Source: a virus (Duplodnaviria; Heunggongvirae; Uroviricota; Caudoviricetes). From it: 44,763 nucleotides of DNA. The position numbers were made by a program, and so were the translations under genes. The notes under the pieces are model-generated. The model was not told the DNA's origin and did not search any database. It saw only the letters and a program-made list of their open reading frames with translations. This document shows, one piece after another, positions 1 through 44,763 of the stretch. Each line of letters begins with the position of its first letter. Positions within the stretch are counted from its first letter, which is position 1. The stretch spans positions 1-44,763 of the IMG/VR virus record IMGVR_UViG_3300030310_000017, one strand, 5' to 3'.

Positions 1-1029
1 TCACGGGTTTCTGCTCAGAACTGTGACATCCAGCACCGGAATATCCAGAGTCGGAGTTACTGAGGGTTTGCGATCATACGTCAGCACTTGCGCCTCTGTT
101 TTGTGACCAGAGAACAACTGCTTTTCTTTACTGCTTCCGTCGTAGTCTGAGATCCCCTTCGCTTTTAAATCGTGAAACGTTCCCGTAATCGGGTAGCCCA
201 GTTTTTCACTTGCCGCCGCCCTGGCTTTACGCCAGATATCGTTAAATCCGGTATAGCTGTATTGCCCACCATATTTGTTACAGACCACGAAATGTTGTCC
301 TCCCAACGATTTCGCCTGCTCAAGTGCGAACATCAGTCGCTCTGAATACTGTTTGATCTGCTTTTTACCAGTCTTACCCTGTTGGATAAACAACCCCTTA
401 CTCATTACCTGATCCCACGTCAGCTTTCGTATATCGCCGATCCGCGTGGCGCACAGATAGGCGATCTCCATCGCGCACTGTAAAACGGGAGATGCCTCCT
501 GATAAATTGCGATATATTCCTCGTCCGTGAAATAGTAGTCGCGTGCCTTGAGGGAAAATTTACTGACGCCCTGGCATGGATTCCCTTTTACATATCCGCG
601 TTCGTATCCCCAGCGGAATACTCGCGACATACTGGCTTTTTCATGATTCGCCTGTGTTTTGCTTTTCAGCCCCCGCTTGTCCATATACAGCCGCACGTGA
701 GCAGGTTTTATGTTGTCGGCTTTCATTTTCCCGAACGCTGCGAGTAATTTCTTCTGGTGCTGCAGATAATCCTTTTGTGTACGCTGACCGAGTTCCAGAT
801 AGTAGGTGCTGTTGAGAAATTTGTTCCAGAGTTTACTGAACGTCATGACATCAATAGCATCATTCAGGATCTCTTCGTATTTCACCCATACCTGAGCAAT
901 TGACAGATCATTAATTTTACCCAGCGTAATACACTCTCGGGGCGTTGGTTTGAAATAATAGCTGTATTTGTTTTTATAAACGCGGGGTGGCAGCTTATTA
1001 TCTTCCGCGTTTTTTCGTGTTCTGCTCAT
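1..1029 (-). CDS. int: Tyrosine site-specific integrase (lambda Int-like), complete
   Basis: 342-aa ORF with a stop codon at window positions 1-3 on the minus strand. Length and overall pattern resemble lambda Int, and it sits at the prophage end next to an excisionase-like gene. Confidence 0.88.
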   Translation of the reverse strand: MSRTRKNAEDNKLPPRVYKNKYSYYFKPTPRECITLGKINDLSIAQVWVKYEEILNDAIDVMTFSKLWNKFLNSTYYLELGQRTQKDYLQHQKKLLAAFGKMKADNIKPAHVRLYMDKRGLKSKTQANHEKASMSRVFRWGYERGYVKGNPCQGVSKFSLKARDYYFTDEEYIAIYQEASPVLQCAMEIAYLCATRIGDIRKLTWDQVMSKGLFIQQGKTGKKQIKQYSERLMFALEQAKSLGGQHFVVCNKYGGQYSYTGFNDIWRKARAAASEKLGYPITGTFHDLKAKGISDYDGSSKEKQLFSGHKTEAQVLTYDRKPSVTPTLDIPVLDVTVLSRNP

Positions 1030-1244
1030 CAGATTGCATCAAAATTTGGTTGTTCTTCTTCGGCAATCTGCACGGACCTTGCTCCGGACAGCGCAGCGTT
1101 TACATGCGTCCATGTGACGCGAGGTCGCCCATCGCGGCGTTTTACATAAGAGATCCCGGCACGGGTCAGGGCGCCGCATTGTTTTGACGGGAACTGGTAG
1201 CCGGTCAGTTCAACCAGTTCCTCGTCGTTTAACAGATCGTTCAT
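1029..1244 (-). CDS. xis: Excisionase-like small DNA-binding protein
   Basis: 71-aa ORF immediately upstream of int on the same strand, with start/stop overlap to int. Assignment is by position and size only. Confidence 0.5.
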   Translation of the reverse strand: MNDLLNDEELVELTGYQFPSKQCGALTRAGISYVKRRDGRPRVTWTHVNAALSGARSVQIAEEEQPNFDAI

Positions 1245-1434
1245 GGTCCTTCCTCATTATGTAGCTTATTGCGTCATCTGCCACATGGCAGGCACGGGCA
1301 ATATCAGACTCGGTCAAAGCCTGTTTCCTGACGCTGGCCGACAGTCGGCCAATTTTGATATCAAATGCGGAGAGCAGAGTTGCTCCCGGTTGCCATCGCA
1401 GCATTGTGATCCTCCTGGGTCTGGTGAATCGCAA
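1210..1434 (-). CDS. Hypothetical small early protein
   Basis: 74-aa ORF co-oriented with the int-xis operon and overlapping the xis start by about 35 nt. The true start may be internal. Confidence 0.3.
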   Translation of the reverse strand: MRFTRPRRITMLRWQPGATLLSAFDIKIGRLSASVRKQALTESDIARACHVADDAISYIMRKDHERSVKRRGTG

Positions 1435-1453
1435 TGCTAGCGATGGTGAGTTT

Positions 1454-1636
1454 TTATTTCTGATTAGGCGTAATCAGTTCTGGTGGGGGGAATGCCGATT
1501 TCTCCCGCGTGACCTTAATGTTTTCTGGCAGGTGTAGCCCGAGTTCGCAGCGACTCCGTGCTTCAATAATGCCATTGGTACCATCGGCAAGTACCAGGTG
1601 AACCGCGTCACCACGCTTTAATGTGAGTTTAAGCAT
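1454..1636 (-). CDS. Hypothetical small early protein
   Basis: 60-aa ORF whose start overlaps the stop of the upstream 189-aa gene, an operon-like arrangement. Confidence 0.35.
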   Translation of the reverse strand: MLKLTLKRGDAVHLVLADGTNGIIEARSRCELGLHLPENIKVTREKSAFPPPELITPNQK

Positions 1637-2205
1637 TAGCGTACCCTCAGCGAACGTTCGCCGCGTTCCAGATGTGCGCCTGGTACCGGGTTTAATAACT
1701 CGGCTGGTGGTGTTTCTCCACGCGCCAGTATTTCGGCGGCAACCGCCTCCGCAGATTCAATCACTTCTTTAATGGCTCGCTTGTTTGGTGTAATAACCGT
1801 TTCTACATCAACAAGTGACACGCCTTCATACTCATCCGGGATCTTATCTTTGCTATCGATAATTACCCGGATAGCCCCCTGTGCATCAGTAAATGTGTTT
1901 TTTGCGGTTTTTAGTTTATCCAGGCCAGCAGCTTGCAGGCAGGCGAGCATATGCTTCCGAATTGCTTTTTCCTTGCCTTCAAAGGACGTCTTACGGGTAG
2001 CCAGGCGAGACATTTCTTCAGCGCAGGTACTGGCATTGCCCTGTAAATTACGGCAGATGACCATCATGGCGTCCAGTTTGTCTCCCAGTTCTCCTTCCAT
2101 ACCTTCAAGCGTGTCGGCGATCATCTCTGGCGTCAGTTCGTCGGAGGTTTCTAACAGGTCAATCAGACTGGCATATTCTTTTGCAATAGCGATAGCAGTG
2201 CTCAT
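1636..2205 (-). CDS. Hypothetical early-operon protein, possibly Gp157-like
   Basis: 189-aa acidic ORF directly downstream of, and overlapping (ATGA), the large recombination-like gene. The family label is a recollection, not verified. Confidence 0.4.
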   Translation of the reverse strand: MSTAIAIAKEYASLIDLLETSDELTPEMIADTLEGMEGELGDKLDAMMVICRNLQGNASTCAEEMSRLATRKTSFEGKEKAIRKHMLACLQAAGLDKLKTAKNTFTDAQGAIRVIIDSKDKIPDEYEGVSLVDVETVITPNKRAIKEVIESAEAVAAEILARGETPPAELLNPVPGAHLERGERSLRVR

Positions 2206-4415
2206 GCTGTTTGCTCCTGTGCTGCGGTGAGGGCGGTGAGGCGTTCGGTTTTGATTTCATTCAAACGGCGCAGGCGCGAACCAAGATAAGTTGAATACTC
2301 CTTATCACCTTTGGATTCTGCGGCCTTGCGGTGAACTTCTACTTCCCGCGCAATAAGGCCATAGACTTTATTAACTTCATTGGGGGTTACGGCTGCAGCC
2401 AGTGTTTTGGCAACACCTGAGAGTCGTTCATCCAGTTCTTCACGCAGTCGGGTAGCATCCTCTGCTTTCTCGCTTGCCTTCTTAATACTGTATTCTGTAT
2501 TCAGCTCGGCGGTGTAGGCACTATCGTTATGCATATCCATATAAACATCTGCCGCAAATCCCAGATGAGATAGTGCTTTGACGGTGGCATCAGTAAGAGA
2601 CTTTTTGGAGGCCTCTTTTTCCATTACCAGTGCCCCTTTGTTATTTTTTGATATGTAATCCGTGTGGCCATATGACGGAATAAATCCTTTCACTCCGTTC
2701 CAGATGTACCAGAGATCTATCCGGATGGTGTGTACTGACAGGCAGAACAGGGAACCGTCAGCATCCCTGACAGGTTTTTGTCCAATAATTTTCCCTGTCT
2801 GATCCTGTATAGGTTCAAGTAATGGCACACCGCGATCCACTCGCTCCTCCTTGATTTCAACTCCCCAACCAATGCCTTCCATTCCCAGCACTTCAGTCGC
2901 ACGCATCAAAATATATTGTGCGCGTATGGAGTGCAGTCCTGCACCGTAATCATTATGTGTGACATACGCAGGATCGGTCCGCTGAACGCGATTCCAGATA
3001 GCCAAATTTGCTTTGCTCTGGTCATCATTCATTGCTGACAGATAATGCTCCATGCGAATTGATGCAGTTTTTTCCTCGGCATGGGGCGGCTCAACCAGCG
3101 CGTCAACGTTCTGCACCAGATCCTTTACCTGCTCGCTAAGTTTTTCTTGTGGAGGAGTCTCTTCTGCCGGGGTAATAGCTGCAGGTTCCCTCTGTGAGAC
3201 GGCGTTATTTTCAGGTACGTCATACACATGGCGAGGCGTGATAAACTGCTCACGCAACTGCTGCAAACTACGTTCTCCAGCATTTGCAGCTTCGCTTTTT
3301 TCACCCTGATTTGAGGGTGTTTCTGACATCATCCCATCAATTGAGAATCGCCCGCCGCCGTGGTTGGTGACTTTTACATCATCCTTTGGTGCTGCTTCCT
3401 TTGACTTCTCTTCAACAGCATTTGCATCACGCTGCCCGTTAGCTTGCAGCCAGTTGTCGATGTGACTGCGCAGGGATTGCGGGAAGTGGTACGTGTCTTT
3501 TGCGGGGGCGCTCTGAATAACACCGAATACTGATGCGCGGTCATAGGCAAGGATCTGATCCGTTGTGCGCAAGGCCATTGACCAGCGTTTAAAATCCTCC
3601 CGATCCTGGCTGATTATTTCGTCTGCCGCTTTCAGGGCGCTGGGGGAGATTTTTTCCGGGCCAACGGGTAACAGAGCGCAGGCAATTTCACGATCCAGTG
3701 TAGCGTGAGTCTGTTTGTAAGGACGTGCGGACGGTTTTACCTCCGGCAGCATTTCATCGCGTTTACCGGGATTCTCTACCCATTTTTTTATAAATTTGGA
3801 GATAGTCCAACTGGTCGGGTTTTGTTCCTGGGTATCGCAACTTGCCAAAATTGCATGTACCAGATTATTCAATCCAGCAATATGCATGTACTCGATGGGC
3901 TTACACGCCACCATGGCATCAAGAACGATGCGGTTAAACGCGTCAACCTCATCCTCACTGTCAGTATCACTGTTGTCGAGCATCTCCAGGTATTCACGCG
4001 TCTGCGCAAGCAATTCACTGTCGACTTCGTTGGCGTCGTGGCTGAACAGCAGAACGGCGGCGAATCGTTCACGAGCCGGCAGTTTCATCAGGTCGTTAAC
4101 CTGTGCGATATCTGCTGAACCGCTATCTACAACGGGGGTGTTAACTACCCATTTTTCGCCATCAAAACTGTGTTCTGTGGCGAACGTCTCATCAAACTCA
4201 CCAACGCCTGGGCGCGGTTGGCCCAGGGCATCTTCCCAGATTTTAGGTTTGAAATAGTTGTCGCCGTGGTCAGGGTAGGCTTCCCACAATTTGCCGATGA
4301 TGATGTTCTCGGCAACTTTTTTGTTAGGGGCGTCGATGGCGATGGCCAGCGCCGGGATCGCGCCGTTTTTGAGCGCGCCTTTTTTCGCTTCTAACAAGCC
4401 GTTAAAAATGGTCAT
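2202..4415 (-). CDS. Large early protein with a putative ERF/Rad52-like single-strand-annealing region near the C-terminus
   Basis: 737-aa ORF in the early leftward operon. The C-terminal segment (KALSHLGFAADVYMDMHND) loosely resembles the conserved core of phage ERF-type annealing proteins; the N-terminal ~450 aa are unassigned. The CDS is solid, the function tentative. Confidence 0.5.
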   Translation of the reverse strand: MTIFNGLLEAKKGALKNGAIPALAIAIDAPNKKVAENIIIGKLWEAYPDHGDNYFKPKIWEDALGQPRPGVGEFDETFATEHSFDGEKWVVNTPVVDSGSADIAQVNDLMKLPARERFAAVLLFSHDANEVDSELLAQTREYLEMLDNSDTDSEDEVDAFNRIVLDAMVACKPIEYMHIAGLNNLVHAILASCDTQEQNPTSWTISKFIKKWVENPGKRDEMLPEVKPSARPYKQTHATLDREIACALLPVGPEKISPSALKAADEIISQDREDFKRWSMALRTTDQILAYDRASVFGVIQSAPAKDTYHFPQSLRSHIDNWLQANGQRDANAVEEKSKEAAPKDDVKVTNHGGGRFSIDGMMSETPSNQGEKSEAANAGERSLQQLREQFITPRHVYDVPENNAVSQREPAAITPAEETPPQEKLSEQVKDLVQNVDALVEPPHAEEKTASIRMEHYLSAMNDDQSKANLAIWNRVQRTDPAYVTHNDYGAGLHSIRAQYILMRATEVLGMEGIGWGVEIKEERVDRGVPLLEPIQDQTGKIIGQKPVRDADGSLFCLSVHTIRIDLWYIWNGVKGFIPSYGHTDYISKNNKGALVMEKEASKKSLTDATVKALSHLGFAADVYMDMHNDSAYTAELNTEYSIKKASEKAEDATRLREELDERLSGVAKTLAAAVTPNEVNKVYGLIAREVEVHRKAAESKGDKEYSTYLGSRLRRLNEIKTERLTALTAAQEQTA

Positions 4416-4445
4416 TGGTCTTTCCTCATTACAGGTCAGTGGTCT

Positions 4446-4766
4446 TTAGTAGGGGATTTCATCAGTATCTGGCGTGTATTCGATGCAAAGTAACTGCTGG
4501 ATTTTGTCATCGATAGCAGCAATACGCTGTTGGGCGTCGGCGGCTGTATTCTGTTTTTGCTCACGCAGCTGCTCAACCTGTAAACCGATGATGTCGATTG
4601 GCTGGGGCTGGTTGACGGTAATTTCAATTTCGCGGCTTTCCAGAAGGATGTACCTGTCTGGAAAATTTTTTGACATATCAACTGTCGCAATAAACAGCTT
4701 TTCATGGCTGAAAGTTGAAGTTGCATAATGAATAAAGAGTGTTACTGGGATGGTGCGCGCTTCCAT
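4446..4766 (-). CDS. Hypothetical early protein
   Basis: 106-aa ORF, first gene of the leftward early operon after the ORF-poor leader. Confidence 0.45.
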   Translation of the reverse strand: MEARTIPVTLFIHYATSTFSHEKLFIATVDMSKNFPDRYILLESREIEITVNQPQPIDIIGLQVEQLREQKQNTAADAQQRIAAIDDKIQQLLCIEYTPDTDEIPY

Positions 4767-5194
4767 AGCGACTCCTTGGTGATGTATACTCAGAACCGAT
4801 CAGCGAATATTGATCAGCTTCCATAGCGTCAGTGTCGTTGGTCTTTCCTCATCACAAGTTTGGTCACTTGTGATAAATCCGAATGGTTTGGTCGCCGTTC
4901 GGGGTAACTGGCCCGCCTTGTGCGGGTCTTTTGCTATCTAAAGGGTGCCGGTTACGTTTCCGGCGTCGTCATGTTTCCATCACGACCGTACAGGGCTGGT
5001 CTTTCCTGTTTTGAGCTGGTCAGGCTCATGGTCAACGCTGGTCAGGCGTGGTACTTCCTCCGGTCTTTCCCTGGTTTCACGCTGCGGGTTTGGCCTCTCC
5101 TGTTGGGGACTCAGGCACAGCGATAAAACCTGGCTGTGTGAAAAAATGGCCCATCGTGCGGACTGGGCAAAGACTAAACACAGCAAATTGATGA

Positions 5195-5217
5195 TGGGCG
5201 CCCGGAATCGAACCGGG
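5195..5217 (-). other. tRNA-like T-arm fragment (GGTTCGATTCCGGG followed by CGCCCA); not an intact tRNA
   Basis: The minus strand reads CCCGGTTCGATTCCGGGCGCCCA, a canonical T-stem/loop followed by an acceptor-like 3' tail. No matching 5' acceptor strand or D-arm could be found upstream. Confidence 0.25.
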
Positions 5218-5620
5218 TAACGGGCAGGGAGTTCCCGTTAAACACCTGTTCACCACAACCGGGAGCGCACTCCGCCATTTCAAAATTTAACGACAAAGCT
5301 CAAAGTTGAGTCGATGAAGTGCGCTCTCGTGTTGTAGCCAGGACTCTTCCCTGGTGGTCACACCGTATCGCCTTGATGGTGAATCAATCGCTCATACCTG
5401 GCTGTGGCTTGCACATTCCGGCTACCTGCTATGGAGACAACGCGTTAAGGCTCCGCTTCCATCCAGACCGCTTCGACACATGTGCCATATGCCGGTGAAG
5501 TCTTTCCCTCTGTCACCGTGTTGGCGCCGACGCGCAAAATTTGGTGCCGTCTTTCCGGCTGTCAGAACTTGTTTCTGAACAACTGCCGCTGGGTAAGCGT
5601 TGTTGATGAAAGTGACTTTA

Positions 5621-5670
5621 CAATTTGTATTTGTAATGGTCAATGTGTTTTTAAAAAATAATTTGTAGTG
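5621..5670. promoter_or_regulatory. Putative left operator region with ATTTGTA(A/G)T repeats
   Basis: Three copies of ATTTGTA(A/T/G)T within 50 bp (5623-5629, 5629-5637 and 5661-5669), just downstream of the repressor gene 3' end. The same motif recurs at the divergent promoter region on the other side of the repressor gene. Confidence 0.35.
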
Positions 5671-5761
5671 AGGGACAAAAAAATATTCACTGTGTAAAGG
5701 TGTTTTTGTGTTAGGGGAAAGTTGCATGCCAGCAGCGGCTGGCCTGGAAATTTGAACTGAA

Positions 5762-6190
5762 CTATTTTGTCTGGTTTTTGGCTTCAAGTAGTTCTTTTAG
5801 CAGTAGATCGAAGTGCTCTCTTTTTTCTTTTAGCTCATTGATTAGTTTGTTTTTTTCGCTCTCAGGCAGTCCTCTGAATAGTTGCAGTAGAGCCTGTTCT
5901 TGCGGGGTTAGTTCTTGATTGTAATTACCGGGGTGTAGCGTGGATTCATCCAAATATTCTCCTTCATTCATGAAGAAAAAATGAACAGGGTATCCGGTCA
6001 CTTTTGCTAGCTTGTCTAATTTATCTTTTCTTGGAGTTACCCCATTACACCATGCCTGAACTGATTGAGCTGTAACCCCAATATGGCGAGCTAACTCAGA
6101 TTGAGACCAGCCTAAGTCTTTTAGAATCCGTTGTAGTCGGCTAGCAAAAGCCATGTTTTTCGTTTTTGTGTTCATACCGTAAGGATACAA
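5762..6190 (-). CDS. Phage repressor, XRE-family helix-turn-helix, short form without a peptidase domain
   Basis: 142-aa ORF with a recognisable HTH (SQSELARHIGVTAQSVQAWCNG) and only a short helical C-terminus. It is divergent from a Cro-like gene. No S24 Ser/Lys peptidase region is visible. Confidence 0.8.
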   Translation of the reverse strand: MYPYGMNTKTKNMAFASRLQRILKDLGWSQSELARHIGVTAQSVQAWCNGVTPRKDKLDKLAKVTGYPVHFFFMNEGEYLDESTLHPGNYNQELTPQEQALLQLFRGLPESEKNKLINELKEKREHFDLLLKELLEAKNQTK

Positions 6191-6214
6191 GGTTTAATTG
6201 TAGGGAGCATTGCA

Positions 6215-6250
6215 AATATAATTTGTAATTACAGTTATGATTTGTAATGA
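6215..6250. promoter_or_regulatory. Putative right operator / divergent promoter region
   Basis: ATTTGTAAT occurs at 6221-6229 and TTTGTAAT at 6241-6248, between the divergent repressor and Cro-like genes in an AT-rich spacer. Confidence 0.4.
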
Positions 6251-6273
6251 TGGCGCGGACACAAGGAGTCCAT

Positions 6274-6504
6274 ATGGATAAACAACTGCAAGACAAAATT
6301 CTTTCCGTAATGAGTCAATCCGAGTTAGGTCGGCGATTAGGGAAAAAACCACAAACTGTGAGCCTCTGGTTCAAAGGACGGGTTCCCGGTGAAGAGGTTT
6401 TGCGCACATCTGAAGCTCTTGAATGGCGCGTGACCCCTCATGATCTTAGACCGGATCTTTACCCAAACCCAGATGACAGCTTGCCTAAAACGGAAGCAGC
6501 TTAA
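6274..6504 (+). CDS. Cro/YdaS-like HTH regulator
   Basis: An AAGGAG ribosome-binding site lies 6 nt upstream of the ATG at 6274 (the ORF track starts at 6247). The protein has an HTH and an RHDLRPDLYP motif typical of YdaS-type Cro proteins. Confidence 0.7.
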   Translation: MDKQLQDKILSVMSQSELGRRLGKKPQTVSLWFKGRVPGEEVLRTSEALEWRVTPHDLRPDLYPNPDDSLPKTEAA

Positions 6505-6562
6505 CTGTTGGTGAGCCCCAAATCTGATTAAGCGTAATCAATTTTTAGCGACAGGAGACGCT

Positions 6563-7039
6563 ATGGAAAACCCAGAGGAATTACAAAAAGAGATTTTGAC
6601 CTGGGCGGCAAGGGCAGGGCAGGAACTCGTCACGATTGAAATCTGCCGGGCCTGGTTCAGTCAGGGACGCAATGATGAGTTGAGACTACATGAATTTGAG
6701 GACGCGGACGGCAATGTGGACTGGAGAGCCATCAACAACAATCGGCAGAAAATCTTTCGCTGGTTACGTGGCGAGACAACGGCGGCGCGCCGAAAAACTC
6801 AGGTGCTGGCCAGTGTGATGAAAGCCGTGCTACCCGCAGAACGGCGGGCGCGTCTGGAGTCGCCGGGCGATCCCGTTTTGCTGGCAACGCTGGCGGCAAA
6901 AGAAGGGGTGGAAGCGATTAACGCTGTACATCTCCACTTCGCGCCAGAGATAACTATTCAGGAAATTGACGAAGCAATAGCGGCGCTGGTAGCGACGCGA
7001 GGGGCAGTGATAAGCACTGCGCAAGGCCACCATGCATGA
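6563..7039 (+). CDS. YdaT-like / cII-analogue regulatory protein
   Basis: 158-aa ORF directly after the Cro-like gene, as in Rac-type immunity regions. Assignment is by position and size. Confidence 0.45.
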   Translation: MENPEELQKEILTWAARAGQELVTIEICRAWFSQGRNDELRLHEFEDADGNVDWRAINNNRQKIFRWLRGETTAARRKTQVLASVMKAVLPAERRARLESPGDPVLLATLAAKEGVEAINAVHLHFAPEITIQEIDEAIAALVATRGAVISTAQGHHA

Positions 7040-7078
7040 GCGCCTGACCAGCGTTTAACTTATACCGAGGAAAGACCG

Positions 7079-7303
7079 ATGTTAAGACATATTGACCGCA
7101 TTACCTGGCGTAACGGCTGGCACCTGAATGGGCGCCCGGCACATGTTGCAGAGATCCAACCTATTTTTGATGGGCGTATGGCTGCCGCGCTTTCGGTGTG
7201 GGAGCAGTATGAATCCAGGAAGGTCGAGTTGCGCGACAAAGGGCTGAGCAATGCGGACTATGAAGCCGGTTGTCGTCAGATAGCCGAAGCTCTGGAGATC
7301 TGA
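7079..7303 (+). CDS. Hypothetical protein
   Basis: 74-aa ORF preceded by the conserved GAGGAAAGACCGATG initiation motif. Confidence 0.5.
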   Translation: MLRHIDRITWRNGWHLNGRPAHVAEIQPIFDGRMAAALSVWEQYESRKVELRDKGLSNADYEAGCRQIAEALEI

Positions 7304-7305
7304 GT

Positions 7306-8370
7306 ATGAGTCGTTTGCTGATTAACGAAAACCCCCTTCAGGTCCTGCCCACGTTGGCATGCACTATAGGGTTGAATGAAGCCATCGTTCTACAGCAAAT
7401 CCACTACTGGCTGAATTCATCTCAAAATTTCTTCGAAAATCGCCACTGGGTGTACAACAGTGTGACCGATTGGCAAGAACAATTCCCGTTCTGGAGCGAG
7501 TCGACAATAAAACGCGTGCTGGCCAATCTGGAAAAATTGAATGTGGTATTTACTGGGAACTTTAACAGTGATGCCTGGGATAAAACCAAGTGGTATTCAA
7601 TCAATTATGCCCAGTTATGTAAGATTGAAGAGACAACATTCCCTGTGGCCAATCGATTAGGTCAAGTTGACCCAATCGAAGAGGTCAATGTGACCCAAGC
7701 ATCAGGTCAAGTTGACCCATGCGCTAAGGTCAAAATGACCCAATCTCTTACAGAGAATACAACAGAGAGTACTACAGAGATAAAAGATCCCCCTTACCCC
7801 CAAAAGGGGGAGGGCGAGGAAATCATTCTCGCTGACGCTCAAAAAGCTCTGAACTACTACAACGAGAAAGTCGGTACACGCTGCCGCGACGTTAAACCGT
7901 TTGTCATGCTGCTGACTGCCACCACCACCCGCGCTGGTTACAGCGTGGCTGAGATTCAGTTAGTAATTCGTTGGGTTATTGCGACATGGCGCCGTCGTAG
8001 CGGAAGCGTGCCGAAACCTGCGAACATTTGCCGCGTAAACCGGTTTGACGGATATCTGGCTGACGCTGAGGCGTGGGCCACTGCTGAGGCTGCCGTTGAC
8101 CCTGCTGAAGTTGTGAAGGGCTACAACGAGATTCTGGGCGACCTGCTACCTATAGCTGAAATTGATACTGACCGCCGTCGGGCAATCCTGCGCCTGCTGG
8201 CACATATGCGCACGCAAACTCTTGGCGCATTTATCGGCTACTTCGAAAAATTCCGCGATAACGCCCCAGACTTCTATTTCGGCGGCGAATATCGCACCGG
8301 CTGGCGGGCAGGGTTTGATTACCTGATGAAGCCAGAAACACTGCGTAAAACCAGGGAAGGGGCATTATGA
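7306..8370 (+). CDS. Replication initiation protein (lambda O / P22 gp18 analogue)
   Basis: An ATG at 7306 with a GGAG ribosome-binding site (the ORF track starts at a TTG at 7270). It contains four internal iterons and is followed, with overlap, by the DnaB-type helicase gene. Confidence 0.6.
   Translation: MSRLLINENPLQVLPTLACTIGLNEAIVLQQIHYWLNSSQNFFENRHWVYNSVTDWQEQFPFWSESTIKRVLANLEKLNVVFTGNFNSDAWDKTKWYSINYAQLCKIEETTFPVANRLGQVDPIEEVNVTQASGQVDPCAKVKMTQSLTENTTESTTEIKDPPYPQKGEGEEIILADAQKALNYYNEKVGTRCRDVKPFVMLLTATTTRAGYSVAEIQLVIRWVIATWRRRSGSVPKPANICRVNRFDGYLADAEAWATAEAAVDPAEVVKGYNEILGDLLPIAEIDTDRRRAILRLLAHMRTQTLGAFIGYFEKFRDNAPDFYFGGEYRTGWRAGFDYLMKPETLRKTREGAL
7660..7742. repeat. Replication-origin iterons: four copies of GGTCAA-NN-TGACCCA at ~22-bp spacing
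   Basis: GGTCAAGTTGACCCA at 7660-7674, GGTCAATGTGACCCA at 7683-7697, GGTCAAGTTGACCCA at 7705-7719 and GGTCAAAATGACCCA at 7728-7742. Each is internally palindromic and they lie inside the O-like gene, as lambda ori does. Confidence 0.6.
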
Positions 8371-9758
8371 ATCCAGAAGAACTGGAAGCGATCGTTCTCG
8401 CTGGTCTGATTAACGGTGGTGCGACGCCTGACGCGTTTGATGTGATTGCCACTACTCCGGAGGAAGCCTTCAGCATCGTGTTTCACCGTCGCGCTTTCAG
8501 CGAAATCAAAAAGCAGGCACTGGCGAACGGCATGATCGACATGTTGTTTATCAGCGAAGCGCTGGGCGGTTCCAGCCTTGCGGATCTGTCTCAAATATCC
8601 CGGATCCCGGCAACGGTACCGAATCTGAAAGGCTATGCCGGGAAAATGGTGCGGGCATGGCGGAGCCGCAAAATGGCGGCATTGTTGCAATCTGGCGCGG
8701 ATGGTATCCGTAACGCTGTAAACCAGAGTCAGCGTGATGAGGTTATTGAATCTCATGTTGCTCAGGTGCTGGATATGAGCGCCGCTACCGGCACAGTCCA
8801 GCCGGTACACATCAAAGAGCTGTTACCGCTCTACATTGACACCGTTGATAAACGGATGTCTGGTGACGCGCAGGAAATGATGCTGAAAACCGGAGTCGAG
8901 GATCTGGATGTCGCCCTGGGCGGTATCAACATGACCGACCTTGTTGTGGTTGCCGGTCGTCCAGGCATGGGGAAAACGGAATTTACCCTGAAGATTATCG
9001 ATGGCGTTACCGCAGATGGCGGCGGCGCACTGTTTTTCAGCATGGAAATGGGCGCTCAGCAGATTGTTGAACGTACCGTTGCCGGGGCTGGGAATATGTC
9101 CACGTCGCGTCTGCGTAATCCAAAAGAAATGGACGATGAGGATTTGACCAGATTAACCGCCGCGCTTGCAATCATGCAGGATCGCGATATCTGGATTGTT
9201 GATGCCACTGATTTGACGATTGAGCAGATCCGCGCCATTGCAGAGACTCATAAACGCCGTTATCCGCACCTGAAGTTGATTGGTGTTGATTACATGGGCC
9301 TGATCAAAAAACCGAAGGCCGAGCGCCACGATCTCGCTGTCGGGCATATCTCCCGCAACATGAAGACTATGGCCATGCGTCTGCATACCCCTGTTTTTGC
9401 TCTTAGCCAGCTTTCCCGCCAGGTGGATTCTCGACCTGCTGGCCAGCGTCGCCCGGTGATGTCGGACCTGCGCGATTCCGGCAGTGTTGAGCAGGACGCT
9501 GACAGCATTTTGTTTTTGTACCGCGATGAAGTTTACACACCTGATTCACCTGCAAAGGGTATCGCCGAGGTGATTATCGGTAAAAACCGTTCTGGCGGGG
9601 CAGGTGAAATTATTTATCAGGAATTCCGGAATGGGCATTTCCTGCCAATTGATCAACACGTAGCACGCGAAAAATTACGCATCCAGAAGGAGGCAGAGCA
9701 ACCGAGAAAACGTGAAAAACGGTATTCAAACAAAAACTTTAATACGGACCCATTTTAA
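8367..9758 (+). CDS. Replicative DNA helicase, DnaB family
   Basis: 463-aa ORF with a Walker A motif (GRPGMGKT), a Walker B-like IGVDYMGL, and DnaB-like SQLSR and RDEVY segments. Start overlaps the stop of the O-like gene. Confidence 0.9.
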   Translation: MNPEELEAIVLAGLINGGATPDAFDVIATTPEEAFSIVFHRRAFSEIKKQALANGMIDMLFISEALGGSSLADLSQISRIPATVPNLKGYAGKMVRAWRSRKMAALLQSGADGIRNAVNQSQRDEVIESHVAQVLDMSAATGTVQPVHIKELLPLYIDTVDKRMSGDAQEMMLKTGVEDLDVALGGINMTDLVVVAGRPGMGKTEFTLKIIDGVTADGGGALFFSMEMGAQQIVERTVAGAGNMSTSRLRNPKEMDDEDLTRLTAALAIMQDRDIWIVDATDLTIEQIRAIAETHKRRYPHLKLIGVDYMGLIKKPKAERHDLAVGHISRNMKTMAMRLHTPVFALSQLSRQVDSRPAGQRRPVMSDLRDSGSVEQDADSILFLYRDEVYTPDSPAKGIAEVIIGKNRSGGAGEIIYQEFRNGHFLPIDQHVAREKLRIQKEAEQPRKREKRYSNKNFNTDPF

Positions 9759-9796
9759 CCACGCATGACCAGCGTGAAATAACCGAGGAAAGACCA

Positions 9797-10207
9797 ATGA
9801 CCACCATTTCAGGCAAATTAGAGTACCCGTCGGACAAAGGACACATAGACGACGGTAAAAACTATCTCGACGTCATTTTGTGGAATATGAACGCCGGGCC
9901 ACGTGCGCGCACTCGTGCGGTTTTTGTACCAAGACCCAAAGCAGGCAATTTTTCAACACCAGCTCAGCCTGCCCGTCAGGCATCCGTAGCCGCAGCGCCA
10001 GCAGTGAAATGTAAGGGTAAAACGCACATCGGGATCGCGATTCGCAGAAATGGTGAGCGGCAAGTGAAACTCCACGAAACAGCGACAACCTGGTGTGCTT
10101 CACCGCATGAAACTTACGACAAGATAACCGGGCAGCGCATTGGTGCGCCTGGTCGCTGTCGCCTGCTGTTGAGCTCCATCACTCCGATAGAAAAGAAAGG
10201 GGCGTGA
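9797..10207 (+). CDS. Hypothetical nin-region protein
   Basis: 136-aa ORF preceded by the conserved GAGGAAAGACCAATG initiation motif. Confidence 0.5.
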   Translation: MTTISGKLEYPSDKGHIDDGKNYLDVILWNMNAGPRARTRAVFVPRPKAGNFSTPAQPARQASVAAAPAVKCKGKTHIGIAIRRNGERQVKLHETATTWCASPHETYDKITGQRIGAPGRCRLLLSSITPIEKKGA

Positions 10208-10208
10208 T

Positions 10209-10445
10209 ATGACCGGGCAATCAGATTACCTGCCGCCCGGCTTACCACACAACCGCGCCAAATGGCCCCAGGAATACCAGCTTAAAGAGCACTACGACAT
10301 GCGAGCGGCGGCGCTGATCCGCCAACTCTTTGAGAAACGTATTCCGAGGGGAAGCGTGATTGAGCAAATCGGAATGACGCCGGATACATACCGGGAATTT
10401 TTCAGAGAGCGTCTGAACTACTGGAGAGGGGTGATGGAACAATGA
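10209..10445 (+). CDS. Hypothetical nin-region protein
   Basis: 78-aa ORF tightly packed with its neighbours on the same strand. Confidence 0.45.
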   Translation: MTGQSDYLPPGLPHNRAKWPQEYQLKEHYDMRAAALIRQLFEKRIPRGSVIEQIGMTPDTYREFFRERLNYWRGVMEQ

Positions 10446-10753
10446 AATACAAACGGTGGGTGCGTGCGGAAGTCGTAATCATCAAACAATGTGCAGGCAG
10501 CATGACAGTTGAACGTATAGGGCAGCTTATTGGCAGAACCGGTGCAGCGGTACGCACAAAAGCGCGCGAGCTGAAAATCTGTATGTATCTGCGGGGTAAT
10601 TATCATCAGTCAGCGAAATACTGCCAGGAGGATATCGAGCTGGCAAGGGAATTACATCAGTCGGGTATTAATCGCCAGGATATCGCGGAAAAACTCGAAA
10701 TGCCGATCGGAGCGGTGAATCAGTTTGTTTATTTTGAGCGGAGGATTTCATGA
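10442..10753 (+). CDS. Hypothetical nin-region protein
   Basis: 103-aa ORF with ATGA overlap to the upstream gene. Confidence 0.45.
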   Translation: MKYKRWVRAEVVIIKQCAGSMTVERIGQLIGRTGAAVRTKARELKICMYLRGNYHQSAKYCQEDIELARELHQSGINRQDIAEKLEMPIGAVNQFVYFERRIS

Positions 10754-10974
10754 AAGAACTTTTTCTGGCATTTGTGCCCCGGTTTATTAATGACCAGATC
10801 GCACTGACTGATAATGGTGAACAATATGAAATTGCCTGCAGCATGGTGGATGTGAATCCTGGCGAACGGTATGACGCGATGTGTGACCTGAAAATATTTA
10901 CCTGGCTGGGTTGGGCTATTCCGTGTGGAGAACCAACCAATATTCGCCCATTTGAGAGCAGGGAGGCTGTATGA
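10750..10974 (+). CDS. Hypothetical nin-region protein
   Basis: 74-aa ORF with ATGA overlap to the upstream gene. Confidence 0.4.
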   Translation: MKELFLAFVPRFINDQIALTDNGEQYEIACSMVDVNPGERYDAMCDLKIFTWLGWAIPCGEPTNIRPFESREAV

Positions 10975-11161
10975 GTGAATTGAAAATACGTCGCAAGGCA
11001 ATAGCACGCGTTAAAAATCCATTACCAGTGCCCGCCGAATGCCATTTTTGTGGTGGGAATGTACGGATTGGTACGTATGTATGGTGATTGCGGAGTGACG
11101 TAAAACGAATCTTTGTGGGTGTAATATCGTCAATATCATTGGTTTCCCGGAGGGAAAGGAC

Positions 11162-11383
11162 ATGTTTGGCGATAAACTGGAGTTACCACGGAACGGGCGG
11201 ATAGTGCTCTATATTTCAGATTACAAAGTAACCAGGGCTGAGGTGTTGGAACCGGAAAAACATCTGGTCACGTTACCGGACATTATTGAGTTGTATAAGC
11301 GGGTCGGATATGTGGACTTGCATCGCGATGATGTTCCCGTTGAGTGTATGGAATGTGAACACCGGAGGTTTGAAGTTGATTGA
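11162..11383 (+). CDS. Hypothetical protein
   Basis: 73-aa ORF with a GGAGGG ribosome-binding site upstream. Confidence 0.45.
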   Translation: MFGDKLELPRNGRIVLYISDYKVTRAEVLEPEKHLVTLPDIIELYKRVGYVDLHRDDVPVECMECEHRRFEVD

Positions 11384-11472
11384 ATTGACTTAGAAAAAGC
11401 CCGGGGCTATAGTTTCCGCGCAGCCGCAAAATCGGTTGCCGGGATTGGCGTCCCGGATATCTAAGTGACGCA

Positions 11473-11497
11473 TAGCCGCGTTAGCGGTTTTTTTATG
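11473..11497 (+). terminator. Putative intrinsic terminator
   Basis: Short GC stem (CCGC GTTA GCGG) followed by a run of seven T. Confidence 0.4.
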
Positions 11498-11655
11498 TGT
11501 TAGGCACGGCCACATTCGCATTATGGTGGGCTGTGTGGGGGCTTCTGCGGAAGCGCCGGGTTCACTTAGCCGGTTACGCCAACCCTGCACAGTTCACCAC
11601 CAGATGATTGGCGTCGCTGGTGGTGATGAAAAAAACACTAAGTGAGGCCACTGCG

Positions 11656-12444
11656 ATGACAATCCAAATATCTGCGGAATCCCTTTCTCCGCTACATCAT
11701 AACCAACTTCCCGTCATCACTACTGAATTGCTTGCCAGTTTGTATGGCACGGAAGTAAATGGTATCCAGCAAAACTTCAAGCGCAACATCGCCAGATTTG
11801 TCGTAGGAAAGCATTTTTTTAAGCTGGAAGGTAATGAATTACGCGACTTCAAAAACAGACTGACAGATAGTCAGTCAGTTGCTAAACATACCCGATCCCT
11901 CATTCTCTGGACAGAACGCGGCGCAGCTCGCCATGCCAAAATGCTGGAAACAGAACAGGCCTGGGAAGTTTTCGAAAAGCTGGAAGATTGTTATTTTAGC
12001 CAGCGTCCAGAGAGGCGGAGTACAACTACCGATGACCGTACTCCCTTACGTGATGCCGTTAATATGCTGGTCGGTAAGAAAGGCATGATGTATCCCGATG
12101 CCTACACCATGATTCATCAACGCTTCGCCGTCTCTCACATAGAACAACTGTCACAGACGCAAATGTTAGAGGCGATTGAATACATCCACTGCCTGCTACT
12201 CGATGAAAATCAGCCAACCATTCCAGATTTTTCTTTTATCACCACTATCAAAAATGGAAAAGTGACCAGGATGCGCCATGTTGCCAAAGGCGAACATCTG
12301 ATGACGTTTGACGCTTTCAAAGAGATCGCTGAGCGGGCAGGGTATCTGGTGATCCACAGCGACAACCTGCGAAGTATGACACTGGATAAATTGATGGTAA
12401 TGGGGAAAAAGTCTGCTGTATCTGTTGCTGATTCAGCATTTTGA
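11656..12444 (+). CDS. Phage antirepressor-type protein (ORF6N-like N-terminal domain)
   Basis: An ATG at 11656 preceded by GTGAGG (the ORF track starts at 11608). The N-terminus (LASLYGTEVNGIQQNFKRNIARFVVGKHFFKLEGNEL) fits the ORF6N/antirepressor fold pattern. A 9-bp perfect inverted repeat (CACCACCAG..CTGGTGGTG) lies just upstream. Confidence 0.55.
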   Translation: MTIQISAESLSPLHHNQLPVITTELLASLYGTEVNGIQQNFKRNIARFVVGKHFFKLEGNELRDFKNRLTDSQSVAKHTRSLILWTERGAARHAKMLETEQAWEVFEKLEDCYFSQRPERRSTTTDDRTPLRDAVNMLVGKKGMMYPDAYTMIHQRFAVSHIEQLSQTQMLEAIEYIHCLLLDENQPTIPDFSFITTIKNGKVTRMRHVAKGEHLMTFDAFKEIAERAGYLVIHSDNLRSMTLDKLMVMGKKSAVSVADSAF

Positions 12445-12475
12445 CAGGTTGAATGTTTGCCGCGGTTATACTCTA

Positions 12476-12565
12476 TTTGCGCTTAAAAAGGTATTTAGTC
12501 ACAACCAGCACGAGGCCGAATACTCTGTCAAAGTACCGCCCATGTAAAACTGTAACGTATGTACT
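12476..12565. repeat. Direct repeat copy A (~90 bp, ~85% identical to copy B)
   Basis: TTGCGCTTAAAAAGGTATTTAGTCACAACCAGCACGAGGCCGAATACT...GTACCGCCCATGTAAAACTGTAACGT aligns with 16202-16292. Confidence 0.65.
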
Positions 12566-12621
12566 TGATGACTAAGCTGGCACTAGGTTAACACCAGGCG
12601 CCAGCTTGAAGGAAACTTCAG

Positions 12622-13545
12622 TTATTGGTTTCTGAGGAAAGCGATTCTTGAAAGGGTCATTTGCGTCTGGCAGTCGACCATTTTCTTGACTTCAGCATCT
12701 GTTCCCTGCATTGAAACTTTACCGCACATAGCATCCTTAGTTTTGATCCACTGACGCTGAGAAGGCAGCAACTCTTTTTTCTTCGCCGGCGTTAACCTGC
12801 CCCAGACTGTATTCAAATCAGAGTCAGCATTCGCAAATGCCATTCGGGACTGATCAAGGCTTTCAGCTTTTTGCGGCTGAAGTTGTGCCTGCCTCTCTAT
12901 TTGCTTCTCCGCCTCATACCTGGCCTGTTCCTGTGCCCTGAGTTGCACCTGTTGTTCCGCTTCAATTTGACTCTGTTGGGCATCCTTAGCCTGCTGGATT
13001 TTCTGCTGCTCAACGATCGGGTTGATAATGGAAAGCGATGTCAGTAAAGCGGCGCCCACTGATATCGGATTATCAGAAGAGGTTTTTACAAAAACGTTTT
13101 TCTGATCGTCGGTCGCCTGCACGGTGTAGGTGATACGTTTTGAAAAGGCGTTTGCGTTGTTCTCCAAAAACAGATTTTCCATTTGCTTATCGAGATTACG
13201 ATTAAAATTCTTTCTGTAAGCATCAGAAAGCTGGACGTACTCGTTCGCAGGTAGAGTCATCGTCACGGTCCCTTCACAAGTTTTCATTGTGCTGCCCGTG
13301 TCACTTGATATTGTGGAGATTTCAGAGACGGCTAGTTTGATCTTGTCCAGTGTGCTTCGTTTGGTCTGATTAGTGACATCAGGGTATTTATCGACCTGTT
13401 CAGAGAGTCCTTCATAAGCAAATTTTTTTAATAAATCCATGAGAGCTGATTGGGTCATTTCCGAAGAACAACCGATCTCATCTTTTTTGTTATCACAGCC
13501 TGTAAGGGCAATGGCGAGTAAGAGTACTGAGTATTTTAATCTCAT
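12622..13545 (-). CDS. Lipoprotein with a C-terminal DUF1311/LprI-like (lysozyme-inhibitor-like) region and a Gln-rich coiled-coil middle
   Basis: The signal peptide ends in a lipobox (LLAIALTGC). The C-terminus (WIKTKDAMCGK...MVDCQTQMTLSRIAFL) resembles the DUF1311 pattern. The gene is AT-rich, reverse-oriented and sits inside the repeat-bracketed island. Confidence 0.6.
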   Translation of the reverse strand: MRLKYSVLLLAIALTGCDNKKDEIGCSSEMTQSALMDLLKKFAYEGLSEQVDKYPDVTNQTKRSTLDKIKLAVSEISTISSDTGSTMKTCEGTVTMTLPANEYVQLSDAYRKNFNRNLDKQMENLFLENNANAFSKRITYTVQATDDQKNVFVKTSSDNPISVGAALLTSLSIINPIVEQQKIQQAKDAQQSQIEAEQQVQLRAQEQARYEAEKQIERQAQLQPQKAESLDQSRMAFANADSDLNTVWGRLTPAKKKELLPSQRQWIKTKDAMCGKVSMQGTDAEVKKMVDCQTQMTLSRIAFLRNQ

Positions 13546-14301
13546 GAATTCCCTTTAGAGTAAGGATTGGTTTTTAAGACGCGGTCTGTAATCAGTTCCG
13601 AAAGCTACAGTAAACAACGCTGAGCACTGAACGCATCACAGGCAAGGTAAAAGGTGATATCGGCAAAGGCTGTGAAACCTTTAATTCAACAGATGGGAAC
13701 GGTATGCACAGGATCCTGTAACGACGCTCCCAAAACCGGAAACCTGCAGGGCATGTTTTCGCTGCTGAACTTAATATACGAACCTGCACTATCATGAACA
13801 TATTTTATATCGTTATACCCCGAGTGATTGTGCCCGGCAATGGATAGTGTCCTGGAGGAATTATTTCTAATGTAAAAGGAAGATATTTAATTTCGATGTG
13901 GGATTATTACCTGTCTATAAGAACAATGACTTTATCTGGCAGTAAGCAGACATCTATTAGCTTACTGAAGGGGGGCTGTGATTTGACCATTAACGGCATG
14001 AGATATATTGTCTATTGGTGATTGTTCTGAGGCCGATATCACGTTAACGACCAAGTAAAATAACATGAAAAATTATTTATTAATGATTGCCAGCATTAAA
14101 TGTAGTGATACCTCATTAGCAGGGTGCTCCGCAATGACTGCGATGAACTAAAAAATCAGTCATAACCATGAAAAAAACAAGTGTATCAGCGAAATTAAAT
14201 CTGGTGAAAGCATTTAATTACTTGTTAATGACGCAATAAAAACATACTATGGAAATGTAACAGCTAATCTACAGTTCTTGTCAATAGGGGCGCACAAGAA
14301 A

Positions 14302-14892
14302 ATGTTAAATGAATTTAAGGAAAAGCTACTATCCGACGATATCCGCGATGTCTACCAACGATACCTTTTAGGACATGACATCTGGTATTTTCGGGAACAA
14401 AAAAAATCAATAACCTTTGCTAAAGATTATGATGAGTTTAAGCTATATATGTCTAAGAAGCTTGAAATTCATGTAAATAATATTGCAATTGTTGGAAGTG
14501 CTAAGATGGGATTCAGCTTGAGCCCTGATAAAAATTATCGAACATTTAACGATGAGTCAGATATAGACTTGGTTTTAGTATCCGACAGAATTTATAAATC
14601 TTCCTGGATGGCATTTATTGAATTACAATCAAAGAATTATTTGCCTGTATATGCTCCTGTAGCTAAAAATATTTTCAAAGGATTCGTGTCATTGAAGGAG
14701 TTAGATATTAGAGTCGATTTTTTTAATAAATGGTCCCGTAACGTTGAACCATTAAAAAAAGACATTCAAACTATTTTTGGAATACCTAACGACATCAACT
14801 ACAGAATTTATGACTCTTGGGAGTCCGTTGAACGCTATCACATAGCTGGGTTGAATAGTCTAAAAGATAAGTTACAAGGACAATTGATATGA
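14302..14892 (+). CDS. Minimal nucleotidyltransferase-fold protein (Pol-beta superfamily; MNT/SMODS-like)
   Basis: Contains a GS...D-x-D signature (IVGSAKMGFSL...DESDIDLVLV). Very AT-rich coding. The stop overlaps the start of the downstream DUF262 gene (ATGA). The track's TTG start at 14278 is an alternative to the ATG at 14302. Confidence 0.55.
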   Translation: MLNEFKEKLLSDDIRDVYQRYLLGHDIWYFREQKKSITFAKDYDEFKLYMSKKLEIHVNNIAIVGSAKMGFSLSPDKNYRTFNDESDIDLVLVSDRIYKSSWMAFIELQSKNYLPVYAPVAKNIFKGFVSLKELDIRVDFFNKWSRNVEPLKKDIQTIFGIPNDINYRIYDSWESVERYHIAGLNSLKDKLQGQLI

Positions 14893-15947
14893 GAGCTATT
14901 GATCTAATTAAAGTTGAATCGAAAGACATTAAATGGTTGACGGATAATTTGAAATCAGGTGTTATTACAGTTGATAATTCATATCAGAGAAAATATATCT
15001 GGCAGCAAAAAGACCAAGTGGCCTTAATTGAGACAATATTAATTGGCTACCCAATCCCTGAGATTTACCTTTGGGCAAATAATACTGATCCTGACACTGG
15101 AGATACTAAATATTCAATTGTAGATGGACAGCAAAGGCTAACCACAATCCAGCGATATTTAAATGATGAGTTTAAGTTAAGCAAAGCAGCTATAGATGAT
15201 AAAGAAGCCGACTATAGTGGGAAAATTTTTTCAGAATTGTCGGCAGATAACAAACGTGATTTTTGGCGATACCAATTCTCATCCAGATTTATTAATGAAT
15301 CATTGAGATATGATGAGATTGCAAAGTTATTTTTACGTCTAAATAGAACAAATACTACGTTAAATCCTCAAGAACTTCGTAATGCTGAATTTAATGGCGA
15401 GTTTTTAAGATTAGCCGAAGAAATTGCACAAAATGAATTTTGGGATAATTATAAGATATTTACTCAGTCAGATATCCGTCGGATGCAAGACATTCAATTC
15501 ATCAGCACATTATTGATTTTCTTACGAATGGGTATTGAGCAGGATAATACACAAAAATCAATTAATCGAGTGTATGATCAATACAATGAGAATTACCCTG
15601 AGGCGACTGAGGACAGAATTGTCTTTAACGAAGTGTTAAGGATCATATCTCAAATTATCAACAATAAACAAGTATTAGAATCAGTTGTAAAGAAAAAAGG
15701 CCATTTGTATTTTATATTTGTGCTGGCATACTATTATTTACAGCTTAGTAAATCTAAGCTTGTTGATATGAATGTTATTAGTTCAAAGCTCGAGGATTTT
15801 TTTAATATTTATGAGTTAAATGAACAAGATAACCCCCATCCACTGGTTGAGGAATATAGATTCCTCAGCCAAGAGGGTTCAAAGAAGAGTCATAACAGAC
15901 AGCGTAGATTTGATATTTTGAAAGAATTTTGCTCTTTACATGATTAA
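14889..15947 (+). CDS. DUF262 (ParB/GmrSD N-terminal-like) domain protein without a recognisable DUF1524/HNH nuclease domain
   Basis: Carries the hallmark motifs QRKYIWQ...LIETILIGYPIPEIYLW...YSIVDGQQRLTT. At 352 aa it ends in a helical extension rather than a nuclease domain. An AAGGA ribosome-binding site is upstream. Confidence 0.75.
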   Translation: MRAIDLIKVESKDIKWLTDNLKSGVITVDNSYQRKYIWQQKDQVALIETILIGYPIPEIYLWANNTDPDTGDTKYSIVDGQQRLTTIQRYLNDEFKLSKAAIDDKEADYSGKIFSELSADNKRDFWRYQFSSRFINESLRYDEIAKLFLRLNRTNTTLNPQELRNAEFNGEFLRLAEEIAQNEFWDNYKIFTQSDIRRMQDIQFISTLLIFLRMGIEQDNTQKSINRVYDQYNENYPEATEDRIVFNEVLRIISQIINNKQVLESVVKKKGHLYFIFVLAYYYLQLSKSKLVDMNVISSKLEDFFNIYELNEQDNPHPLVEEYRFLSQEGSKKSHNRQRRFDILKEFCSLHD

Positions 15948-16201
15948 ATGACGAAAGTGGGTTGTTTATAAGAATTGAATAAACAACCCATCATTTTAAT
16001 GTACTCTGAATCCTCTCATTCTTAGTGAAATATTGTTTTTAGAACACGTATTGACGTTAGAACAAAAAATAGATTTTTTTGTGATGTATTACGTTGGAGT
16101 TGATGGGATAATTATATGTTTTCAATACATTGTTAATTTATCAAGACCCTGCGACTAAGGTGTTCGAAAATCGACTAAAGTCTGTTTCATAGAGAGAGTT
16201 A

Positions 16202-16292
16202 CTTGCGTTTAAAAAGGTATTTGGTCACGACCAACACGAGGCCGAATACCTCAGTTTAAGTACCGCTCATGTACAACAGTAACGTTTGCTGA
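16202..16292. repeat. Direct repeat copy B
   Basis: TTGCGTTTAAAAAGGTATTTGGTCACGACCAACACGAGGCCGAATACC...GTACCGCTCATGTACAACAGTAACGT aligns with 12476-12565. Confidence 0.65.
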
Positions 16293-16468
16293 TAGTGTCG
16301 CATTATCTTGCAGAGGACGCAGGTTAAATAGAACAAGCATATGTACCTGGTTTTTGTAATATTGGGTATAACATATGCTTTATAGGAGCGCGCTCAATGA
16401 CCAACCGAGAAAGAATCTCCTGACAGATACAGTTATTTTCACCCTCTCCATAACATAAGGGAGTTTTT

Positions 16469-17017
16469 ATGTCGGAAGTGAGTATCGTAGAAGACGACCC
16501 ACGCCCAGTAGTCGCCGAATTGGCAGATCTGTTACAAGCACAACCATTTCATCAGAATCAATATGATAACTTATGTCGCTTTATGATTTATTTTTCCCTG
16601 GCTGAATCAAAGTTAACATCAATGGCTGCTGGCCTTGGTAGAACTGACGCACTGGCACAGGAACTGGTTGTGCATAACGGCATGGACAGTCAGACCATAG
16701 ATGATTGCTATCGTTATTTTATACGACGCTATCGAGACAGCCCTGATAGCGATTACCGCTTCAATAAACTGGCCCCGCCTGAGTATGTTAAGAATGCAAT
16801 CAGAGAACGCTTTGTTACGCTACTTCAGATACAGTCTCCAACAATTGAAGATAAAATCAGCTTTGTGTTCAAAGTGATTTTTAGGTTACGGCATAATCTT
16901 TTCCATGGAGAAAAATGGTCTTACAACCTCGAAGACCAGGAAGCTAATTTTTCACATGCCAGCAATGTACTACTATCCTGTTTGACTCTTACTCGCGGGA
17001 GTATGTGGCACCCTTGA
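16469..17017 (+). CDS. Hypothetical protein with a HEPN-like R-x4-6-H motif near the C-terminus
   Basis: 182-aa ORF with an AAGGGAG ribosome-binding site. The C-terminal segment FRLRHNLFHGEKW contains R-x4-H and R-x6-H spacings typical of HEPN RNase active sites. The assignment is tentative. Confidence 0.4.
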   Translation: MSEVSIVEDDPRPVVAELADLLQAQPFHQNQYDNLCRFMIYFSLAESKLTSMAAGLGRTDALAQELVVHNGMDSQTIDDCYRYFIRRYRDSPDSDYRFNKLAPPEYVKNAIRERFVTLLQIQSPTIEDKISFVFKVIFRLRHNLFHGEKWSYNLEDQEANFSHASNVLLSCLTLTRGSMWHP

Positions 17018-17270
17018 ATGCTGGATGGATATTACGTATCGTCTGATAAGGGGTATCCAGATGTGGCTTGCAAAGAATGCCTGAGCATGCCTGTTATCGC
17101 AGAGGCGATCCTGCGCAAGCAGCCAGCTGAGTACCTGCATCTAACGCAGACCAGCTGCTCTTAAACCGACTTCATTATCAAACATTATTTATTTTTAGCG
17201 ACTACTTACTACATCTAGTGGTAGCTGAAATAAAATAACCTGCATATAGTGATTTTCGTCGTTTAAGTGC

Positions 17271-17322
17271 TTGACAATTCTGCACATGGCATTTAACGGT
17301 GTCTGTGGTAAACTATCCACAG
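17271..17322 (+). promoter_or_regulatory. Putative promoter/operator upstream of the small gene at 17376
   Basis: A TTGACA hexamer at 17271-17276 and a perfect 6-bp inverted repeat CTGTGG-N8-CCACAG at 17303-17322. Confidence 0.3.
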
Positions 17323-17375
17323 AATAGTCAACAGTGTTGGATTGTGGATAATCGCCGGATATATGGGGAGGATAA

Positions 17376-17570
17376 ATGGCTAAATATGAACTTCGACCAC
17401 TGTCAGATAGCCGTAAGGCTGACATTGCTCGCAGTGCATTAGCACAAAATAGAGCCCCTGCTAAGCCTACTGCTTCAATGTCCTCTGGCTCTGCTTCAAT
17501 ACAGAGATCACGAGATACTGCGCGAGTAATGATGGATCGTGCATTCAGGACAGTTGTAGCCAAAGGATAA
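17376..17570 (+). CDS. Hypothetical small basic protein
   Basis: 64-aa ORF with a strong GGGGAGG ribosome-binding site and an intrinsic terminator immediately downstream. Confidence 0.45.
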   Translation: MAKYELRPLSDSRKADIARSALAQNRAPAKPTASMSSGSASIQRSRDTARVMMDRAFRTVVAKG

Positions 17571-17587
17571 TTTTACTTTAATTGATT

Positions 17588-17614
17588 AAAGCGCCTTTTT
17601 CTGGCGCTTTTTTA
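17588..17614 (+). terminator. Intrinsic terminator
   Basis: Stem AGCGCC / GGCGCT with a 7-nt loop, followed by a run of six T. Confidence 0.55.
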
Positions 17615-17629
17615 TTGCGGAAAAACCAA

Positions 17630-18310
17630 ATGGAAAAGCTCTGGGTTTTTACTCAATTAGTTACAGGGAAAGATGACACATCTGGCTTTTTGGCTTACGC
17701 GCTCTATAAGCACGACAAAAATGAATATGCAGAGAAGTTGCGTAGTAGTGGCGAATATACAGAAGAAGATATTAACGCCCAACTGAAGATCTTTCATGAG
17801 CAGACAGTTAACTCGCCAGGCCGAATTGAGTCTTACAAAGAAAAAGCAGAAGCCATCGTCACAAACTTAACAGACCAGATAGATGCTGATATCCGGCTTG
17901 AGTACGATGCACAGTTAGCCGGTGCTAACTTGCAGGATGTTGAAATAGAACGGCTGAAAGCAGAAATACAGGCTATGAAAGCATCACGTGAGAGCGAGCT
18001 AAGGAAGGCTGGAGAGGATGCTATTCTCAATTTTCATCGCATGGTTGAAATCACCCAGGCACGCAAACGTGGGCGTGTTTCCCGCTCGTTAGGATGGTAC
18101 TGGAATGGGTTTGCCAGCATTTTCGCCACAATAACCTTCGCTGTCATTGTCTATGGTATTTGTACTTGGGCATTGCCACAAAAATCCAGAGACGACATTG
18201 TGGATGGAGCGTTTAAAAATCTGCAGGGATCGTTATTCCAACAGCCAAACATTCAATTTAATAAAGACAAAAACGAGAACGCTCAGCAACCTAACACAAG
18301 TGCCGAATAG
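17630..18310 (+). CDS. Membrane-anchored hypothetical protein (one predicted transmembrane helix, coiled-coil N-terminal region)
   Basis: An ATG at 17630 after the terminator (the ORF track start at 17582 would read through the terminator). A hydrophobic stretch GFASIFATITFAVIVYGICTWAL is present. Confidence 0.5.
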   Translation: MEKLWVFTQLVTGKDDTSGFLAYALYKHDKNEYAEKLRSSGEYTEEDINAQLKIFHEQTVNSPGRIESYKEKAEAIVTNLTDQIDADIRLEYDAQLAGANLQDVEIERLKAEIQAMKASRESELRKAGEDAILNFHRMVEITQARKRGRVSRSLGWYWNGFASIFATITFAVIVYGICTWALPQKSRDDIVDGAFKNLQGSLFQQPNIQFNKDKNENAQQPNTSAE

Positions 18311-18487
18311 TATCCCCGCGATGCTCCGGTAGCCTCACCATCTCGCGGGGCTTGCCTTTCCAGGTGATTGACATGATTACCAGTTTCTGAATACCGTTTT
18401 CAACGGTACTGAGCACCCAGGTGACGGTGAAACGTGAAGAATATCGCACCTTATTAAAGGTGCAGCCCCTCAAAAGAGGGGCTATTC

Positions 18488-18721
18488 TCACTTCTGCAGT
18501 ATCTCGCCAATACCTGCCAGGTTCTCATCCATCTTGTCACCGTTTTCGATAAGGATGGAGTTGAGCCGATTCAGTTGCATAGCAATTTCAAGTTTGATTA
18601 AAGTATCTACCGATACATCAGTTTCTTTTGCTAACTTAGTAAGAGCCTCAGCCCGATTGGCTAAATTAAAATCATCGAACTCATAACGACTTCTGCACGG
18701 CTGGTTGCCTAACGTACCCAT
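18488..18721 (-). CDS. Hypothetical protein
   Basis: 77-aa ORF on the reverse strand in the accessory region. Confidence 0.35.
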   Translation of the reverse strand: MGTLGNQPCRSRYEFDDFNLANRAEALTKLAKETDVSVDTLIKLEIAMQLNRLNSILIENGDKMDENLAGIGEILQK

Positions 18722-18962
18722 AGTGATTCCTCATGATATAAAGACCCAACAATATAAATTACCAGGCACATCATAAGATAGGGGCCCAGCCCATATTTTC
18801 AAATATTTGCAAGTATCACCGTTCAGTCTAAAGACTTGGATGGTTGTTTCACGAGTCATAACAAAACCCTGACTCGGCGGGTTTTCTTTTTATAGAACTC
18901 TGCGATGCGACAACGAATAATAAATTGTGCAAATAGTGCTGTTTTTATTATTCGAGGTGGAT

Positions 18963-19595
18963 ATGAGATCATTCTATGAGGACTGGCCTGAAACGTTTGT
19001 CACCCGACTTGACATGCTGCGGGCGCTGGATAACCGGGGGGCAACCCGGAGACTCTACACAAAACGTACAGGGGCGATTTACAACGCGCTGGCAGACGAG
19101 GTTCGTGAGGCTGTGACTGGATTCAATACCAGTGAACTCGACTTAGGACCACTCTACCGGTATTACAAACGTGGAGGAGAGAGCGACGCGCTGGCAGACA
19201 CACTGATCGCACTGGCGCCGACTGTGTGCAGGCGCGTAATGATTTCCCCTGACGTATATACAATACCGTACCTGTTTTTTGCGCTGTTGATAGCGCGAGG
19301 AGAGGACGACGATGCACGTGATTTTTTCAATATGATGATGCGGCCACTAATCGTGGCGTACCGGTTCAAACAACTGGCGCGTTATCTGGGAACAAAGGGC
19401 GGAGGGAGGCCACAGCACAGGCTAAAAGACGAGGCATTACAGATTGCAGAGGTTTTTTTCACAAATAATCCCCACGCACGGGTTAGTGCGGCGGTGGCAC
19501 GTATTAACGAAATTCTCGTAAAAAAATATGCTGACGTTCCGGCGGAGTCAACTATTAGAAAATGGTTAACCCATGTTTATGGAAATGAAAAATAA
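18963..19595 (+). CDS. Hypothetical protein
   Basis: An ATG at 18963 preceded by GAGGTGG (the ORF track starts at 18927); about 210 aa. Confidence 0.5.
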   Translation: MRSFYEDWPETFVTRLDMLRALDNRGATRRLYTKRTGAIYNALADEVREAVTGFNTSELDLGPLYRYYKRGGESDALADTLIALAPTVCRRVMISPDVYTIPYLFFALLIARGEDDDARDFFNMMMRPLIVAYRFKQLARYLGTKGGGRPQHRLKDEALQIAEVFFTNNPHARVSAAVARINEILVKKYADVPAESTIRKWLTHVYGNEK

Positions 19596-19706
19596 TAACC
19601 ATAAACCGTTTTTTCCGGGAATAAACCGTTTAATCAAATTCACGCGGTGAATATAATTGCTCATTATTCCCCCATTGCATTTGATGTTATGACATACGAT
19701 AAAAAA

Positions 19707-19726
19707 TACTGTATATATATACAGTG
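19707..19726. promoter_or_regulatory. Consensus LexA (SOS) box, TACTGTATATATATACAGTG
   Basis: A perfect CTGT-N8-ACAG palindrome with an AT-rich spacer, about 20 bp upstream of the ATG at 19745 and overlapping a likely promoter. Confidence 0.7.
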
Positions 19727-19744
19727 TTTCTGTCAGGGGGAAAT

Positions 19745-19924
19745 ATGAACACACACGAGGCGATCAGCAAATTACCGGATACGTGCCGGGCTGTAATCAA
19801 ACGAGAAGAGGGGCGCGTAGTGATTGTACGCGTCCTCAGCGACGACGAGCGGATTGCCAGCCTGCTGGCGTTTCTCGAGTTGGCAGAAACAGCTGGATAT
19901 ACTATTACACCCCCTGACGCGTAA
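19745..19924 (+). CDS. Small LexA-box-associated protein; antirepressor candidate by context
   Basis: 59-aa ORF with an AGGGGGAAAT ribosome-binding site, immediately downstream of the LexA box. Confidence 0.5.
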   Translation: MNTHEAISKLPDTCRAVIKREEGRVVIVRVLSDDERIASLLAFLELAETAGYTITPPDA

Positions 19925-20001
19925 TACGCGGTATAATACTGGTGCTGGTCTGAACACCCGGCACCATTTTCTGAGCACTGCCGCGCCACCTGGAGTTAAA
20001 C

Positions 20002-20598
20002 ATGGCGCAGCATTCATTTATCAGGGTATCCGGCGGTTCGCTAATACCCGCGACACCAGACACGCAACGCTGGTTGACTGAACGAGTCAAACCAGATGCT
20101 GTTGTGTATGCAGATTTCAAACAGGCGCGTAATCCCGCGTTTCATCGTAAATTTTTCTCACTTCTAAACCTGGGCTTTGATTACTGGCATCCGTCCGGAG
20201 GGGCTATTTCTCCTGCGGAGCGCGAACTGGTCCATGGCTACGTTAAGTTACTGGCGTATTACGGTGGACACGGTGATGTCATGGCAGAGCTGGCTGATCA
20301 GTATCTTCTCGATGAGTCGGAAAAGCGCGCGGGGAATATCAGTGCGGTGAAGTCGTTCGAGGCGTTTCGCGCCTGGGCGATTATGGAAGCTGGGTTTTAT
20401 GACGTTCATCAGATGCCGGATGGCAGTTTGATGCGCGTACCTCGTTCAATCTCGTTTGCTGCGATGGACGATCTTGAGTTCGGTCAACTGTATTCAGCCG
20501 TTTTAGATGTGCTGTGGAATTATATTTTGTTCCGCACGTTTGCCTCTCAGGAGGCCGCTGAAAATGCTGCCGCGCAGCTGCTGGATTACACATCATGA
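20002..20598 (+). CDS. Hypothetical lambdoid nin-region protein (DUF1367-like)
   Basis: 198-aa ORF with a GGAG ribosome-binding site. The family label is a recollection. Confidence 0.45.
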   Translation: MAQHSFIRVSGGSLIPATPDTQRWLTERVKPDAVVYADFKQARNPAFHRKFFSLLNLGFDYWHPSGGAISPAERELVHGYVKLLAYYGGHGDVMAELADQYLLDESEKRAGNISAVKSFEAFRAWAIMEAGFYDVHQMPDGSLMRVPRSISFAAMDDLEFGQLYSAVLDVLWNYILFRTFASQEAAENAAAQLLDYTS

Positions 20599-20888
20599 AA
20601 AAAATCGACCTGAGAAAAGCTGCATGCGGTCGCGCTTGTACTGTGCGTATCCCCTGTGTGTGTAATCACAATCCGGAAACCAGTGTACTGGCTCACTACC
20701 GCCTCGCCGGAACGTGCGGCACAGCCATCAAACCTCACGATATGCAGGGCGCTATCGCCTGCAGTGCGTGTCACGATGCCATCGACGGGCGTACAAAAAC
20801 GGATTACGAGCACGACTCATTGTTGTTGATGCACGCTGAAGGAGTTTTCAGAACACTGGCTATCTGGCGCGATGAGGAGTTTATCTGA
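20595..20888 (+). CDS. Cys-rich small protein (DUF1364-like, possible zinc-binding)
   Basis: 97-aa ORF with several Cys pairs (CGRAC, CVC, CSAC) and ATGA overlap to the upstream gene. Confidence 0.45.
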   Translation: MKKIDLRKAACGRACTVRIPCVCNHNPETSVLAHYRLAGTCGTAIKPHDMQGAIACSACHDAIDGRTKTDYEHDSLLLMHAEGVFRTLAIWRDEEFI

Positions 20889-21559
20889 TGAGTAACGAGT
20901 ATTTATTGGAATATACCCGCATAAAACTGCGTGCTGCATTACGGGATTTGTCTGGTGGTTCTAAGGGGCAACTGGAAGCATTGTGTGAGCACCCGCCAGC
21001 AGATAAAAACGCATACCCACGCAAACATATTCATCGTGTGCAACTGGAGGACCGGACCGTTGATGCTCTGGTTCCGCCAGTTTATGCCCTGGAAAGTTTC
21101 AGCAGACGTCGCCCCGCGCCGCCGATGAATGATTTTGAATTCGCTGATTCATCGTGGCGCCGTGCCGTGAACGCGCTCGACGTTAGCCAGCAGGCGTGGT
21201 TGCGCTATTGCTACGGTGGTAACCTGGCGTTCAAACACCAAACAGCTATTTGTGAGGCTGTCTGGAGTCGCTATAAAGGAAACATCTCTGCGTCAACTCA
21301 GAGAAAAGTAGTCAAGCGCCTGCTTTCGTTGGTGTGGTTGTCCGTGCAGGCGGTCGCAGCAGCAAATAAACGCGAGGATTTTAAGGAGATGGCCGGATCT
21401 GCGCTAGCTGGAATGTTGTCTGTTTCTCGTTCCACCTGGTGCGAAACATACTCCCCGCACTGGGTAGGAATGAAAGAGGCGGTGAGAGCACTTGATGAAG
21501 TGGCACTTTTTGCAACTTTGCATCATTATCAGAACCATTTAGACGACGTTTGCGTATAA
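20888..21559 (+). CDS. Putative late antiterminator (Q-like)
   Basis: 223-aa ORF that is the last gene before the lysis cassette and is followed by a ~110-bp promoter/terminator-like spacer. Assignment is positional. Confidence 0.5.
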   Translation: MSNEYLLEYTRIKLRAALRDLSGGSKGQLEALCEHPPADKNAYPRKHIHRVQLEDRTVDALVPPVYALESFSRRRPAPPMNDFEFADSSWRRAVNALDVSQQAWLRYCYGGNLAFKHQTAICEAVWSRYKGNISASTQRKVVKRLLSLVWLSVQAVAAANKREDFKEMAGSALAGMLSVSRSTWCETYSPHWVGMKEAVRALDEVALFATLHHYQNHLDDVCV

Positions 21560-21671
21560 TGCTTGCAAAACCGAACAAAATAGGCCATATTTAACGCTAA
21601 TTTGGTATGTTGCCAAATTTCTAAGAACCTCGCCACGGCGGGGTTTTGTCGTTTCTGAATCAGGAAAAATC
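21560..21671 (+). promoter_or_regulatory. Putative late promoter and early-terminator region
   Basis: Intergenic spacer between the Q-like gene and the holin, containing a GC hairpin followed by TTTTGTCGTTT. Confidence 0.3.
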
Positions 21672-22055
21672 ATGTCTGAACCTCTAACCGCTGGCGTTGC
21701 TGCTGGCTCGGCGGGGGTGACGTTTGCTGCGTTATTTCCTGAGGCAACACCTGCAGTGATGATCTGTGCGCTGGCAGGCGCAGCTCTCTATGTGTTGTCA
21801 TCCGGGCAGCATCGATTCTGGAAGCAGGTTATTTTCGCACTCATTTCGTTTGTTGGCGGTGTGTATTGCGCTGAGACAGCATCAGCCATCATTACCGGTA
21901 TTCTGAATGCGGTGCTGAGTCACCTGAACCCTCCCGTAACAGTAAAAGTCTCTCCCGCCATTGGTGCACTGGTTGCATCAGTAATCAGCGTTACATCACT
22001 GTTGCGGATCATGTCACAAGCTCGTTTATGGAAATCAGATAAGGGGATGAAATAA
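21672..22055 (+). CDS. Holin
   Basis: 127-aa protein with multiple hydrophobic helices and a charged C-terminus; first gene of the lysis cassette. Confidence 0.6.
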   Translation: MSEPLTAGVAAGSAGVTFAALFPEATPAVMICALAGAALYVLSSGQHRFWKQVIFALISFVGGVYCAETASAIITGILNAVLSHLNPPVTVKVSPAIGALVASVISVTSLLRIMSQARLWKSDKGMK

Positions 22056-22327
22056 TGACCCTGCACTCTGTCCTCATCAATGCCAATGCAATTATCTGTC
22101 TGATGCTGGCACTGCGGTTGATGTTTTTTCAAAAAACAGGCCGCTATCGTTTTTTTATCTCACTAACTGCTTACCTGGCGATTCTGTCTGCTGCGTGGAT
22201 AGCCCTACGAATTTTTTACGGGAAATATACGCAGGTTGATCCCGCAGAGTTCTTTCTCAACCTCACCATCTGTATTGCTGTCTGGCGGGCACGAGGAAAT
22301 ATTTCAAAAATAACAGGAGACAGGTAA
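22055..22327 (+). CDS. Holin-like small membrane protein
   Basis: 90-aa protein with two or three hydrophobic segments, overlapping the upstream holin stop. Confidence 0.45.
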   Translation: MTLHSVLINANAIICLMLALRLMFFQKTGRYRFFISLTAYLAILSAAWIALRIFYGKYTQVDPAEFFLNLTICIAVWRARGNISKITGDR

Positions 22328-22806
22328 TGACCGATCCTAAATGGCTAATTGAGGCACGAAAAAATCTCGGCATCCGGGAAATGAAAGGGAAGCAACATGC
22401 TGCAGAAATTGTGCAGTACTGGAAAGATATCAAACGCGGCGGTATTAAGGATGACGAAACACCATGGTGCGCCGCCTTCACCGGAGCAATGCTGGAACGT
22501 GTTGGTATTCGCTCAACGCGTTTTGAGTCTGCGAATTCTTATCTCGATTGGGGTAATGAACTGAAGGAACCTGCCTATGGATGCATTGCTATTCTGTCTC
22601 GGTCTGGCGGTGGCCACGTTGGTTTTGTTGTCGGGAAAAATGCCGCCGGGGATTTAATGATTTTGGGGGGCAACCAGGCAGATGAAGTAAATATCAAAGC
22701 TTTTCCTCGTTCCCGCGTAACAGGCTATCGCTGGCCAGCAGGTCAAACGGATGTTCCACAATCACTTCCATTGGTGAATGCTGAGAAATCTATCTCAGAA
22801 GCGTAG
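22327..22806 (+). CDS. Endolysin, peptidase type (CHAP/NlpC-P60-like Cys-His)
   Basis: 159-aa protein with a PWCAAF cysteine and a GGHVGFVV histidine motif, directly after the holin genes. Confidence 0.55.
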   Translation: MTDPKWLIEARKNLGIREMKGKQHAAEIVQYWKDIKRGGIKDDETPWCAAFTGAMLERVGIRSTRFESANSYLDWGNELKEPAYGCIAILSRSGGGHVGFVVGKNAAGDLMILGGNQADEVNIKAFPRSRVTGYRWPAGQTDVPQSLPLVNAEKSISEA

Positions 22807-22813
22807 GTAAAAC

Positions 22814-22981
22814 GTGAAAAAACTTCTCTTAGCTGTCGCGTTCTTCACGATGGCAGGCTGCACACATTCGACATACACCGAAGCGACTCGCGCTGACGGC
22901 AGCAGCATTAAACACGTGACGATCGCGCCGGGTACGAAGATTACTACTGCGAACGGTGGTTGTATTGATTCAACCGGTTAA
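22814..22981 (+). CDS. Small lipoprotein (outer-membrane spanin-like)
   Basis: 55-aa ORF with a GTG start and a signal peptide ending in a lipobox (FFTMAGC), located right after the endolysin. Confidence 0.35.
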   Translation: MKKLLLAVAFFTMAGCTHSTYTEATRADGSSIKHVTIAPGTKITTANGGCIDSTG

Positions 22982-23223
22982 GGTAACCGATTTGACCATT
23001 TAGTTGCGCGCCAGTTGTTCTGAACCATAATCTCCTCAAGTATCTCATCTGAAGGCTCTGCTTCGCCGCTTAACCATTCTCTTAAAGTTGAACAATGTAG
23101 GTAAGAGGAGTTCGCACGATAAAAAGATACGATGGCGTCCTCTGATAATTTCTCAGGAAATTTTTTGGGGTCAGCTTCTTTTAATATTACGCTCATTAAG
23201 GCTTCGATTTTTTCTTTGTTCAT
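22978..23223 (-). CDS. Hypothetical reverse-strand small protein
   Basis: 81-aa ORF in an AT-rich spacer between the lysis and packaging modules, on the opposite strand. Confidence 0.35.
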   Translation of the reverse strand: MNKEKIEALMSVILKEADPKKFPEKLSEDAIVSFYRANSSYLHCSTLREWLSGEAEPSDEILEEIMVQNNWRATKWSNRLP

Positions 23224-23594
23224 TCTTTTGTGTGCTCATGGTTGTTGCTTTTCTGTAAGAATATCAATAATTTCAAGATATATACACATAGGGGAAACTT
23301 TGTTCGGTAGTCTATCGATACAGCGCAAAAGGATGGCTCGCTGCCAAAGTGAAAGCTTACGCTGATAATGAGATACACAAAGCTGATGTATGCAAACAAG
23401 TACGCCGCGAGGCTACAGTCGAGTTTGATGAACCTGATGCGAGCCCCCGATTCCTGTCCTGAAAGGGATATAGCCCCCCTGGTCGCGGGTCCTTTCCGAA
23501 ATTCAAAACACCGAGGGTCGGTAGACGCGCAAAAACTCACTCGTTTTTAGTATTTTTTCATTTTGGGTATTTCCGGTTCCGGTGAGGATTTTTA

Positions 23595-24161
23595 ATGGCA
23601 AGTCAGGCTGAGGTCGCAGCACATTTACTGCTATCTGATCGTCGTCTGCGCGATCTTGCAAAACTTCCGGGAGCCCCAGTCCCCCAAGGACGTGGCGATT
23701 GGGAACTTGACGCATGGCGCCATTTTTATATTCGTTATCTCCGGAGCAATAGACGCGACACAACTAGTAATGACGAACCGGAAGCGGGGGACAATTCTCC
23801 CGAAAAAAATCGCGAGCAGTGGTTGAAAAATGAGGAACGGCAGGAGCGAATCCTGATGGCTCGCGTGAAACGCCGCATTCTTGCTAAACGCTACGCGCCA
23901 ATTGAATTAATCAGCGTAGCTGTATCTCGCGTCGCAGTTGAATTACGTACCCGTGTCGAATCGTGGCCACCACGGTTAAAAAAGGTGTGGCCGGAAATGC
24001 CGCAGGAGGCGAGCAGTGTATTACGAGAGGAGCTGGCAATAGCCCTGAATGAACTGGCAGACATACGAATCGACTTCAGCGATTACGATGTCAGCGATAT
24101 CGAACGCGATCTCGACAGGGTTGAATCCCTTGCGCGTGACGATACCGATGACGGGGGTTGA
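23595..24161 (+). CDS. Terminase small subunit (putative)
   Basis: 188-aa acidic protein immediately upstream of, and overlapping, the terminase large subunit gene. Confidence 0.5.
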   Translation: MASQAEVAAHLLLSDRRLRDLAKLPGAPVPQGRGDWELDAWRHFYIRYLRSNRRDTTSNDEPEAGDNSPEKNREQWLKNEERQERILMARVKRRILAKRYAPIELISVAVSRVAVELRTRVESWPPRLKKVWPEMPQEASSVLREELAIALNELADIRIDFSDYDVSDIERDLDRVESLARDDTDDGG

Positions 24162-26010
24162 GTGGGCTGATAAACATTTTTATCTTCCCGAAGGCTCAAG
24201 CCATATTGCTGGCCACTGGACGACTCAGCCGGTCCAGGTAGTGATGTTAAATATGATGACTAACGACGCGATAAAAATCGTGTCTGTTCGCAAATCAGCT
24301 CGTCTCGGTTATACAAAAATACTCGTCGCGGCGCTGCTCTATTTCGCTGAGCACAAAAAACGTAGTGCCGTGGTCTATCAGCCTATCGATGACGAATCGG
24401 ATGGATTTGTCGCCGACGAGGTTGACCCCGCTATCGCCGAAATGCCGGTGATTCAGAAAATTTTCCCAGACTGGGATAAAAGCAACGAGCGTAACAATCT
24501 CCAGCGCAAAGAGATGAGCGGCGCAATTATTGATTTTCGCGGCGCGAGTACGCCGGGGAATTTTCGTCGACTGACGAAACAGGTTGTCGAAGGTGACGAG
24601 GTCGACGGCTGGCCGCTGGAGGTCGCTAAAAAAGGTAAAGGCGAAGGCTCGCCAATTGAGCTGGCGCTCGTTCGAATTAAGGGCGCAGCATACCCGAAAG
24701 CGATTTTTGGTTCGACGCCGACCGTTACTGGCAAAAGCCATATAGAAATGTTGGAAGACGCGGCTGATCTGACGTTTCGTTTTTACCTGAAGTGTCCGCA
24801 TTGTGGCGAGGAGCAGGTCCTGGTATTTGGTTTCGACGGTATCGAATACGGTCTCAAGTGGGATGACAGCCTGCAGACCAACGAGTCGAAATCGTCGTCC
24901 GCGTATTACCAGTGCTGCCACTGCCCGGAGCATTTTTACTATCGCGATCTCGAAAAAATGGAGCTCGGGGGGCGCTGGATAGCCGAGGACTGCACCTGGA
25001 CCCGAGACGGAATCCATTTTTTTGATCATGACAGTGGCGTCGTTCGCGCGCCGAAACACGCGGCGATCGTGATAAACGCCCTGTATTCACTAAACCTTGA
25101 TGGATGGGGCGAGATTGTCAGCGAGTGGCTGAAAGCGAAGGGCGACCCACTCAAAGAAAAAACGTTTCATAACACGACGCTCGGCGAGCTTTGGAGCGAC
25201 GTGGCCAGCGAGCAGCTGGAGCACGATATTCTGGTTAATCGCCGGGAAAAATACGCCAGCCAGGTTCCTGACGGTGTTGTTTATATAACCGGCGGCATCG
25301 ACTCTCAGACGTCCGGGCGCTACGAGTGTTACGTGTGGGGCTGGGGAGCTGAGGAAGAGTGCTGGCTGATTGATAAAACAATCGTCCTCGGTCGCTACGA
25401 CGAAGAGGACACGCTGCAGCGTGTCGACGGAGTGATTCGCAAACAATACCGGCGCAGCGACGGGACCACAATCGGCGTCAGCCGCTGGGCGTGGGATACC
25501 GGCGGTATAGATGCGCAGGTTGTTTATAACCGCTCGCTGAAACTCGGTCCGCTGTGGGTCATTCCAATTAAAGGCGCAAGCTCATACGGCCAGCCAGTCG
25601 TAAATATGCCGCGTACACGTAACGCGAATAAAGTTTATTTGTCGTTAATCGGTACTGACACAGCAAAAGATTTGCTCGCGATGCGCCTGCCACTGGAACC
25701 AGACCCAAAATCAGCGACACCGGGTGCAATTCATTTTCCAAACGACGACGAAATATTCGGCACAACAGAGGCAAAACAGCTCGTCTCTGAAGTTCTGATC
25801 CCGAAACTCATTAACGGTCGCGTCGTTTACCGCTGGGACAACCAGGGGCGGCGAAATGAGGCGCTCGACTGCTGGGTATACGGGCTGGCAGCGCTGCGTA
25901 TCAGTAAAATTCGTTTCCAGCTCAATCTCGAGACGCTCGCTGAGCAACGGAAAAAATCACAAAACAAACTGTCTCTCGAGGAGATGGCGAGAATGCTCGG
26001 AGGGAGCTAA
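24049..26010 (+). CDS. Terminase large subunit, lambda gpA-like
   Basis: Close lambda gpA-like segments throughout (VEWADKHFYLPEGS, CPHCGEEQVL, WTRDGI, YITGGIDSQ, WGWG, IPIKGAS, IGTDTAKD, RNEALDCWVYGLAALRIS). The start is ambiguous among 24049, 24086 and 24147. Confidence 0.9.
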   Translation: MNWQTYESTSAITMSAISNAISTGLNPLRVTIPMTGVEWADKHFYLPEGSSHIAGHWTTQPVQVVMLNMMTNDAIKIVSVRKSARLGYTKILVAALLYFAEHKKRSAVVYQPIDDESDGFVADEVDPAIAEMPVIQKIFPDWDKSNERNNLQRKEMSGAIIDFRGASTPGNFRRLTKQVVEGDEVDGWPLEVAKKGKGEGSPIELALVRIKGAAYPKAIFGSTPTVTGKSHIEMLEDAADLTFRFYLKCPHCGEEQVLVFGFDGIEYGLKWDDSLQTNESKSSSAYYQCCHCPEHFYYRDLEKMELGGRWIAEDCTWTRDGIHFFDHDSGVVRAPKHAAIVINALYSLNLDGWGEIVSEWLKAKGDPLKEKTFHNTTLGELWSDVASEQLEHDILVNRREKYASQVPDGVVYITGGIDSQTSGRYECYVWGWGAEEECWLIDKTIVLGRYDEEDTLQRVDGVIRKQYRRSDGTTIGVSRWAWDTGGIDAQVVYNRSLKLGPLWVIPIKGASSYGQPVVNMPRTRNANKVYLSLIGTDTAKDLLAMRLPLEPDPKSATPGAIHFPNDDEIFGTTEAKQLVSEVLIPKLINGRVVYRWDNQGRRNEALDCWVYGLAALRISKIRFQLNLETLAEQRKKSQNKLSLEEMARMLGGS

Positions 26011-26243
26011 TGACCGCGCGCGAGGTTTTAACAGAACGGCTGCTGGAAGCGGAAATCGCTCTGCACAAATTATTAACGGGTAAATCGACCGTGTCGCTGT
26101 CTCACGGCGATTCAGCGGGAAATAACCGGAGCTATCAGTACTCCCAGGCGAGTATTGAACAGCTCCGAACGTACATTATCGAGCTGAAATCACAGCTCGG
26201 TCTGAGTACGGGACGCCGCCGTCCCGTGGGAGTTCGATTATGA
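26010..26243 (+). CDS. Head-tail joining protein, lambda gpW-like
   Basis: 77-aa protein (LHKLLTGKSTVSL...YIIELKSQLG...RRRP) resembling lambda gpW in sequence and position. Confidence 0.75.
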   Translation: MTAREVLTERLLEAEIALHKLLTGKSTVSLSHGDSAGNNRSYQYSQASIEQLRTYIIELKSQLGLSTGRRRPVGVRL

Positions 26244-27814
26244 CTGCTCCACAGCAGCTGCTCGGGCCTGACGGTAAAACGCCACTACGCCGTTTTGCGG
26301 GGTATAACGGCGGCGGTCCCGGTTTCGGTGGCCAGCTGATTGACTGGAATGCGCCACAGCAAAGCGCCGATGCGGCACTGCTGCCTAATTTTTATCGCGG
26401 TAACGCGCGAGCAGACGATCTCGTTCGCAATAACGGTGTCGCGTCGAACGCCGTGCAGCTGCACCAGGATCATATTGTCGGCAATCTGTTTAAATTGAGT
26501 TATCGCCCTAACTGGCGTTACCTAGGGATATCTCGCGAGGACGCCAGGGCGCTGGCGCGTGACGTTGAGGTCGCGTGGACTGAATACGCTGAGGACCCTC
26601 ACTGCACGATTGATATCGAGCGGAAACGGACGTTCACAATGATGATCCGCGAGGGTGTGGCCACTCACGCGTTTAACGGTGAAACCTGCGTACAACCGGT
26701 CTGGGAAAGCAGTACCGGTAGCGTTTTTCGGACGCGATTCAAAATGGTTTCGCCGAAACGGATTCGAAATCCGGGTTACGCAGCTGACACCCGATTTCGC
26801 CGCGCCGGTGTTGATATCGATAAAAATGGAGCCGCAGTGGGCTACTGGATAGCCGAGGACACCTATCCACTCGGTGGAATCGGCAAGTGCCGGCGTATAC
26901 CAGCGCAGCTCAGCAGCGGCAGACACGCATTCATTCACATATTCGAGCCGCTCGAGGACGGACAGACCCGCGGAGATAACATTTTCTACAGCGTGATGGA
27001 GCGTCTGAAAATGCTCGACACGCTGCAGCAAACACAACTGCAGAGCGCCATTGTGAAGGCGATGTATGCCGCGACAATCGAATCAGAGCTCGACAGCCAG
27101 CAGGCGTTTGAATATATCGCCGGCGCGGGTACTGATATCGACTCGAACCCACTGAATTCGTTTATTCAGAGTTACGTGACGTACTACAACGGCGCAAACA
27201 TTAAATTAGGCGGCGTGAAAGTCCCTCACCTGCACCCCGGCGACAAACTCAGTTTACAGACCGCTCAGAACGCTGACGCTGGTTTCAGTTCGCTGGAAAA
27301 ATCACTCCTGCGTTACGTTGCCGCTGGCGTCGGCGCGTCATACGAAGAACTGAGTCGGGACTACAGCCAGGTCAGTTACTCCAGCGCCCGGGCCAGCGCG
27401 AACGTGAGCTGGCGATTTTTTATGGGCCGTCGACGTTTTATCGCCGCGAGACAAGCGTCGCTGATGTTTTGTTGCTGGTTTGAAGAGGCGCTGGCACGCG
27501 GAATTATCACCCTGCCACGCTCAGCGGTCCGGTCATTTTATGAGGCGCGGAACTCCTGGACGAACGCGCTTTGGATAGGTGCAGGTCGCATGGCCATCGA
27601 CGGACTGAAAGAGGTTCAGGAGAGTGCAATGCGTATCACAACTGGCCTCAGCACGTATCAGAACGAACTGGCGCTGCAGGGACAGGATTACGAGGAGGTT
27701 ATGGAGCAACAGGAATACGAAATTCAGCGCCGGCGTGAAATGGGGTTGAGCGAGCCGTCCTGGTCTGTCTCTCATCCATCAAATACCAACGATAACGGCT
27801 GGGGAGGTAACTGA
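26240..27814 (+). CDS. Portal protein, lambda gpB-like
   Basis: 524-aa ORF in the lambda gpB position, with overlapping start/stop to both neighbours. Confidence 0.85.
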   Translation: MTAPQQLLGPDGKTPLRRFAGYNGGGPGFGGQLIDWNAPQQSADAALLPNFYRGNARADDLVRNNGVASNAVQLHQDHIVGNLFKLSYRPNWRYLGISREDARALARDVEVAWTEYAEDPHCTIDIERKRTFTMMIREGVATHAFNGETCVQPVWESSTGSVFRTRFKMVSPKRIRNPGYAADTRFRRAGVDIDKNGAAVGYWIAEDTYPLGGIGKCRRIPAQLSSGRHAFIHIFEPLEDGQTRGDNIFYSVMERLKMLDTLQQTQLQSAIVKAMYAATIESELDSQQAFEYIAGAGTDIDSNPLNSFIQSYVTYYNGANIKLGGVKVPHLHPGDKLSLQTAQNADAGFSSLEKSLLRYVAAGVGASYEELSRDYSQVSYSSARASANVSWRFFMGRRRFIAARQASLMFCCWFEEALARGIITLPRSAVRSFYEARNSWTNALWIGAGRMAIDGLKEVQESAMRITTGLSTYQNELALQGQDYEEVMEQQEYEIQRRREMGLSEPSWSVSHPSNTNDNGWGGN

Positions 27815-29121
27815 TGCCGTGGAACCATTTTCCGTATATCGCCGCCCGGGCGTTTAATCAACCGCTTTTACTGGAACCCGTCTACGCACGGGTATTTTTT
27901 TCGGCGCTGAGCGACCGGTTCGGTACCGGGCGACTGATTGATACAGCGTCCGGTGAGGTAATGAGCAGCGACGAAATGAACGCGCTCGCGATGAGCTGGG
28001 ACGGCAGCGAGCGACCGCGCCAGAAAGCGTACCGCGTGGAGCGTGGTATAGCCGTGCTGCCGGTTACGGGGACGCTTGTTCATAAATTGGGTTATATCAA
28101 TCCAGTCAGTGGAATGAGTGGTTATGACGGAATCGCAAAACGTCTGCAGCAGGCGATTTCTGATCCCGATGTTAAGGGGATCCTGCTGGATATTGACTCC
28201 CCTGGCGGTGAGGTCGCCGGCGCGTTTGATACCGCTGATTTAATCGCACGGGCGCGAGAGCAAAAACCGGTGTGGGCGCTGGCCAGCGATACGGCCTGCA
28301 GCGCCGCATATTTGCTGGCGTCAGCGTGTTCGCGCCGGCTGATAACGCAGACCGGCACAGTTGGTTCAATCGGTGTCCTGATGGCTCACCGCTGCGTCGA
28401 AAAGGCGCTGGAGATTGCCGGCGTTGACGTGACGCTGATTTACGCCGGCGCGCACAAAGTCGACGGGAACCCGTATTCCCAGCTGCCCGACGACGTTCGC
28501 GACGAATTCCAGCTGAGTATTAACAGCACACGCGAGCAGTTCGCGCAAAAGGTATCAGATTATACCGGTCTGAAAAAATCCAGGGTGCTGGCCACGGAGG
28601 CCGCAGTATTTATCGGCGCGGACGCGATTAAATCTGGTCTCGCTGATCAACTCGTTAATTACGCGGACGCTATCGCAGTGATGGCCGACGCACTGAAACC
28701 AAAAATGGAGCGATTTATGCCAGGTACAGAAACCACGGCGAAGACCACGACCACAGAACAAACCGCGGCCACGACTACGGTCGCGCAGGTTGAGTTCAAC
28801 GAGAAACAGATTCGCGCTGACGCTGTGTCGAGCGAACTGGCGCGCGTGATGGCCATCATCAATTGTCCCGAAGCTGTTGGGCGCGAGGCGCAGGCAAAAG
28901 CGCTCGCTGGCGTCCCCGGGATGACCGTCGAGCAGGCGCAGCTGGTACTCGCGGCAGCACCGCAAACAGCGCAGGCGCGGACAGAAACGGCGCTCGATAC
29001 ACTAATGAGCACTGAATCACCGGAAACTATTCAGGATGCCGGAAGCACCACGGCAACAGGAACAACCGCAAACGTCTCGATGCTCGTCGCGGCGGGGCGT
29101 TCAATTTTAGGGGATGAATAA
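27814..29121 (+). CDS. Prohead protease / scaffold, lambda gpC-Nu3-like (S49 ClpP-type peptidase)
   Basis: S49-type segment GILLDIDSPGGEVAGAFDTADLIARAREQKPVWALASDTACSAAYLLASACSR followed by an Ala/Thr-rich scaffold-like C-terminus. Confidence 0.8.
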   Translation: MPWNHFPYIAARAFNQPLLLEPVYARVFFSALSDRFGTGRLIDTASGEVMSSDEMNALAMSWDGSERPRQKAYRVERGIAVLPVTGTLVHKLGYINPVSGMSGYDGIAKRLQQAISDPDVKGILLDIDSPGGEVAGAFDTADLIARAREQKPVWALASDTACSAAYLLASACSRRLITQTGTVGSIGVLMAHRCVEKALEIAGVDVTLIYAGAHKVDGNPYSQLPDDVRDEFQLSINSTREQFAQKVSDYTGLKKSRVLATEAAVFIGADAIKSGLADQLVNYADAIAVMADALKPKMERFMPGTETTAKTTTTEQTAATTTVAQVEFNEKQIRADAVSSELARVMAIINCPEAVGREAQAKALAGVPGMTVEQAQLVLAAAPQTAQARTETALDTLMSTESPETIQDAGSTTATGTTANVSMLVAAGRSILGDE

Positions 29122-29450
29122 TGACAACAGAAACGTATAGCCCGGACGATTTTATTCTGGGACCCGATCTCGTTGTGACGACCGTCGGTCATTTTCAGGG
29201 CGGGATCAACGTACCCCGGCTGACGCCTGTCATGGTCGACGCTACCGCCGGCACGTTTAAAGTCTGGGACGGTTCAGTCGGTAAGGCCATTGGCCTCACA
29301 GCCACCGCAGTTAATACGGGTTCCAGTTCTGCAGACTGCTCGTACTACAAATCAGGCTCGTTCCATTACACGGCGATCAATTGGGGTACGGTTACCGACG
29401 TAGCTAAACGCAAATCAGCGTTTGCAGGTACGCCGATCAGCGTCGGCTGA
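29121..29450 (+). CDS. Head decoration protein, lambda gpD-like
   Basis: 109-aa protein with YKSGSFHY and SAFAGTPISV segments matching the lambda gpD pattern. Confidence 0.8.
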   Translation: MTTETYSPDDFILGPDLVVTTVGHFQGGINVPRLTPVMVDATAGTFKVWDGSVGKAIGLTATAVNTGSSSADCSYYKSGSFHYTAINWGTVTDVAKRKSAFAGTPISVG

Positions 29451-29471
29451 TAGCAAAAAAACTAAAAACAA

Positions 29472-29494
29472 GCCGCCTACGGGCGGTTTTTTTA
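29472..29494 (+). terminator. Intrinsic terminator-like hairpin between the decoration and major capsid genes
   Basis: Stem CCGCC / GGCGG with a 4-nt loop followed by a run of seven T. Confidence 0.45.
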
Positions 29495-29508
29495 TACAGG
29501 ATATCTAA

Positions 29509-30543
29509 ATGAGCGATTCGTTTACTACGTCAGAACTCATTACCGCGACACAGCAGGTATTTAAGTTCAATCCGTTATTTTTAAGACTTTTTTTTCGTGA
29601 GACATACACGTTTACGAGCGAAGAGATTTTTCTGGATAAAATCCCGGGAAAAGTGAACATGGCCGTGTACTGCGCGCCGATGATCACCGGCAAAGTTGAC
29701 CGCACTCGCGGCTATTCAACGAACCATTTCAAACCGGGTTACACGAAGCCGAAACACACGATCAATCCGAATATGAGCATCAAGCGCGCCGCAGGTGAGC
29801 AGATTGGCCAGCAGGAAACGCCGGTCGAACGTCGTGCAAAAATTATCATGCAGAACCTGCTCGATGAGGAATTGAGCATCAGCCAGCTCGAAGAGTTCCA
29901 GGCGGTACAGGCTGTTCTGTACGGTAAATACACAGTTTCCGGCAGCAATATCGAGACCTATGAGATCGACATGAGCCGCAGCGCGACGAATAACGTCACT
30001 CAGTCTGGTTCGACAGCATGGTCGACTCAGGACGCGGAAACGTATGACCCGAGCGACGATATTGAATCCTACGCGGACCTCGCCTCCGGTGCGGTTAACG
30101 TGATCATCATGGATGGTAAAGCCTGGAAGCAGTTGAAGCGTTTTAAAAAATTCTGGACGGCACTGGATACGCGCCGCGGCTCAAACAGTCAGCTCGAAGT
30201 CGCGCTGAAAAACCTGGGCGATGTCGTTAGCTTTAAGGGTTATTACGGCGACACGGCGCTGTTTGTCTACAAAGGGCAATACATCGACCCGGTAACAGTC
30301 ACTGAAACGCGTTATATGCCGGATAACACGATGATCCTTGGCAACACAAAAAACCGCGGGCTCCGCACTTATGGCGCAATTCAGGACGAAGACGCGCTGA
30401 AAGAGGGGATTTGCGAAGCGACGCGCTATCCAAAAGTCTGGACCACTACCGGTGATCCGGCAGTGACGCAAACAATGACGCAATCCGCGCCAGCAATGGT
30501 CCTCACGGACGCCGACGCGTTCGTTGTCGTAAAAATTGCGTAA
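29509..30543 (+). CDS. Major capsid protein, lambda gpE-like
   Basis: Long collinear similarity to lambda gpE (FKFNPLFLRLFFRE, GYTKPKH, RGSNSQLE, RGLRTYG, RYPKVWTTTGDPA). Confidence 0.92.
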   Translation: MSDSFTTSELITATQQVFKFNPLFLRLFFRETYTFTSEEIFLDKIPGKVNMAVYCAPMITGKVDRTRGYSTNHFKPGYTKPKHTINPNMSIKRAAGEQIGQQETPVERRAKIIMQNLLDEELSISQLEEFQAVQAVLYGKYTVSGSNIETYEIDMSRSATNNVTQSGSTAWSTQDAETYDPSDDIESYADLASGAVNVIIMDGKAWKQLKRFKKFWTALDTRRGSNSQLEVALKNLGDVVSFKGYYGDTALFVYKGQYIDPVTVTETRYMPDNTMILGNTKNRGLRTYGAIQDEDALKEGICEATRYPKVWTTTGDPAVTQTMTQSAPAMVLTDADAFVVVKIA

Positions 30544-30563
30544 GAGCCGAAAGGCTCTTTTTG
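30543..30563 (+). terminator. Intrinsic terminator after the major capsid gene
   Basis: Stem AGAGCC / GGCTCT with a GAAA loop followed by TTTT. Confidence 0.5.
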
Positions 30564-30577
30564 GTTAAGGAATCAAC

Positions 30578-30997
30578 ATGAGCACAAAAACAGAATTGCT
30601 GGCGCGCATTGACGATCTGAGCGCTCAGCTCGGTCGCGAATTACCGCGCAGCGGGACTATTGCGGAACTGGAATCAATCGTTGCCGGCGCTGAGTCAGAG
30701 CTCGATATTCTGAATGAGCAATCTGGTGACGCGGGAGGCATCGAGATCGCGGTGAATACTGCGCCCGGGACTGATAGCGATCTCGCTCAATCAATCGCGA
30801 GCGCTATCGTTTCACAGTCACAAGAACCGGAGCTTGCACCGGCTACGCGCCGCGTTAAGCTGCGTAACACGCTGGACGTTTATCACTACGTGAACGGGCG
30901 TCGCGTTCGCGAGATTGTTGCCGCTGGACGTGAAATTGTTGTTGATTCACCGGAGGTCGCGGACCTCATCGCAGCTGATCACGTTTACGCGCTATGA
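30578..30997 (+). CDS. DNA-packaging protein, lambda FI-like
   Basis: 139-aa protein with an FI-like N-terminus (TKTELLARIDDLSAQLGRELPRSGTIAELE), in the FI position. Confidence 0.55.
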   Translation: MSTKTELLARIDDLSAQLGRELPRSGTIAELESIVAGAESELDILNEQSGDAGGIEIAVNTAPGTDSDLAQSIASAIVSQSQEPELAPATRRVKLRNTLDVYHYVNGRRVREIVAAGREIVVDSPEVADLIAADHVYAL

Positions 30998-31374
30998 GCT
31001 ACTACGATGACCTCCGGGCTGGCGACGAGGAGATGATCCGTGAGTGGGGACGGCCCGTTAAATTACGCGGTAAAACCGACCCCATTATCGCTATTTTCAA
31101 CGAGCCTTACGCGCGCGTTGACGTTCCTCACGCTGGTTTTATTACCGGTACAGTAACGAGCCTGACAGCGCTCTCAGACGACGTCGCTGGCGTTGTTGCG
31201 CGTGACGTTGTCCAGGTCCCAAAGCAGCGCAGTATCGCTGCTGACGGCTCAGTTACCTGGTCTTGTTGGACCGATTACGTTGTTAAAGAACCTCAGCCGG
31301 ATGGCACAGGGCTCACGAATATTTTTTTAGAGTCTCACACACCCAGCGAAAACAGCGAGTATTCAAAATACTAA
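30994..31374 (+). CDS. Head-tail connector, lambda FII-like
   Basis: 126-aa ORF in the FII position with ATGA overlap; the N-terminus is weakly FII-like. Confidence 0.45.
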   Translation: MSYYDDLRAGDEEMIREWGRPVKLRGKTDPIIAIFNEPYARVDVPHAGFITGTVTSLTALSDDVAGVVARDVVQVPKQRSIAADGSVTWSCWTDYVVKEPQPDGTGLTNIFLESHTPSENSEYSKY

Positions 31375-31405
31375 GTGGGAACGCGGTCCCACTTAAGGGG
31401 GAAGC

Positions 31406-32086
31406 GTGGCCGATTTACGTAGTAACGCGCAGATGTTCGATATCGATGTTTCTGCGTTGGAGCAACTCAGAGTCGAAATTAGCGCGACGCAACATCAGAT
31501 GCTGATGGCATACAACAGGGCGCTGAACCGAACTGCAAAGCATATGCATCGAATTTCAGCAGGAATGATTTTGACTGCACTGGCAGCTAAAAATCATAAG
31601 GCCGTAGATAAACGAATCAAACCGTTCATTAAGCGACGTAATTTTACAAAAGAAGGGGCAGGAGATCTGAGCAGCGTAAAGCTCTGGTACGGCCTGAACG
31701 ATTTTCGGGTATCTGAGCTAAAGGGGCGATTACAAAATCCCCGGAAGCAAAAGCAGCCTCGCAATCCAGAGACCGGTCAATTTTTGAAAACAAAAAAAGG
31801 CGCTCGAGGTGCAACTTTTACACCCAAAAGTGCAGGGCTGGCGATGATGAGCTGGCCCGATTCTTTCGTAGCGAAACGCTACGGTGCGAAAAGTGTCTGG
31901 ATTCGACTGGCTCGCGGAGGAATCGAAGAGGCTCGCGTACCTGTGCACGACGCGCTGGAGGATGCTATCGATGATTATATTTTCGAAAATATCGGCCCTG
32001 TTTTTATGGGATTTTTTGAGAAAGATTTACGCGGTCGAGTGAAAGGAATCGTTCACGTAGACCCTAAAACAGGTAAACGATTATGA
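31406..32086 (+). CDS. Hypothetical virion protein (neck / tail completion candidate)
   Basis: 226-aa ORF lying between the lambda-type head genes and the P2-type baseplate genes. Confidence 0.4.
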   Translation: MADLRSNAQMFDIDVSALEQLRVEISATQHQMLMAYNRALNRTAKHMHRISAGMILTALAAKNHKAVDKRIKPFIKRRNFTKEGAGDLSSVKLWYGLNDFRVSELKGRLQNPRKQKQPRNPETGQFLKTKKGARGATFTPKSAGLAMMSWPDSFVAKRYGAKSVWIRLARGGIEEARVPVHDALEDAIDDYIFENIGPVFMGFFEKDLRGRVKGIVHVDPKTGKRL

Positions 32087-32619
32087 GCGGACTTGATGCA
32101 TTTGACGAATACCTCGATCGCGTTAAAGGCGCGGTTTTACAAATACCGTTCATCAAAACATTCGGTATTTATCCAGAAATTCCGGCAGGATTTGAAACGC
32201 CAGCTCTGTTCCTGGAAATCAGCAACTGGTCACAGAGTGATGAGCCTGTGTCGGGTTCAATTCAGTCAGTCGAGCTGTCGTGTAATTTGTATTTGCTGCG
32301 GGAGTTTGCGGCTGATCAGTACGGACTGAAATCGCAGAATGCAGCGCTCTATATAACAAGCTGGATTAATGGGCGAATGTTCGGTCCCGGAACTAAACCG
32401 GCAAAATTCAGCGACGCTGAACCGTGTGACTGGATTAAAAACGGGCAGTCAGTCGGCTCGCATTCAGTTCAGTGCGTGTCGTTCACGCAGGTCGTCGGCG
32501 TCGGTCCCGATATTTTCGATTATCCATCACAGGGAACCCTGAAAAATATATACGTCGGAATAGCGCCAGATATCGGCGCAGAACACGAGAGCGACTACTA
32601 TGGCCCAATCGGACGATGA
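32083..32619 (+). CDS. Hypothetical virion protein (tail completion candidate)
   Basis: 178-aa ORF with overlapping start, in the same junction position. Confidence 0.4.
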   Translation: MSGLDAFDEYLDRVKGAVLQIPFIKTFGIYPEIPAGFETPALFLEISNWSQSDEPVSGSIQSVELSCNLYLLREFAADQYGLKSQNAALYITSWINGRMFGPGTKPAKFSDAEPCDWIKNGQSVGSHSVQCVSFTQVVGVGPDIFDYPSQGTLKNIYVGIAPDIGAEHESDYYGPIGR

Positions 32620-33502
32620 ATATGCCGCAGCGGAGAACGCGCGCCGGCTGCGTGACGCAGTTAAACGCGGCACGATAGCTGCAGTTAAAATGAATCCTCC
32701 CCGTTGCCGAGTCTCATTTGGTGGCGAACACCAGTCGGGCTGGCTGCAGTGGTTTACTCACGCCACCTCAGAACGCGTCGACTGGAGCGCACCATCAGTG
32801 GGCGATCCCGTTACTGTTGTTTCTGAAGGTGGGGACACGCGGAACGGTGTAGTTATGCTCGGGCTGCACATTGACGACAAAGCTCCGCCAAGCAACGACC
32901 CCCATGATCACGTCACTGCATACTGTGACGGGGCTACGATGACGTATAACACAAAAAATCACACTCTGACATGGCAGGGCGTACCGGACGGCGTAGTAAA
33001 AATACTCGGTGAGTCTGAAATAGAAATATTCGGACGAGCAGACGTTACTATTAATAGCGAAAATGTCGTTAATATTCACGGTGGAAAATTAATTAACGCA
33101 GACGCTGACGTTATTAACGTGACAGCAACAGACACAATTAACGCACACGCGGATTTAGTGAACGTTATAGCAACGAGTTCTGTTAGTATTACTGCTGCGA
33201 ACAGAATATCGCTGACAGCTCAAACAATCAGTGCGTGGGCTCCGGGGGGGATAACACTAGCTGGTCCAACACATATCACCGAGACGTTAATTGTAGATAA
33301 GTTAGCGACATTCCGTAACGATATTTCTGTCACTGGAGATAACGGTGGAGCAGGTAATATCACAACTCGCGGTAGTGTGTTAGCAGGGCAAGAGGTACAG
33401 GACCGACAAGGCACAATGAATGAGATGCGTATTACATATAACGGGCATACGCACATATGCCCTGACGGAGAAACAGATAAACCAAATCAACCAATGGCGT
33501 AA
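32600..33502 (+). CDS. Baseplate assembly / spike protein, P2 gpV-like
   Basis: Contains CRVSFGG...WLQWFTH...WSAPSVG, matching the P2 gpV core, and a C-terminal YNGHTH motif. Confidence 0.8.
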   Translation: MAQSDDEYAAAENARRLRDAVKRGTIAAVKMNPPRCRVSFGGEHQSGWLQWFTHATSERVDWSAPSVGDPVTVVSEGGDTRNGVVMLGLHIDDKAPPSNDPHDHVTAYCDGATMTYNTKNHTLTWQGVPDGVVKILGESEIEIFGRADVTINSENVVNIHGGKLINADADVINVTATDTINAHADLVNVIATSSVSITAANRISLTAQTISAWAPGGITLAGPTHITETLIVDKLATFRNDISVTGDNGGAGNITTRGSVLAGQEVQDRQGTMNEMRITYNGHTHICPDGETDKPNQPMA

Positions 33503-33504
33503 AT

Positions 33505-33846
33505 ATGCTTGGAATGGACCGTTACACTGGTAAACCTTTATCCGGGGTTGACCACATTTGTCAGTCTATCGTTGATATTTTAACGACCCCGCTGGGGACC
33601 CGTGTAATGTTACCGGAATATGGCAGTAAATTATTTGACCTCGTTGATAATCCCACAGATCCATCGCTTGCTATGCGAATAATTATGGAAAGCGCTGGCG
33701 CAATAGCACGCTGGGAACCACGCGTCAGAATTGACAGAATAAATGTGTTAGCAGTGGATATCGGGAAAATAACAATATTAATTATCGCAACAGATATCGA
33801 AACACAACAGCGATTAGAGTTTAATAATATGGAGCTGATATTTTGA
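33505..33846 (+). CDS. Baseplate protein, P2 gpW-like (gp25 lysozyme-like fold)
   Basis: 113-aa protein matching the P2 gpW pattern (QSIVDILTTPLGTRVMLPEYGS...IARWEPRV). Confidence 0.8.
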   Translation: MLGMDRYTGKPLSGVDHICQSIVDILTTPLGTRVMLPEYGSKLFDLVDNPTDPSLAMRIIMESAGAIARWEPRVRIDRINVLAVDIGKITILIIATDIETQQRLEFNNMELIF

Positions 33847-34763
33847 TAACATCAACAGTTCAGAACTCGATAGTGAAAACTATTGATATGAGTCTGCTGC
33901 CGCCGCCAGCATTCGTTAAGACCCCGTTATTTTCAGATGTTAAATCTAATCTACTGTCAGAGCTGCAGATATTATATCCACAATTTAACGCACTCCTGGA
34001 GTCAGACCCGGCAGTTAAACTGCTGGAAATAGTCGCATACAGAGAAATCATTATTACAGCCCGGGTAAATCAAGGGGTGTTCGCTGTATTGCTCGCATTC
34101 GCAAAAAATAGCGATCTCGATCAGATTGGCGCTAATTTTGACTGTCTGCGGCTGTTGATAACGCCAGCTAATCCTGACGCAATCCCCCCGACTGAGGCGG
34201 TTTACGAGAGTGACGACGAGTATCGTCATCGCATACAGCTATCATGGTATGCGCGGAATACTGCTGGCAGTACGAACGCGTATAACTATTTCGCGCTATC
34301 GAGTGATCCAGACGTTTTGTCTGCTCAGGCATACGGCCCCCCCGTGACCCAGCCTGGATACGTCGATATGTATGTCCTGTCGCGAACCGGCGACGGCACT
34401 CCGCCTCAATCACTACTGAATACAGTTAATGCAGCGCTGTCTCCTGATGACACCCGACCGCTAACCGATTTCGTTACAGTAAAACCTGCGTCGAACCTGA
34501 ATTACCGGGTTGAGGCCGATATCGTAGCGGGGCTCGGTCCCGACCAGAACGTGTTGCTCAACGGTGCTCAGAGCGATTTAGCTATATACGTGGCTACACA
34601 ACATAAAATCGGGGCGACGGCAGCTCTGTCGGGAATTTACGATGCGATACACCGTGACGGCACTGAGCGTGTGATTCTGATATCTCCAACAGAGGATGTG
34701 ATCGCTGGCGTCGGACAGGCCCCGCACTGCACAGAAATCAAACTCAGCGTGCAAATGGGGTAG
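33843..34763 (+). CDS. Baseplate protein, P2 gpJ-like
   Basis: 306-aa protein with P2 gpJ-like segments (SDPAVKLLE..AYRE, IGANFDCLRLLITPA, PPTEAVYESDDEYRHRIQ). Confidence 0.8.
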   Translation: MITSTVQNSIVKTIDMSLLPPPAFVKTPLFSDVKSNLLSELQILYPQFNALLESDPAVKLLEIVAYREIIITARVNQGVFAVLLAFAKNSDLDQIGANFDCLRLLITPANPDAIPPTEAVYESDDEYRHRIQLSWYARNTAGSTNAYNYFALSSDPDVLSAQAYGPPVTQPGYVDMYVLSRTGDGTPPQSLLNTVNAALSPDDTRPLTDFVTVKPASNLNYRVEADIVAGLGPDQNVLLNGAQSDLAIYVATQHKIGATAALSGIYDAIHRDGTERVILISPTEDVIAGVGQAPHCTEIKLSVQMG

Positions 34764-34765
34764 CC

Positions 34766-35392
34766 ATGACAAGTCAAAGCGTACTGCCTCCGAACGCAAT
34801 AACCCCCGAGAGAGCGCTGGAATCTGTTTTATCTCACGTTGGCGATCTGCCTGGCGATATTCGAATTATTAAAAATCCCGATTTGTGTCCTGCAAATCTG
34901 TTGCCGTGGCTGGCGTGGGAATACGCCGTCACCTACTGGAACCCCGACTGGAGCGAGCAGCAAAAACGCGAAATTATTAAAGCAGCTGCGTGGCAGAACA
35001 AGCACCGCGGAACGCGTGGAGCTGTTGAACGAGCGTTATTAACAGTTGGATTTGAGAGCAAAATGAGAGAGTGGTTCGAAGCCGCGCCCAGGGACGACCC
35101 GTATACATTCGCAATTAAAATATATCTGCTAAAAAGTATGGGGTTAGATTTAGAGCTATTGAATACATTTATTGCACAAATATTTGATGCAAAAAATTGT
35201 CGCTCTTTATTAAAGGAAATAAATTTCGAAACAGGTGTGGAAGGGGAATTTTTTATAGCTGGAACTCCTTACACAAAAATAGGCGTAAATATACCGGCAG
35301 ATGGTGATGGTGGCGTGAAATTAAATGGCGGATTATATATGTCAGGCTCGCCAATCGTGAGTCTGTTAGTGGAGATTGGACCCAATGGCTAA
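34766..35392 (+). CDS. Tail protein, P2 gpI-like
   Basis: Contains NPDLCPANLLPWLAWEYAV, close to the P2 gpI motif NPDTCPANLLPWLAWAFSV. Confidence 0.75.
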   Translation: MTSQSVLPPNAITPERALESVLSHVGDLPGDIRIIKNPDLCPANLLPWLAWEYAVTYWNPDWSEQQKREIIKAAAWQNKHRGTRGAVERALLTVGFESKMREWFEAAPRDDPYTFAIKIYLLKSMGLDLELLNTFIAQIFDAKNCRSLLKEINFETGVEGEFFIAGTPYTKIGVNIPADGDGGVKLNGGLYMSGSPIVSLLVEIGPNG

Positions 35393-36338
35393 ATTAAAAT
35401 CAAATCTGAAAGCTAACGCGAGCCAAGTTTATGCGGTGCTGACAGACCGTGGCGCGCAATTAGAAGCTGCGGCGCTGGCGTCAGGCGTGCCGGTAGTGCT
35501 AAATAAATTCGTTATTGGTGACGCGAACGGAAATGACGACGTAACACCAGACCCGGCCAGAACGGCATTAATTCACGAGACGTATCGCGGAGATATTAAA
35601 TCGTCAGAAAATAGCGGTAATCAGGTCATTTTTACACTGTACGTACCGCCGGAAACCGGCGGTTATACCATCCGCGAGGTGGGGATATTAACAGATAAAG
35701 GGGAACTGTACTCAGTTGCACGTTCACCGGATATTTTAAAACCTACGGACAGCAACGGCGCGCTGATTTCAATCACGTATAAATACACTCTCGCGGTGTC
35801 CAGCACGTCTACTGTTAACGTTGTTATTGATAACAGTAGCGGAATGAGCCAGGCAGATGCCGATAAACGATATTTGCAGATAGGTAAAAATTTATCTGAA
35901 ATTAAAGATAAAGGCACGGTGGCGCAAAAAACGGCGCGAGAAAATATCGGCGTAAATCTTGATAATTATTACACCAAAGAAGACGTTGATGATTTAATTG
36001 ATGCTAACGATGACCCTGCACCGGCGGTGCCTGCGTTTGCAGCTGTCGGCTCAGTTGTTTATGCTGGATTTACATTCGATAACTCTACTGTAATGCACTA
36101 TAAACCTGGTGATCAGTTACAAGGTTCGATAATTTCCCCTGCATGCATTCAATGGAAATATACCGGAGGTGTCGGCTCTATGAGCGAAGCCACGCTTACG
36201 CTAACTTTTGGAAGTGAGCCATTGCCTGGTATTTGGCAATTGTGCGGACTGATCCCCCAGAGCTATGAGCCATCTTCCGGGGCTGGTGAAGATATCTATA
36301 CTGGCAAATTTGCAACTAATTTCACGAGGATAGCGTAA
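35376..36338 (+). CDS. Tail fibre protein, P2 gpH-like N-terminal domain
   Basis: N-terminal region (ALIHETYRGD...FTLYVPPETGGYTIREVGIL) matches the conserved gpH N-domain. The start may be the ATG at 35385. Confidence 0.75.
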   Translation: MDPMAKLKSNLKANASQVYAVLTDRGAQLEAAALASGVPVVLNKFVIGDANGNDDVTPDPARTALIHETYRGDIKSSENSGNQVIFTLYVPPETGGYTIREVGILTDKGELYSVARSPDILKPTDSNGALISITYKYTLAVSSTSTVNVVIDNSSGMSQADADKRYLQIGKNLSEIKDKGTVAQKTARENIGVNLDNYYTKEDVDDLIDANDDPAPAVPAFAAVGSVVYAGFTFDNSTVMHYKPGDQLQGSIISPACIQWKYTGGVGSMSEATLTLTFGSEPLPGIWQLCGLIPQSYEPSSGAGEDIYTGKFATNFTRIA

Positions 36339-36343
36339 AACAA

Positions 36344-36577
36344 ATGATAACAATTGATAACTTTTCAAATATAAAAACACAGCGCTATTCCAGCGCATCG
36401 AATAACAGTATTGATATTGTCTGTGACATACAAGGGATCGGTAATGCTATTTTATTTACTGCATCTAAAACAGACTCCACATTATATGGCCGAGAGTTAT
36501 ACGAGCGCGCCGCTTGCGGTGAATTTGGTGATGTTGCTGAATATGTGGCTCCAATTATAATCGAATCAGGAGAGTAA
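36344..36577 (+). CDS. Hypothetical small protein (tail-fibre assembly candidate)
   Basis: 77-aa ORF between the fibre and sheath genes. Confidence 0.3.
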   Translation: MITIDNFSNIKTQRYSSASNNSIDIVCDIQGIGNAILFTASKTDSTLYGRELYERAACGEFGDVAEYVAPIIIESGE

Positions 36578-36582
36578 AATAA

Positions 36583-38082
36583 ATGAGCACTAATTTTTTG
36601 CACGGCCCCCGCACGCTAGAATACGACGACGGCACAAAAGAAATCAGCACGGTAGATATTTCAGTTATCGGGATTGTTGGTACTGCAACGAACGTCGCAG
36701 AGGCTACGAGAGCTTCATTAATGTGGGGTTCATCACTGGCTGATAATCTCGTTGAATTTTCAACGGTATCACCAGGCAGCGACGGTAATAAATGGGTTGT
36801 TGAAATTGTAGATATGACGGTTGATGGCGCAACATGCACTCCGGGATACAGCACGCTGCCCGACGGAACAAAAAAATTAACGATGATTACGGAGCTGGGA
36901 ATGACTCCCAGCAAAATGTATGATCAGAATCAGGGATACAGAGAGGGTAAATCAGACGGAGAATGGATAAATGTAACATTTGGCGGCGATCATTCTGGCA
37001 CCGGCACAGTATTCGGCCTCCCGCCGACAAATTTATCTGGCGGAACTGATGATGCATTCCCAATTAATTCACCAGTATTAATTGCAGGCAGTCAGAAAAA
37101 AGCCGCGCTGCTCGGGAAATACGGGACCCTGCCTACCGCAATTTCTGATATTTTAAATCAGACAGATGCGCTAATCGTTGCCGTTCGCGTTGCCGAGAGT
37201 AGCGACGACTCTGATATGAACGAAAATGTTATTGCCGGAATTAACGCGCTGTTGACGTCAGCACAAATTAACGGAGTTACACCACGAATTATTATAGCGC
37301 CGGATTACAGCGCCCGCGATGAGGTCGCAGCGCAAATTGAGGTGGTCGCAAATAAACTTCGCGGCGTTGGATATATTGACTCTCCGCATTTAGCTACACC
37401 CGCAAATGTTGTAAATCGTCGGCAAAATTTCGGAGCGCGCGTAGAATTGTTGCGTCCCCGTGTTTATTCAACTAGCGACGTAGGCGGGCAATCAAGACCA
37501 TATTCAGCCATTGCTGCTGGTTTACGAGCCAGGATAGATAACGAAAAGGGGTTTTGGTGGAGCAAATCGAACCAGAATATCTACGGAGTTACAGGGCTTG
37601 AACAGGTCGACGATTTTATTATTGGTGAGACAAACTGCACAGCGAACCTGCTGAACGCTAGTCAGGTCAGCACCATCATTCGCTATGACGGGTTCAGACA
37701 CTGGGGTAACTATCTGTGCAGTCTGGATTCGCAGTGGTCGTTTGAATGCGTTCGTCGAACAGCTGATGTAATTGAGGATTCTATAGCCCGGGCAATGATG
37801 ACCGATTTTATTGATCGCCCGATAGATCTGCACCTCGGAACAGACGTCGTAGAGTCAATAAACGCATATCTGCATAAATTAGAGGAGCGGGGCGCGATTA
37901 ACGGAGGTCGGGCGTGGTTAGACGGTGAGTTGAATACAAAAGAAAGTCTGGCTGCGGGTAATCTTTATATTAATGTTGATTTTGGCCCGAAATCTCCGGC
38001 ACAAACAATTACGTTAATGTACCGCATTAATAATGACTATACAGTTGAAGCACTGGCCTCCCTTTTTAAAGAAACAGCCTGA
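36583..38082 (+). CDS. Contractile tail sheath protein, P2 FI-like
   Basis: N-terminus (HGPRTLEYDDGTKEISTV) and C-terminus (RYDGFRHWGN, AGNLYINVDFGP) match the P2 FI sheath pattern. Confidence 0.9.
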   Translation: MSTNFLHGPRTLEYDDGTKEISTVDISVIGIVGTATNVAEATRASLMWGSSLADNLVEFSTVSPGSDGNKWVVEIVDMTVDGATCTPGYSTLPDGTKKLTMITELGMTPSKMYDQNQGYREGKSDGEWINVTFGGDHSGTGTVFGLPPTNLSGGTDDAFPINSPVLIAGSQKKAALLGKYGTLPTAISDILNQTDALIVAVRVAESSDDSDMNENVIAGINALLTSAQINGVTPRIIIAPDYSARDEVAAQIEVVANKLRGVGYIDSPHLATPANVVNRRQNFGARVELLRPRVYSTSDVGGQSRPYSAIAAGLRARIDNEKGFWWSKSNQNIYGVTGLEQVDDFIIGETNCTANLLNASQVSTIIRYDGFRHWGNYLCSLDSQWSFECVRRTADVIEDSIARAMMTDFIDRPIDLHLGTDVVESINAYLHKLEERGAINGGRAWLDGELNTKESLAAGNLYINVDFGPKSPAQTITLMYRINNDYTVEALASLFKETA

Positions 38083-38099
38083 TAATTCGGAGATTAAAT

Positions 38100-38612
38100 A
38101 TGTCAGACAGCAACGCTTACCGCGCGTTTGCGCTATTCGTGCAGGGCGAACGGGTTTTAAATTGTACTGAATATACTCCTGTCGATATGAAAATAATCGA
38201 GGACGAGTTTAAAACAGGCGCGATGGATACAGCCATCACATTAGATGGCGGTATGGAGAAAATGTCAGCCAGTTTTAAAGTTTCGGGTTCTGATTCTGGT
38301 GTTATGAGCTATTTCGGGTTAATACCGGGAGTCAAGACGCGGTTTGAAATTCGTAGTGCGTACACAGACTCCTATGGAATAAATTTTGAGCGTATTGATA
38401 CCTACGAGGGACTTATTACGGCAATCACTGATGACGCTCAGGGGACTGATTCTAAATCGTCAGTGGGGCAATCAGTAACGATTGCGCCGAGCTATTATAA
38501 ACGAGTTCAAAATGGACGAATTATTTACGAAATTCATCCTGCAAAAATGAAACGCGTTATCAATGGTGTTGATGTTCTTGCGGGCGTCGCTCGAATCCTT
38601 CATGTATATTAA
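38100..38612 (+). CDS. Tail tube protein, P2 FII-like
   Basis: 170-aa ORF directly after the sheath gene, with a NGVD-containing C-terminus similar to P2 FII. Confidence 0.75.
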   Translation: MSDSNAYRAFALFVQGERVLNCTEYTPVDMKIIEDEFKTGAMDTAITLDGGMEKMSASFKVSGSDSGVMSYFGLIPGVKTRFEIRSAYTDSYGINFERIDTYEGLITAITDDAQGTDSKSSVGQSVTIAPSYYKRVQNGRIIYEIHPAKMKRVINGVDVLAGVARILHVY

Positions 38613-38624
38613 AAGGTAAATAAA

Positions 38625-38906
38625 ATGGAATCATTATTAGACAGTATGACTATTACGCTCTCTCGACCATTTATTATTAAGGGCGAGAGCCGCGATACAA
38701 TTACTATTCGCGAACCAAAATTACGCGACCGCATTATGTTCAGTAACGATAAAAGCGGTCTTGAAGAGCGGACAGCGACAATGCTGGCGCGCCTGGCAAA
38801 TCTGGAAAGAGAGGATTTATATGCGCTCCCCGCGTGCGATTACGATCAACTGGAGGCCGCGTTTAACGAACTGGTAAAGCACCCGAAAGACCGACATCAG
38901 ATATAG
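38625..38906 (+). CDS. Tail assembly chaperone, P2 gpE-like
   Basis: 93-aa ORF upstream of the tape-measure gene. A second reading frame is open from about 38867 to about 39050, overlapping its 3' end. Confidence 0.65.
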   Translation: MESLLDSMTITLSRPFIIKGESRDTITIREPKLRDRIMFSNDKSGLEERTATMLARLANLEREDLYALPACDYDQLEAAFNELVKHPKDRHQI

Positions 38907-39014
38907 TTATTCTGATTCCGTTTATTGCGAAAAAACTTGCCATCCCGCCTGATACGCAAATGGACCTGCCGTATCGGGTTTTTAATTTCTATGTAAACGA
39001 GGTCATGAAAACCG

Positions 39015-40655
39015 ATGGCTATTTCTCAAAACTTTAAAACGCAGGTTGTATTCGGGGGGCGAATAGACCCGTCGTTTCGGCGCGGTACAACAGAACTCAA
39101 CGACGCCATTCGGCAGACGTCGTCTACTGTCGGAAAATTAACGAAAAGCCAGGATAAATTAAAAGACAAAATCGCAGCAATGAAACTGGCAGGTAAAGAT
39201 GTCTCTGATTTATCTGCTCAGTATCAAAAGCTGGACCGTCGGATAAAGGCGACAACGCAGGACCAGGAGGCGCTGAATACCCAGCTTGCTAAAAAACAGC
39301 GGCTGGAGAAGTGGACGGGGCGCGCAAAAGGTGCTGCAAAATGGGGCGGACGAGCCACCGCAGGTGCGGTGAGGGCCACGGGACGGGGTATCAAATGGGG
39401 GACGCTGGGGGCCGTGGGTCTGCTCGGCGGCGCGACTGCTGGCGCGCTGGCAATGAATGCAGAGACGTCAGAAAAACTCGGTCTGGCGAAGTCCTACGGT
39501 GTTGGCATCGAAAAATACGCTGCGTGGGAAAATATTGGTAAAGCTGCGGGCCTGAACGGCGAAAATGTTGGTGACCTGTCAGAAGAACTTACAAATAAAA
39601 TCGGCGAAATCGGAAACGAAAAAAACCTGAACCCCATGTTGTTTCAAATTGGCTTGACAAAAAAACGGATGGCTAAATGGGATCGAGAAAAACAGTTCAA
39701 TGAAGTTATGCGGCGTATCTCTGAAATGAAGGATGATCAACAGGCGGCGAGTCTGGCTGATCAGCTAATGGGGGGAGAGGCTAATAAAATAATGACCTAT
39801 ATGCGGGCGACTGGTAAAAGCTGGGAGCAGACTATGTCGGACGCTCAAAAATCAAACCTGCTAACGAAAGAAGGGGCTGAGGGTGCAGCGCGCGCGCACG
39901 TATCCGTCACGAATCTGTGGGGGGCAATCACATCGGGGCTGGCAGATACTCTCGGGAAAATCGGAGGGGAACTCGCGCCGACGTTTGACGCTATGCGAGA
40001 CGGGCTGGCATCCTGGTTTAAAGAGAATCAAGGGGGGGTTGTTGATAGTATTAAAGAATGGGTTAAGCCAGAAAATATGAAAAAACTTTGGGAGGGGATA
40101 GTCAGTTTTGGCGAGGCGTGCGTTAAATTCGGAAAAATAATTTGGGCAGTCGTAAAAAAACTGGAGTGGTTAATCCCGGACGAGAAAACAGACGAGGAAC
40201 AGCGCGTATATAACGAAGAATATAATAAAGCGTATCAGGAATTCATGGATAGTGGTGGTAAATATTCACCGAACCCAGGACTGGCAGCAGATAATGTAGC
40301 AAAAGCAAAAGCCGACGAAGCCGTGGATAATATGCGACACCCTGAACGTCTTGCTCGTGCAAAATCACAGGCTGAATCAATGCTCTCGTTTGCTAACCCG
40401 TTTACTGGATTAATAAATAAAGACTCAACGCCTGAATCACAAAACTCAGCAACGTTGAATATTGACGCGCTGAGACAGGCAGTCGCAACTCCAGCGCCAG
40501 AGCAAAACAATAAAATTGAAATCAATATTATCGGAGCAGCAGATCCACAATCAACACAGCAGGCTGCCGCATCGGGTGTGCTCGACGGGCTGAGACAGGT
40601 TGCGAGTTCGTACAATCGTGGTGCAATGTTTGATAAACCAGCGGCGGCGGGGTGA
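39015..40655 (+). CDS. Tail tape-measure protein
   Basis: 546-aa protein that is Gly/Ala-rich with coiled-coil character, in the canonical position after the chaperone gene. Confidence 0.8.
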   Translation: MAISQNFKTQVVFGGRIDPSFRRGTTELNDAIRQTSSTVGKLTKSQDKLKDKIAAMKLAGKDVSDLSAQYQKLDRRIKATTQDQEALNTQLAKKQRLEKWTGRAKGAAKWGGRATAGAVRATGRGIKWGTLGAVGLLGGATAGALAMNAETSEKLGLAKSYGVGIEKYAAWENIGKAAGLNGENVGDLSEELTNKIGEIGNEKNLNPMLFQIGLTKKRMAKWDREKQFNEVMRRISEMKDDQQAASLADQLMGGEANKIMTYMRATGKSWEQTMSDAQKSNLLTKEGAEGAARAHVSVTNLWGAITSGLADTLGKIGGELAPTFDAMRDGLASWFKENQGGVVDSIKEWVKPENMKKLWEGIVSFGEACVKFGKIIWAVVKKLEWLIPDEKTDEEQRVYNEEYNKAYQEFMDSGGKYSPNPGLAADNVAKAKADEAVDNMRHPERLARAKSQAESMLSFANPFTGLINKDSTPESQNSATLNIDALRQAVATPAPEQNNKIEINIIGAADPQSTQQAAASGVLDGLRQVASSYNRGAMFDKPAAAG

Positions 40656-41080
40656 CAATGAGTGATGCAATAAACGGTGCTGAGGATATCATGCTCGGTT
40701 TGGGTGATTTCATTTTTGCTATATCAACAGTAGCGTACAACAAACTGCAACGTAGTGACGCCTGGCGCTGGGCTCAGCAAACACGATTCGGGAAAAACGA
40801 CGCATTGCAGATAACCGGACGACCGAACCCCACAATCACGATCGATGGGAAAATAAACGCGTTATTCCTTGATGGGTGCGGCATTGGCTTGTTAACAGAT
40901 TTGCGGGCACTGGGGAACTCGGGAGAACCCCAGCAACTGGTGCTGGGGACCGGGGAGGTGAAGGGGTACTGGGTTATCAGGGAGTTAACAGAAACGCAAA
41001 ACAGTTTTCTGAAAGGAGGGACCCCAAAATCGCAGGACTTTTCACTCACGCTCGAATATTATGGAGCTTCGCTAGATTAA
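40652..41080 (+). CDS. Tail protein, P2 gpU-like
   Basis: 142-aa protein with gpU-like segments (MLGLGDFIF, DAWRWAQ, FSLTLEYYG). Confidence 0.7.
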   Translation: MTMSDAINGAEDIMLGLGDFIFAISTVAYNKLQRSDAWRWAQQTRFGKNDALQITGRPNPTITIDGKINALFLDGCGIGLLTDLRALGNSGEPQQLVLGTGEVKGYWVIRELTETQNSFLKGGTPKSQDFSLTLEYYGASLD

Positions 41081-41253
41081 TACAAAATCAAGCGCTACCA
41101 GAGCACTTAACAAGTATAAAAATAATAAAAAAAACTACGAGCATAAATGTAAAACAACCTGATGGTATTTTTTTTGACGCCGAAATACTAATACCTCTCC
41201 GACTACTAAAATTAATTCTCATTATGAAATCCTTTTAATTAATGGGGCCCCAA

Positions 41254-41466
41254 ATGATTACATACACTACACGGGACGGTGACCGTCTCGATCAGATCTG
41301 CCTTGCTGTCTACGGGAGAACAGCAAAAACGACAGAAACCGTGTTATATCAAGTTTTAAATTACGGCGTAACGGATATGTGTGCCGTGTTTCGTGCAGGA
41401 GAAAAAATTGTTTTACCAGAAATCGACCCCGAACCGGCTAAAAAAGAAACGCAATTATGGGATTGA
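41254..41466 (+). CDS. Tail protein, P2 gpX-like (LysM-like)
   Basis: Contains GDRLDQICLAVYGRT...TVL, matching the P2 gpX pattern. The track start at 41242 is an alternative. Confidence 0.7.
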   Translation: MITYTTRDGDRLDQICLAVYGRTAKTTETVLYQVLNYGVTDMCAVFRAGEKIVLPEIDPEPAKKETQLWD

Positions 41467-41469
41467 TGA

Positions 41470-42513
41470 ATGAGTGATTACGTAAATACTGGCGTGGAAG
41501 CATGGAAGCCCAATTTTTATATATCTGCTGATAATGAAAACATCACGGATAAAATAAGAAAAGGTTTGATCAATATCACGCTCACAGATTATGGTGGTTC
41601 GAGTAAACAGACAGACGAATTACGCGTAGCAATCGTTTCTGAAACTCTGAAAATTCCGGCCCGCGGAGTAAAAATCAGTATTGGGCTCGGTTTCGGTAAT
41701 CAGATAATTGATAAGGGTGTATACATCGTTGATGGTGCGAGCAGTGGCGGTGAACCCCGGGTAGTTGATTTCACAGCAAAAGCAGCTCCGATGAACGCAT
41801 CAAAAGGCTCTCCGACAGTTCAGAGCAAAAAAACTCGCTCCTGGAGCGACGTCACTGTCAGCAATATCGTTGCAACAATAGCGAGCGATAACGGGCTAAA
41901 ACCTCGCGTATCAAAGCGGTTTGCAGACAACATTATCACGCAGCTCGATCAAGTCGGCGAGTCAGATATGCACCTGATGTCGCGGCTCGCAACGAGATTC
42001 GATGCGGTGAGTAAACCCGCGGGCGGGTACTGGATATTCCTGCCGCGCGGCGCGGGCGAATCTGTTAGCGGAGCACCGCTTCAGCACTACACGCTCACGC
42101 GTCGTGATAACTCAAGCTGGGGTTATTCGAGAAATGGACAAAACGGTGATAGTGGCGGAGGTGGCGAAAATGCGGAGCCAACGTATTTGATCAAATATCA
42201 CGATACAGCAACGGGGCAGATCAAAGAATTGCGTACGGGCAGTGGCGGCGATCCTGTAATCGAGTGGCCGGCAGTGGAGCCGTCGCTTGATGCAGCGAAA
42301 GAAGCTGCGCCAGGACTCAAGGGCGGTGCAGCTAAAAAAGAGTTCTCCATGACTTACACGACGCCCGCGACGCTCGATTTAGTATCGCTGACTGCAGAAT
42401 GCAAAGTCACAACACAAGGATTCGGGACAGAGGAGGACCGAGACTGGACAATCAATACGTTGACGCTGACGCTGGCTGAAAACGGATTCTCTGCGCGACT
42501 GTCGCTGGAGTAA
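41470..42513 (+). CDS. Tail protein, P2 gpD-like (late control D family)
   Basis: 347-aa protein with an N-terminal region resembling gpD, located after the gpU/gpX genes. Confidence 0.8.
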   Translation: MSDYVNTGVEAWKPNFYISADNENITDKIRKGLINITLTDYGGSSKQTDELRVAIVSETLKIPARGVKISIGLGFGNQIIDKGVYIVDGASSGGEPRVVDFTAKAAPMNASKGSPTVQSKKTRSWSDVTVSNIVATIASDNGLKPRVSKRFADNIITQLDQVGESDMHLMSRLATRFDAVSKPAGGYWIFLPRGAGESVSGAPLQHYTLTRRDNSSWGYSRNGQNGDSGGGGENAEPTYLIKYHDTATGQIKELRTGSGGDPVIEWPAVEPSLDAAKEAAPGLKGGAAKKEFSMTYTTPATLDLVSLTAECKVTTQGFGTEEDRDWTINTLTLTLAENGFSARLSLE

Positions 42514-42518
42514 ATGAA

Positions 42519-44315
42519 ATGGCAATAATATCGGGTGTATACGCAAATGGGGTCGGCGAGCCCGTTGTCGGCGTTCAGTTAGTATTAACAGCACGGGGCA
42601 CGAGTTCACGCGTAGTAATGACCACTGTTGTAGAGCAAGAAACAGGCGCGGCGGGTGAGTACAAATTTGATATGAAGCCCGGAGTTTACGTTGTCACTGC
42701 TAGTGCGGCATATCTCGGCGTGATTAACGTTAACCCGGACAGTGTTGACGGCACGTTAAACGACTATTTGACTAATTTTAGCGCAGACGAACTGACGCCA
42801 GCTGCGTTGGCGGAGATCCAGGAACTCGTTGCCACAGCACAAGCCGCTGCCAGTGTTGCCAGCGCCGCCGCCGCTGCTGCTGCGCAGATTTCGACGGCAG
42901 CGGCAGGGAGCGCCAGATTTGAGAATTTTGACGAAATTATCAATGTCAATACAACAGCAATGCTGGAGCTGGAAAAACCGGAGGTGTTAGATCCGGATAT
43001 TGCAATAACTATCACAGAGACGATTAATTATAACTATATTGGCCCGGTAAACGGATTTTGCGACGTTACTAGCCCGCTTGAATATAAAATTCAAATGTAC
43101 GCCTACACAACAGGCGAATATTTTAACGGCGAAACAAATTTAACAGCGGACGGGAAGTTTTCTTTTAAACGTTCCTGGGCTGGTGCAAAACAATTCAGAT
43201 TGGTGCGCGTAGCAGATAGTAAATGGATCACTACGCTGGAATACCCGCTGTGTATTCGCAGTTACTGGATGCCCGCTGACGCCGATCCCGAGGTAGTCAG
43301 CGTCATGAAAGACCGTTGCTACACATATGATCAGGCGTGCGCGGCGCTGGCACTCATGGCGCAGAATCACGAGGCGGTAGAGCGTTATGTTACGGGTCTG
43401 TGCGCCCTGGTGGGTGAAAACGGCGGCATTAAATTTTTTGTTAACCGGCTGTCCGCACAGTCCTCCCGCGAATATTACCGCACGGGTAACGCGGCGTGGG
43501 TGTTGTACGCCCTGGCATTCTATCTGAGCAAATACCCTACCGGCAGTAACGCTGAGTTAGCGCGCGCGAAATTAAACGCCGGGCTAACCTGGCTGGACGG
43601 TCTGAAGGTTGACGCCAGCGGCGACCCGCGCCACGGCTTATACATGGGCGGCAACGGTAAATATCTGGAGGACGGATCATTTGATCCGAATTATGTTGCG
43701 ACCTGGTGCGCGCTCGAGCACAACGTTGATATTTATTTTTTATTCGAACTCGTTGGACGGTTAACCGATTTTACCGGATACGAACTGCGAGCCACCACGC
43801 TGGCTGCAAATATCGTGGAAAAATTCTGGATTGAGAGCGAGGGGCGATTCCGGCAGGGCGTGCACATTGACGGCCCGGACAACGCCGCAGCGCTGGATCA
43901 ATCGAGTTGGGGCGGGATATTCGCAGTAAAAGCCGCGCCGGAGTTGGCGGAAAAATGCCGCCGTTATATGGAAAGATTCCGGTTCGGCACACTGGAGAGC
44001 ACCGGTTATACACCGTATCACCCGGACTACGGATACAGCGGCCATAGCCGTGGCGTGTGGACCGAGGGTACAGCGGGTGTAGCACTATTCGAACGTGCGC
44101 TAGGGAACGAGCAGAGAGCTACCGATCTGATCGCGGGATTAAAACCACTGCGTAATGAATACGGCTATCGCGACTCATGCGACGATAAAAAATACGACAC
44201 ACTGCCGGACTGGCCGTCGACTACAAACACCGCTTGGGTTATTTTAACATGCAAGCCGGCGGGGTTTTGGTGCGTAGATTTCCCGGTATTGGACGTTGGT
44301 ATCGTCAGGTACTGA
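42519..44315 (+). CDS. Tail fibre / receptor-binding protein with a lambda Stf-like N-terminus and an enzyme-like C-terminal domain
   Basis: N-terminal ~130 aa (ISGVY.NG.GEPV...TLNDYLT) resemble the lambda side-tail-fibre N-domain. This is followed by an Ala-rich linker and a ~400-aa globular domain rich in W/Y/D/E that is not fibre-like. Confidence 0.65.
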   Translation: MAIISGVYANGVGEPVVGVQLVLTARGTSSRVVMTTVVEQETGAAGEYKFDMKPGVYVVTASAAYLGVINVNPDSVDGTLNDYLTNFSADELTPAALAEIQELVATAQAAASVASAAAAAAAQISTAAAGSARFENFDEIINVNTTAMLELEKPEVLDPDIAITITETINYNYIGPVNGFCDVTSPLEYKIQMYAYTTGEYFNGETNLTADGKFSFKRSWAGAKQFRLVRVADSKWITTLEYPLCIRSYWMPADADPEVVSVMKDRCYTYDQACAALALMAQNHEAVERYVTGLCALVGENGGIKFFVNRLSAQSSREYYRTGNAAWVLYALAFYLSKYPTGSNAELARAKLNAGLTWLDGLKVDASGDPRHGLYMGGNGKYLEDGSFDPNYVATWCALEHNVDIYFLFELVGRLTDFTGYELRATTLAANIVEKFWIESEGRFRQGVHIDGPDNAAALDQSSWGGIFAVKAAPELAEKCRRYMERFRFGTLESTGYTPYHPDYGYSGHSRGVWTEGTAGVALFERALGNEQRATDLIAGLKPLRNEYGYRDSCDDKKYDTLPDWPSTTNTAWVILTCKPAGFWCVDFPVLDVGIVRY

Positions 44316-44343
44316 CAATTATAATTTTTGGAGTTTTTTATAC

Positions 44344-44763
44344 ATGGTCGTTAAAAATATTCTTGCCTTTGGGATTATGTGTGCGCTTGCTGGTTGTGCA
44401 ACCAAGCCAGTCTCAAACGAGCAGGCTACTCCCGTTCCAGAAAAACAGGTAATCAATAGCGCAATACTCGAAAAAAGAGATGGGACAGGAGAGGTGATCA
44501 TCAAGCGTGATTCGGGTTTCTTTGGGAGCGCGTGCTTTTCCCGTGTTTATGTTGATGGTAAAGAGGTGGCAGATTTAGGTACAGCTCAGAAAGTCGTTGT
44601 ATACCCAACGATTGGTGATCATGTCTTCAGCGCGTGGCCAAAAGGAGTATGTGGTGGTGGCATGAGTGAGCAGGCGGGCAAGGTGACAACAGATCGTACT
44701 TTGATGTATCGCATAGGTTACGGTTCAAACGGTGAATATGGCATTCACCCAACTGCGTTTTAA
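44344..44763 (+). CDS. Lipoprotein (terminal moron)
   Basis: An ATG at 44344 and a signal peptide with a lipobox (IMCALAGC). It is the last gene after the tail fibre and its stop is at the window end. Confidence 0.5.
   Translation: MVVKNILAFGIMCALAGCATKPVSNEQATPVPEKQVINSAILEKRDGTGEVIIKRDSGFFGSACFSRVYVDGKEVADLGTAQKVVVYPTIGDHVFSAWPKGVCGGGMSEQAGKVTTDRTLMYRIGYGSNGEYGIHPTAF

What the first reader, a model, noticed from the sequence alone, without database searches (positions are those of the whole stretch)
19707..19924. Consensus LexA box driving a small ORF in a prophage whose repressor lacks a self-cleavage domain
TACTGTATATATATACAGTG is a perfect SOS box, sitting immediately upstream of a 59-aa ORF. 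The cI-like repressor (5762-6190) is only 142 aa, with an HTH but no visible S24 peptidase region. Together these suggest SOS induction through a LexA-controlled antirepressor, as described for Gifsy-type and 186-type phages, rather than RecA-stimulated repressor autocleavage. A second antirepressor-type gene is at 11656-12444.
Basis: partly seen in the sequence, partly recalled or inferred. Interest (0 to 1): 0.6.

Follow-up and report, generated by a model that had tools for sequence, protein, structure and literature searches.

The report
LexA-controlled Gifsy-type prophage antirepressor gene
An E. coli prophage carries a near-perfect SOS (LexA) operator in front of a 59-residue gene that belongs to the same family as proven Salmonella and E. 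coli antirepressors, so it very probably switches on after DNA damage by the known Gifsy-type route; this is a well-supported but ordinary example.

Summary
TACTGTATATATATACAGTG (19707-19726) matches the 20-base LexA consensus at 19 positions. It is the only such site in the window, and none occurred in 100 shuffles. It overlaps a promoter-like site and lies 18 bp before a 59-aa ORF (19745-19924) with a good ribosome-binding site.

- The 59-aa protein falls in PHROG family 340, labelled "unknown function". The tested antirepressors FsoA (Fels-1) and Rem (Qin), and a near-identical homologue of GfoA (Gifsy-1), fall there too.
- The next gene is 56% identical to Gifsy-2 STM1020, the irsA homologue that follows gftA. 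The ORF therefore sits where the Gifsy antirepressor sits.
- In 12 of 12 related loci from five genera, a LexA box with an intact CTGT-N8-ACAG core precedes a family-340 ORF and the irsA homologue. A dinI gene is present in only 4.
- The repressor is 32-33% identical over its full length to the Gifsy-2 repressor GtgR and to DicA, and has no S24 domain and no Ala-Gly site.

Verdict: a new member of a known kind, in a dinI-less layout. Side finds are two more copies of the antirepressor domain, one behind isrK/C4 RNAs, and a conserved covarying hairpin after the gene.

The parts
19689..19694 (+). Putative -35 hexamer ATGACA of the LexA-controlled promoter
   Evidence: Read from the sequence. It is invariant in four E. 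coli alleles while the bases between it and the box vary. The tool's promoter scan did not list it on this strand, so this is an inference. An alternative is TTGCAT at 19675-19680 with GATAAA at 19698-19703.
19707..19726 (.). LexA (SOS) box TACTGTATATATATACAGTG, 19 of 20 matches to consensus
   Evidence: 0 of 100 shuffles. The CTGT-N8-ACAG core is kept in 12 of 12 related loci from five genera although the central bases differ.
19712..19717 (+). Putative -10 hexamer TATATA, 17 bp after ATGACA and inside the LexA box
   Evidence: Read from the sequence. The annotated phage 186 p95 promoter also has its -10 inside the LexA box.
19735..19741 (+). Ribosome-binding site AGGGGGA
   Evidence: A G-rich stretch is conserved before the ATG in all E. 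coli alleles.
19745..19924 (+). 59-aa antirepressor gene of the GfoA/FsoA/Rem family (phrog_340)
   Evidence: phrog_340 at E 2.1e-17. BLASTP to FsoA is 49% over 43 aa, E 2e-10; to the GfoA homologue of SEN34 it is 33% over 51 aa, E 3e-9. A profile search found 521 relatives. The AF2 model has pLDDT 86.8.
19941..19972 (+). Conserved hairpin (stem GGTGCTGG/CCGGCACC, loop TCTGAACAC) followed by ATTTTCT, between the antirepressor gene and the irsA homologue
   Evidence: MFE -14.8 kcal/mol. In 13 loci the loop TGAAC is invariant, 6 of 8 stem pairs show compensatory changes, and 84.6% of cells pair against 25-45% in slid controls. No Rfam family matches. Its role is unknown.
20002..20598 (+). DUF1367 gene, homologue of Gifsy-2 STM1020 (irsA homologue), next gene after the antirepressor
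   Evidence: Pfam DUF1367 at E 3.8e-77. It is 56% identical to Gifsy-2 STM1020 over 192 aa, E 1e-81. Lemire et al. place the irsA homologue last in the LexA operon.
5762..6190 (-). Prophage repressor, short HTH protein of the GtgR/DicA type (130 aa from the ATG at 6154, up to 142 aa from the TTG at 6190); presumed target of the antirepressor
   Evidence: Only an HTH_3 domain. It is 33% identical over its full length to GtgR and 32% to DicA. It shares the C-terminal motif LLxLFxxLPExE and has no Ala-Gly or Cys-Gly. The protein is identical in the common E. coli variant of this prophage.
6274..6504 (+). Cro-like regulator (YdaS family), divergent from the repressor gene
   Evidence: Pfam YdaS_toxin and HTH_3. 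RefSeq calls it 'transcriptional regulator'. ATTTGTAAT operator-like repeats lie in the 6200-6250 intergenic region.
6563..7039 (+). CII-like / YdaT-family gene of the immunity region
   Evidence: phrog_163 CII-like activator at E 5e-42 and Pfam YdaT.
11162..11383 (+). 73-aa ORF, a second stand-alone copy of the phrog_340 antirepressor domain, with no LexA box
   Evidence: phrog_340 at E 3.5e-21. Found by tblastn with the Ant C-terminal domain. No LexA-like site is nearby.
11407..11604 (+). isrK / c4-a1b1 / C4 antisense-RNA module directly upstream of the large antirepressor gene
   Evidence: Rfam gathering-level hits: isrK 80.4 bits, C4 74.5 bits, c4-a1b1 52.9 bits.
11656..12444 (+). Large antirepressor: ORF6N N-terminal domain, 74% identical to Gifsy-1 STM2616, which I take to be AnrP. 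Its C-terminal residues about 213-254 are a third copy of the phrog_340 domain
   Evidence: phrog_4792 at E 2.5e-163. phrog_340 on residues 213-254 of the 278-aa TTG frame (which starts at 11608) at E 3e-12. ORF6N. BLASTP to the 59-aa protein is 34% over 38 aa. BLASTP to STM2616 gives E 3e-63.

Best explanation
This is the SOS-induction module of a Gifsy-type prophage in E. coli.

In the lysogen, host LexA binds the near-consensus box at 19707-19726. The box overlaps the -10 and start region of a sigma-70 promoter (ATGACA, 17 bp, TATATA), so the 59-aa gene stays silent. After DNA damage, RecA-stimulated LexA cleavage frees the promoter and the 59-aa protein is made.

The protein is predicted to fold as a short helix, a beta-hairpin and a helix. 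It belongs to the GfoA/FsoA/Rem antirepressor family. By analogy with the purified GfoR-GfoA complex, it binds the dimer of the short, non-cleavable HTH repressor (5762-6154) and removes it from its operators. That derepresses the early operons and starts lytic growth.

Shown here: the box, its conservation, the family membership of both proteins, and the synteny. Inferred: LexA occupancy, the exact promoter, and physical binding to this particular repressor.
For: Box:
- 19 of 20 matches to consensus, unique in the window, 0 of 100 shuffles.
- It is conserved, together with the ATGACA hexamer, in four E. coli alleles that are 80-92% identical, while the bases between them vary.
- All 12 irsA-linked loci from Escherichia, Citrobacter, Serratia, Rosenbergiella and Salmonella phages have an intact CTGT-N8-ACAG core upstream of a phrog_340 ORF. 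Four of them have a dinI gene in between.

Protein:
- phrog_340 at E 2.1e-17.
- The same family takes FsoA (1.1e-26), the SEN34 GfoA homologue (7.6e-21) and Rem (4.4e-21).
- FsoA's identity and GfoA's termini were verified from the primers in Table S1 of PMC3121763.
- BLASTP gives E 2e-10 to FsoA and 3e-9 to the GfoA homologue, including a shared C-terminal GY-x-[IV]-TPP motif.

Synteny: the downstream gene is 56% identical to Gifsy-2 STM1020. This matches the dinI-antirepressor-irsA operon order described in PMC3121763.

Repressor:
- Full-length homologue of GtgR (33%) and DicA (32%).
- HTH_3 only, with no Ala-Gly or Cys-Gly site.
- No S24 protein among the early-region ORFs scanned or in RefSeq's annotation of the near-identical prophage.

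Published function of family members: GfoA, GftA and FsoA bind and dislodge these repressors and are made after DNA damage (PMC3121763). Rem derepresses DicA-controlled dicBp 165-fold (PMC10448788).
Against: - Nothing was measured here: no LexA binding, transcript, or repressor-antirepressor contact.
- Pairwise BLASTP finds no alignment to GftA or to Rem. GftA itself falls in another PHROG (4847) and touches phrog_340 only at E 0.23. The link to those two members is therefore by profile and position only.
- The dinI gene that heads the Gifsy operon is missing.
- One E. coli allele has CTGC in place of CTGT in the box.
- Antirepressor specificity is narrow and sometimes non-cognate in Salmonella (FsoA acts on GtgR, not on its own phage's repressor). 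The target therefore cannot be read from sequence.
- The prophage carries two more copies of the same domain, which could share or take over the role.
- No solved structure resembles the model, so the binding mode is unknown.
Confidence: 0.77

Rival explanations
1. The 59-aa protein is a LexA-controlled antirepressor, but its main target is the repressor of another, co-resident prophage (trans-acting crosstalk). Alternatively it is redundant. Induction of this prophage would then rely on the isrK/C4-controlled large Ant or on the 73-aa paralogue.
For: [quoted passage not shown] The window holds three copies of the domain. The nin-region segment is mosaic: the antirepressor gene is 80% identical between two prophage variants whose repressor proteins are identical, so module and repressor have separate histories.
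Against: FsoA-type trans-actors sit in the early-left operon under the phage repressor, not behind a LexA box. Every LexA-boxed, irsA-linked member tested in Salmonella is the cognate inducer of its own phage. The C-terminal half of the protein is essentially invariant between the two alleles that accompany the identical repressor.
Confidence: 0.13
2. The LexA-controlled promoter mainly serves the downstream nin-region genes (DUF1367/irsA homologue, YbcO nuclease, Q). It would give SOS-dependent recombination or repair functions, or late-gene expression. The small ORF would be a leader peptide or accessory.
For: The box lies 276 bp upstream of the DUF1367 gene, and Q follows within 1.2 kb. Lemire et al. 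count the irsA homologue as part of the LexA operon.
Against: The small ORF belongs to a large family (521 relatives) with tested antirepressor members. A conserved hairpin with a short T-run separates it from the DUF1367 gene. According to the discussion of PMC3121763, the minimal interval needed for Gifsy-2 induction was the small ORF between dinI and irsA.
Confidence: 0.05
3. The 59-aa protein is an SOS-induced effector with another target, for example a modulator of RecA or LexA that replaces the missing DinI, or a growth or division inhibitor.
For: dinI is absent in this layout. Pfam has no family for the protein and databases call it hypothetical.
Against: It has no similarity to DinI: the blastp with Gifsy-2 DinI found nothing in the window region. 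It has clear profile and pairwise similarity to FsoA and GfoA.
Confidence: 0.04
4. The LexA-like palindrome is a chance AT-rich repeat with no function.
For: It contains a (TA)n run, which arises easily by slippage.
Against: No site within 3 mismatches appeared in 100 shuffles. The CTGT and ACAG arms are kept in 12 of 12 related loci whose central bases differ.
Confidence: 0.01

Closest known systems
Gifsy-1/Gifsy-3 GfoA/GfhA with repressors GfoR/GfhR (Salmonella; Lemire et al. 2011, PMC3121763)
   Same: A LexA box at the promoter. A small antirepressor of the same profile family (phrog_340), sharing the C-terminal GY-x-[IV]-TPP motif. The gene lies between the replication genes and Q, directly upstream of the irsA/DUF1367 homologue. 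The repressor is short (about 135 aa) and non-cleavable.
   Different: There is no dinI gene between box and antirepressor. The protein is shorter (59 against about 82 aa) and lacks the N-terminal extension. It starts with ATG rather than TTG or GTG. The phage has a contractile-tail morphogenesis module (sheath, tube and baseplate genes), where Gifsy has lambda-like tail genes.
Gifsy-2 GftA with GtgR
   Same: The same operon position (LexA box ... antirepressor, irsA homologue 56% identical). The repressor is 33% identical to GtgR over its full length.
   Different: GftA is in a different PHROG (4847) and gives no pairwise alignment with the 59-aa protein. dinI is present in Gifsy-2.
Fels-1 FsoA
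   Same: The closest tested relative by sequence (49% over 43 aa), in the same PHROG.
   Different: fsoA lies in the early-left operon under the Fels-1 repressor, has no LexA box, and acts on a foreign repressor.
Qin Rem with DicA (E. coli K-12; PMC10448788)
   Same: Rem is in phrog_340. DicA is 32% identical to the window's repressor. The same TGAAC-loop hairpin follows rem.
   Different: I saw no LexA box in the about 230 bp upstream of rem, and its inducing signal is unknown. There is no pairwise alignment to the 59-aa protein. Qin is cryptic.
Coliphage 186 Tum (LexA-controlled p95)
   Same: The logic is the same: a LexA box overlapping the -10 of a promoter that drives an antirepressor outside the immunity region.
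   Different: The protein is unrelated: 0.7 bits against the family HMM. Tum is fused to a DinI-like domain. From my own knowledge, 186 CI is a different kind of repressor.
P1/P7 immI (c4 RNA with ant) and Gifsy-1 isrK-orf45-anrP
   Same: These apply to the window's second antirepressor only. isrK and C4 RNA hits lie directly upstream, and the N-terminal domain is 74% identical to Gifsy-1 STM2616.
   Different: This is not the element in the finding. Control is by RNA, not LexA. The window's protein carries an extra C-terminal phrog_340 domain.

Membership tests
Gifsy-type LexA/antirepressor induction module (Lemire et al. 2011) | Small antirepressor protein homologous to GfoA/GfhA/GftA/FsoA | tested here: met
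   phrog_340 takes the 59-aa protein (2.1e-17), FsoA (1.1e-26) and the GfoA homologue (7.6e-21). BLASTP gives E 2e-10 and 3e-9. Not met for GftA alone by pairwise search.
Gifsy-type LexA/antirepressor induction module (Lemire et al. 2011) | LexA box at the promoter of the antirepressor operon | tested here: met
   19 of 20 matches to consensus at 19707-19726, 18 bp before the ATG. Conserved in 12 of 12 related loci.
Gifsy-type LexA/antirepressor induction module (Lemire et al. 2011) | Short HTH repressor homologous to GfoR/GtgR, lacking the S24 autocleavage domain and the Ala-Gly site | tested here: met
   33% identity to GtgR over the full length. HTH_3 only. No Ala-Gly or Cys-Gly.
Gifsy-type LexA/antirepressor induction module (Lemire et al. 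2011) | Antirepressor locus outside the immunity region, downstream of the replication genes and next to the irsA homologue | tested here: met
   It lies 13.5 kb from the repressor gene. The next gene is 56% identical to STM1020.
Gifsy-type LexA/antirepressor induction module (Lemire et al. 2011) | dinI homologue as first gene of the LexA-controlled operon | tested here: not met
   No DinI-like ORF in 17000-21700. 8 of 12 related loci also lack it, so it is a variable accessory rather than an essential part.
Gifsy-type LexA/antirepressor induction module (Lemire et al. 2011) | Antirepressor binds the repressor and releases it from DNA; the repressor is not cleaved on induction | not testable with these tools
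   Needs pull-down, gel shift and Western blot. Only a monomer model could be made.
Gifsy-type LexA/antirepressor induction module (Lemire et al. 2011) | Expression induced by DNA damage in a LexA-dependent way | not testable with these tools
   Needs a reporter or RNA measurement with and without mitomycin C in lexA+ and lexA(Ind-) hosts.
Phage 186 Tum-type antirepressor | Sequence homology to Tum (antirepressor part fused to a DinI-like part) | tested here: not met
   Family HMM against Tum with filters off scored 0.7 bits. No DinI-like sequence in the region.
P22/P1 Ant-type large antirepressors (ORF6N / Bro-N / KilA-C architectures) | N-terminal ORF6N/AntA-like domain | tested here: not met
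   The 59-aa protein has no Pfam domain. It resembles only the C-terminal 40 residues of the window's ORF6N Ant.
Lambda CI / LexA-type self-cleaving repressor (the alternative that the finding excludes) | C-terminal S24 peptidase domain with Ser-Lys dyad and an Ala-Gly cleavage site | tested here: not met
   Not in the repressor. Not in the ORF immediately downstream, 5422-5787. Not among 10 other early-region ORFs or in RefSeq's annotation of the near-identical prophage.

The most novel reading that the evidence does not exclude
One prophage deploys the same small repressor-binding domain three times under three different controls:
- behind a LexA box (59-aa gene);
- as the C-terminal domain of an AnrP-like Ant behind isrK/C4 RNAs;
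- as a free 73-aa ORF in the early-right region.

It would then be a multi-input hub that combines SOS, RNA-mediated and phage-phage signals, for its own induction and for cross-induction of neighbouring prophages. In addition, the invariant TGAAC-loop hairpin that follows antirepressor genes of this family in Escherichia, Salmonella, Citrobacter, Serratia and Rosenbergiella would be a previously undescribed cis-regulatory RNA or DNA element. It could set how far the LexA-driven transcript reads into irsA and Q.
Probability: 0.25. Interest if true: 0.5.

Novelty: new member of a known kind. Interest (0 to 1): 0.3.

Why it matters
The mechanism is known from Salmonella, and Lemire et al. predicted in 2011 that it would be common in E. 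coli. There are three practical gains.

1. Annotation. The antirepressor family has no Pfam model, is 'unknown function' in PHROGs (phrog_340), and is 'hypothetical protein' in nearly all of the 120 relatives listed out of 521 found. Tying it to GfoA, FsoA and Rem lets such genes be named.

2. Prevalence. This prophage type is present in 437 of 5,426 complete E. coli genomes. SOS-inducing antibiotics would be expected to induce it through LexA rather than through repressor cleavage, which in principle makes induction reversible.

3. Core module. The comparative set shows that the core is LexA box, antirepressor and irsA homologue, with dinI optional.

Tried and rejected
- Pfam on the 59-aa protein: no family.
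- PDB sequence search: no hit at E up to 10.
- First word-indexed homologue search with the single protein: only 5 close relatives. A 13-sequence profile was needed to reach 521.
- BLASTP to GftA and to Rem: no alignment.
- Exact search for the gfoA primer in IMG/VR: nothing. The phage collection then gave SEN34 and mEp237.
- Gifsy-1 of LT2 was fetched to obtain GfoR, but its repressor is identical to GtgR. It gave no independent comparison.
- Tum of phage 186 tested against the family HMM: unrelated.
- The second exact CTGT-N8-ACAG at 4682 was rejected as a LexA site. It reads AACTGTCGCAATAAACAGCT, lies inside an ORF on the other strand, and one such match is expected by chance.
- A tRNA-like stretch near 5190-5270 was checked with ARAGORN: no tRNA.
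- The 121-aa ORF just downstream of the repressor (5422-5787) was checked as a possible split-off S24 domain: no family in Pfam or PHROGs.
- The tool's promoter and terminator scans found neither the plus-strand promoter nor the hairpin. Both were read by eye and supported by conservation.

Full report
**1. What is at the coordinates**

The window is a prophage of Escherichia. The 391 bp around the finding are 99.7% identical to two pig E. coli chromosomes. Related versions occur once each in 437 of 5,426 complete E. coli genomes.

The sequence TACTGTATATATATACAGTG lies at 19707-19726. It differs at one base, the last, from the LexA consensus TACTGTATATATATACAGTA, which I give from my own knowledge. 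It is the only site in 44.8 kb within three mismatches of that consensus, and 100 dinucleotide-preserving shuffles gave none.

Eighteen bases downstream, after the ribosome-binding site AGGGGGA, an ATG at 19745 opens a 59-codon frame that ends at 19924. RefSeq annotates the identical protein as hypothetical. The longer GTG-initiated frame (19724) is unlikely, because other alleles carry a 2-bp indel between the box and the ATG. Against an 80%-identical allele, 22 of 36 nucleotide differences fall at third codon positions.

A conserved hexamer ATGACA (19689-19694) lies 17 bp before TATATA (19712-19717), which is inside the box. LexA would therefore occlude the -10 and start site, as at the annotated p95 promoter of phage 186. 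This promoter assignment is my reading. The simple scan did not report it.

**2. What the small protein is**

Pfam has nothing for it. PHROGs places it in phrog_340, labelled 'unknown function' (E 2.1e-17).

I recovered the experimentally tested antirepressors of Lemire et al. (PMC3121763) as follows.
- Primers in their Table S1 identify fsoA as Fels-1 STM0898.2n (MNSQQMM...EEISNVG).
- The same primers give the termini of GfoA (MSNSALQK... and ...RRLGYRVTPPSDI).
- A near-identical GfoA homologue is gp55 of Salmonella phage SEN34 and gp49 of coliphage mEp237.

FsoA, the GfoA homologue, and Rem all fall in phrog_340, at E 1.1e-26, 7.6e-21 and 4.4e-21. Rem is the Qin antirepressor of DicA (PMC10448788).

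Direct BLASTP of the 59-aa protein gives 49% identity over 43 residues to FsoA (E 2e-10). It gives 33% over 51 residues to the GfoA homologue (E 3e-9), including the shared C-terminal G-Y-x-[IV]-T-P-P. GftA of Gifsy-2 is more distant: it is in phrog_4847, reaches phrog_340 only at E 0.23, and gives no pairwise alignment. Tum of phage 186 is unrelated.

A profile search found 521 relatives. Nearly all of the 120 listed are unnamed or called 'hypothetical' and are 60-85 residues long. An AlphaFold model built on 37 of them is confident (pLDDT 86.8). It shows a short helix, a beta-hairpin at 15-31, and a helix at 40-49. It has no counterpart among solved structures.

**3. Context**

The next gene (20002-20598, DUF1367) is 56% identical to Gifsy-2 STM1020, the irsA homologue that follows gftA. 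A YbcO-type nuclease gene and the Q antiterminator gene come after it. The 59-aa ORF therefore sits exactly where the Gifsy antirepressor gene sits. Lemire et al. describe the operon as LexA box, dinI homologue, antirepressor, irsA homologue. Here dinI is missing.

To see whether that matters, I collected loci encoding relatives of the DUF1367 protein from one-genome-per-species data and added the phage loci. The results were as follows.
- The 12 loci were the window, phage 705R4, E. whittamii, Citrobacter, four Serratia species, Rosenbergiella, Gifsy-2, SEN34 and mEp237.
- In all 12, a site with an intact CTGT-N8-ACAG core lies upstream.
- In all 12, a phrog_340-like ORF lies directly before the irsA homologue.
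- dinI is present in only 4.
- The arms of the box are constant while its centre differs between loci, as expected for a used LexA site.

**4. The repressor**

The gene at 5762-6190 (minus strand) encodes a 130-142 aa protein, depending on the start. Its only domain is HTH_3. It aligns end to end with GtgR (33%) and DicA (32%). The alignment includes a shared C-terminal motif LLxLFxxLPExE, and there is no Ala-Gly or Cys-Gly bond.

Its neighbours are a YdaS-type Cro analogue and a YdaT/CII-like gene. ATTTGTAAT repeats lie in the divergent promoter region. No S24 peptidase was found in the ORF just downstream, in ten other early ORFs, or in RefSeq's annotation of the near-identical prophage.

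The common E. coli variant of this prophage has the identical repressor protein. Its antirepressor is only 76% identical, and the differences are concentrated in the N-terminal half. The C-terminal half is almost unchanged. That is compatible with the C-terminal half being the repressor-contacting part, but this is inference.

**5. Mechanism and rivals**

The best reading is the Gifsy-type switch. LexA keeps the antirepressor gene off. DNA damage removes LexA. The small protein then binds the repressor dimer and takes it off DNA without cleavage.

The sequence-level predictions are all met. The biochemical steps are taken from the Salmonella and Qin work and were not tested here.

The main rival is that the protein acts chiefly on other prophages' repressors, or is redundant with the two paralogous domains in the window. 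FsoA sets a precedent for non-cognate action. However, FsoA lies in an early-left operon without a LexA box. Lesser rivals, a promoter serving irsA and Q or a non-antirepressor SOS effector, are disfavoured by the family membership and by the hairpin between the genes.

**6. Comparison and novelty**

This is a new member of a known kind. Five of the seven defining features of the Gifsy module could be tested here; four are met and one, dinI, is not. That one proves to be optional across relatives. It works like Tum of 186 but is not a member of that family.

The result is useful mainly for annotation, because phrog_340 can be read as the GfoA/FsoA/Rem antirepressor family. It also bears on predicting that this widespread E. 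coli prophage responds to SOS-inducing drugs through LexA.

**7. Seen in passing**

- Its N-terminal domain is 74% identical to Gifsy-1 STM2616, which I take to be AnrP (PMC4825925). It is therefore controlled by RNA, not by LexA.
- Its C-terminal 40 residues are another phrog_340 domain. A 73-aa ORF at 11162-11383 is a third copy.
- A hairpin at 19941-19965 follows the antirepressor gene. At the same position in 13 loci, including Qin rem, the loop TGAAC is invariant and 6 of 8 stem pairs show compensatory changes. It matches no Rfam family, and its role is open.

Noticed in passing
window 11407-11604 (+), upstream of 11656-12444: Rfam gathering-level hits to c4-a1b1 (11407-11459), isrK (11420-11494, 80 bits) and C4 antisense RNA (11519-11604, 74 bits) lie directly before the ORF6N antirepressor gene. 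The N-terminal 116 residues of that gene's product are 74% identical to Gifsy-1 STM2616, which I take to be AnrP. The second antirepressor therefore looks RNA-controlled, like P1 immI or Gifsy-1 isrK-orf45-anrP, and not LexA-controlled.
   Followed up: partly
window 11162-11383 (+) and 12244-12369 (+): There are two further copies of the small antirepressor domain (phrog_340): a free 73-aa ORF (E 3.5e-21), and residues 213-254 of the 278-aa TTG-frame Ant protein (E 3e-12). The prophage therefore carries three copies under apparently different controls.
   Followed up: partly
window 19941-19972 (+); same position in L002, L004, L008-L010, L012-L019: A hairpin lies after the antirepressor gene (8-bp stem, loop TCTGAACAC, then ATTTTCT). 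Across 13 loci from five genera the loop TGAAC is invariant. 6 of 8 stem pairs show compensatory changes, and 84.6% of cells pair against 25-45% in slid controls. No Rfam family matches. A second TTCTGA(G/A)CA motif lies 5-11 nt after the stem in most loci. Its function is unknown.
   Followed up: partly
window 19601-19662: Two copies of ATAAACCGTTT lie 22 bp apart (19601-19611 and 19623-19633). In other E. coli alleles the two copies are in inverted orientation. A conserved palindrome ATTCAC-GCG-GTGAAT (19648-19662) follows, just upstream of the LexA-controlled promoter. These could be a terminator for the upstream gene or a further protein-binding site.
   Followed up: no
window 5620-5670 and 6200-6250: Repeated ATTTGTAAT / ATTTGTA motifs flank the repressor gene on both sides. 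They are probably the repressor's operators, at the divergent repressor/cro promoters and at a leftward promoter.
   Followed up: no
window 14278-15947 (+) and 12622-13545 (-): Moron-like cargo lies between the replication genes and the nin region: a GmrSD_N/DUF262 protein (14889-15947), which is a possible restriction or defence gene, preceded by an overlapping 204-aa ORF, and an LprI-family protein on the opposite strand.
   Followed up: no
L001 (NZ_CM149870.1) compared with the window: The near-identical prophage in two pig E. coli isolates is broken by IS3-family elements and an ISVsa5 insertion in the terminase gene, and it lacks the ORF6N ant gene. The window copy shows no insertion sequences and has intact terminase, portal, capsid and contractile-tail genes, so it may be inducible.
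   Followed up: partly
L022 (NZ_CP170378.1) compared with the window: The common E. coli variant of this prophage (432 genomes at 80-90% identity in this segment) is integrated next to the tRNA-Gly/Cys/Leu cluster by pgsA-uvrC. It has the identical repressor protein but a 76%-identical antirepressor, and an ImmA/IrrE metallopeptidase gene 1.7 kb upstream of the box that the window lacks. This shows mosaic exchange of the nin-region segment.
   Followed up: partly

What the first reader, a model, noticed from the sequence alone, without database searches (positions are those of the whole stretch)
23595..42513. Mosaic virion module: lambda-type packaging/head genes joined to a P2-type contractile tail
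The terminase large subunit, gpW, portal, gpC protease/scaffold, gpD decoration, gpE major capsid and FI/FII-like proteins are lambda-like. The tail genes are P2-like in both content and order (V, W, J, I, H, then sheath, tube, chaperone, tape measure, U, X, D). The junction at 31406-32619 carries two unassigned proteins that presumably adapt a siphovirus-type head/connector to a myovirus tail. This head/tail combination resembles known lambdoid myoviruses such as SfV-like phages.
Basis: partly seen in the sequence, partly recalled or inferred. Interest (0 to 1): 0.45.

Follow-up and report, generated by a model that had tools for sequence, protein, structure and literature searches.

The report
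Lambda-type head, P2/pyocin-type contractile tail
This is the intact particle-building gene block of a common E. coli prophage that pairs a lambda-type head with a P2/pyocin-type contractile tail, an arrangement already described in other phages, so it is ordinary.

Summary
From 23595 to 42513, one strand carries lambda-type packaging and head genes (TerS, TerL, W, portal, C, D, E, FI, FII). A P2-type contractile tail follows (V, W, J, I, H, sheath, tube, chaperone, tape measure, U, X, D).

The interpretation needs three corrections.

1. The two "unassigned" junction proteins can be named. The first (31406-32086) is a divergent lambda gpZ-family tail-completion protein. The second (32083-32619) has the tail-terminator fold and is closest to the R2-pyocin collar PA0615. 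FII, Z-like and terminator therefore mirror lambda's FII-Z-U.

2. SfV and ST64B are not relatives. They have HK97-type heads and Mu-type tails, and share almost no sequence with this block.

3. This is not a fresh mosaic joint. The whole block, junction genes included, has the same gene order as Vibrio phage Valp1, which electron microscopy shows has a 90 nm contractile tail. It also lies in about 8% of complete E. coli genomes at 90-95% DNA identity.

All 22 genes tested are under purifying selection, so they are not decayed remnants.

The virion module also runs past the stated end. A second, lambda Stf-type fibre gene lies at 42519-44315.

The lambda-head/P2-tail combination is already published for Wolbachia WO phages, Xylella XfP1/XfP2 and the VHML group. 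Interest is low.

The parts
23595..24161 (+). Small terminase subunit.
   Evidence: phrog_57, E 2e-39. 46% identical to Valp1 TerS. Only a weak BLASTP match to lambda Nu1 (E 0.012).
24148..26010 (+). Large terminase, gpA type. The ORF is open from 24049; the likely start is the ATG at 24148.
   Evidence: Pfam GpA_ATPase and GpA_nuclease. 42% identical to lambda A and 59% to Valp1 TerL. Start read from the sequence.
26010..26243 (+). gpW head-tail adaptor.
   Evidence: Pfam gpW, E 6e-16. 35% identical to lambda W.
26240..27814 (+). Portal protein, lambda family.
   Evidence: Pfam Phage_portal_2, E 1e-90. 64% identical to lambda B.
27814..29121 (+). gpC-type S49 head protease. A scaffold role for the C-terminal part is inferred from lambda C/Nu3.
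   Evidence: Pfam Peptidase_S49. 56% identical to lambda C.
29121..29450 (+). gpD head decoration protein.
   Evidence: Pfam HDPD. 37% identical to lambda D.
29509..30543 (+). gpE major capsid protein.
   Evidence: Pfam Phage_cap_E, E 1e-58. 56% identical to lambda E.
30578..30997 (+). FI packaging chaperone.
   Evidence: Pfam Packaging_FI and phrog_92. Only the N-terminal 48 aa align with lambda FI.
30994..31374 (+). FII-type head closure protein, which docks the tail.
   Evidence: Pfam Phage_attach, E 4e-11. phrog_82 'head closure Hc1'. No BLASTP hit to lambda FII.
31406..32086 (+). Junction protein 1: a gpZ-family tail completion (Neck1) protein.
   Evidence: phrog_27, E 3e-42. 3 of the 32 aligned sequences (homologues, not the window protein) hit Pfam Minor_tail_Z, best E 2e-12. 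BFVD fold hits include HK97 gp10 and virion-morphogenesis proteins. dN/dS 0.05.
32083..32619 (+). Junction protein 2: tail terminator (collar) that caps the tube and sheath.
   Evidence: phmmer and a profile search hit the R2-pyocin collar PA0615 (E 0.007 and 3.5e-4). Foldseek gives PA0615 at 2.8e-8, then the Mu terminator, the diffocin collar and lambda gpU. dN/dS 0.09.
32600..33502 (+). gpV baseplate spike.
   Evidence: Pfam Phage_base_V. 35% identical to P2 V over the N-terminal 117 aa.
33505..33846 (+). gpW/gp25 baseplate wedge protein.
   Evidence: Pfam GPW_gp25. 37% identical to P2 W.
33843..34763 (+). gpJ baseplate wedge protein.
   Evidence: Pfam Baseplate_J. 40% identical to P2 J.
34766..35392 (+). 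gpI baseplate wedge protein, the fibre attachment point.
   Evidence: Pfam Tail_P2_I, E 3e-37. 34% identical to P2 I.
35385..36338 (+). Short H-type tail fibre. The N-terminus is conserved; the C-terminal receptor-binding part is swapped between relatives.
   Evidence: Pfam Phage_tail_fib N-terminus. 34% identical to the P2 H N-terminus. The C-terminus differs among relatives.
36344..36577 (+). Small ORF (77 aa), probably a fibre assembly helper.
   Evidence: 46% identical to the N-terminal half of the 129-aa protein after H in vB_EcoM-705R4. 38% identical to the yong2 'tail fiber assembly protein'.
36583..38082 (+). Tail sheath, with about 120-155 extra N-terminal residues and a hypervariable first 300 aa.
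   Evidence: Pfam sheath domains. R2-pyocin sheath PA0622 at E 3.5e-51 over residues 142-491. 35% identical to P2 FI. Variability shown.
38100..38612 (+). Tail tube.
   Evidence: Pfam Phage_tube, E 8e-22.
38625..39037 (+). Tail assembly chaperone E (38625-38906) and its -1 frame extension E' (open 38867-39037).
   Evidence: Pfam Phage_TAC_7. The -1 frame ORF overlaps the tape-measure start, as in P2, Valp1, yong2 and Chris1. The slip site (candidate G GTA AAG, 38873-38879) is inferred.
39015..40655 (+). Tape measure protein (546 aa).
   Evidence: Assigned by its position between the chaperone and gpU. phrog_3654, E 5e-248. 35% identical to the Valp1 gene in the same position. No Pfam or NCBIfam family.
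40652..41080 (+). gpU tube initiator.
   Evidence: Pfam Phage_P2_GpU, E 1e-32. 36% identical to P2 U.
41242..41466 (+). gpX baseplate 'glue' protein (LysM-like).
   Evidence: Pfam Phage_tail_X. 39% identical to P2 X.
41470..42513 (+). gpD baseplate hub.
   Evidence: 26% identical to P2 D over 370 aa, E 6e-24. phrog_52, E 1e-92.
42519..44315 (+). Second tail fibre with a lambda Stf-type N-terminus. It lies outside the finding's coordinates.
   Evidence: Pfam phage_tail_N, E 4e-24. Several tail-fibre PHROGs. It is the last-but-one gene before the prophage end in E. coli GF43.

Best explanation
This is the complete late (virion) gene block of a temperate lambdoid myovirus integrated in an E. coli-type genome.

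Shown by homology:
- A Nu1/gpA-type terminase, a lambda-family portal, the gpC protease, the gpE capsid protein, the gpD decoration protein and the FI chaperone build and fill the head.
- gpW and an FII-type protein close the head.
- The tail parts are a baseplate (hub D, tube initiator U, spike V, wedge W/J/I, glue X, fibre H), a tape measure with its E and E' chaperones, a tube and a sheath.
- The two 'junction' genes belong to this set. One is a gpZ-family tail-completion protein. The other has the fold of a PA0615-like terminator.

Inferred:
- The tail assembles on its own pathway, and the terminator hexamer caps the tube and sheath.
- The finished head joins the finished tail through contact between FII and the terminator.
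- Expression is lambda-style. The block sits in one long late operon downstream of a Q antiterminator and the lysis genes, not in P2-style Ogr-dependent operons.

The head-plus-tail combination is old and inherited as one unit. It is not a recent recombination joint at 31406-32619.
For: Gene content: family assignments come, and identities to lambda and P2.

Junction proteins:
- Junction protein 2 has the terminator fold and sequence.
- Junction protein 1 belongs to the gpZ / tail-completion family.

The block is a co-inherited unit:
- The whole block, from TerS through FII, Z-like, terminator, V-W-J-I, sheath, tube and tape measure to U-X-D, has the same gene order as Vibrio phage Valp1. Identities are 30-59% for 18 genes.
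- Electron microscopy of Valp1 shows a 60 nm head and a 90 x 20 nm contractile tail (PMC11054321).
- The trio FII, Z-like and ~180-aa terminator, followed by V, recurs in Hafnia phage yong2, Citrobacter phage Chris1, a Vibrio genome and a Klebsiella contig.

The genes are intact and maintained:
- Every gene aligns over its full length with relatives.
- dN/dS against the E. coli S42 prophage is 0.01-0.28 for all 22 genes tested.
- At least 80% of the block is present in 442 of 5426 complete E. coli genomes at 90-95% identity.

Signs of active infection:
- An E. coli CRISPR array carries a 35-nt perfect match to the sheath gene.
- 28 E. coli spacers are reported against the related record vB_EcoM-705R4 (PMC12736100).

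Expression:
- Q lies at 20888-21559 and the lysis genes at 21672-22806, immediately upstream. Positions come and their identity from the 705R4 and S42 annotations.
- The block has fewer promoter-like sites than shuffled sequence, 10 against 21.7.

Roles of the P2 tail parts are taken from the P2 cryo-EM preprint (10.64898/2026.09.14.750843).
Against: - No particle of this prophage or of its close E. coli relatives has been seen. The vB_EcoM-705R4 record ends in a host gene (yecA), so it looks like a predicted prophage rather than a sequenced virion.
- The terminator model has modest confidence (mean pLDDT 64).
- The gpZ link for junction protein 1 is indirect. The window protein itself does not reach Pfam Minor_tail_Z, and hhalign against lambda Z alone is not significant.
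- No canonical slippery heptamer was found for E'.
- No lambda-like cosN sequence was found.
Confidence: 0.85

Rival explanations
1. One reading: an SfV/ST64B-like lambdoid myovirus, in which two novel adaptor proteins fit a siphovirus-type connector to a myovirus tail.
For: SfV and ST64B are also temperate enterobacterial phages with contractile tails. They too carry a 'Neck1' gene followed by a hypothetical gene ahead of the sheath.
Against: - Their heads are HK97-type, with no gpW, C, D, E, FI or FII. Their tails are Mu-type (L, M, N, P, gp45-48) in a different order.
- tblastn of all 25 window proteins finds only a short V-spike segment, plus one marginal match in ST64B that lies outside its sheath gene.
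- The junction proteins fall into known neck families.
Confidence: 0.02
2. A recent recombinant: a lambda-like siphovirus prophage acquired a P2-like tail inside E. coli, with the breakpoint at 31406-32619.
For: - Similarity to lambda fades towards the junction: portal 64%, E 56%, only the N-terminus of FI, FII by profile only.
- The portal, C and E proteins are closer to lambda than to Valp1, while TerS and TerL are closer to Valp1. Some exchange inside the head module has therefore happened.
Against: - Identity to P2 is only 26-40%, and there is no DNA-level similarity to lambda apart from about 150 bp of the portal gene.
- The same FII, Z-like, terminator and V joint exists in phages of Vibrio, Hafnia, Citrobacter and Klebsiella.
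- GC content shows no step at the junction.
Confidence: 0.03
3. A defective prophage. The tail genes would be remnants, or would be used as a head-less R-type tailocin.
For: - The gene order from the terminator to D is that of the R2 pyocin (order recalled from the pyocin literature, not checked here). The sheath and terminator are closest to pyocin proteins among solved structures.
- Some relatives are damaged: D is split in vB_EcoM-705R4, and the distal fibre is truncated in S42.
- The H fibre is short (317 aa).
Against: - A full head and packaging module lies in the same operon, and all its ORFs are intact.
- Purifying selection acts on head, neck and tail genes alike.
- The window also holds an integrase, replication genes, Q and lysis genes.
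- CRISPR spacers target the family.
Confidence: 0.1

Closest known systems
E. coli prophages deposited as Escherichia phage vB_EcoM-705R4, -720R5, -569R10 and -783R5 (ON470624 and others), and the equivalent prophages beside zinT/yodB in E. coli S42 and GF43
   Same: - About 91-94% DNA identity over 90-98% of the block.
- Most proteins are 95-99% identical and in the same order.
- In GF43 the right end is 99.9% identical.
   Different: - The sheath allele is only 76-83% identical at the protein level.
- The C-terminus of the H fibre and its helper ORF differ.
- The distal Stf-type fibre differs or is truncated.
Vibrio phage Valp1, and more loosely the VHML / VP58.5 group (Vhmlvirus)
   Same: - The gene order is the same from TerS to gpD, including FII, the Neck1 protein, the 176-aa terminator and V.
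- 18 proteins are 30-59% identical.
- Electron microscopy shows a contractile tail (PMC11054321).
- The VHML tail is described in the literature as P2-like in a genome that otherwise resembles lambda and N15 (PMC10612066).
   Different: - Valp1 is a telomere phage with a protelomerase and ParAB, not an integrating lambdoid.
- It has an extra PAAR gene and one more gene after V, and a longer fibre.
- No Stf-type fibre is annotated after its D gene.
Hafnia phage yong2 and Citrobacter phage Chris1
   Same: - Both are lambdoid temperate phages with a gpA terminase, gpW, a lambda-family portal and FII.
- Both carry homologues of the two junction proteins (30-33% identical) and a long sheath (46% identical).
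   Different: - The head uses one long gene annotated only as a Clp protease. No separate capsid gene is annotated, so it is read here as a protease-capsid fusion in place of separate C, D and E.
- The tail genes are ordered V, sheath ... D, then W-J-I-H.
Phage lambda head and neck (Nu1, A, W, B, C, D, E, FI, FII, Z, U)
   Same: Same families in the same order. The block reads FII, Z-like, terminator where lambda reads FII, Z, U.
   Different: - Identity is only 35-64%.
- The terminator is the contractile-tail (PA0615) type.
- No lambda V, G, T, H, M, L, K, I or J tail genes are present.
Phage P2 tail and the R2 pyocin of Pseudomonas aeruginosa (PA0615-PA0628)
   Same: - All the P2 tail families are present.
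- The order collar, V-W-J-I-H, sheath, tube, chaperone, tape measure, U-X-D is that of the pyocin cluster (order recalled from the pyocin literature, not checked here).
- Among solved structures, the sheath and terminator are closest to PA0622 and PA0615.
   Different: - There are no P2 head genes (Q, P, O, N, M, L) in the block, and no ogr gene was seen in the module or in the annotated relatives.
- No sequence match to P2 R or S was detected.
- In P2, X sits elsewhere.
- Unlike a pyocin, the block has a head module.
- The sheath carries an extra N-terminal domain.
Wolbachia WO phages and Xylella XfP1/XfP2
   Same: Published as lambda-like packaging and head genes joined to P2-like baseplate and tail genes. 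The WORiC gene list even places a 'minor tail protein Z' two genes from baseplate protein V, on the head side (PMC3235987).
   Different: The hosts are distant. Sequence similarity was not measured here.

Membership tests
Lambda-type head and packaging module | gpA-type large terminase with ATPase and nuclease domains. | tested here: met
   Pfam E 3e-46 and 3e-63. 42% identical to lambda A.
Lambda-type head and packaging module | gpW adaptor, lambda-family portal, S49 gpC protease, gpD decoration protein and gpE capsid protein, in that order. | tested here: met
   All five pass the Pfam gathering thresholds. The order is identical to lambda.
Lambda-type head and packaging module | FI and FII head completion proteins. 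| tested here: met
   Pfam Packaging_FI (36.5 bits, cut-off 27) and Phage_attach (43.8 bits, cut-off 26). BLASTP to lambda finds only the N-terminus of FI.
Lambda-type head and packaging module | Nu1-type small terminase and a lambda-like cos site. | tested here: inconclusive
   phrog_57 terminase small subunit. No Pfam hit, and BLASTP to Nu1 gives only E 0.012. No convincing cosN-like sequence.
P2-type contractile tail (tail module of Peduoviridae and R-type pyocins) | Baseplate set V, W, J, I, U, X, D. | tested here: met
   Pfam hits. 26-40% identical to the P2 proteins.
P2-type contractile tail (tail module of Peduoviridae and R-type pyocins) | FI-type sheath and FII-type tube. | tested here: met
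   Pfam hits. 35% identical to P2 FI. PA0622 at E 3.5e-51.
P2-type contractile tail (tail module of Peduoviridae and R-type pyocins) | E and E' chaperone pair made by a -1 frameshift just ahead of the tape measure. | tested here: inconclusive
   TAC_7 domain, plus a 56-codon -1 frame ORF that overlaps the tape-measure start and resembles the yong2 and Chris1 extensions. No canonical slippery heptamer. Frameshifting itself cannot be tested here.
P2-type contractile tail (tail module of Peduoviridae and R-type pyocins) | gpR/PA0615-type tail terminator. | tested here: met
   PA0615 by sequence profile (E 3.5e-4) and by fold (E 2.8e-8). No direct match to P2 gpR.
Peduoviridae (true P2-like phages) | P2-type head genes Q, P, O, N, M, L and Ogr-type late control. 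| tested here: not met
   The head genes are lambda-type. The block lies downstream of a Q antiterminator.
SfV/ST64B-like phages | HK97-type head (portal, prohead protease, HK97-fold capsid protein without gpD and gpE). | tested here: not met
   SfV and ST64B annotations. No tblastn hit for any window head protein.
SfV/ST64B-like phages | Mu-type tail (L sheath, M tube, N, P, gp45-48) in the Mu order. | tested here: not met
   Only a short V-spike segment matches. The gene order differs.
R-type tailocin | A tail cluster without head and packaging genes. | tested here: not met
   A complete head and packaging module lies directly upstream on the same strand.

The most novel reading that the evidence does not exclude
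The tail surface of this prophage family may be under diversifying pressure and may use two independent receptor-binding systems on one P2-type baseplate.

- Sheath: its first ~300 residues, including an extra domain absent from P2 and pyocin sheaths, behave as a swappable cassette. The window's allele is found in only 6 of 459 E. coli genomes. The common allele is about 70% identical in DNA, inside a block that is otherwise 91-94% identical.
- Fibres: the phage encodes both a short P2 H-type fibre and, after gpD, a lambda Stf-type fibre.

If both fibres are mounted, and if the sheath domain is a target of host defence or of adsorption, this would be an unusual case of modular tail-surface variation.
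Probability: 0.15. Interest if true: 0.4.

Novelty: already known. Interest (0 to 1): 0.12.

Why it matters
It matters little beyond annotation. The lambda-head/P2-tail design is published, and this prophage family is already in public databases and in about one in twelve complete E. coli genomes.

The useful by-products are these:
- Names for two genes that every related record found here leaves as 'hypothetical': a gpZ-family tail-completion protein and a PA0615-type tail terminator.
- The point that the head-to-tail interface to study is FII against the terminator.
- The correction that SfV and ST64B are not the right comparison.

Tried and rejected
- hhalign of the junction-protein alignments against single sequences of lambda Z, P2 R and P2 S gave nothing significant. 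The gpZ link therefore rests on PHROGs and on intermediate homologues.
- A Foldseek search of the Z-like model against the PDB found no match, so no solved structure resembling it was found. The BFVD search gave only unnamed or weak tail-completion hits.
- NCBIfam had no model for the tape measure, the junction proteins, either fibre or TerS. The PDB sequence search for the tape measure was empty.
- A lambda cosN motif search was not above chance.
- A search for a canonical X XXY YYZ slip site in the E gene found none.
- Literature searches for 'lambda-like head' together with 'P2-like tail', for yong2, and for the vB_EcoM-705R4 source paper found no description of this E. coli prophage family's particles.
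- I considered a recent recombination joint at the junction. I rejected it because the joint is conserved across genera.

Full report
**What is there**

The ORF map shows one uninterrupted run of + strand genes from 23595 to the end of the window. Pfam assigns the first half to lambda's head and packaging families. These are the gpA terminase ATPase and nuclease, gpW, the lambda-family portal, the S49 peptidase gpC, decoration protein D, capsid protein E, FI and FII/Phage_attach.

Pfam assigns the second half to P2 tail families. These are V, W/gp25, J, I, the tail-collar fibre N-terminus, sheath, tube, the TAC_7 chaperone, U, X and, weakly, D.

Direct BLASTP against lambda and P2 proteins gives 35-64% identity for A, W, B, C, D, E and FI. 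It gives 26-40% for V, W, J, I, H (N-terminus), FI, FII, U, X and D (reference genes).

Some details need adjusting:
- 23595-24161 is the small terminase (phrog_57).
- The large terminase probably starts at the in-frame ATG at 24148.
- The tape measure (39015-40655) matches no curated family. It is assigned by position and by homology to the equivalent gene of relatives.

**The two junction genes**

The 178-aa protein (32083-32619) hits the R2-pyocin collar PA0615 over nearly its whole length. phmmer gives E 0.007 and a profile of 11 homologues gives E 3.5e-4.

Its AlphaFold model has mean pLDDT 64. Foldseek matches it to PA0615 at E 2.8e-8. The next matches are the phage Mu terminator, the PhiTE connector, the diffocin collar, the monocin cap, lambda gpU and the T5 terminator. 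It is a tail terminator. A recent P2 cryo-EM preprint describes P2 gpR and PA0615 as the ring that caps the tube, anchors the top of the sheath and receives the head adaptor.

The 226-aa protein (31406-32086) matches phrog_27, 'tail completion or Neck1 protein', at E 3e-42. Three of the 32 aligned sequences, all homologues rather than the window protein itself, reach Pfam Minor_tail_Z (lambda gpZ family), best E 2e-12.

Its model (pLDDT 80) finds nothing in the PDB. Among predicted viral structures it finds HK97-gp10-like proteins and 'virion morphogenesis' tail-completion proteins.

The order FII, Z-like, terminator therefore repeats lambda's FII, Z, U. The genes are ordinary neck components, not special adaptors. 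The real interface between a lambda-type connector and a contractile tail is FII against the terminator. That fits with FII being the most diverged head protein: it has a Pfam hit but no BLASTP hit to lambda FII. This last point is an inference.

**Order**

P2 keeps X next to L and the lysis genes, and R and S in another operon. Here the order is terminator, V-W-J-I-H, small ORF, sheath, tube, chaperone, tape measure, U-X-D. That is the order of the R2-pyocin cluster PA0615-PA0628 (established knowledge, not checked here). It is also the order in Valp1.

A -1 frame ORF of 56 codons is open from 38867 to 39037 and overlaps the tape-measure start. Its sequence resembles the corresponding extensions in yong2 and Chris1, and P2 has the same layout. 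This is the expected E/E' pair. The slip site is only a candidate (G GTA AAG, 38873-38879).

**Relatives**

Megablast finds at least 80% of the block in 442 of 5426 complete E. coli genomes at 90-95% identity. It also finds four GenBank phage records (vB_EcoM-705R4 and others) at about 91%. In these records the two junction genes are 'hypothetical'.

In S42 and GF43 the prophage sits beside yodB/zinT. The left half of the window is 99% identical to a prophage of ETEC1738, and the right end is 99.9% identical to GF43.

By protein, the nearest isolated phages are Hafnia yong2, Citrobacter Chris1 and Vibrio Valp1. Valp1 has the same gene order from TerS to gpD, and 18 of its proteins are 30-59% identical. 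Electron microscopy shows a 60 nm head and a 90 x 20 nm contractile tail (PMC11054321). Valp1's early region is of the telomere-phage type. The virion block is therefore an old unit that has been combined with different lifestyles.

The trio FII, Z-like and terminator, followed by V, also recurs in a Vibrio genome and a Klebsiella contig.

**SfV and ST64B**

Both have HK97-type heads and Mu-type tails. Of 25 window proteins, tblastn finds a short part of the V spike in both phages. It also finds one marginal ST64B match (24% over 70 aa) that lies outside the ST64B sheath gene.

**Prior knowledge**

Lambda-like head genes joined to P2-like tail genes are described for Wolbachia WO phages and Xylella XfP1/XfP2 (PMC3235987). 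They are also described for VHML (PMC10612066).

**Function or remnant?**

Every gene aligns over its full length with relatives. dN/dS against the S42 prophage is 0.01-0.28 for all 22 genes tested, including the two junction genes at 0.05 and 0.09.

CRISPR spacers target the family. One E. coli array has a perfect 35-nt match to the sheath gene, and 28 spacers against 705R4 are reported (PMC12736100).

The window also holds an integrase, replication genes, Q and lysis genes. I found no direct particle evidence for the E. coli family. The 705R4 record ends in a host gene, which suggests a predicted prophage.

**Beyond the stated coordinates**

After gpD comes a 598-aa fibre gene with the lambda Stf-type N-terminal domain (42519-44315). 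A small lipoprotein-like gene follows. In GF43 the prophage then ends. The virion module is therefore longer than the finding states, and it carries a second fibre type.

**Verdict**

This is a well-populated, already described kind of phage architecture. Novelty is low and interest is about 0.12.

Noticed in passing
window 36583-38082 (especially 36655-37480): Sheath residues ~25-300 are hypervariable between prophages that are otherwise near-identical; identity in 25-aa blocks falls to 16-24%. The last 200 residues are about 100% conserved. The window's allele occurs in only 6 of 459 E. coli genomes, and 439 carry an allele about 70% identical in DNA. The first ~120-155 residues have no counterpart in the P2 or pyocin sheath.
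   Followed up: partly
window 36885-36919: A CRISPR array in E. coli B1_2 (NZ_CP074764, 1149926-1149960) carries a perfect 35-nt match to the sheath gene.
   Followed up: no
window 42519-44315 and 44344-44763: A second tail fibre gene (598 aa) with a lambda Stf-type N-terminal domain follows gpD, and a 139-aa lipoprotein-like gene (phrog_890) follows that. Most relatives keep only the N-terminal part or carry a different C-terminus. How a Stf-type fibre would attach to a P2-type baseplate is unknown.
   Followed up: partly
window 41088-41222 (minus strand): A 44-aa ORF with one hydrophobic segment lies on the opposite strand in the AT-rich gap between gpU and gpX, with a hairpin after it. The equivalent position in E. 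coli S42 is annotated 'superinfection immunity protein'. It looks like an inserted accessory gene.
   Followed up: partly
window 35985-36577: The C-terminal ~120 aa of the H fibre and the following 77-aa ORF form an exchangeable cassette. They are identical in S42. GF43 and 705R4 carry different, longer versions, with 192-aa and 129-aa partner ORFs.
   Followed up: partly
window 29470-29489 and 30542-30559: GC-rich hairpins followed by T-runs sit just after the decoration gene D and just after the capsid gene E. They may serve as mRNA-stabilising or attenuating structures within the late operon.
   Followed up: no
window 13000-17000: A low-GC island (33-42% against about 50% elsewhere) lies in the early region of the prophage. 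Relatives annotate a DUF262 protein and other accessory genes in their early regions, so it may hold defence or accessory cargo.
   Followed up: no
window 23595-30543 compared with lambda and Valp1: The head module is itself uneven. TerS and TerL are closer to Vibrio phage Valp1 (46% and 59%) than to lambda (about 22% and 42%). The portal, C and E proteins are closer to lambda (64%, 56%, 56%) than to Valp1 (49%, 35%, 34%).
   Followed up: no
L012 (Klebsiella contig) 11223-12349: A related Klebsiella prophage has an extra tube-like gene and an extra gpU-like gene between the terminator and gpV. The window lacks both.
   Followed up: no

What the first reader, a model, noticed from the sequence alone, without database searches (positions are those of the whole stretch)
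42519..44315. Tail fibre with a Stf-like N-terminus fused to a probable enzymatic C-terminal domain
The first ~130 aa resemble the lambda side-tail-fibre N-terminal anchor. After an Ala-rich linker, the ~400-aa C-terminal domain is globular and rich in aromatic and acidic residues, with segments suggestive of an alpha/alpha-toroid glycoside-hydrolase-like fold rather than a beta-helical or collagen-like fibre. This would fit a receptor-modifying depolymerase and is a host-range determinant.
Basis: inference. Interest (0 to 1): 0.5.

Follow-up and report, generated by a model that had tools for sequence, protein, structure and literature searches.

The report
Phage side fibre with glycosidase-like head
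This prophage gene encodes an accessory tail fibre whose tip is not a fibre but a barrel-shaped domain built like sugar-cutting enzymes, so it probably trims a host surface polysaccharide during attachment; the domain belongs to a large, uncharacterised family.

Summary

- **N-terminus:** residues 3-126 match the lambda Stf anchor family PF08400 (E = 4e-24), followed by a linker that is 48% Ala.
- **Family:** 2,115 clusters at 50% identity, found from E. coli to Microbacterium, Lachnospiraceae and Thermus phages. E400 and D460 are invariant; D271, H401, D454 and E516 are at least 95% conserved. All sit at the N-terminal ends of alternate helices.
- **Modularity:** the head is attached to at least five different anchors and is often fused to phosphoesterase domains.
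- **Genome context:** it is the last tail-operon gene of a P2-like contractile tail that already has a primary fibre. Most relatives carry a deletion scar in its place.

Best reading: a dispensable second fibre carrying a glycan-cleaving head. Catalysis, substrate and attachment site are inferred, not shown. It is a new variant of a known kind and of moderate interest.

The parts
42519..44315 (+). Whole gene: 598-aa accessory (second) tail fibre, including the stop codon
   Evidence: ORF list. phrog_13714/7032/4128 'tail fiber protein', E down to 4.5e-215. 98% identical to a RefSeq E. coli protein.
42507..42510 (+). GGAG Shine-Dalgarno-like motif, 8 nt upstream of the ATG. The ATG lies 5 nt after the gpD stop, which implies co-expression with the tail operon.
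   Evidence: Read directly from the sequence.
42519..42788 (+). Residues 1-90: Stf-type N-terminal beta-sandwich anchor ('collar' domain)
   Evidence: PF08400, E = 4.3e-24. Lambda Stf N-domain 9e7m, E = 4.7e-9. Modelled as beta-strands 2-71. In Ur-lambda, residues 1-91 form the collar (PMC12617516).
42789..42914 (+). Residues 91-132: Ala-rich linker / helix, probably the trimerising coiled coil
   Evidence: 47.6% Ala. Modelled as helix 94-130 at low confidence (pLDDT 51-61) in a monomer model. A 10-aa indel occurs here relative to strain GF43.
42915..43268 (+). Residues 133-250: short helix plus small beta-sandwich domain preceding the barrel
   Evidence: AF2 strands 162-241, pLDDT above 90. 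G179, G222, K224, R247 and S248 are conserved in the family.
43269..44312 (+). Residues 251-598: (alpha/alpha)6-barrel, glycosidase-like head domain
43329..43331 (+). Codon for D271 (Y270-D271 motif at the start of the first inner helix): candidate catalytic or substrate-binding carboxylate
   Evidence: 95% (D271) and 99% (Y270) conserved in 75 representatives.
43716..43721 (+). Codons for E400-H401 (W396-x3-E-H-N-x-D motif, start of the third inner helix): candidate catalytic residues
   Evidence: E400 is invariant and H401 is 97% conserved in 75 representatives. The motif aligns on the catalytic-His motif of cellobiose 2-epimerase in a weak profile hit.
43896..43898 (+). Codon for D460 (D454-x5-D460-x3-W464 motif, start of the fourth inner helix): candidate catalytic carboxylate
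   Evidence: D460 is invariant, D454 97% and W464 99% conserved.
44064..44066 (+). Codon for E516 (V-W514-x-E516-G motif, start of the fifth inner helix): candidate catalytic base
   Evidence: 99% conserved. By proportional position it corresponds to MmpH Glu262, the proven catalytic base (PMC9883506). This is an inference and has not been checked by superposition.
41470..42513 (+). Upstream neighbour: gpD-like baseplate hub / late control protein D, last canonical gene of the P2-like tail module
   Evidence: phrog_52 'tail protein', E = 1e-92. PF05954 weak match. Annotated 'tail formation protein D' in vB_EcoM-720R5.
35376..36338 (+). Primary P2 gpH-type tail fibre of the same phage (PF12571 anchor). 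Its presence makes the 598-aa protein a second fibre.
   Evidence: PF12571, E = 1.3e-31. Many 'tail fiber' PHROGs.
44344..44763 (+). Downstream neighbour: conserved phage lipoprotein (lipobox L-A-G-C). It is not a fibre chaperone and forms the right end of the prophage.
   Evidence: phrog_890 'lipoprotein', E = 4e-52. No Pfam or NCBIfam hit. Present also in relatives that lack the fibre gene.

Best explanation
The gene encodes a dispensable second ('side') tail fibre of a temperate E. coli myovirus with lambda-like head genes and a P2-like contractile tail.

**Proposed architecture.**
- The Stf-type N-terminal beta-sandwich (residues 1-90) anchors the protein to the tail.
- The Ala-rich helix (91-132) trimerises it.
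- Each chain ends in a beta-sandwich plus an (alpha/alpha)6-barrel head.

**Proposed mechanism.**
- The head binds a host surface glycan (O-antigen, capsule, LPS core or similar) in the funnel formed by the N-terminal ends of the six inner helices.
- It most likely cleaves a glycosidic bond there by acid/base catalysis, using the invariant or near-invariant carboxylates D271, E400, D460 and E516.
- Cleavage would let the virion move through the polysaccharide layer until the primary P2-type fibre and baseplate engage the cell.

**Shown here:** ORF, anchor homology, fold, conservation pattern, modular architecture, genomic placement, and loss in relatives.

**Inferred:** trimer state, virion attachment site, catalysis, hydrolase chemistry and substrate.
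For: **1. Anchor.** PF08400, E = 4e-24, and lambda Stf in the PDB. In Ur-lambda the domain order is anchor, linker, then trimeric coiled coil (PMC12617516).

**2. Fold.** AF2 mean pLDDT 89, above 90 for residues 140-598.
- Foldseek top 50 are nearly all carbohydrate-active (alpha/alpha)6 enzymes.

**3. Conservation like an active site.** In 75 representatives at 19-46% identity to the window protein, from hosts with unrelated envelopes:
- E400 and D460 are invariant;
- Y270, D271, W396, H401, D454, W464, W514, E516 and W573 are at least 95% conserved;
- these residues fall in the first turn of, or just before, alternate helices H269, H322, H399, H459, H515 and H568.

**4. Partner domains.** Fusions in distant members include Metallophos/PhoD phosphoesterases (6 of 14 long members), 4x CBM56, Ig-like domains, collagen repeats and a phage nozzle.

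**5. Receptor-binding-module behaviour.** The same head (50-75% identity) sits behind PF08400, PF12571, PF18668, PF25613 and PF03406 anchors. Anchors are 78-88% identical among post-gpD myovirus copies but 34-45% identical to lambda-type copies, while heads stay at 65-75%.

**6. Always a second fibre without its own chaperone.** It comes after gpD here and in L010. It comes after fibre plus Caudo_TAP in L013-L017, and after J-lom in phiSTEC1575-Stx2k.

**7. Dispensable, like lambda stf.** 449 of 477 E. coli genomes sharing this tail end match only at 90-95% identity; those listed cover just 53-61% of the query, and the ones inspected lack the gene. A scar retains codons about 9-24 and the last 30-100 nt.

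**8. Precedents.**
- SSV19 tailspike VP4 has a GH76-like (alpha/alpha)6 domain, and SSV19 virions hydrolyse host glycan (PMC12042106).
- Engineered lambda Stf anchors carry enzymatic K1F and K5 heads (PMC11338833).
- The alpha/alpha toroid is a recognised but rare depolymerase fold in surveys (PMC11326577 and PMC12491483).
Against: - **No sequence-level membership in any GH family.** There are no Pfam or NCBIfam hits to the head. PDB profile searches gave nothing, or only E of about 0.006-0.05 to squalene cyclase and cellobiose 2-epimerase. Chemistry and catalytic residues are therefore unassigned.
- **The superfamily also contains other chemistries.** It includes epimerases, phosphorylases, cyclases and lyases.
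- **Active-site geometry is unverified.** I had no model coordinates and could not confirm that the conserved residues line one pocket, or measure carboxylate spacing.
- **The attachment site is unknown.** In lambda the Stf anchor binds the gpV/gpM tube junction, which a sheathed P2-like tail does not expose in the same way.
- **Virion incorporation is untested.**
- **The substrate is unknown.**
- **Helix 94-130 is modelled at low confidence** (pLDDT 51-61).
Confidence: 0.6

Rival explanations
1. The head is a non-catalytic receptor-binding domain. It would be a glycosidase-derived scaffold that only binds a surface carbohydrate or protein, as a lectin-like tip of the accessory fibre.
For: - Structural proteins derived from enzymes can lose activity, as noted in PMC12042106.
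- No sequence match to any curated GH family.
- Lambda Stf and Gifsy-1 Stf act by binding alone, to OmpC and to LPS core Gal II respectively.
Against: - Binding residues should vary with the host. Here the same carboxylates, histidine and tryptophans are invariant or at least 95% conserved from E. coli to Actinobacteria, Firmicutes and Thermus phages.
- None of 75 representatives has lost E400 or D460.
- Fusions to phosphoesterases and CBMs look like catalytic modules.
Confidence: 0.2
2. The head is enzymatic but is not a hydrolase. It could be a polysaccharide lyase, an epimerase/isomerase-type enzyme or a phosphorylase/transglycosylase built on the same (alpha/alpha)6 scaffold, modifying rather than hydrolysing the receptor glycan.
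For: - The E-H-N-x-D motif aligns on the catalytic-His motif of cellobiose 2-epimerase.
- Y270, H401, R321 and N402 are conserved. They resemble the Tyr/His/Arg/Asn sets of toroid lyases (my own knowledge).
Against: - Only one His is conserved at 75% or more, whereas AGE enzymes need a pair (established knowledge of the AGE family).
- An intracellular-type sugar isomerase chemistry has no obvious role on a virion.
- The best compact match, MmpH, is a proven endo-hydrolase.
Confidence: 0.12
3. The gene is not a functional fibre of this myovirus. It would be a passenger acquired from a lambdoid prophage by recombination at the prophage end, either not incorporated into virions or acting as a released or lysis-associated enzyme.
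For: - The PF08400 anchor binds the gpV/gpM junction in lambda, and that junction has no counterpart in a P2-like tail.
- The gene lies at the extreme right end of the prophage next to a lipoprotein moron.
- It is lost in most relatives.
- The closest isolated phage homologue is in a lambda-type tail.
Against: - Translational coupling to gpD.
- The same post-gpD arrangement recurs in a second lineage at another chromosomal site, with 75% protein identity.
- In the same slot a different 307-aa head carries an 88% identical anchor. The anchor is therefore conserved while heads are swapped, which is the signature of a functional fibre.
- Anchors of myovirus copies form their own similarity group.
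- The ORF is intact, and its 90%-identity cluster (P0001, 98% identical) holds 53 member sequences.
Confidence: 0.08

Closest known systems
Bacteriophage Ur-lambda side tail fibre Stf (PF08400 anchor; PDB 9e7m/9mgh)
   Same: - Homologous N-terminal beta-sandwich anchor (42% identity over 81 aligned residues).
- Anchor followed by a linker or helix.
- Accessory, dispensable fibre encoded at the end of the tail genes and easily lost (frameshift in laboratory lambda, deletion scar here).
   Different: - Lambda Stf has a long coiled-coil shaft and a gp37-like fibrous tip that binds OmpC, and needs the Tfa chaperone.
- This protein has a very short shaft, a globular (alpha/alpha)6 head and no chaperone gene.
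- It sits in a P2-like contractile tail after gpD rather than after J-lom.
MmpH (M. hassiacum methylmannose-polysaccharide endo-mannosidase, PDB 7qsj) and GH15-type enzymes (dextran dextrinase 9ju0, 5z3a, glucoamylase 1lf6, glucodextranase 1ulv; clan GH-L)
   Same: - (alpha/alpha)6 barrel with an acidic funnel.
- Bacterial GH15 enzymes also have an N-terminal beta-sandwich before the barrel.
   Different: - Only 9-15% identity, with no Pfam or PDB sequence-level match.
- Catalytic residue equivalence is not established.
- Those are cytoplasmic or secreted metabolic enzymes, not virion parts.
SSV19 (archaeal fusellovirus) tailspike VP4, PDB 7xdi
   Different: - GH76-like endo-mannanase domain in a 137-kDa protein of a sevenfold-symmetric archaeal virus tail.
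- No sequence relationship detected.
- Different anchor and different host domain of life.
Classical phage tailspike or fibre depolymerases (P22/Sf6/HK620 endorhamnosidases, K1F endosialidase, K5 lyase) and the engineered lambda-K1F / lambda-K5 Stf chimeras
   Same: - Same logic: a modular anchor plus an enzymatic head that degrades O-antigen or capsule and sets host range.
- The engineered chimeras show that an Stf anchor can carry an enzyme head (PMC11338833).
   Different: Those heads are trimeric right-handed beta-helices, beta-propellers or triple helices. This one is an alpha-helical barrel, a fold seen in about 1% or fewer of predicted phage depolymerases and left out of current predictors (PMC11326577, PMC12491483).

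Membership tests
Lambda Stf-type side tail fibre | PF08400 N-terminal anchor domain | tested here: met
   PF08400 residues 3-126, E = 4.3e-24, 85.5 bits against a cut-off of 26.6. PDB 9e7m lambda Stf N-domain, E = 4.7e-9.
Lambda Stf-type side tail fibre | Flexible linker, then trimeric coiled-coil shaft after the anchor | tested here: inconclusive
   A 48%-Ala segment is modelled as helix 94-130, but at pLDDT 51-61 in a monomer model. It is only about 40 residues long, against about 290 in lambda. Oligomeric state was not testable.
Lambda Stf-type side tail fibre | Encoded after J (and lom) in a lambda-type non-contractile tail module | tested here: not met
   Here it follows sheath, tube, TMP, gpU, gpX and gpD of a P2-like tail. 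The 59%-identical homologue in phiSTEC1575-Stx2k does follow J-lom.
Lambda Stf-type side tail fibre | Dedicated tail-fibre assembly chaperone (Tfa / Caudo_TAP, PF02413) immediately downstream | tested here: not met
   The downstream ORF is a phrog_890 lipoprotein with no Pfam or NCBIfam hit. Homologues in L010-L017 also lack a chaperone of their own.
Lambda Stf-type side tail fibre | Fibrous gp37-like C-terminal receptor-binding tip | tested here: not met
   The C-terminus is a beta-sandwich plus an (alpha/alpha)6 barrel.
Six-hairpin (alpha/alpha)6-barrel glycosidase superfamily | Twelve-helix double-layer barrel fold | tested here: met
   [not shown]
Six-hairpin (alpha/alpha)6-barrel glycosidase superfamily | Conserved carboxylates and aromatics at the N-terminal ends of the inner helices (catalytic funnel) | tested here: met
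   D271, R321, E400/H401, D454/D460/W464, W514/E516 and W573 lie at the starts of alternate helices. Conservation is 77-100% in 75 representatives. Clustering in 3D was not checked because no coordinates were available.
Six-hairpin (alpha/alpha)6-barrel glycosidase superfamily | Glycosidic-bond cleavage activity | not testable with these tools
   Needs biochemistry.
CAZy GH15 / clan GH-L (GH15, GH65, GH125; MmpH-like) | Sequence membership (family HMM or significant PDB sequence hit) | tested here: not met
   No PF00723 or other GH hit for the window protein. Among 75 relatives there are only faint MGH1-like (3 members, best E = 0.0055) and GH88 (1 member) hits. Profile searches against the PDB found no GH15 or GH125.
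CAZy GH15 / clan GH-L (GH15, GH65, GH125; MmpH-like) | Catalytic acid and Glu base at the structurally equivalent positions (for example G1d E430/E628, MmpH D47/E262) | not tested
   Requires superposition of coordinates, which the tools did not return. The proportional-position guess D271 to D47 and E516 to E262 is inference only (for the MmpH residues).
AGE superfamily epimerases / isomerases | Pair of catalytic histidines on the barrel funnel | tested here: not met
   H401 is the only His conserved at 75% or more in the family. It aligns with the first catalytic His motif of cellobiose 2-epimerase, but no second conserved His exists.
Right-handed beta-helix tailspike depolymerases | Parallel beta-helix catalytic domain | tested here: not met
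   No beta-helix in the model. No Beta_helix or Pectate_lyase Pfam hit for this protein.
(alpha/alpha)n-toroid polysaccharide lyases (PL5/8/12/15/17/21) | Closest structural similarity to toroid lyases, with a Tyr/His/Arg(Asn) catalytic set | tested here: inconclusive
   [not shown]

The most novel reading that the evidence does not exclude
The head domain founds a new, large glycoside-hydrolase family of more than 2,000 clusters at 50% identity. The family has no Pfam model, and its CAZy status was not checked. Phages of Proteobacteria, Actinobacteria, Firmicutes and Deinococcota would mount it on at least five kinds of tail anchor to cut host surface glycans, often paired with a phosphodiesterase. 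In this prophage lineage, a lambda-type Stf collar domain would have been adapted to dock on a contractile P2-like tail, an attachment mode that has not been described.
Probability: 0.4. Interest if true: 0.65.

Novelty: new variant of a known kind. Interest (0 to 1): 0.5.

Why it matters
**Tools and annotation.** Current depolymerase and receptor-binding-protein predictors are trained on beta-helix, beta-propeller and triple-helix folds, and explicitly drop the alpha/alpha toroid for lack of examples. This family supplies thousands of examples and is annotated only as 'phage tail protein'.

**Biochemistry.** If the head is active, it would define a new enzyme family with unknown glycan specificities.

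**Phage biology.** It would explain part of the host range of common E. coli, Salmonella, Citrobacter and Yersinia prophages, including an Stx2k phage.

**Applications.** The head is compact, apparently chaperone-independent, and already naturally compatible with the Stf anchor used in engineered delivery particles.

**Structural question.** The placement on a contractile tail raises a concrete question: where does an Stf collar dock on a sheathed tail?

Tried and rejected
**Searches that gave no family assignment for the head**
- Pfam found nothing in the C-terminal 470 aa.
- NCBIfam found nothing.
- phmmer and profile searches of PDB sequences found nothing with A1. With A4 they gave only marginal hits, to squalene-hopene cyclase (E = 0.006) and cellobiose 2-epimerase (E = 0.05). 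A GH-family assignment by sequence was therefore abandoned.

- The second word-index homology search with a mixed profile was swamped by close enterobacterial hits and added little. A third search with only distant phage copies supplied the diversity needed.
- The AFDB50 fold library was unavailable.
- BFVD contained only one true relative.
- Model coordinates are not exposed. I could not superpose on MmpH or GH15 to assign catalytic residues or measure carboxylate distances.

**Literature.** Searches for a characterised bacterial-phage fibre with this fold found none.

**Interpretations considered and rejected**
- Beta-helix, collagen or gp37-type fibre: rejected on the model.
- AGE-type epimerase: only one conserved His.
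- 'Insertion of a foreign gene into an otherwise gene-less slot': rejected, because the gene-less relatives carry 5' and 3' remnants of it.
- The terminator-like hairpin at 44295-44316 and the promoter-like site at 44296-44325 are consensus matches only. I do not rely on them.
Full report
**1. Observation**

The ORF is as described: 42519..44315 on the + strand, ATG start, 598 aa. It starts 5 nt after the stop codon of the upstream gpD-like gene, with a GGAG 8 nt upstream of the ATG, so it is expressed as the last gene of the tail operon.

- Pfam PF08400 ('Prophage tail fibre N-terminal') matches residues 3-126 (E = 4.3e-24, 85.5 bits against a cut-off of 26.6).
- The only significant solved-structure sequence hit is the N-domain of lambda Stf (9e7m, E = 4.7e-9).
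- Residues 91-132 are 47.6% Ala.
- The remaining residues are aromatic-rich (F+W+Y 14.3% against 8.0% in other structural proteins of the window) but not unusually acidic (12.2% against 12.0%).
- PHROGs label the whole protein 'tail fiber protein' (phrog_13714, E = 4.5e-215). No Pfam or NCBIfam model covers residues 130-598.

**2. Fold of the C-terminal part**

I built a 53-sequence alignment (A3) that combines enterobacterial homologues with distant ones recovered using a profile of Microbacterium, Coprococcus and Thermus phage copies.

AlphaFold2 gave mean pLDDT 89 and pTM 0.78, with residues 140-598 almost all above 90. The model has four parts:
- a beta-sandwich anchor (1-71);
- a long helix (94-130, low confidence);
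- a short helix plus a small beta-sandwich (about 133-250);
- about 12 helices between 257 and 578.

Fold comparisons:
- Foldseek against the PDB returned GH76, AGE-type epimerases and isomerases, GH78, a GH15-like dextran dextrinase, GH116 and GH63, at E of 1e-9 to 1e-5 and 8-15% identity.
- In the viral structure library only one true relative exists (F9VHN7). The next barrel hits are giant-virus GH15/debranching-type enzymes.

**3. Is it likely to be an enzyme?**

An exhaustive profile search found 2,115 clusters at 50% identity with E <= 1e-3, and 499 with E <= 1e-30.

In an alignment of 75 representatives that are 19-46% identical to the window protein:
- E400, D460, G302, G323 and L459 are invariant;
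- S248, Y270, D271, W396, H401, D454, W464, W514, E516, G517 and W573 are at least 95% conserved.

These residues lie in the first turn of, or just before, helices H269, H322, H399, H459, H515 and H568. That is every second helix, which is where (alpha/alpha)6-barrel enzymes build their catalytic funnel. I could not check the 3D clustering because coordinates are not exposed.

The hosts range from E. coli to Actinobacteria, Lachnospiraceae and Thermus. Conservation of the same carboxylates therefore argues for shared chemistry rather than shared receptor contacts.

Long family members carry informative partner domains:
- calcineurin-like or PhoD phosphoesterases in 6 of the 14 scanned;
- four CBM56 modules;
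- Ig-like domains;
- collagen repeats;
- a podovirus nozzle protein.

Faint sequence signals all point within the six-hairpin superfamily:
- MGH1-like GH in 3 of 75 members;
- GH88;
- squalene cyclase;
- cellobiose 2-epimerase at E = 0.05, with the family's E-H-N-x-D motif on the epimerase's catalytic-His motif.

MmpH, the best compact match, is an experimentally proven inverting endo-mannosidase with Asp47 as acid and Glu262 as base (PMC9883506). By proportional position D271 and E516 could correspond to these residues. That is a guess.

**4. Modularity and context**

The head (about residues 130-598, 50-75% identity) occurs behind several anchors, and also alone:
- PF08400;
- PF12571 (P2 gpH-type);
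- PF18668 (TSP1/gp66-type);
- PF25613;
- PF03406-containing N-termini.

It is also found in a jumbo coliphage, in Microbacterium phage 'minor tail proteins', in a Coprococcus phage just before the lysis genes, and in Thermus phages.

The window is an almost complete prophage:
- integrase at 1-1029;
- DnaB-type helicase;
- lambda-like head genes;
- a P2-like contractile tail comprising V, W, J and I baseplate proteins, a PF12571 primary fibre at 35376-36338, sheath, tube, TMP, gpU, gpX and gpD.

The 598-aa protein is thus a second fibre. The same holds elsewhere:
- after gpD in a second lineage at another chromosomal site (75% identity, L010);
- after Baseplate_J, fibre and Caudo_TAP in the commonest variant (L013-15);
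- after the primary fibre and Caudo_TAP in P2/HP1-like prophages (L016-17);
- after J-lom in the lambdoid phage phiSTEC1575-Stx2k.

None of these has its own chaperone gene. Here the downstream gene is a phrog_890 lipoprotein.

Anchor and head evolve independently. Anchors are 78-88% identical among post-gpD copies, including one carrying an unrelated 307-aa C-terminus. They are only 34-45% identical to lambda-type anchors, whereas heads remain 65-75% identical regardless of anchor.

**5. Loss in relatives**

Isolated relatives such as vB_EcoM-720R5 lack the gene. Of 477 E. coli genomes sharing this tail end, 449 match only at 90-95% identity, and the listed ones cover just 53-61% of the query. 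The gap is not empty:
- directly after the gpD stop, 720R5 retains a match to codons about 9-24 of the window ORF (81% identity, E = 1.5e-5);
- the downstream homology starts inside the ORF's 3' end, 26 nt in for 720R5 and 100 nt in for strain HCP5S3_I2 (E = 6e-49 and 5e-53).

The gene is therefore ancestral in this lineage and has been deleted repeatedly or once early. It is dispensable in the same way as lambda stf, which laboratory lambda lost by frameshift (PMC12617516).

**6. Mechanism proposed**

*Shown:* anchor homology, barrel fold, active-site-like conservation, second-fibre placement and dispensability.

*Inferred:*
- The anchor mounts trimers on the tail. In Ur-lambda, twelve anchors form a collar at the gpV/gpM junction, with a flexible linker and then a trimeric coiled coil. 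Where such a collar would sit on a sheathed tail is unknown.
- Each head binds and most likely hydrolyses a surface glycan, speeding passage to the cell surface.

*Precedents:*
- SSV19 VP4, whose GH76-like barrel is the presumed source of the virion's glycan-hydrolysing activity (PMC12042106).
- Engineered lambda Stf anchors carrying K1F and K5 enzymatic heads (PMC11338833).
- Computational surveys that list the alpha/alpha toroid as a rare (about 1% or less) depolymerase fold and leave it out of models (PMC11326577, PMC12491483).

**7. Verdict**

Enzymatic activity, chemistry, substrate and attachment site remain to be tested.

It is not a member of any curated GH family by sequence. It works like a depolymerase-tipped fibre but uses an unusual head fold and an Stf anchor on a contractile tail. 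I rate it a new variant of a known kind, with interest 0.5.

Noticed in passing
L007 14088-14133 and 14201-14260; L009 5503-5680 (equivalent to window 42545-42591 and 44216-44315): Relatives that lack the fibre gene keep a scar made of its codons about 9-24 fused to its last 30-100 nt. The gene-less state, seen in most E. coli genomes with this tail module, is therefore a deletion and not the ancestral arrangement. Strain HCP5S3_I2 has both a 307-aa replacement fibre with an 88% identical anchor and the scar behind it.
   Followed up: yes
window 44344-44763 (+); promoter-like site 44296-44325: The last gene of the prophage is a conserved phage lipoprotein (phrog_890; lipobox LAGC). A 10/12 sigma-70-like site overlaps the end of the fibre gene. 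Its position next to receptor-binding genes is reminiscent of Cor/Llp-type superinfection-exclusion lipoproteins (from my own knowledge). Its function was not tested.
   Followed up: partly
window 14000-16000 (ORFs 14278-14892 and 14889-15947, +): A low-GC island (33% GC against about 50% elsewhere) holds a 352-aa protein with a GmrSD_N/DUF262 domain (E = 1e-24) preceded by an overlapping 204-aa ORF with no Pfam hit. This looks like an anti-phage defence moron inside the prophage.
   Followed up: partly
window 35376-36577 (+): The primary P2-type fibre is short here (320 aa, against 394 aa in vB_EcoM-720R5). It is followed by a 77-aa ORF that matches only the N-terminal part of 'tail fiber' PHROGs, whereas strain GF43 has a 192-aa assembly protein at this position. 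The primary-fibre cassette is also being swapped or truncated in this lineage.
   Followed up: partly
window 42870-42875 (Ala-rich linker, residues 118-119): Relative to the near-identical E. coli GF43 protein (608 aa), the window copy lacks 10 residues (TEARQNAAAA) inside the Ala-rich helix. This is a length polymorphism of the shaft. The only other difference is E318K.
   Followed up: yes
proteins P0264, P0273, P0282, P0287, P0296, P0298 (distant family members): The barrel domain is repeatedly fused downstream of a calcineurin-like or PhoD-type phosphoesterase domain. This hints at joint attack on phosphodiester-containing glycopolymers such as teichoic acids or phosphoglycan capsules.
   Followed up: partly
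window 12622-13545 (-): A 307-aa ORF on the minus strand, at the edge of the low-GC island, carries a C-terminal LprI (lysozyme inhibitor) domain (E = 5e-8).
   Followed up: no
L010 4472-4714 (-): In the sister lineage an Imm_superinfect (PF14373) gene sits on the opposite strand between gpU and gpX. I did not check the corresponding 41080-41242 gap of the window for an equivalent.
   Followed up: no
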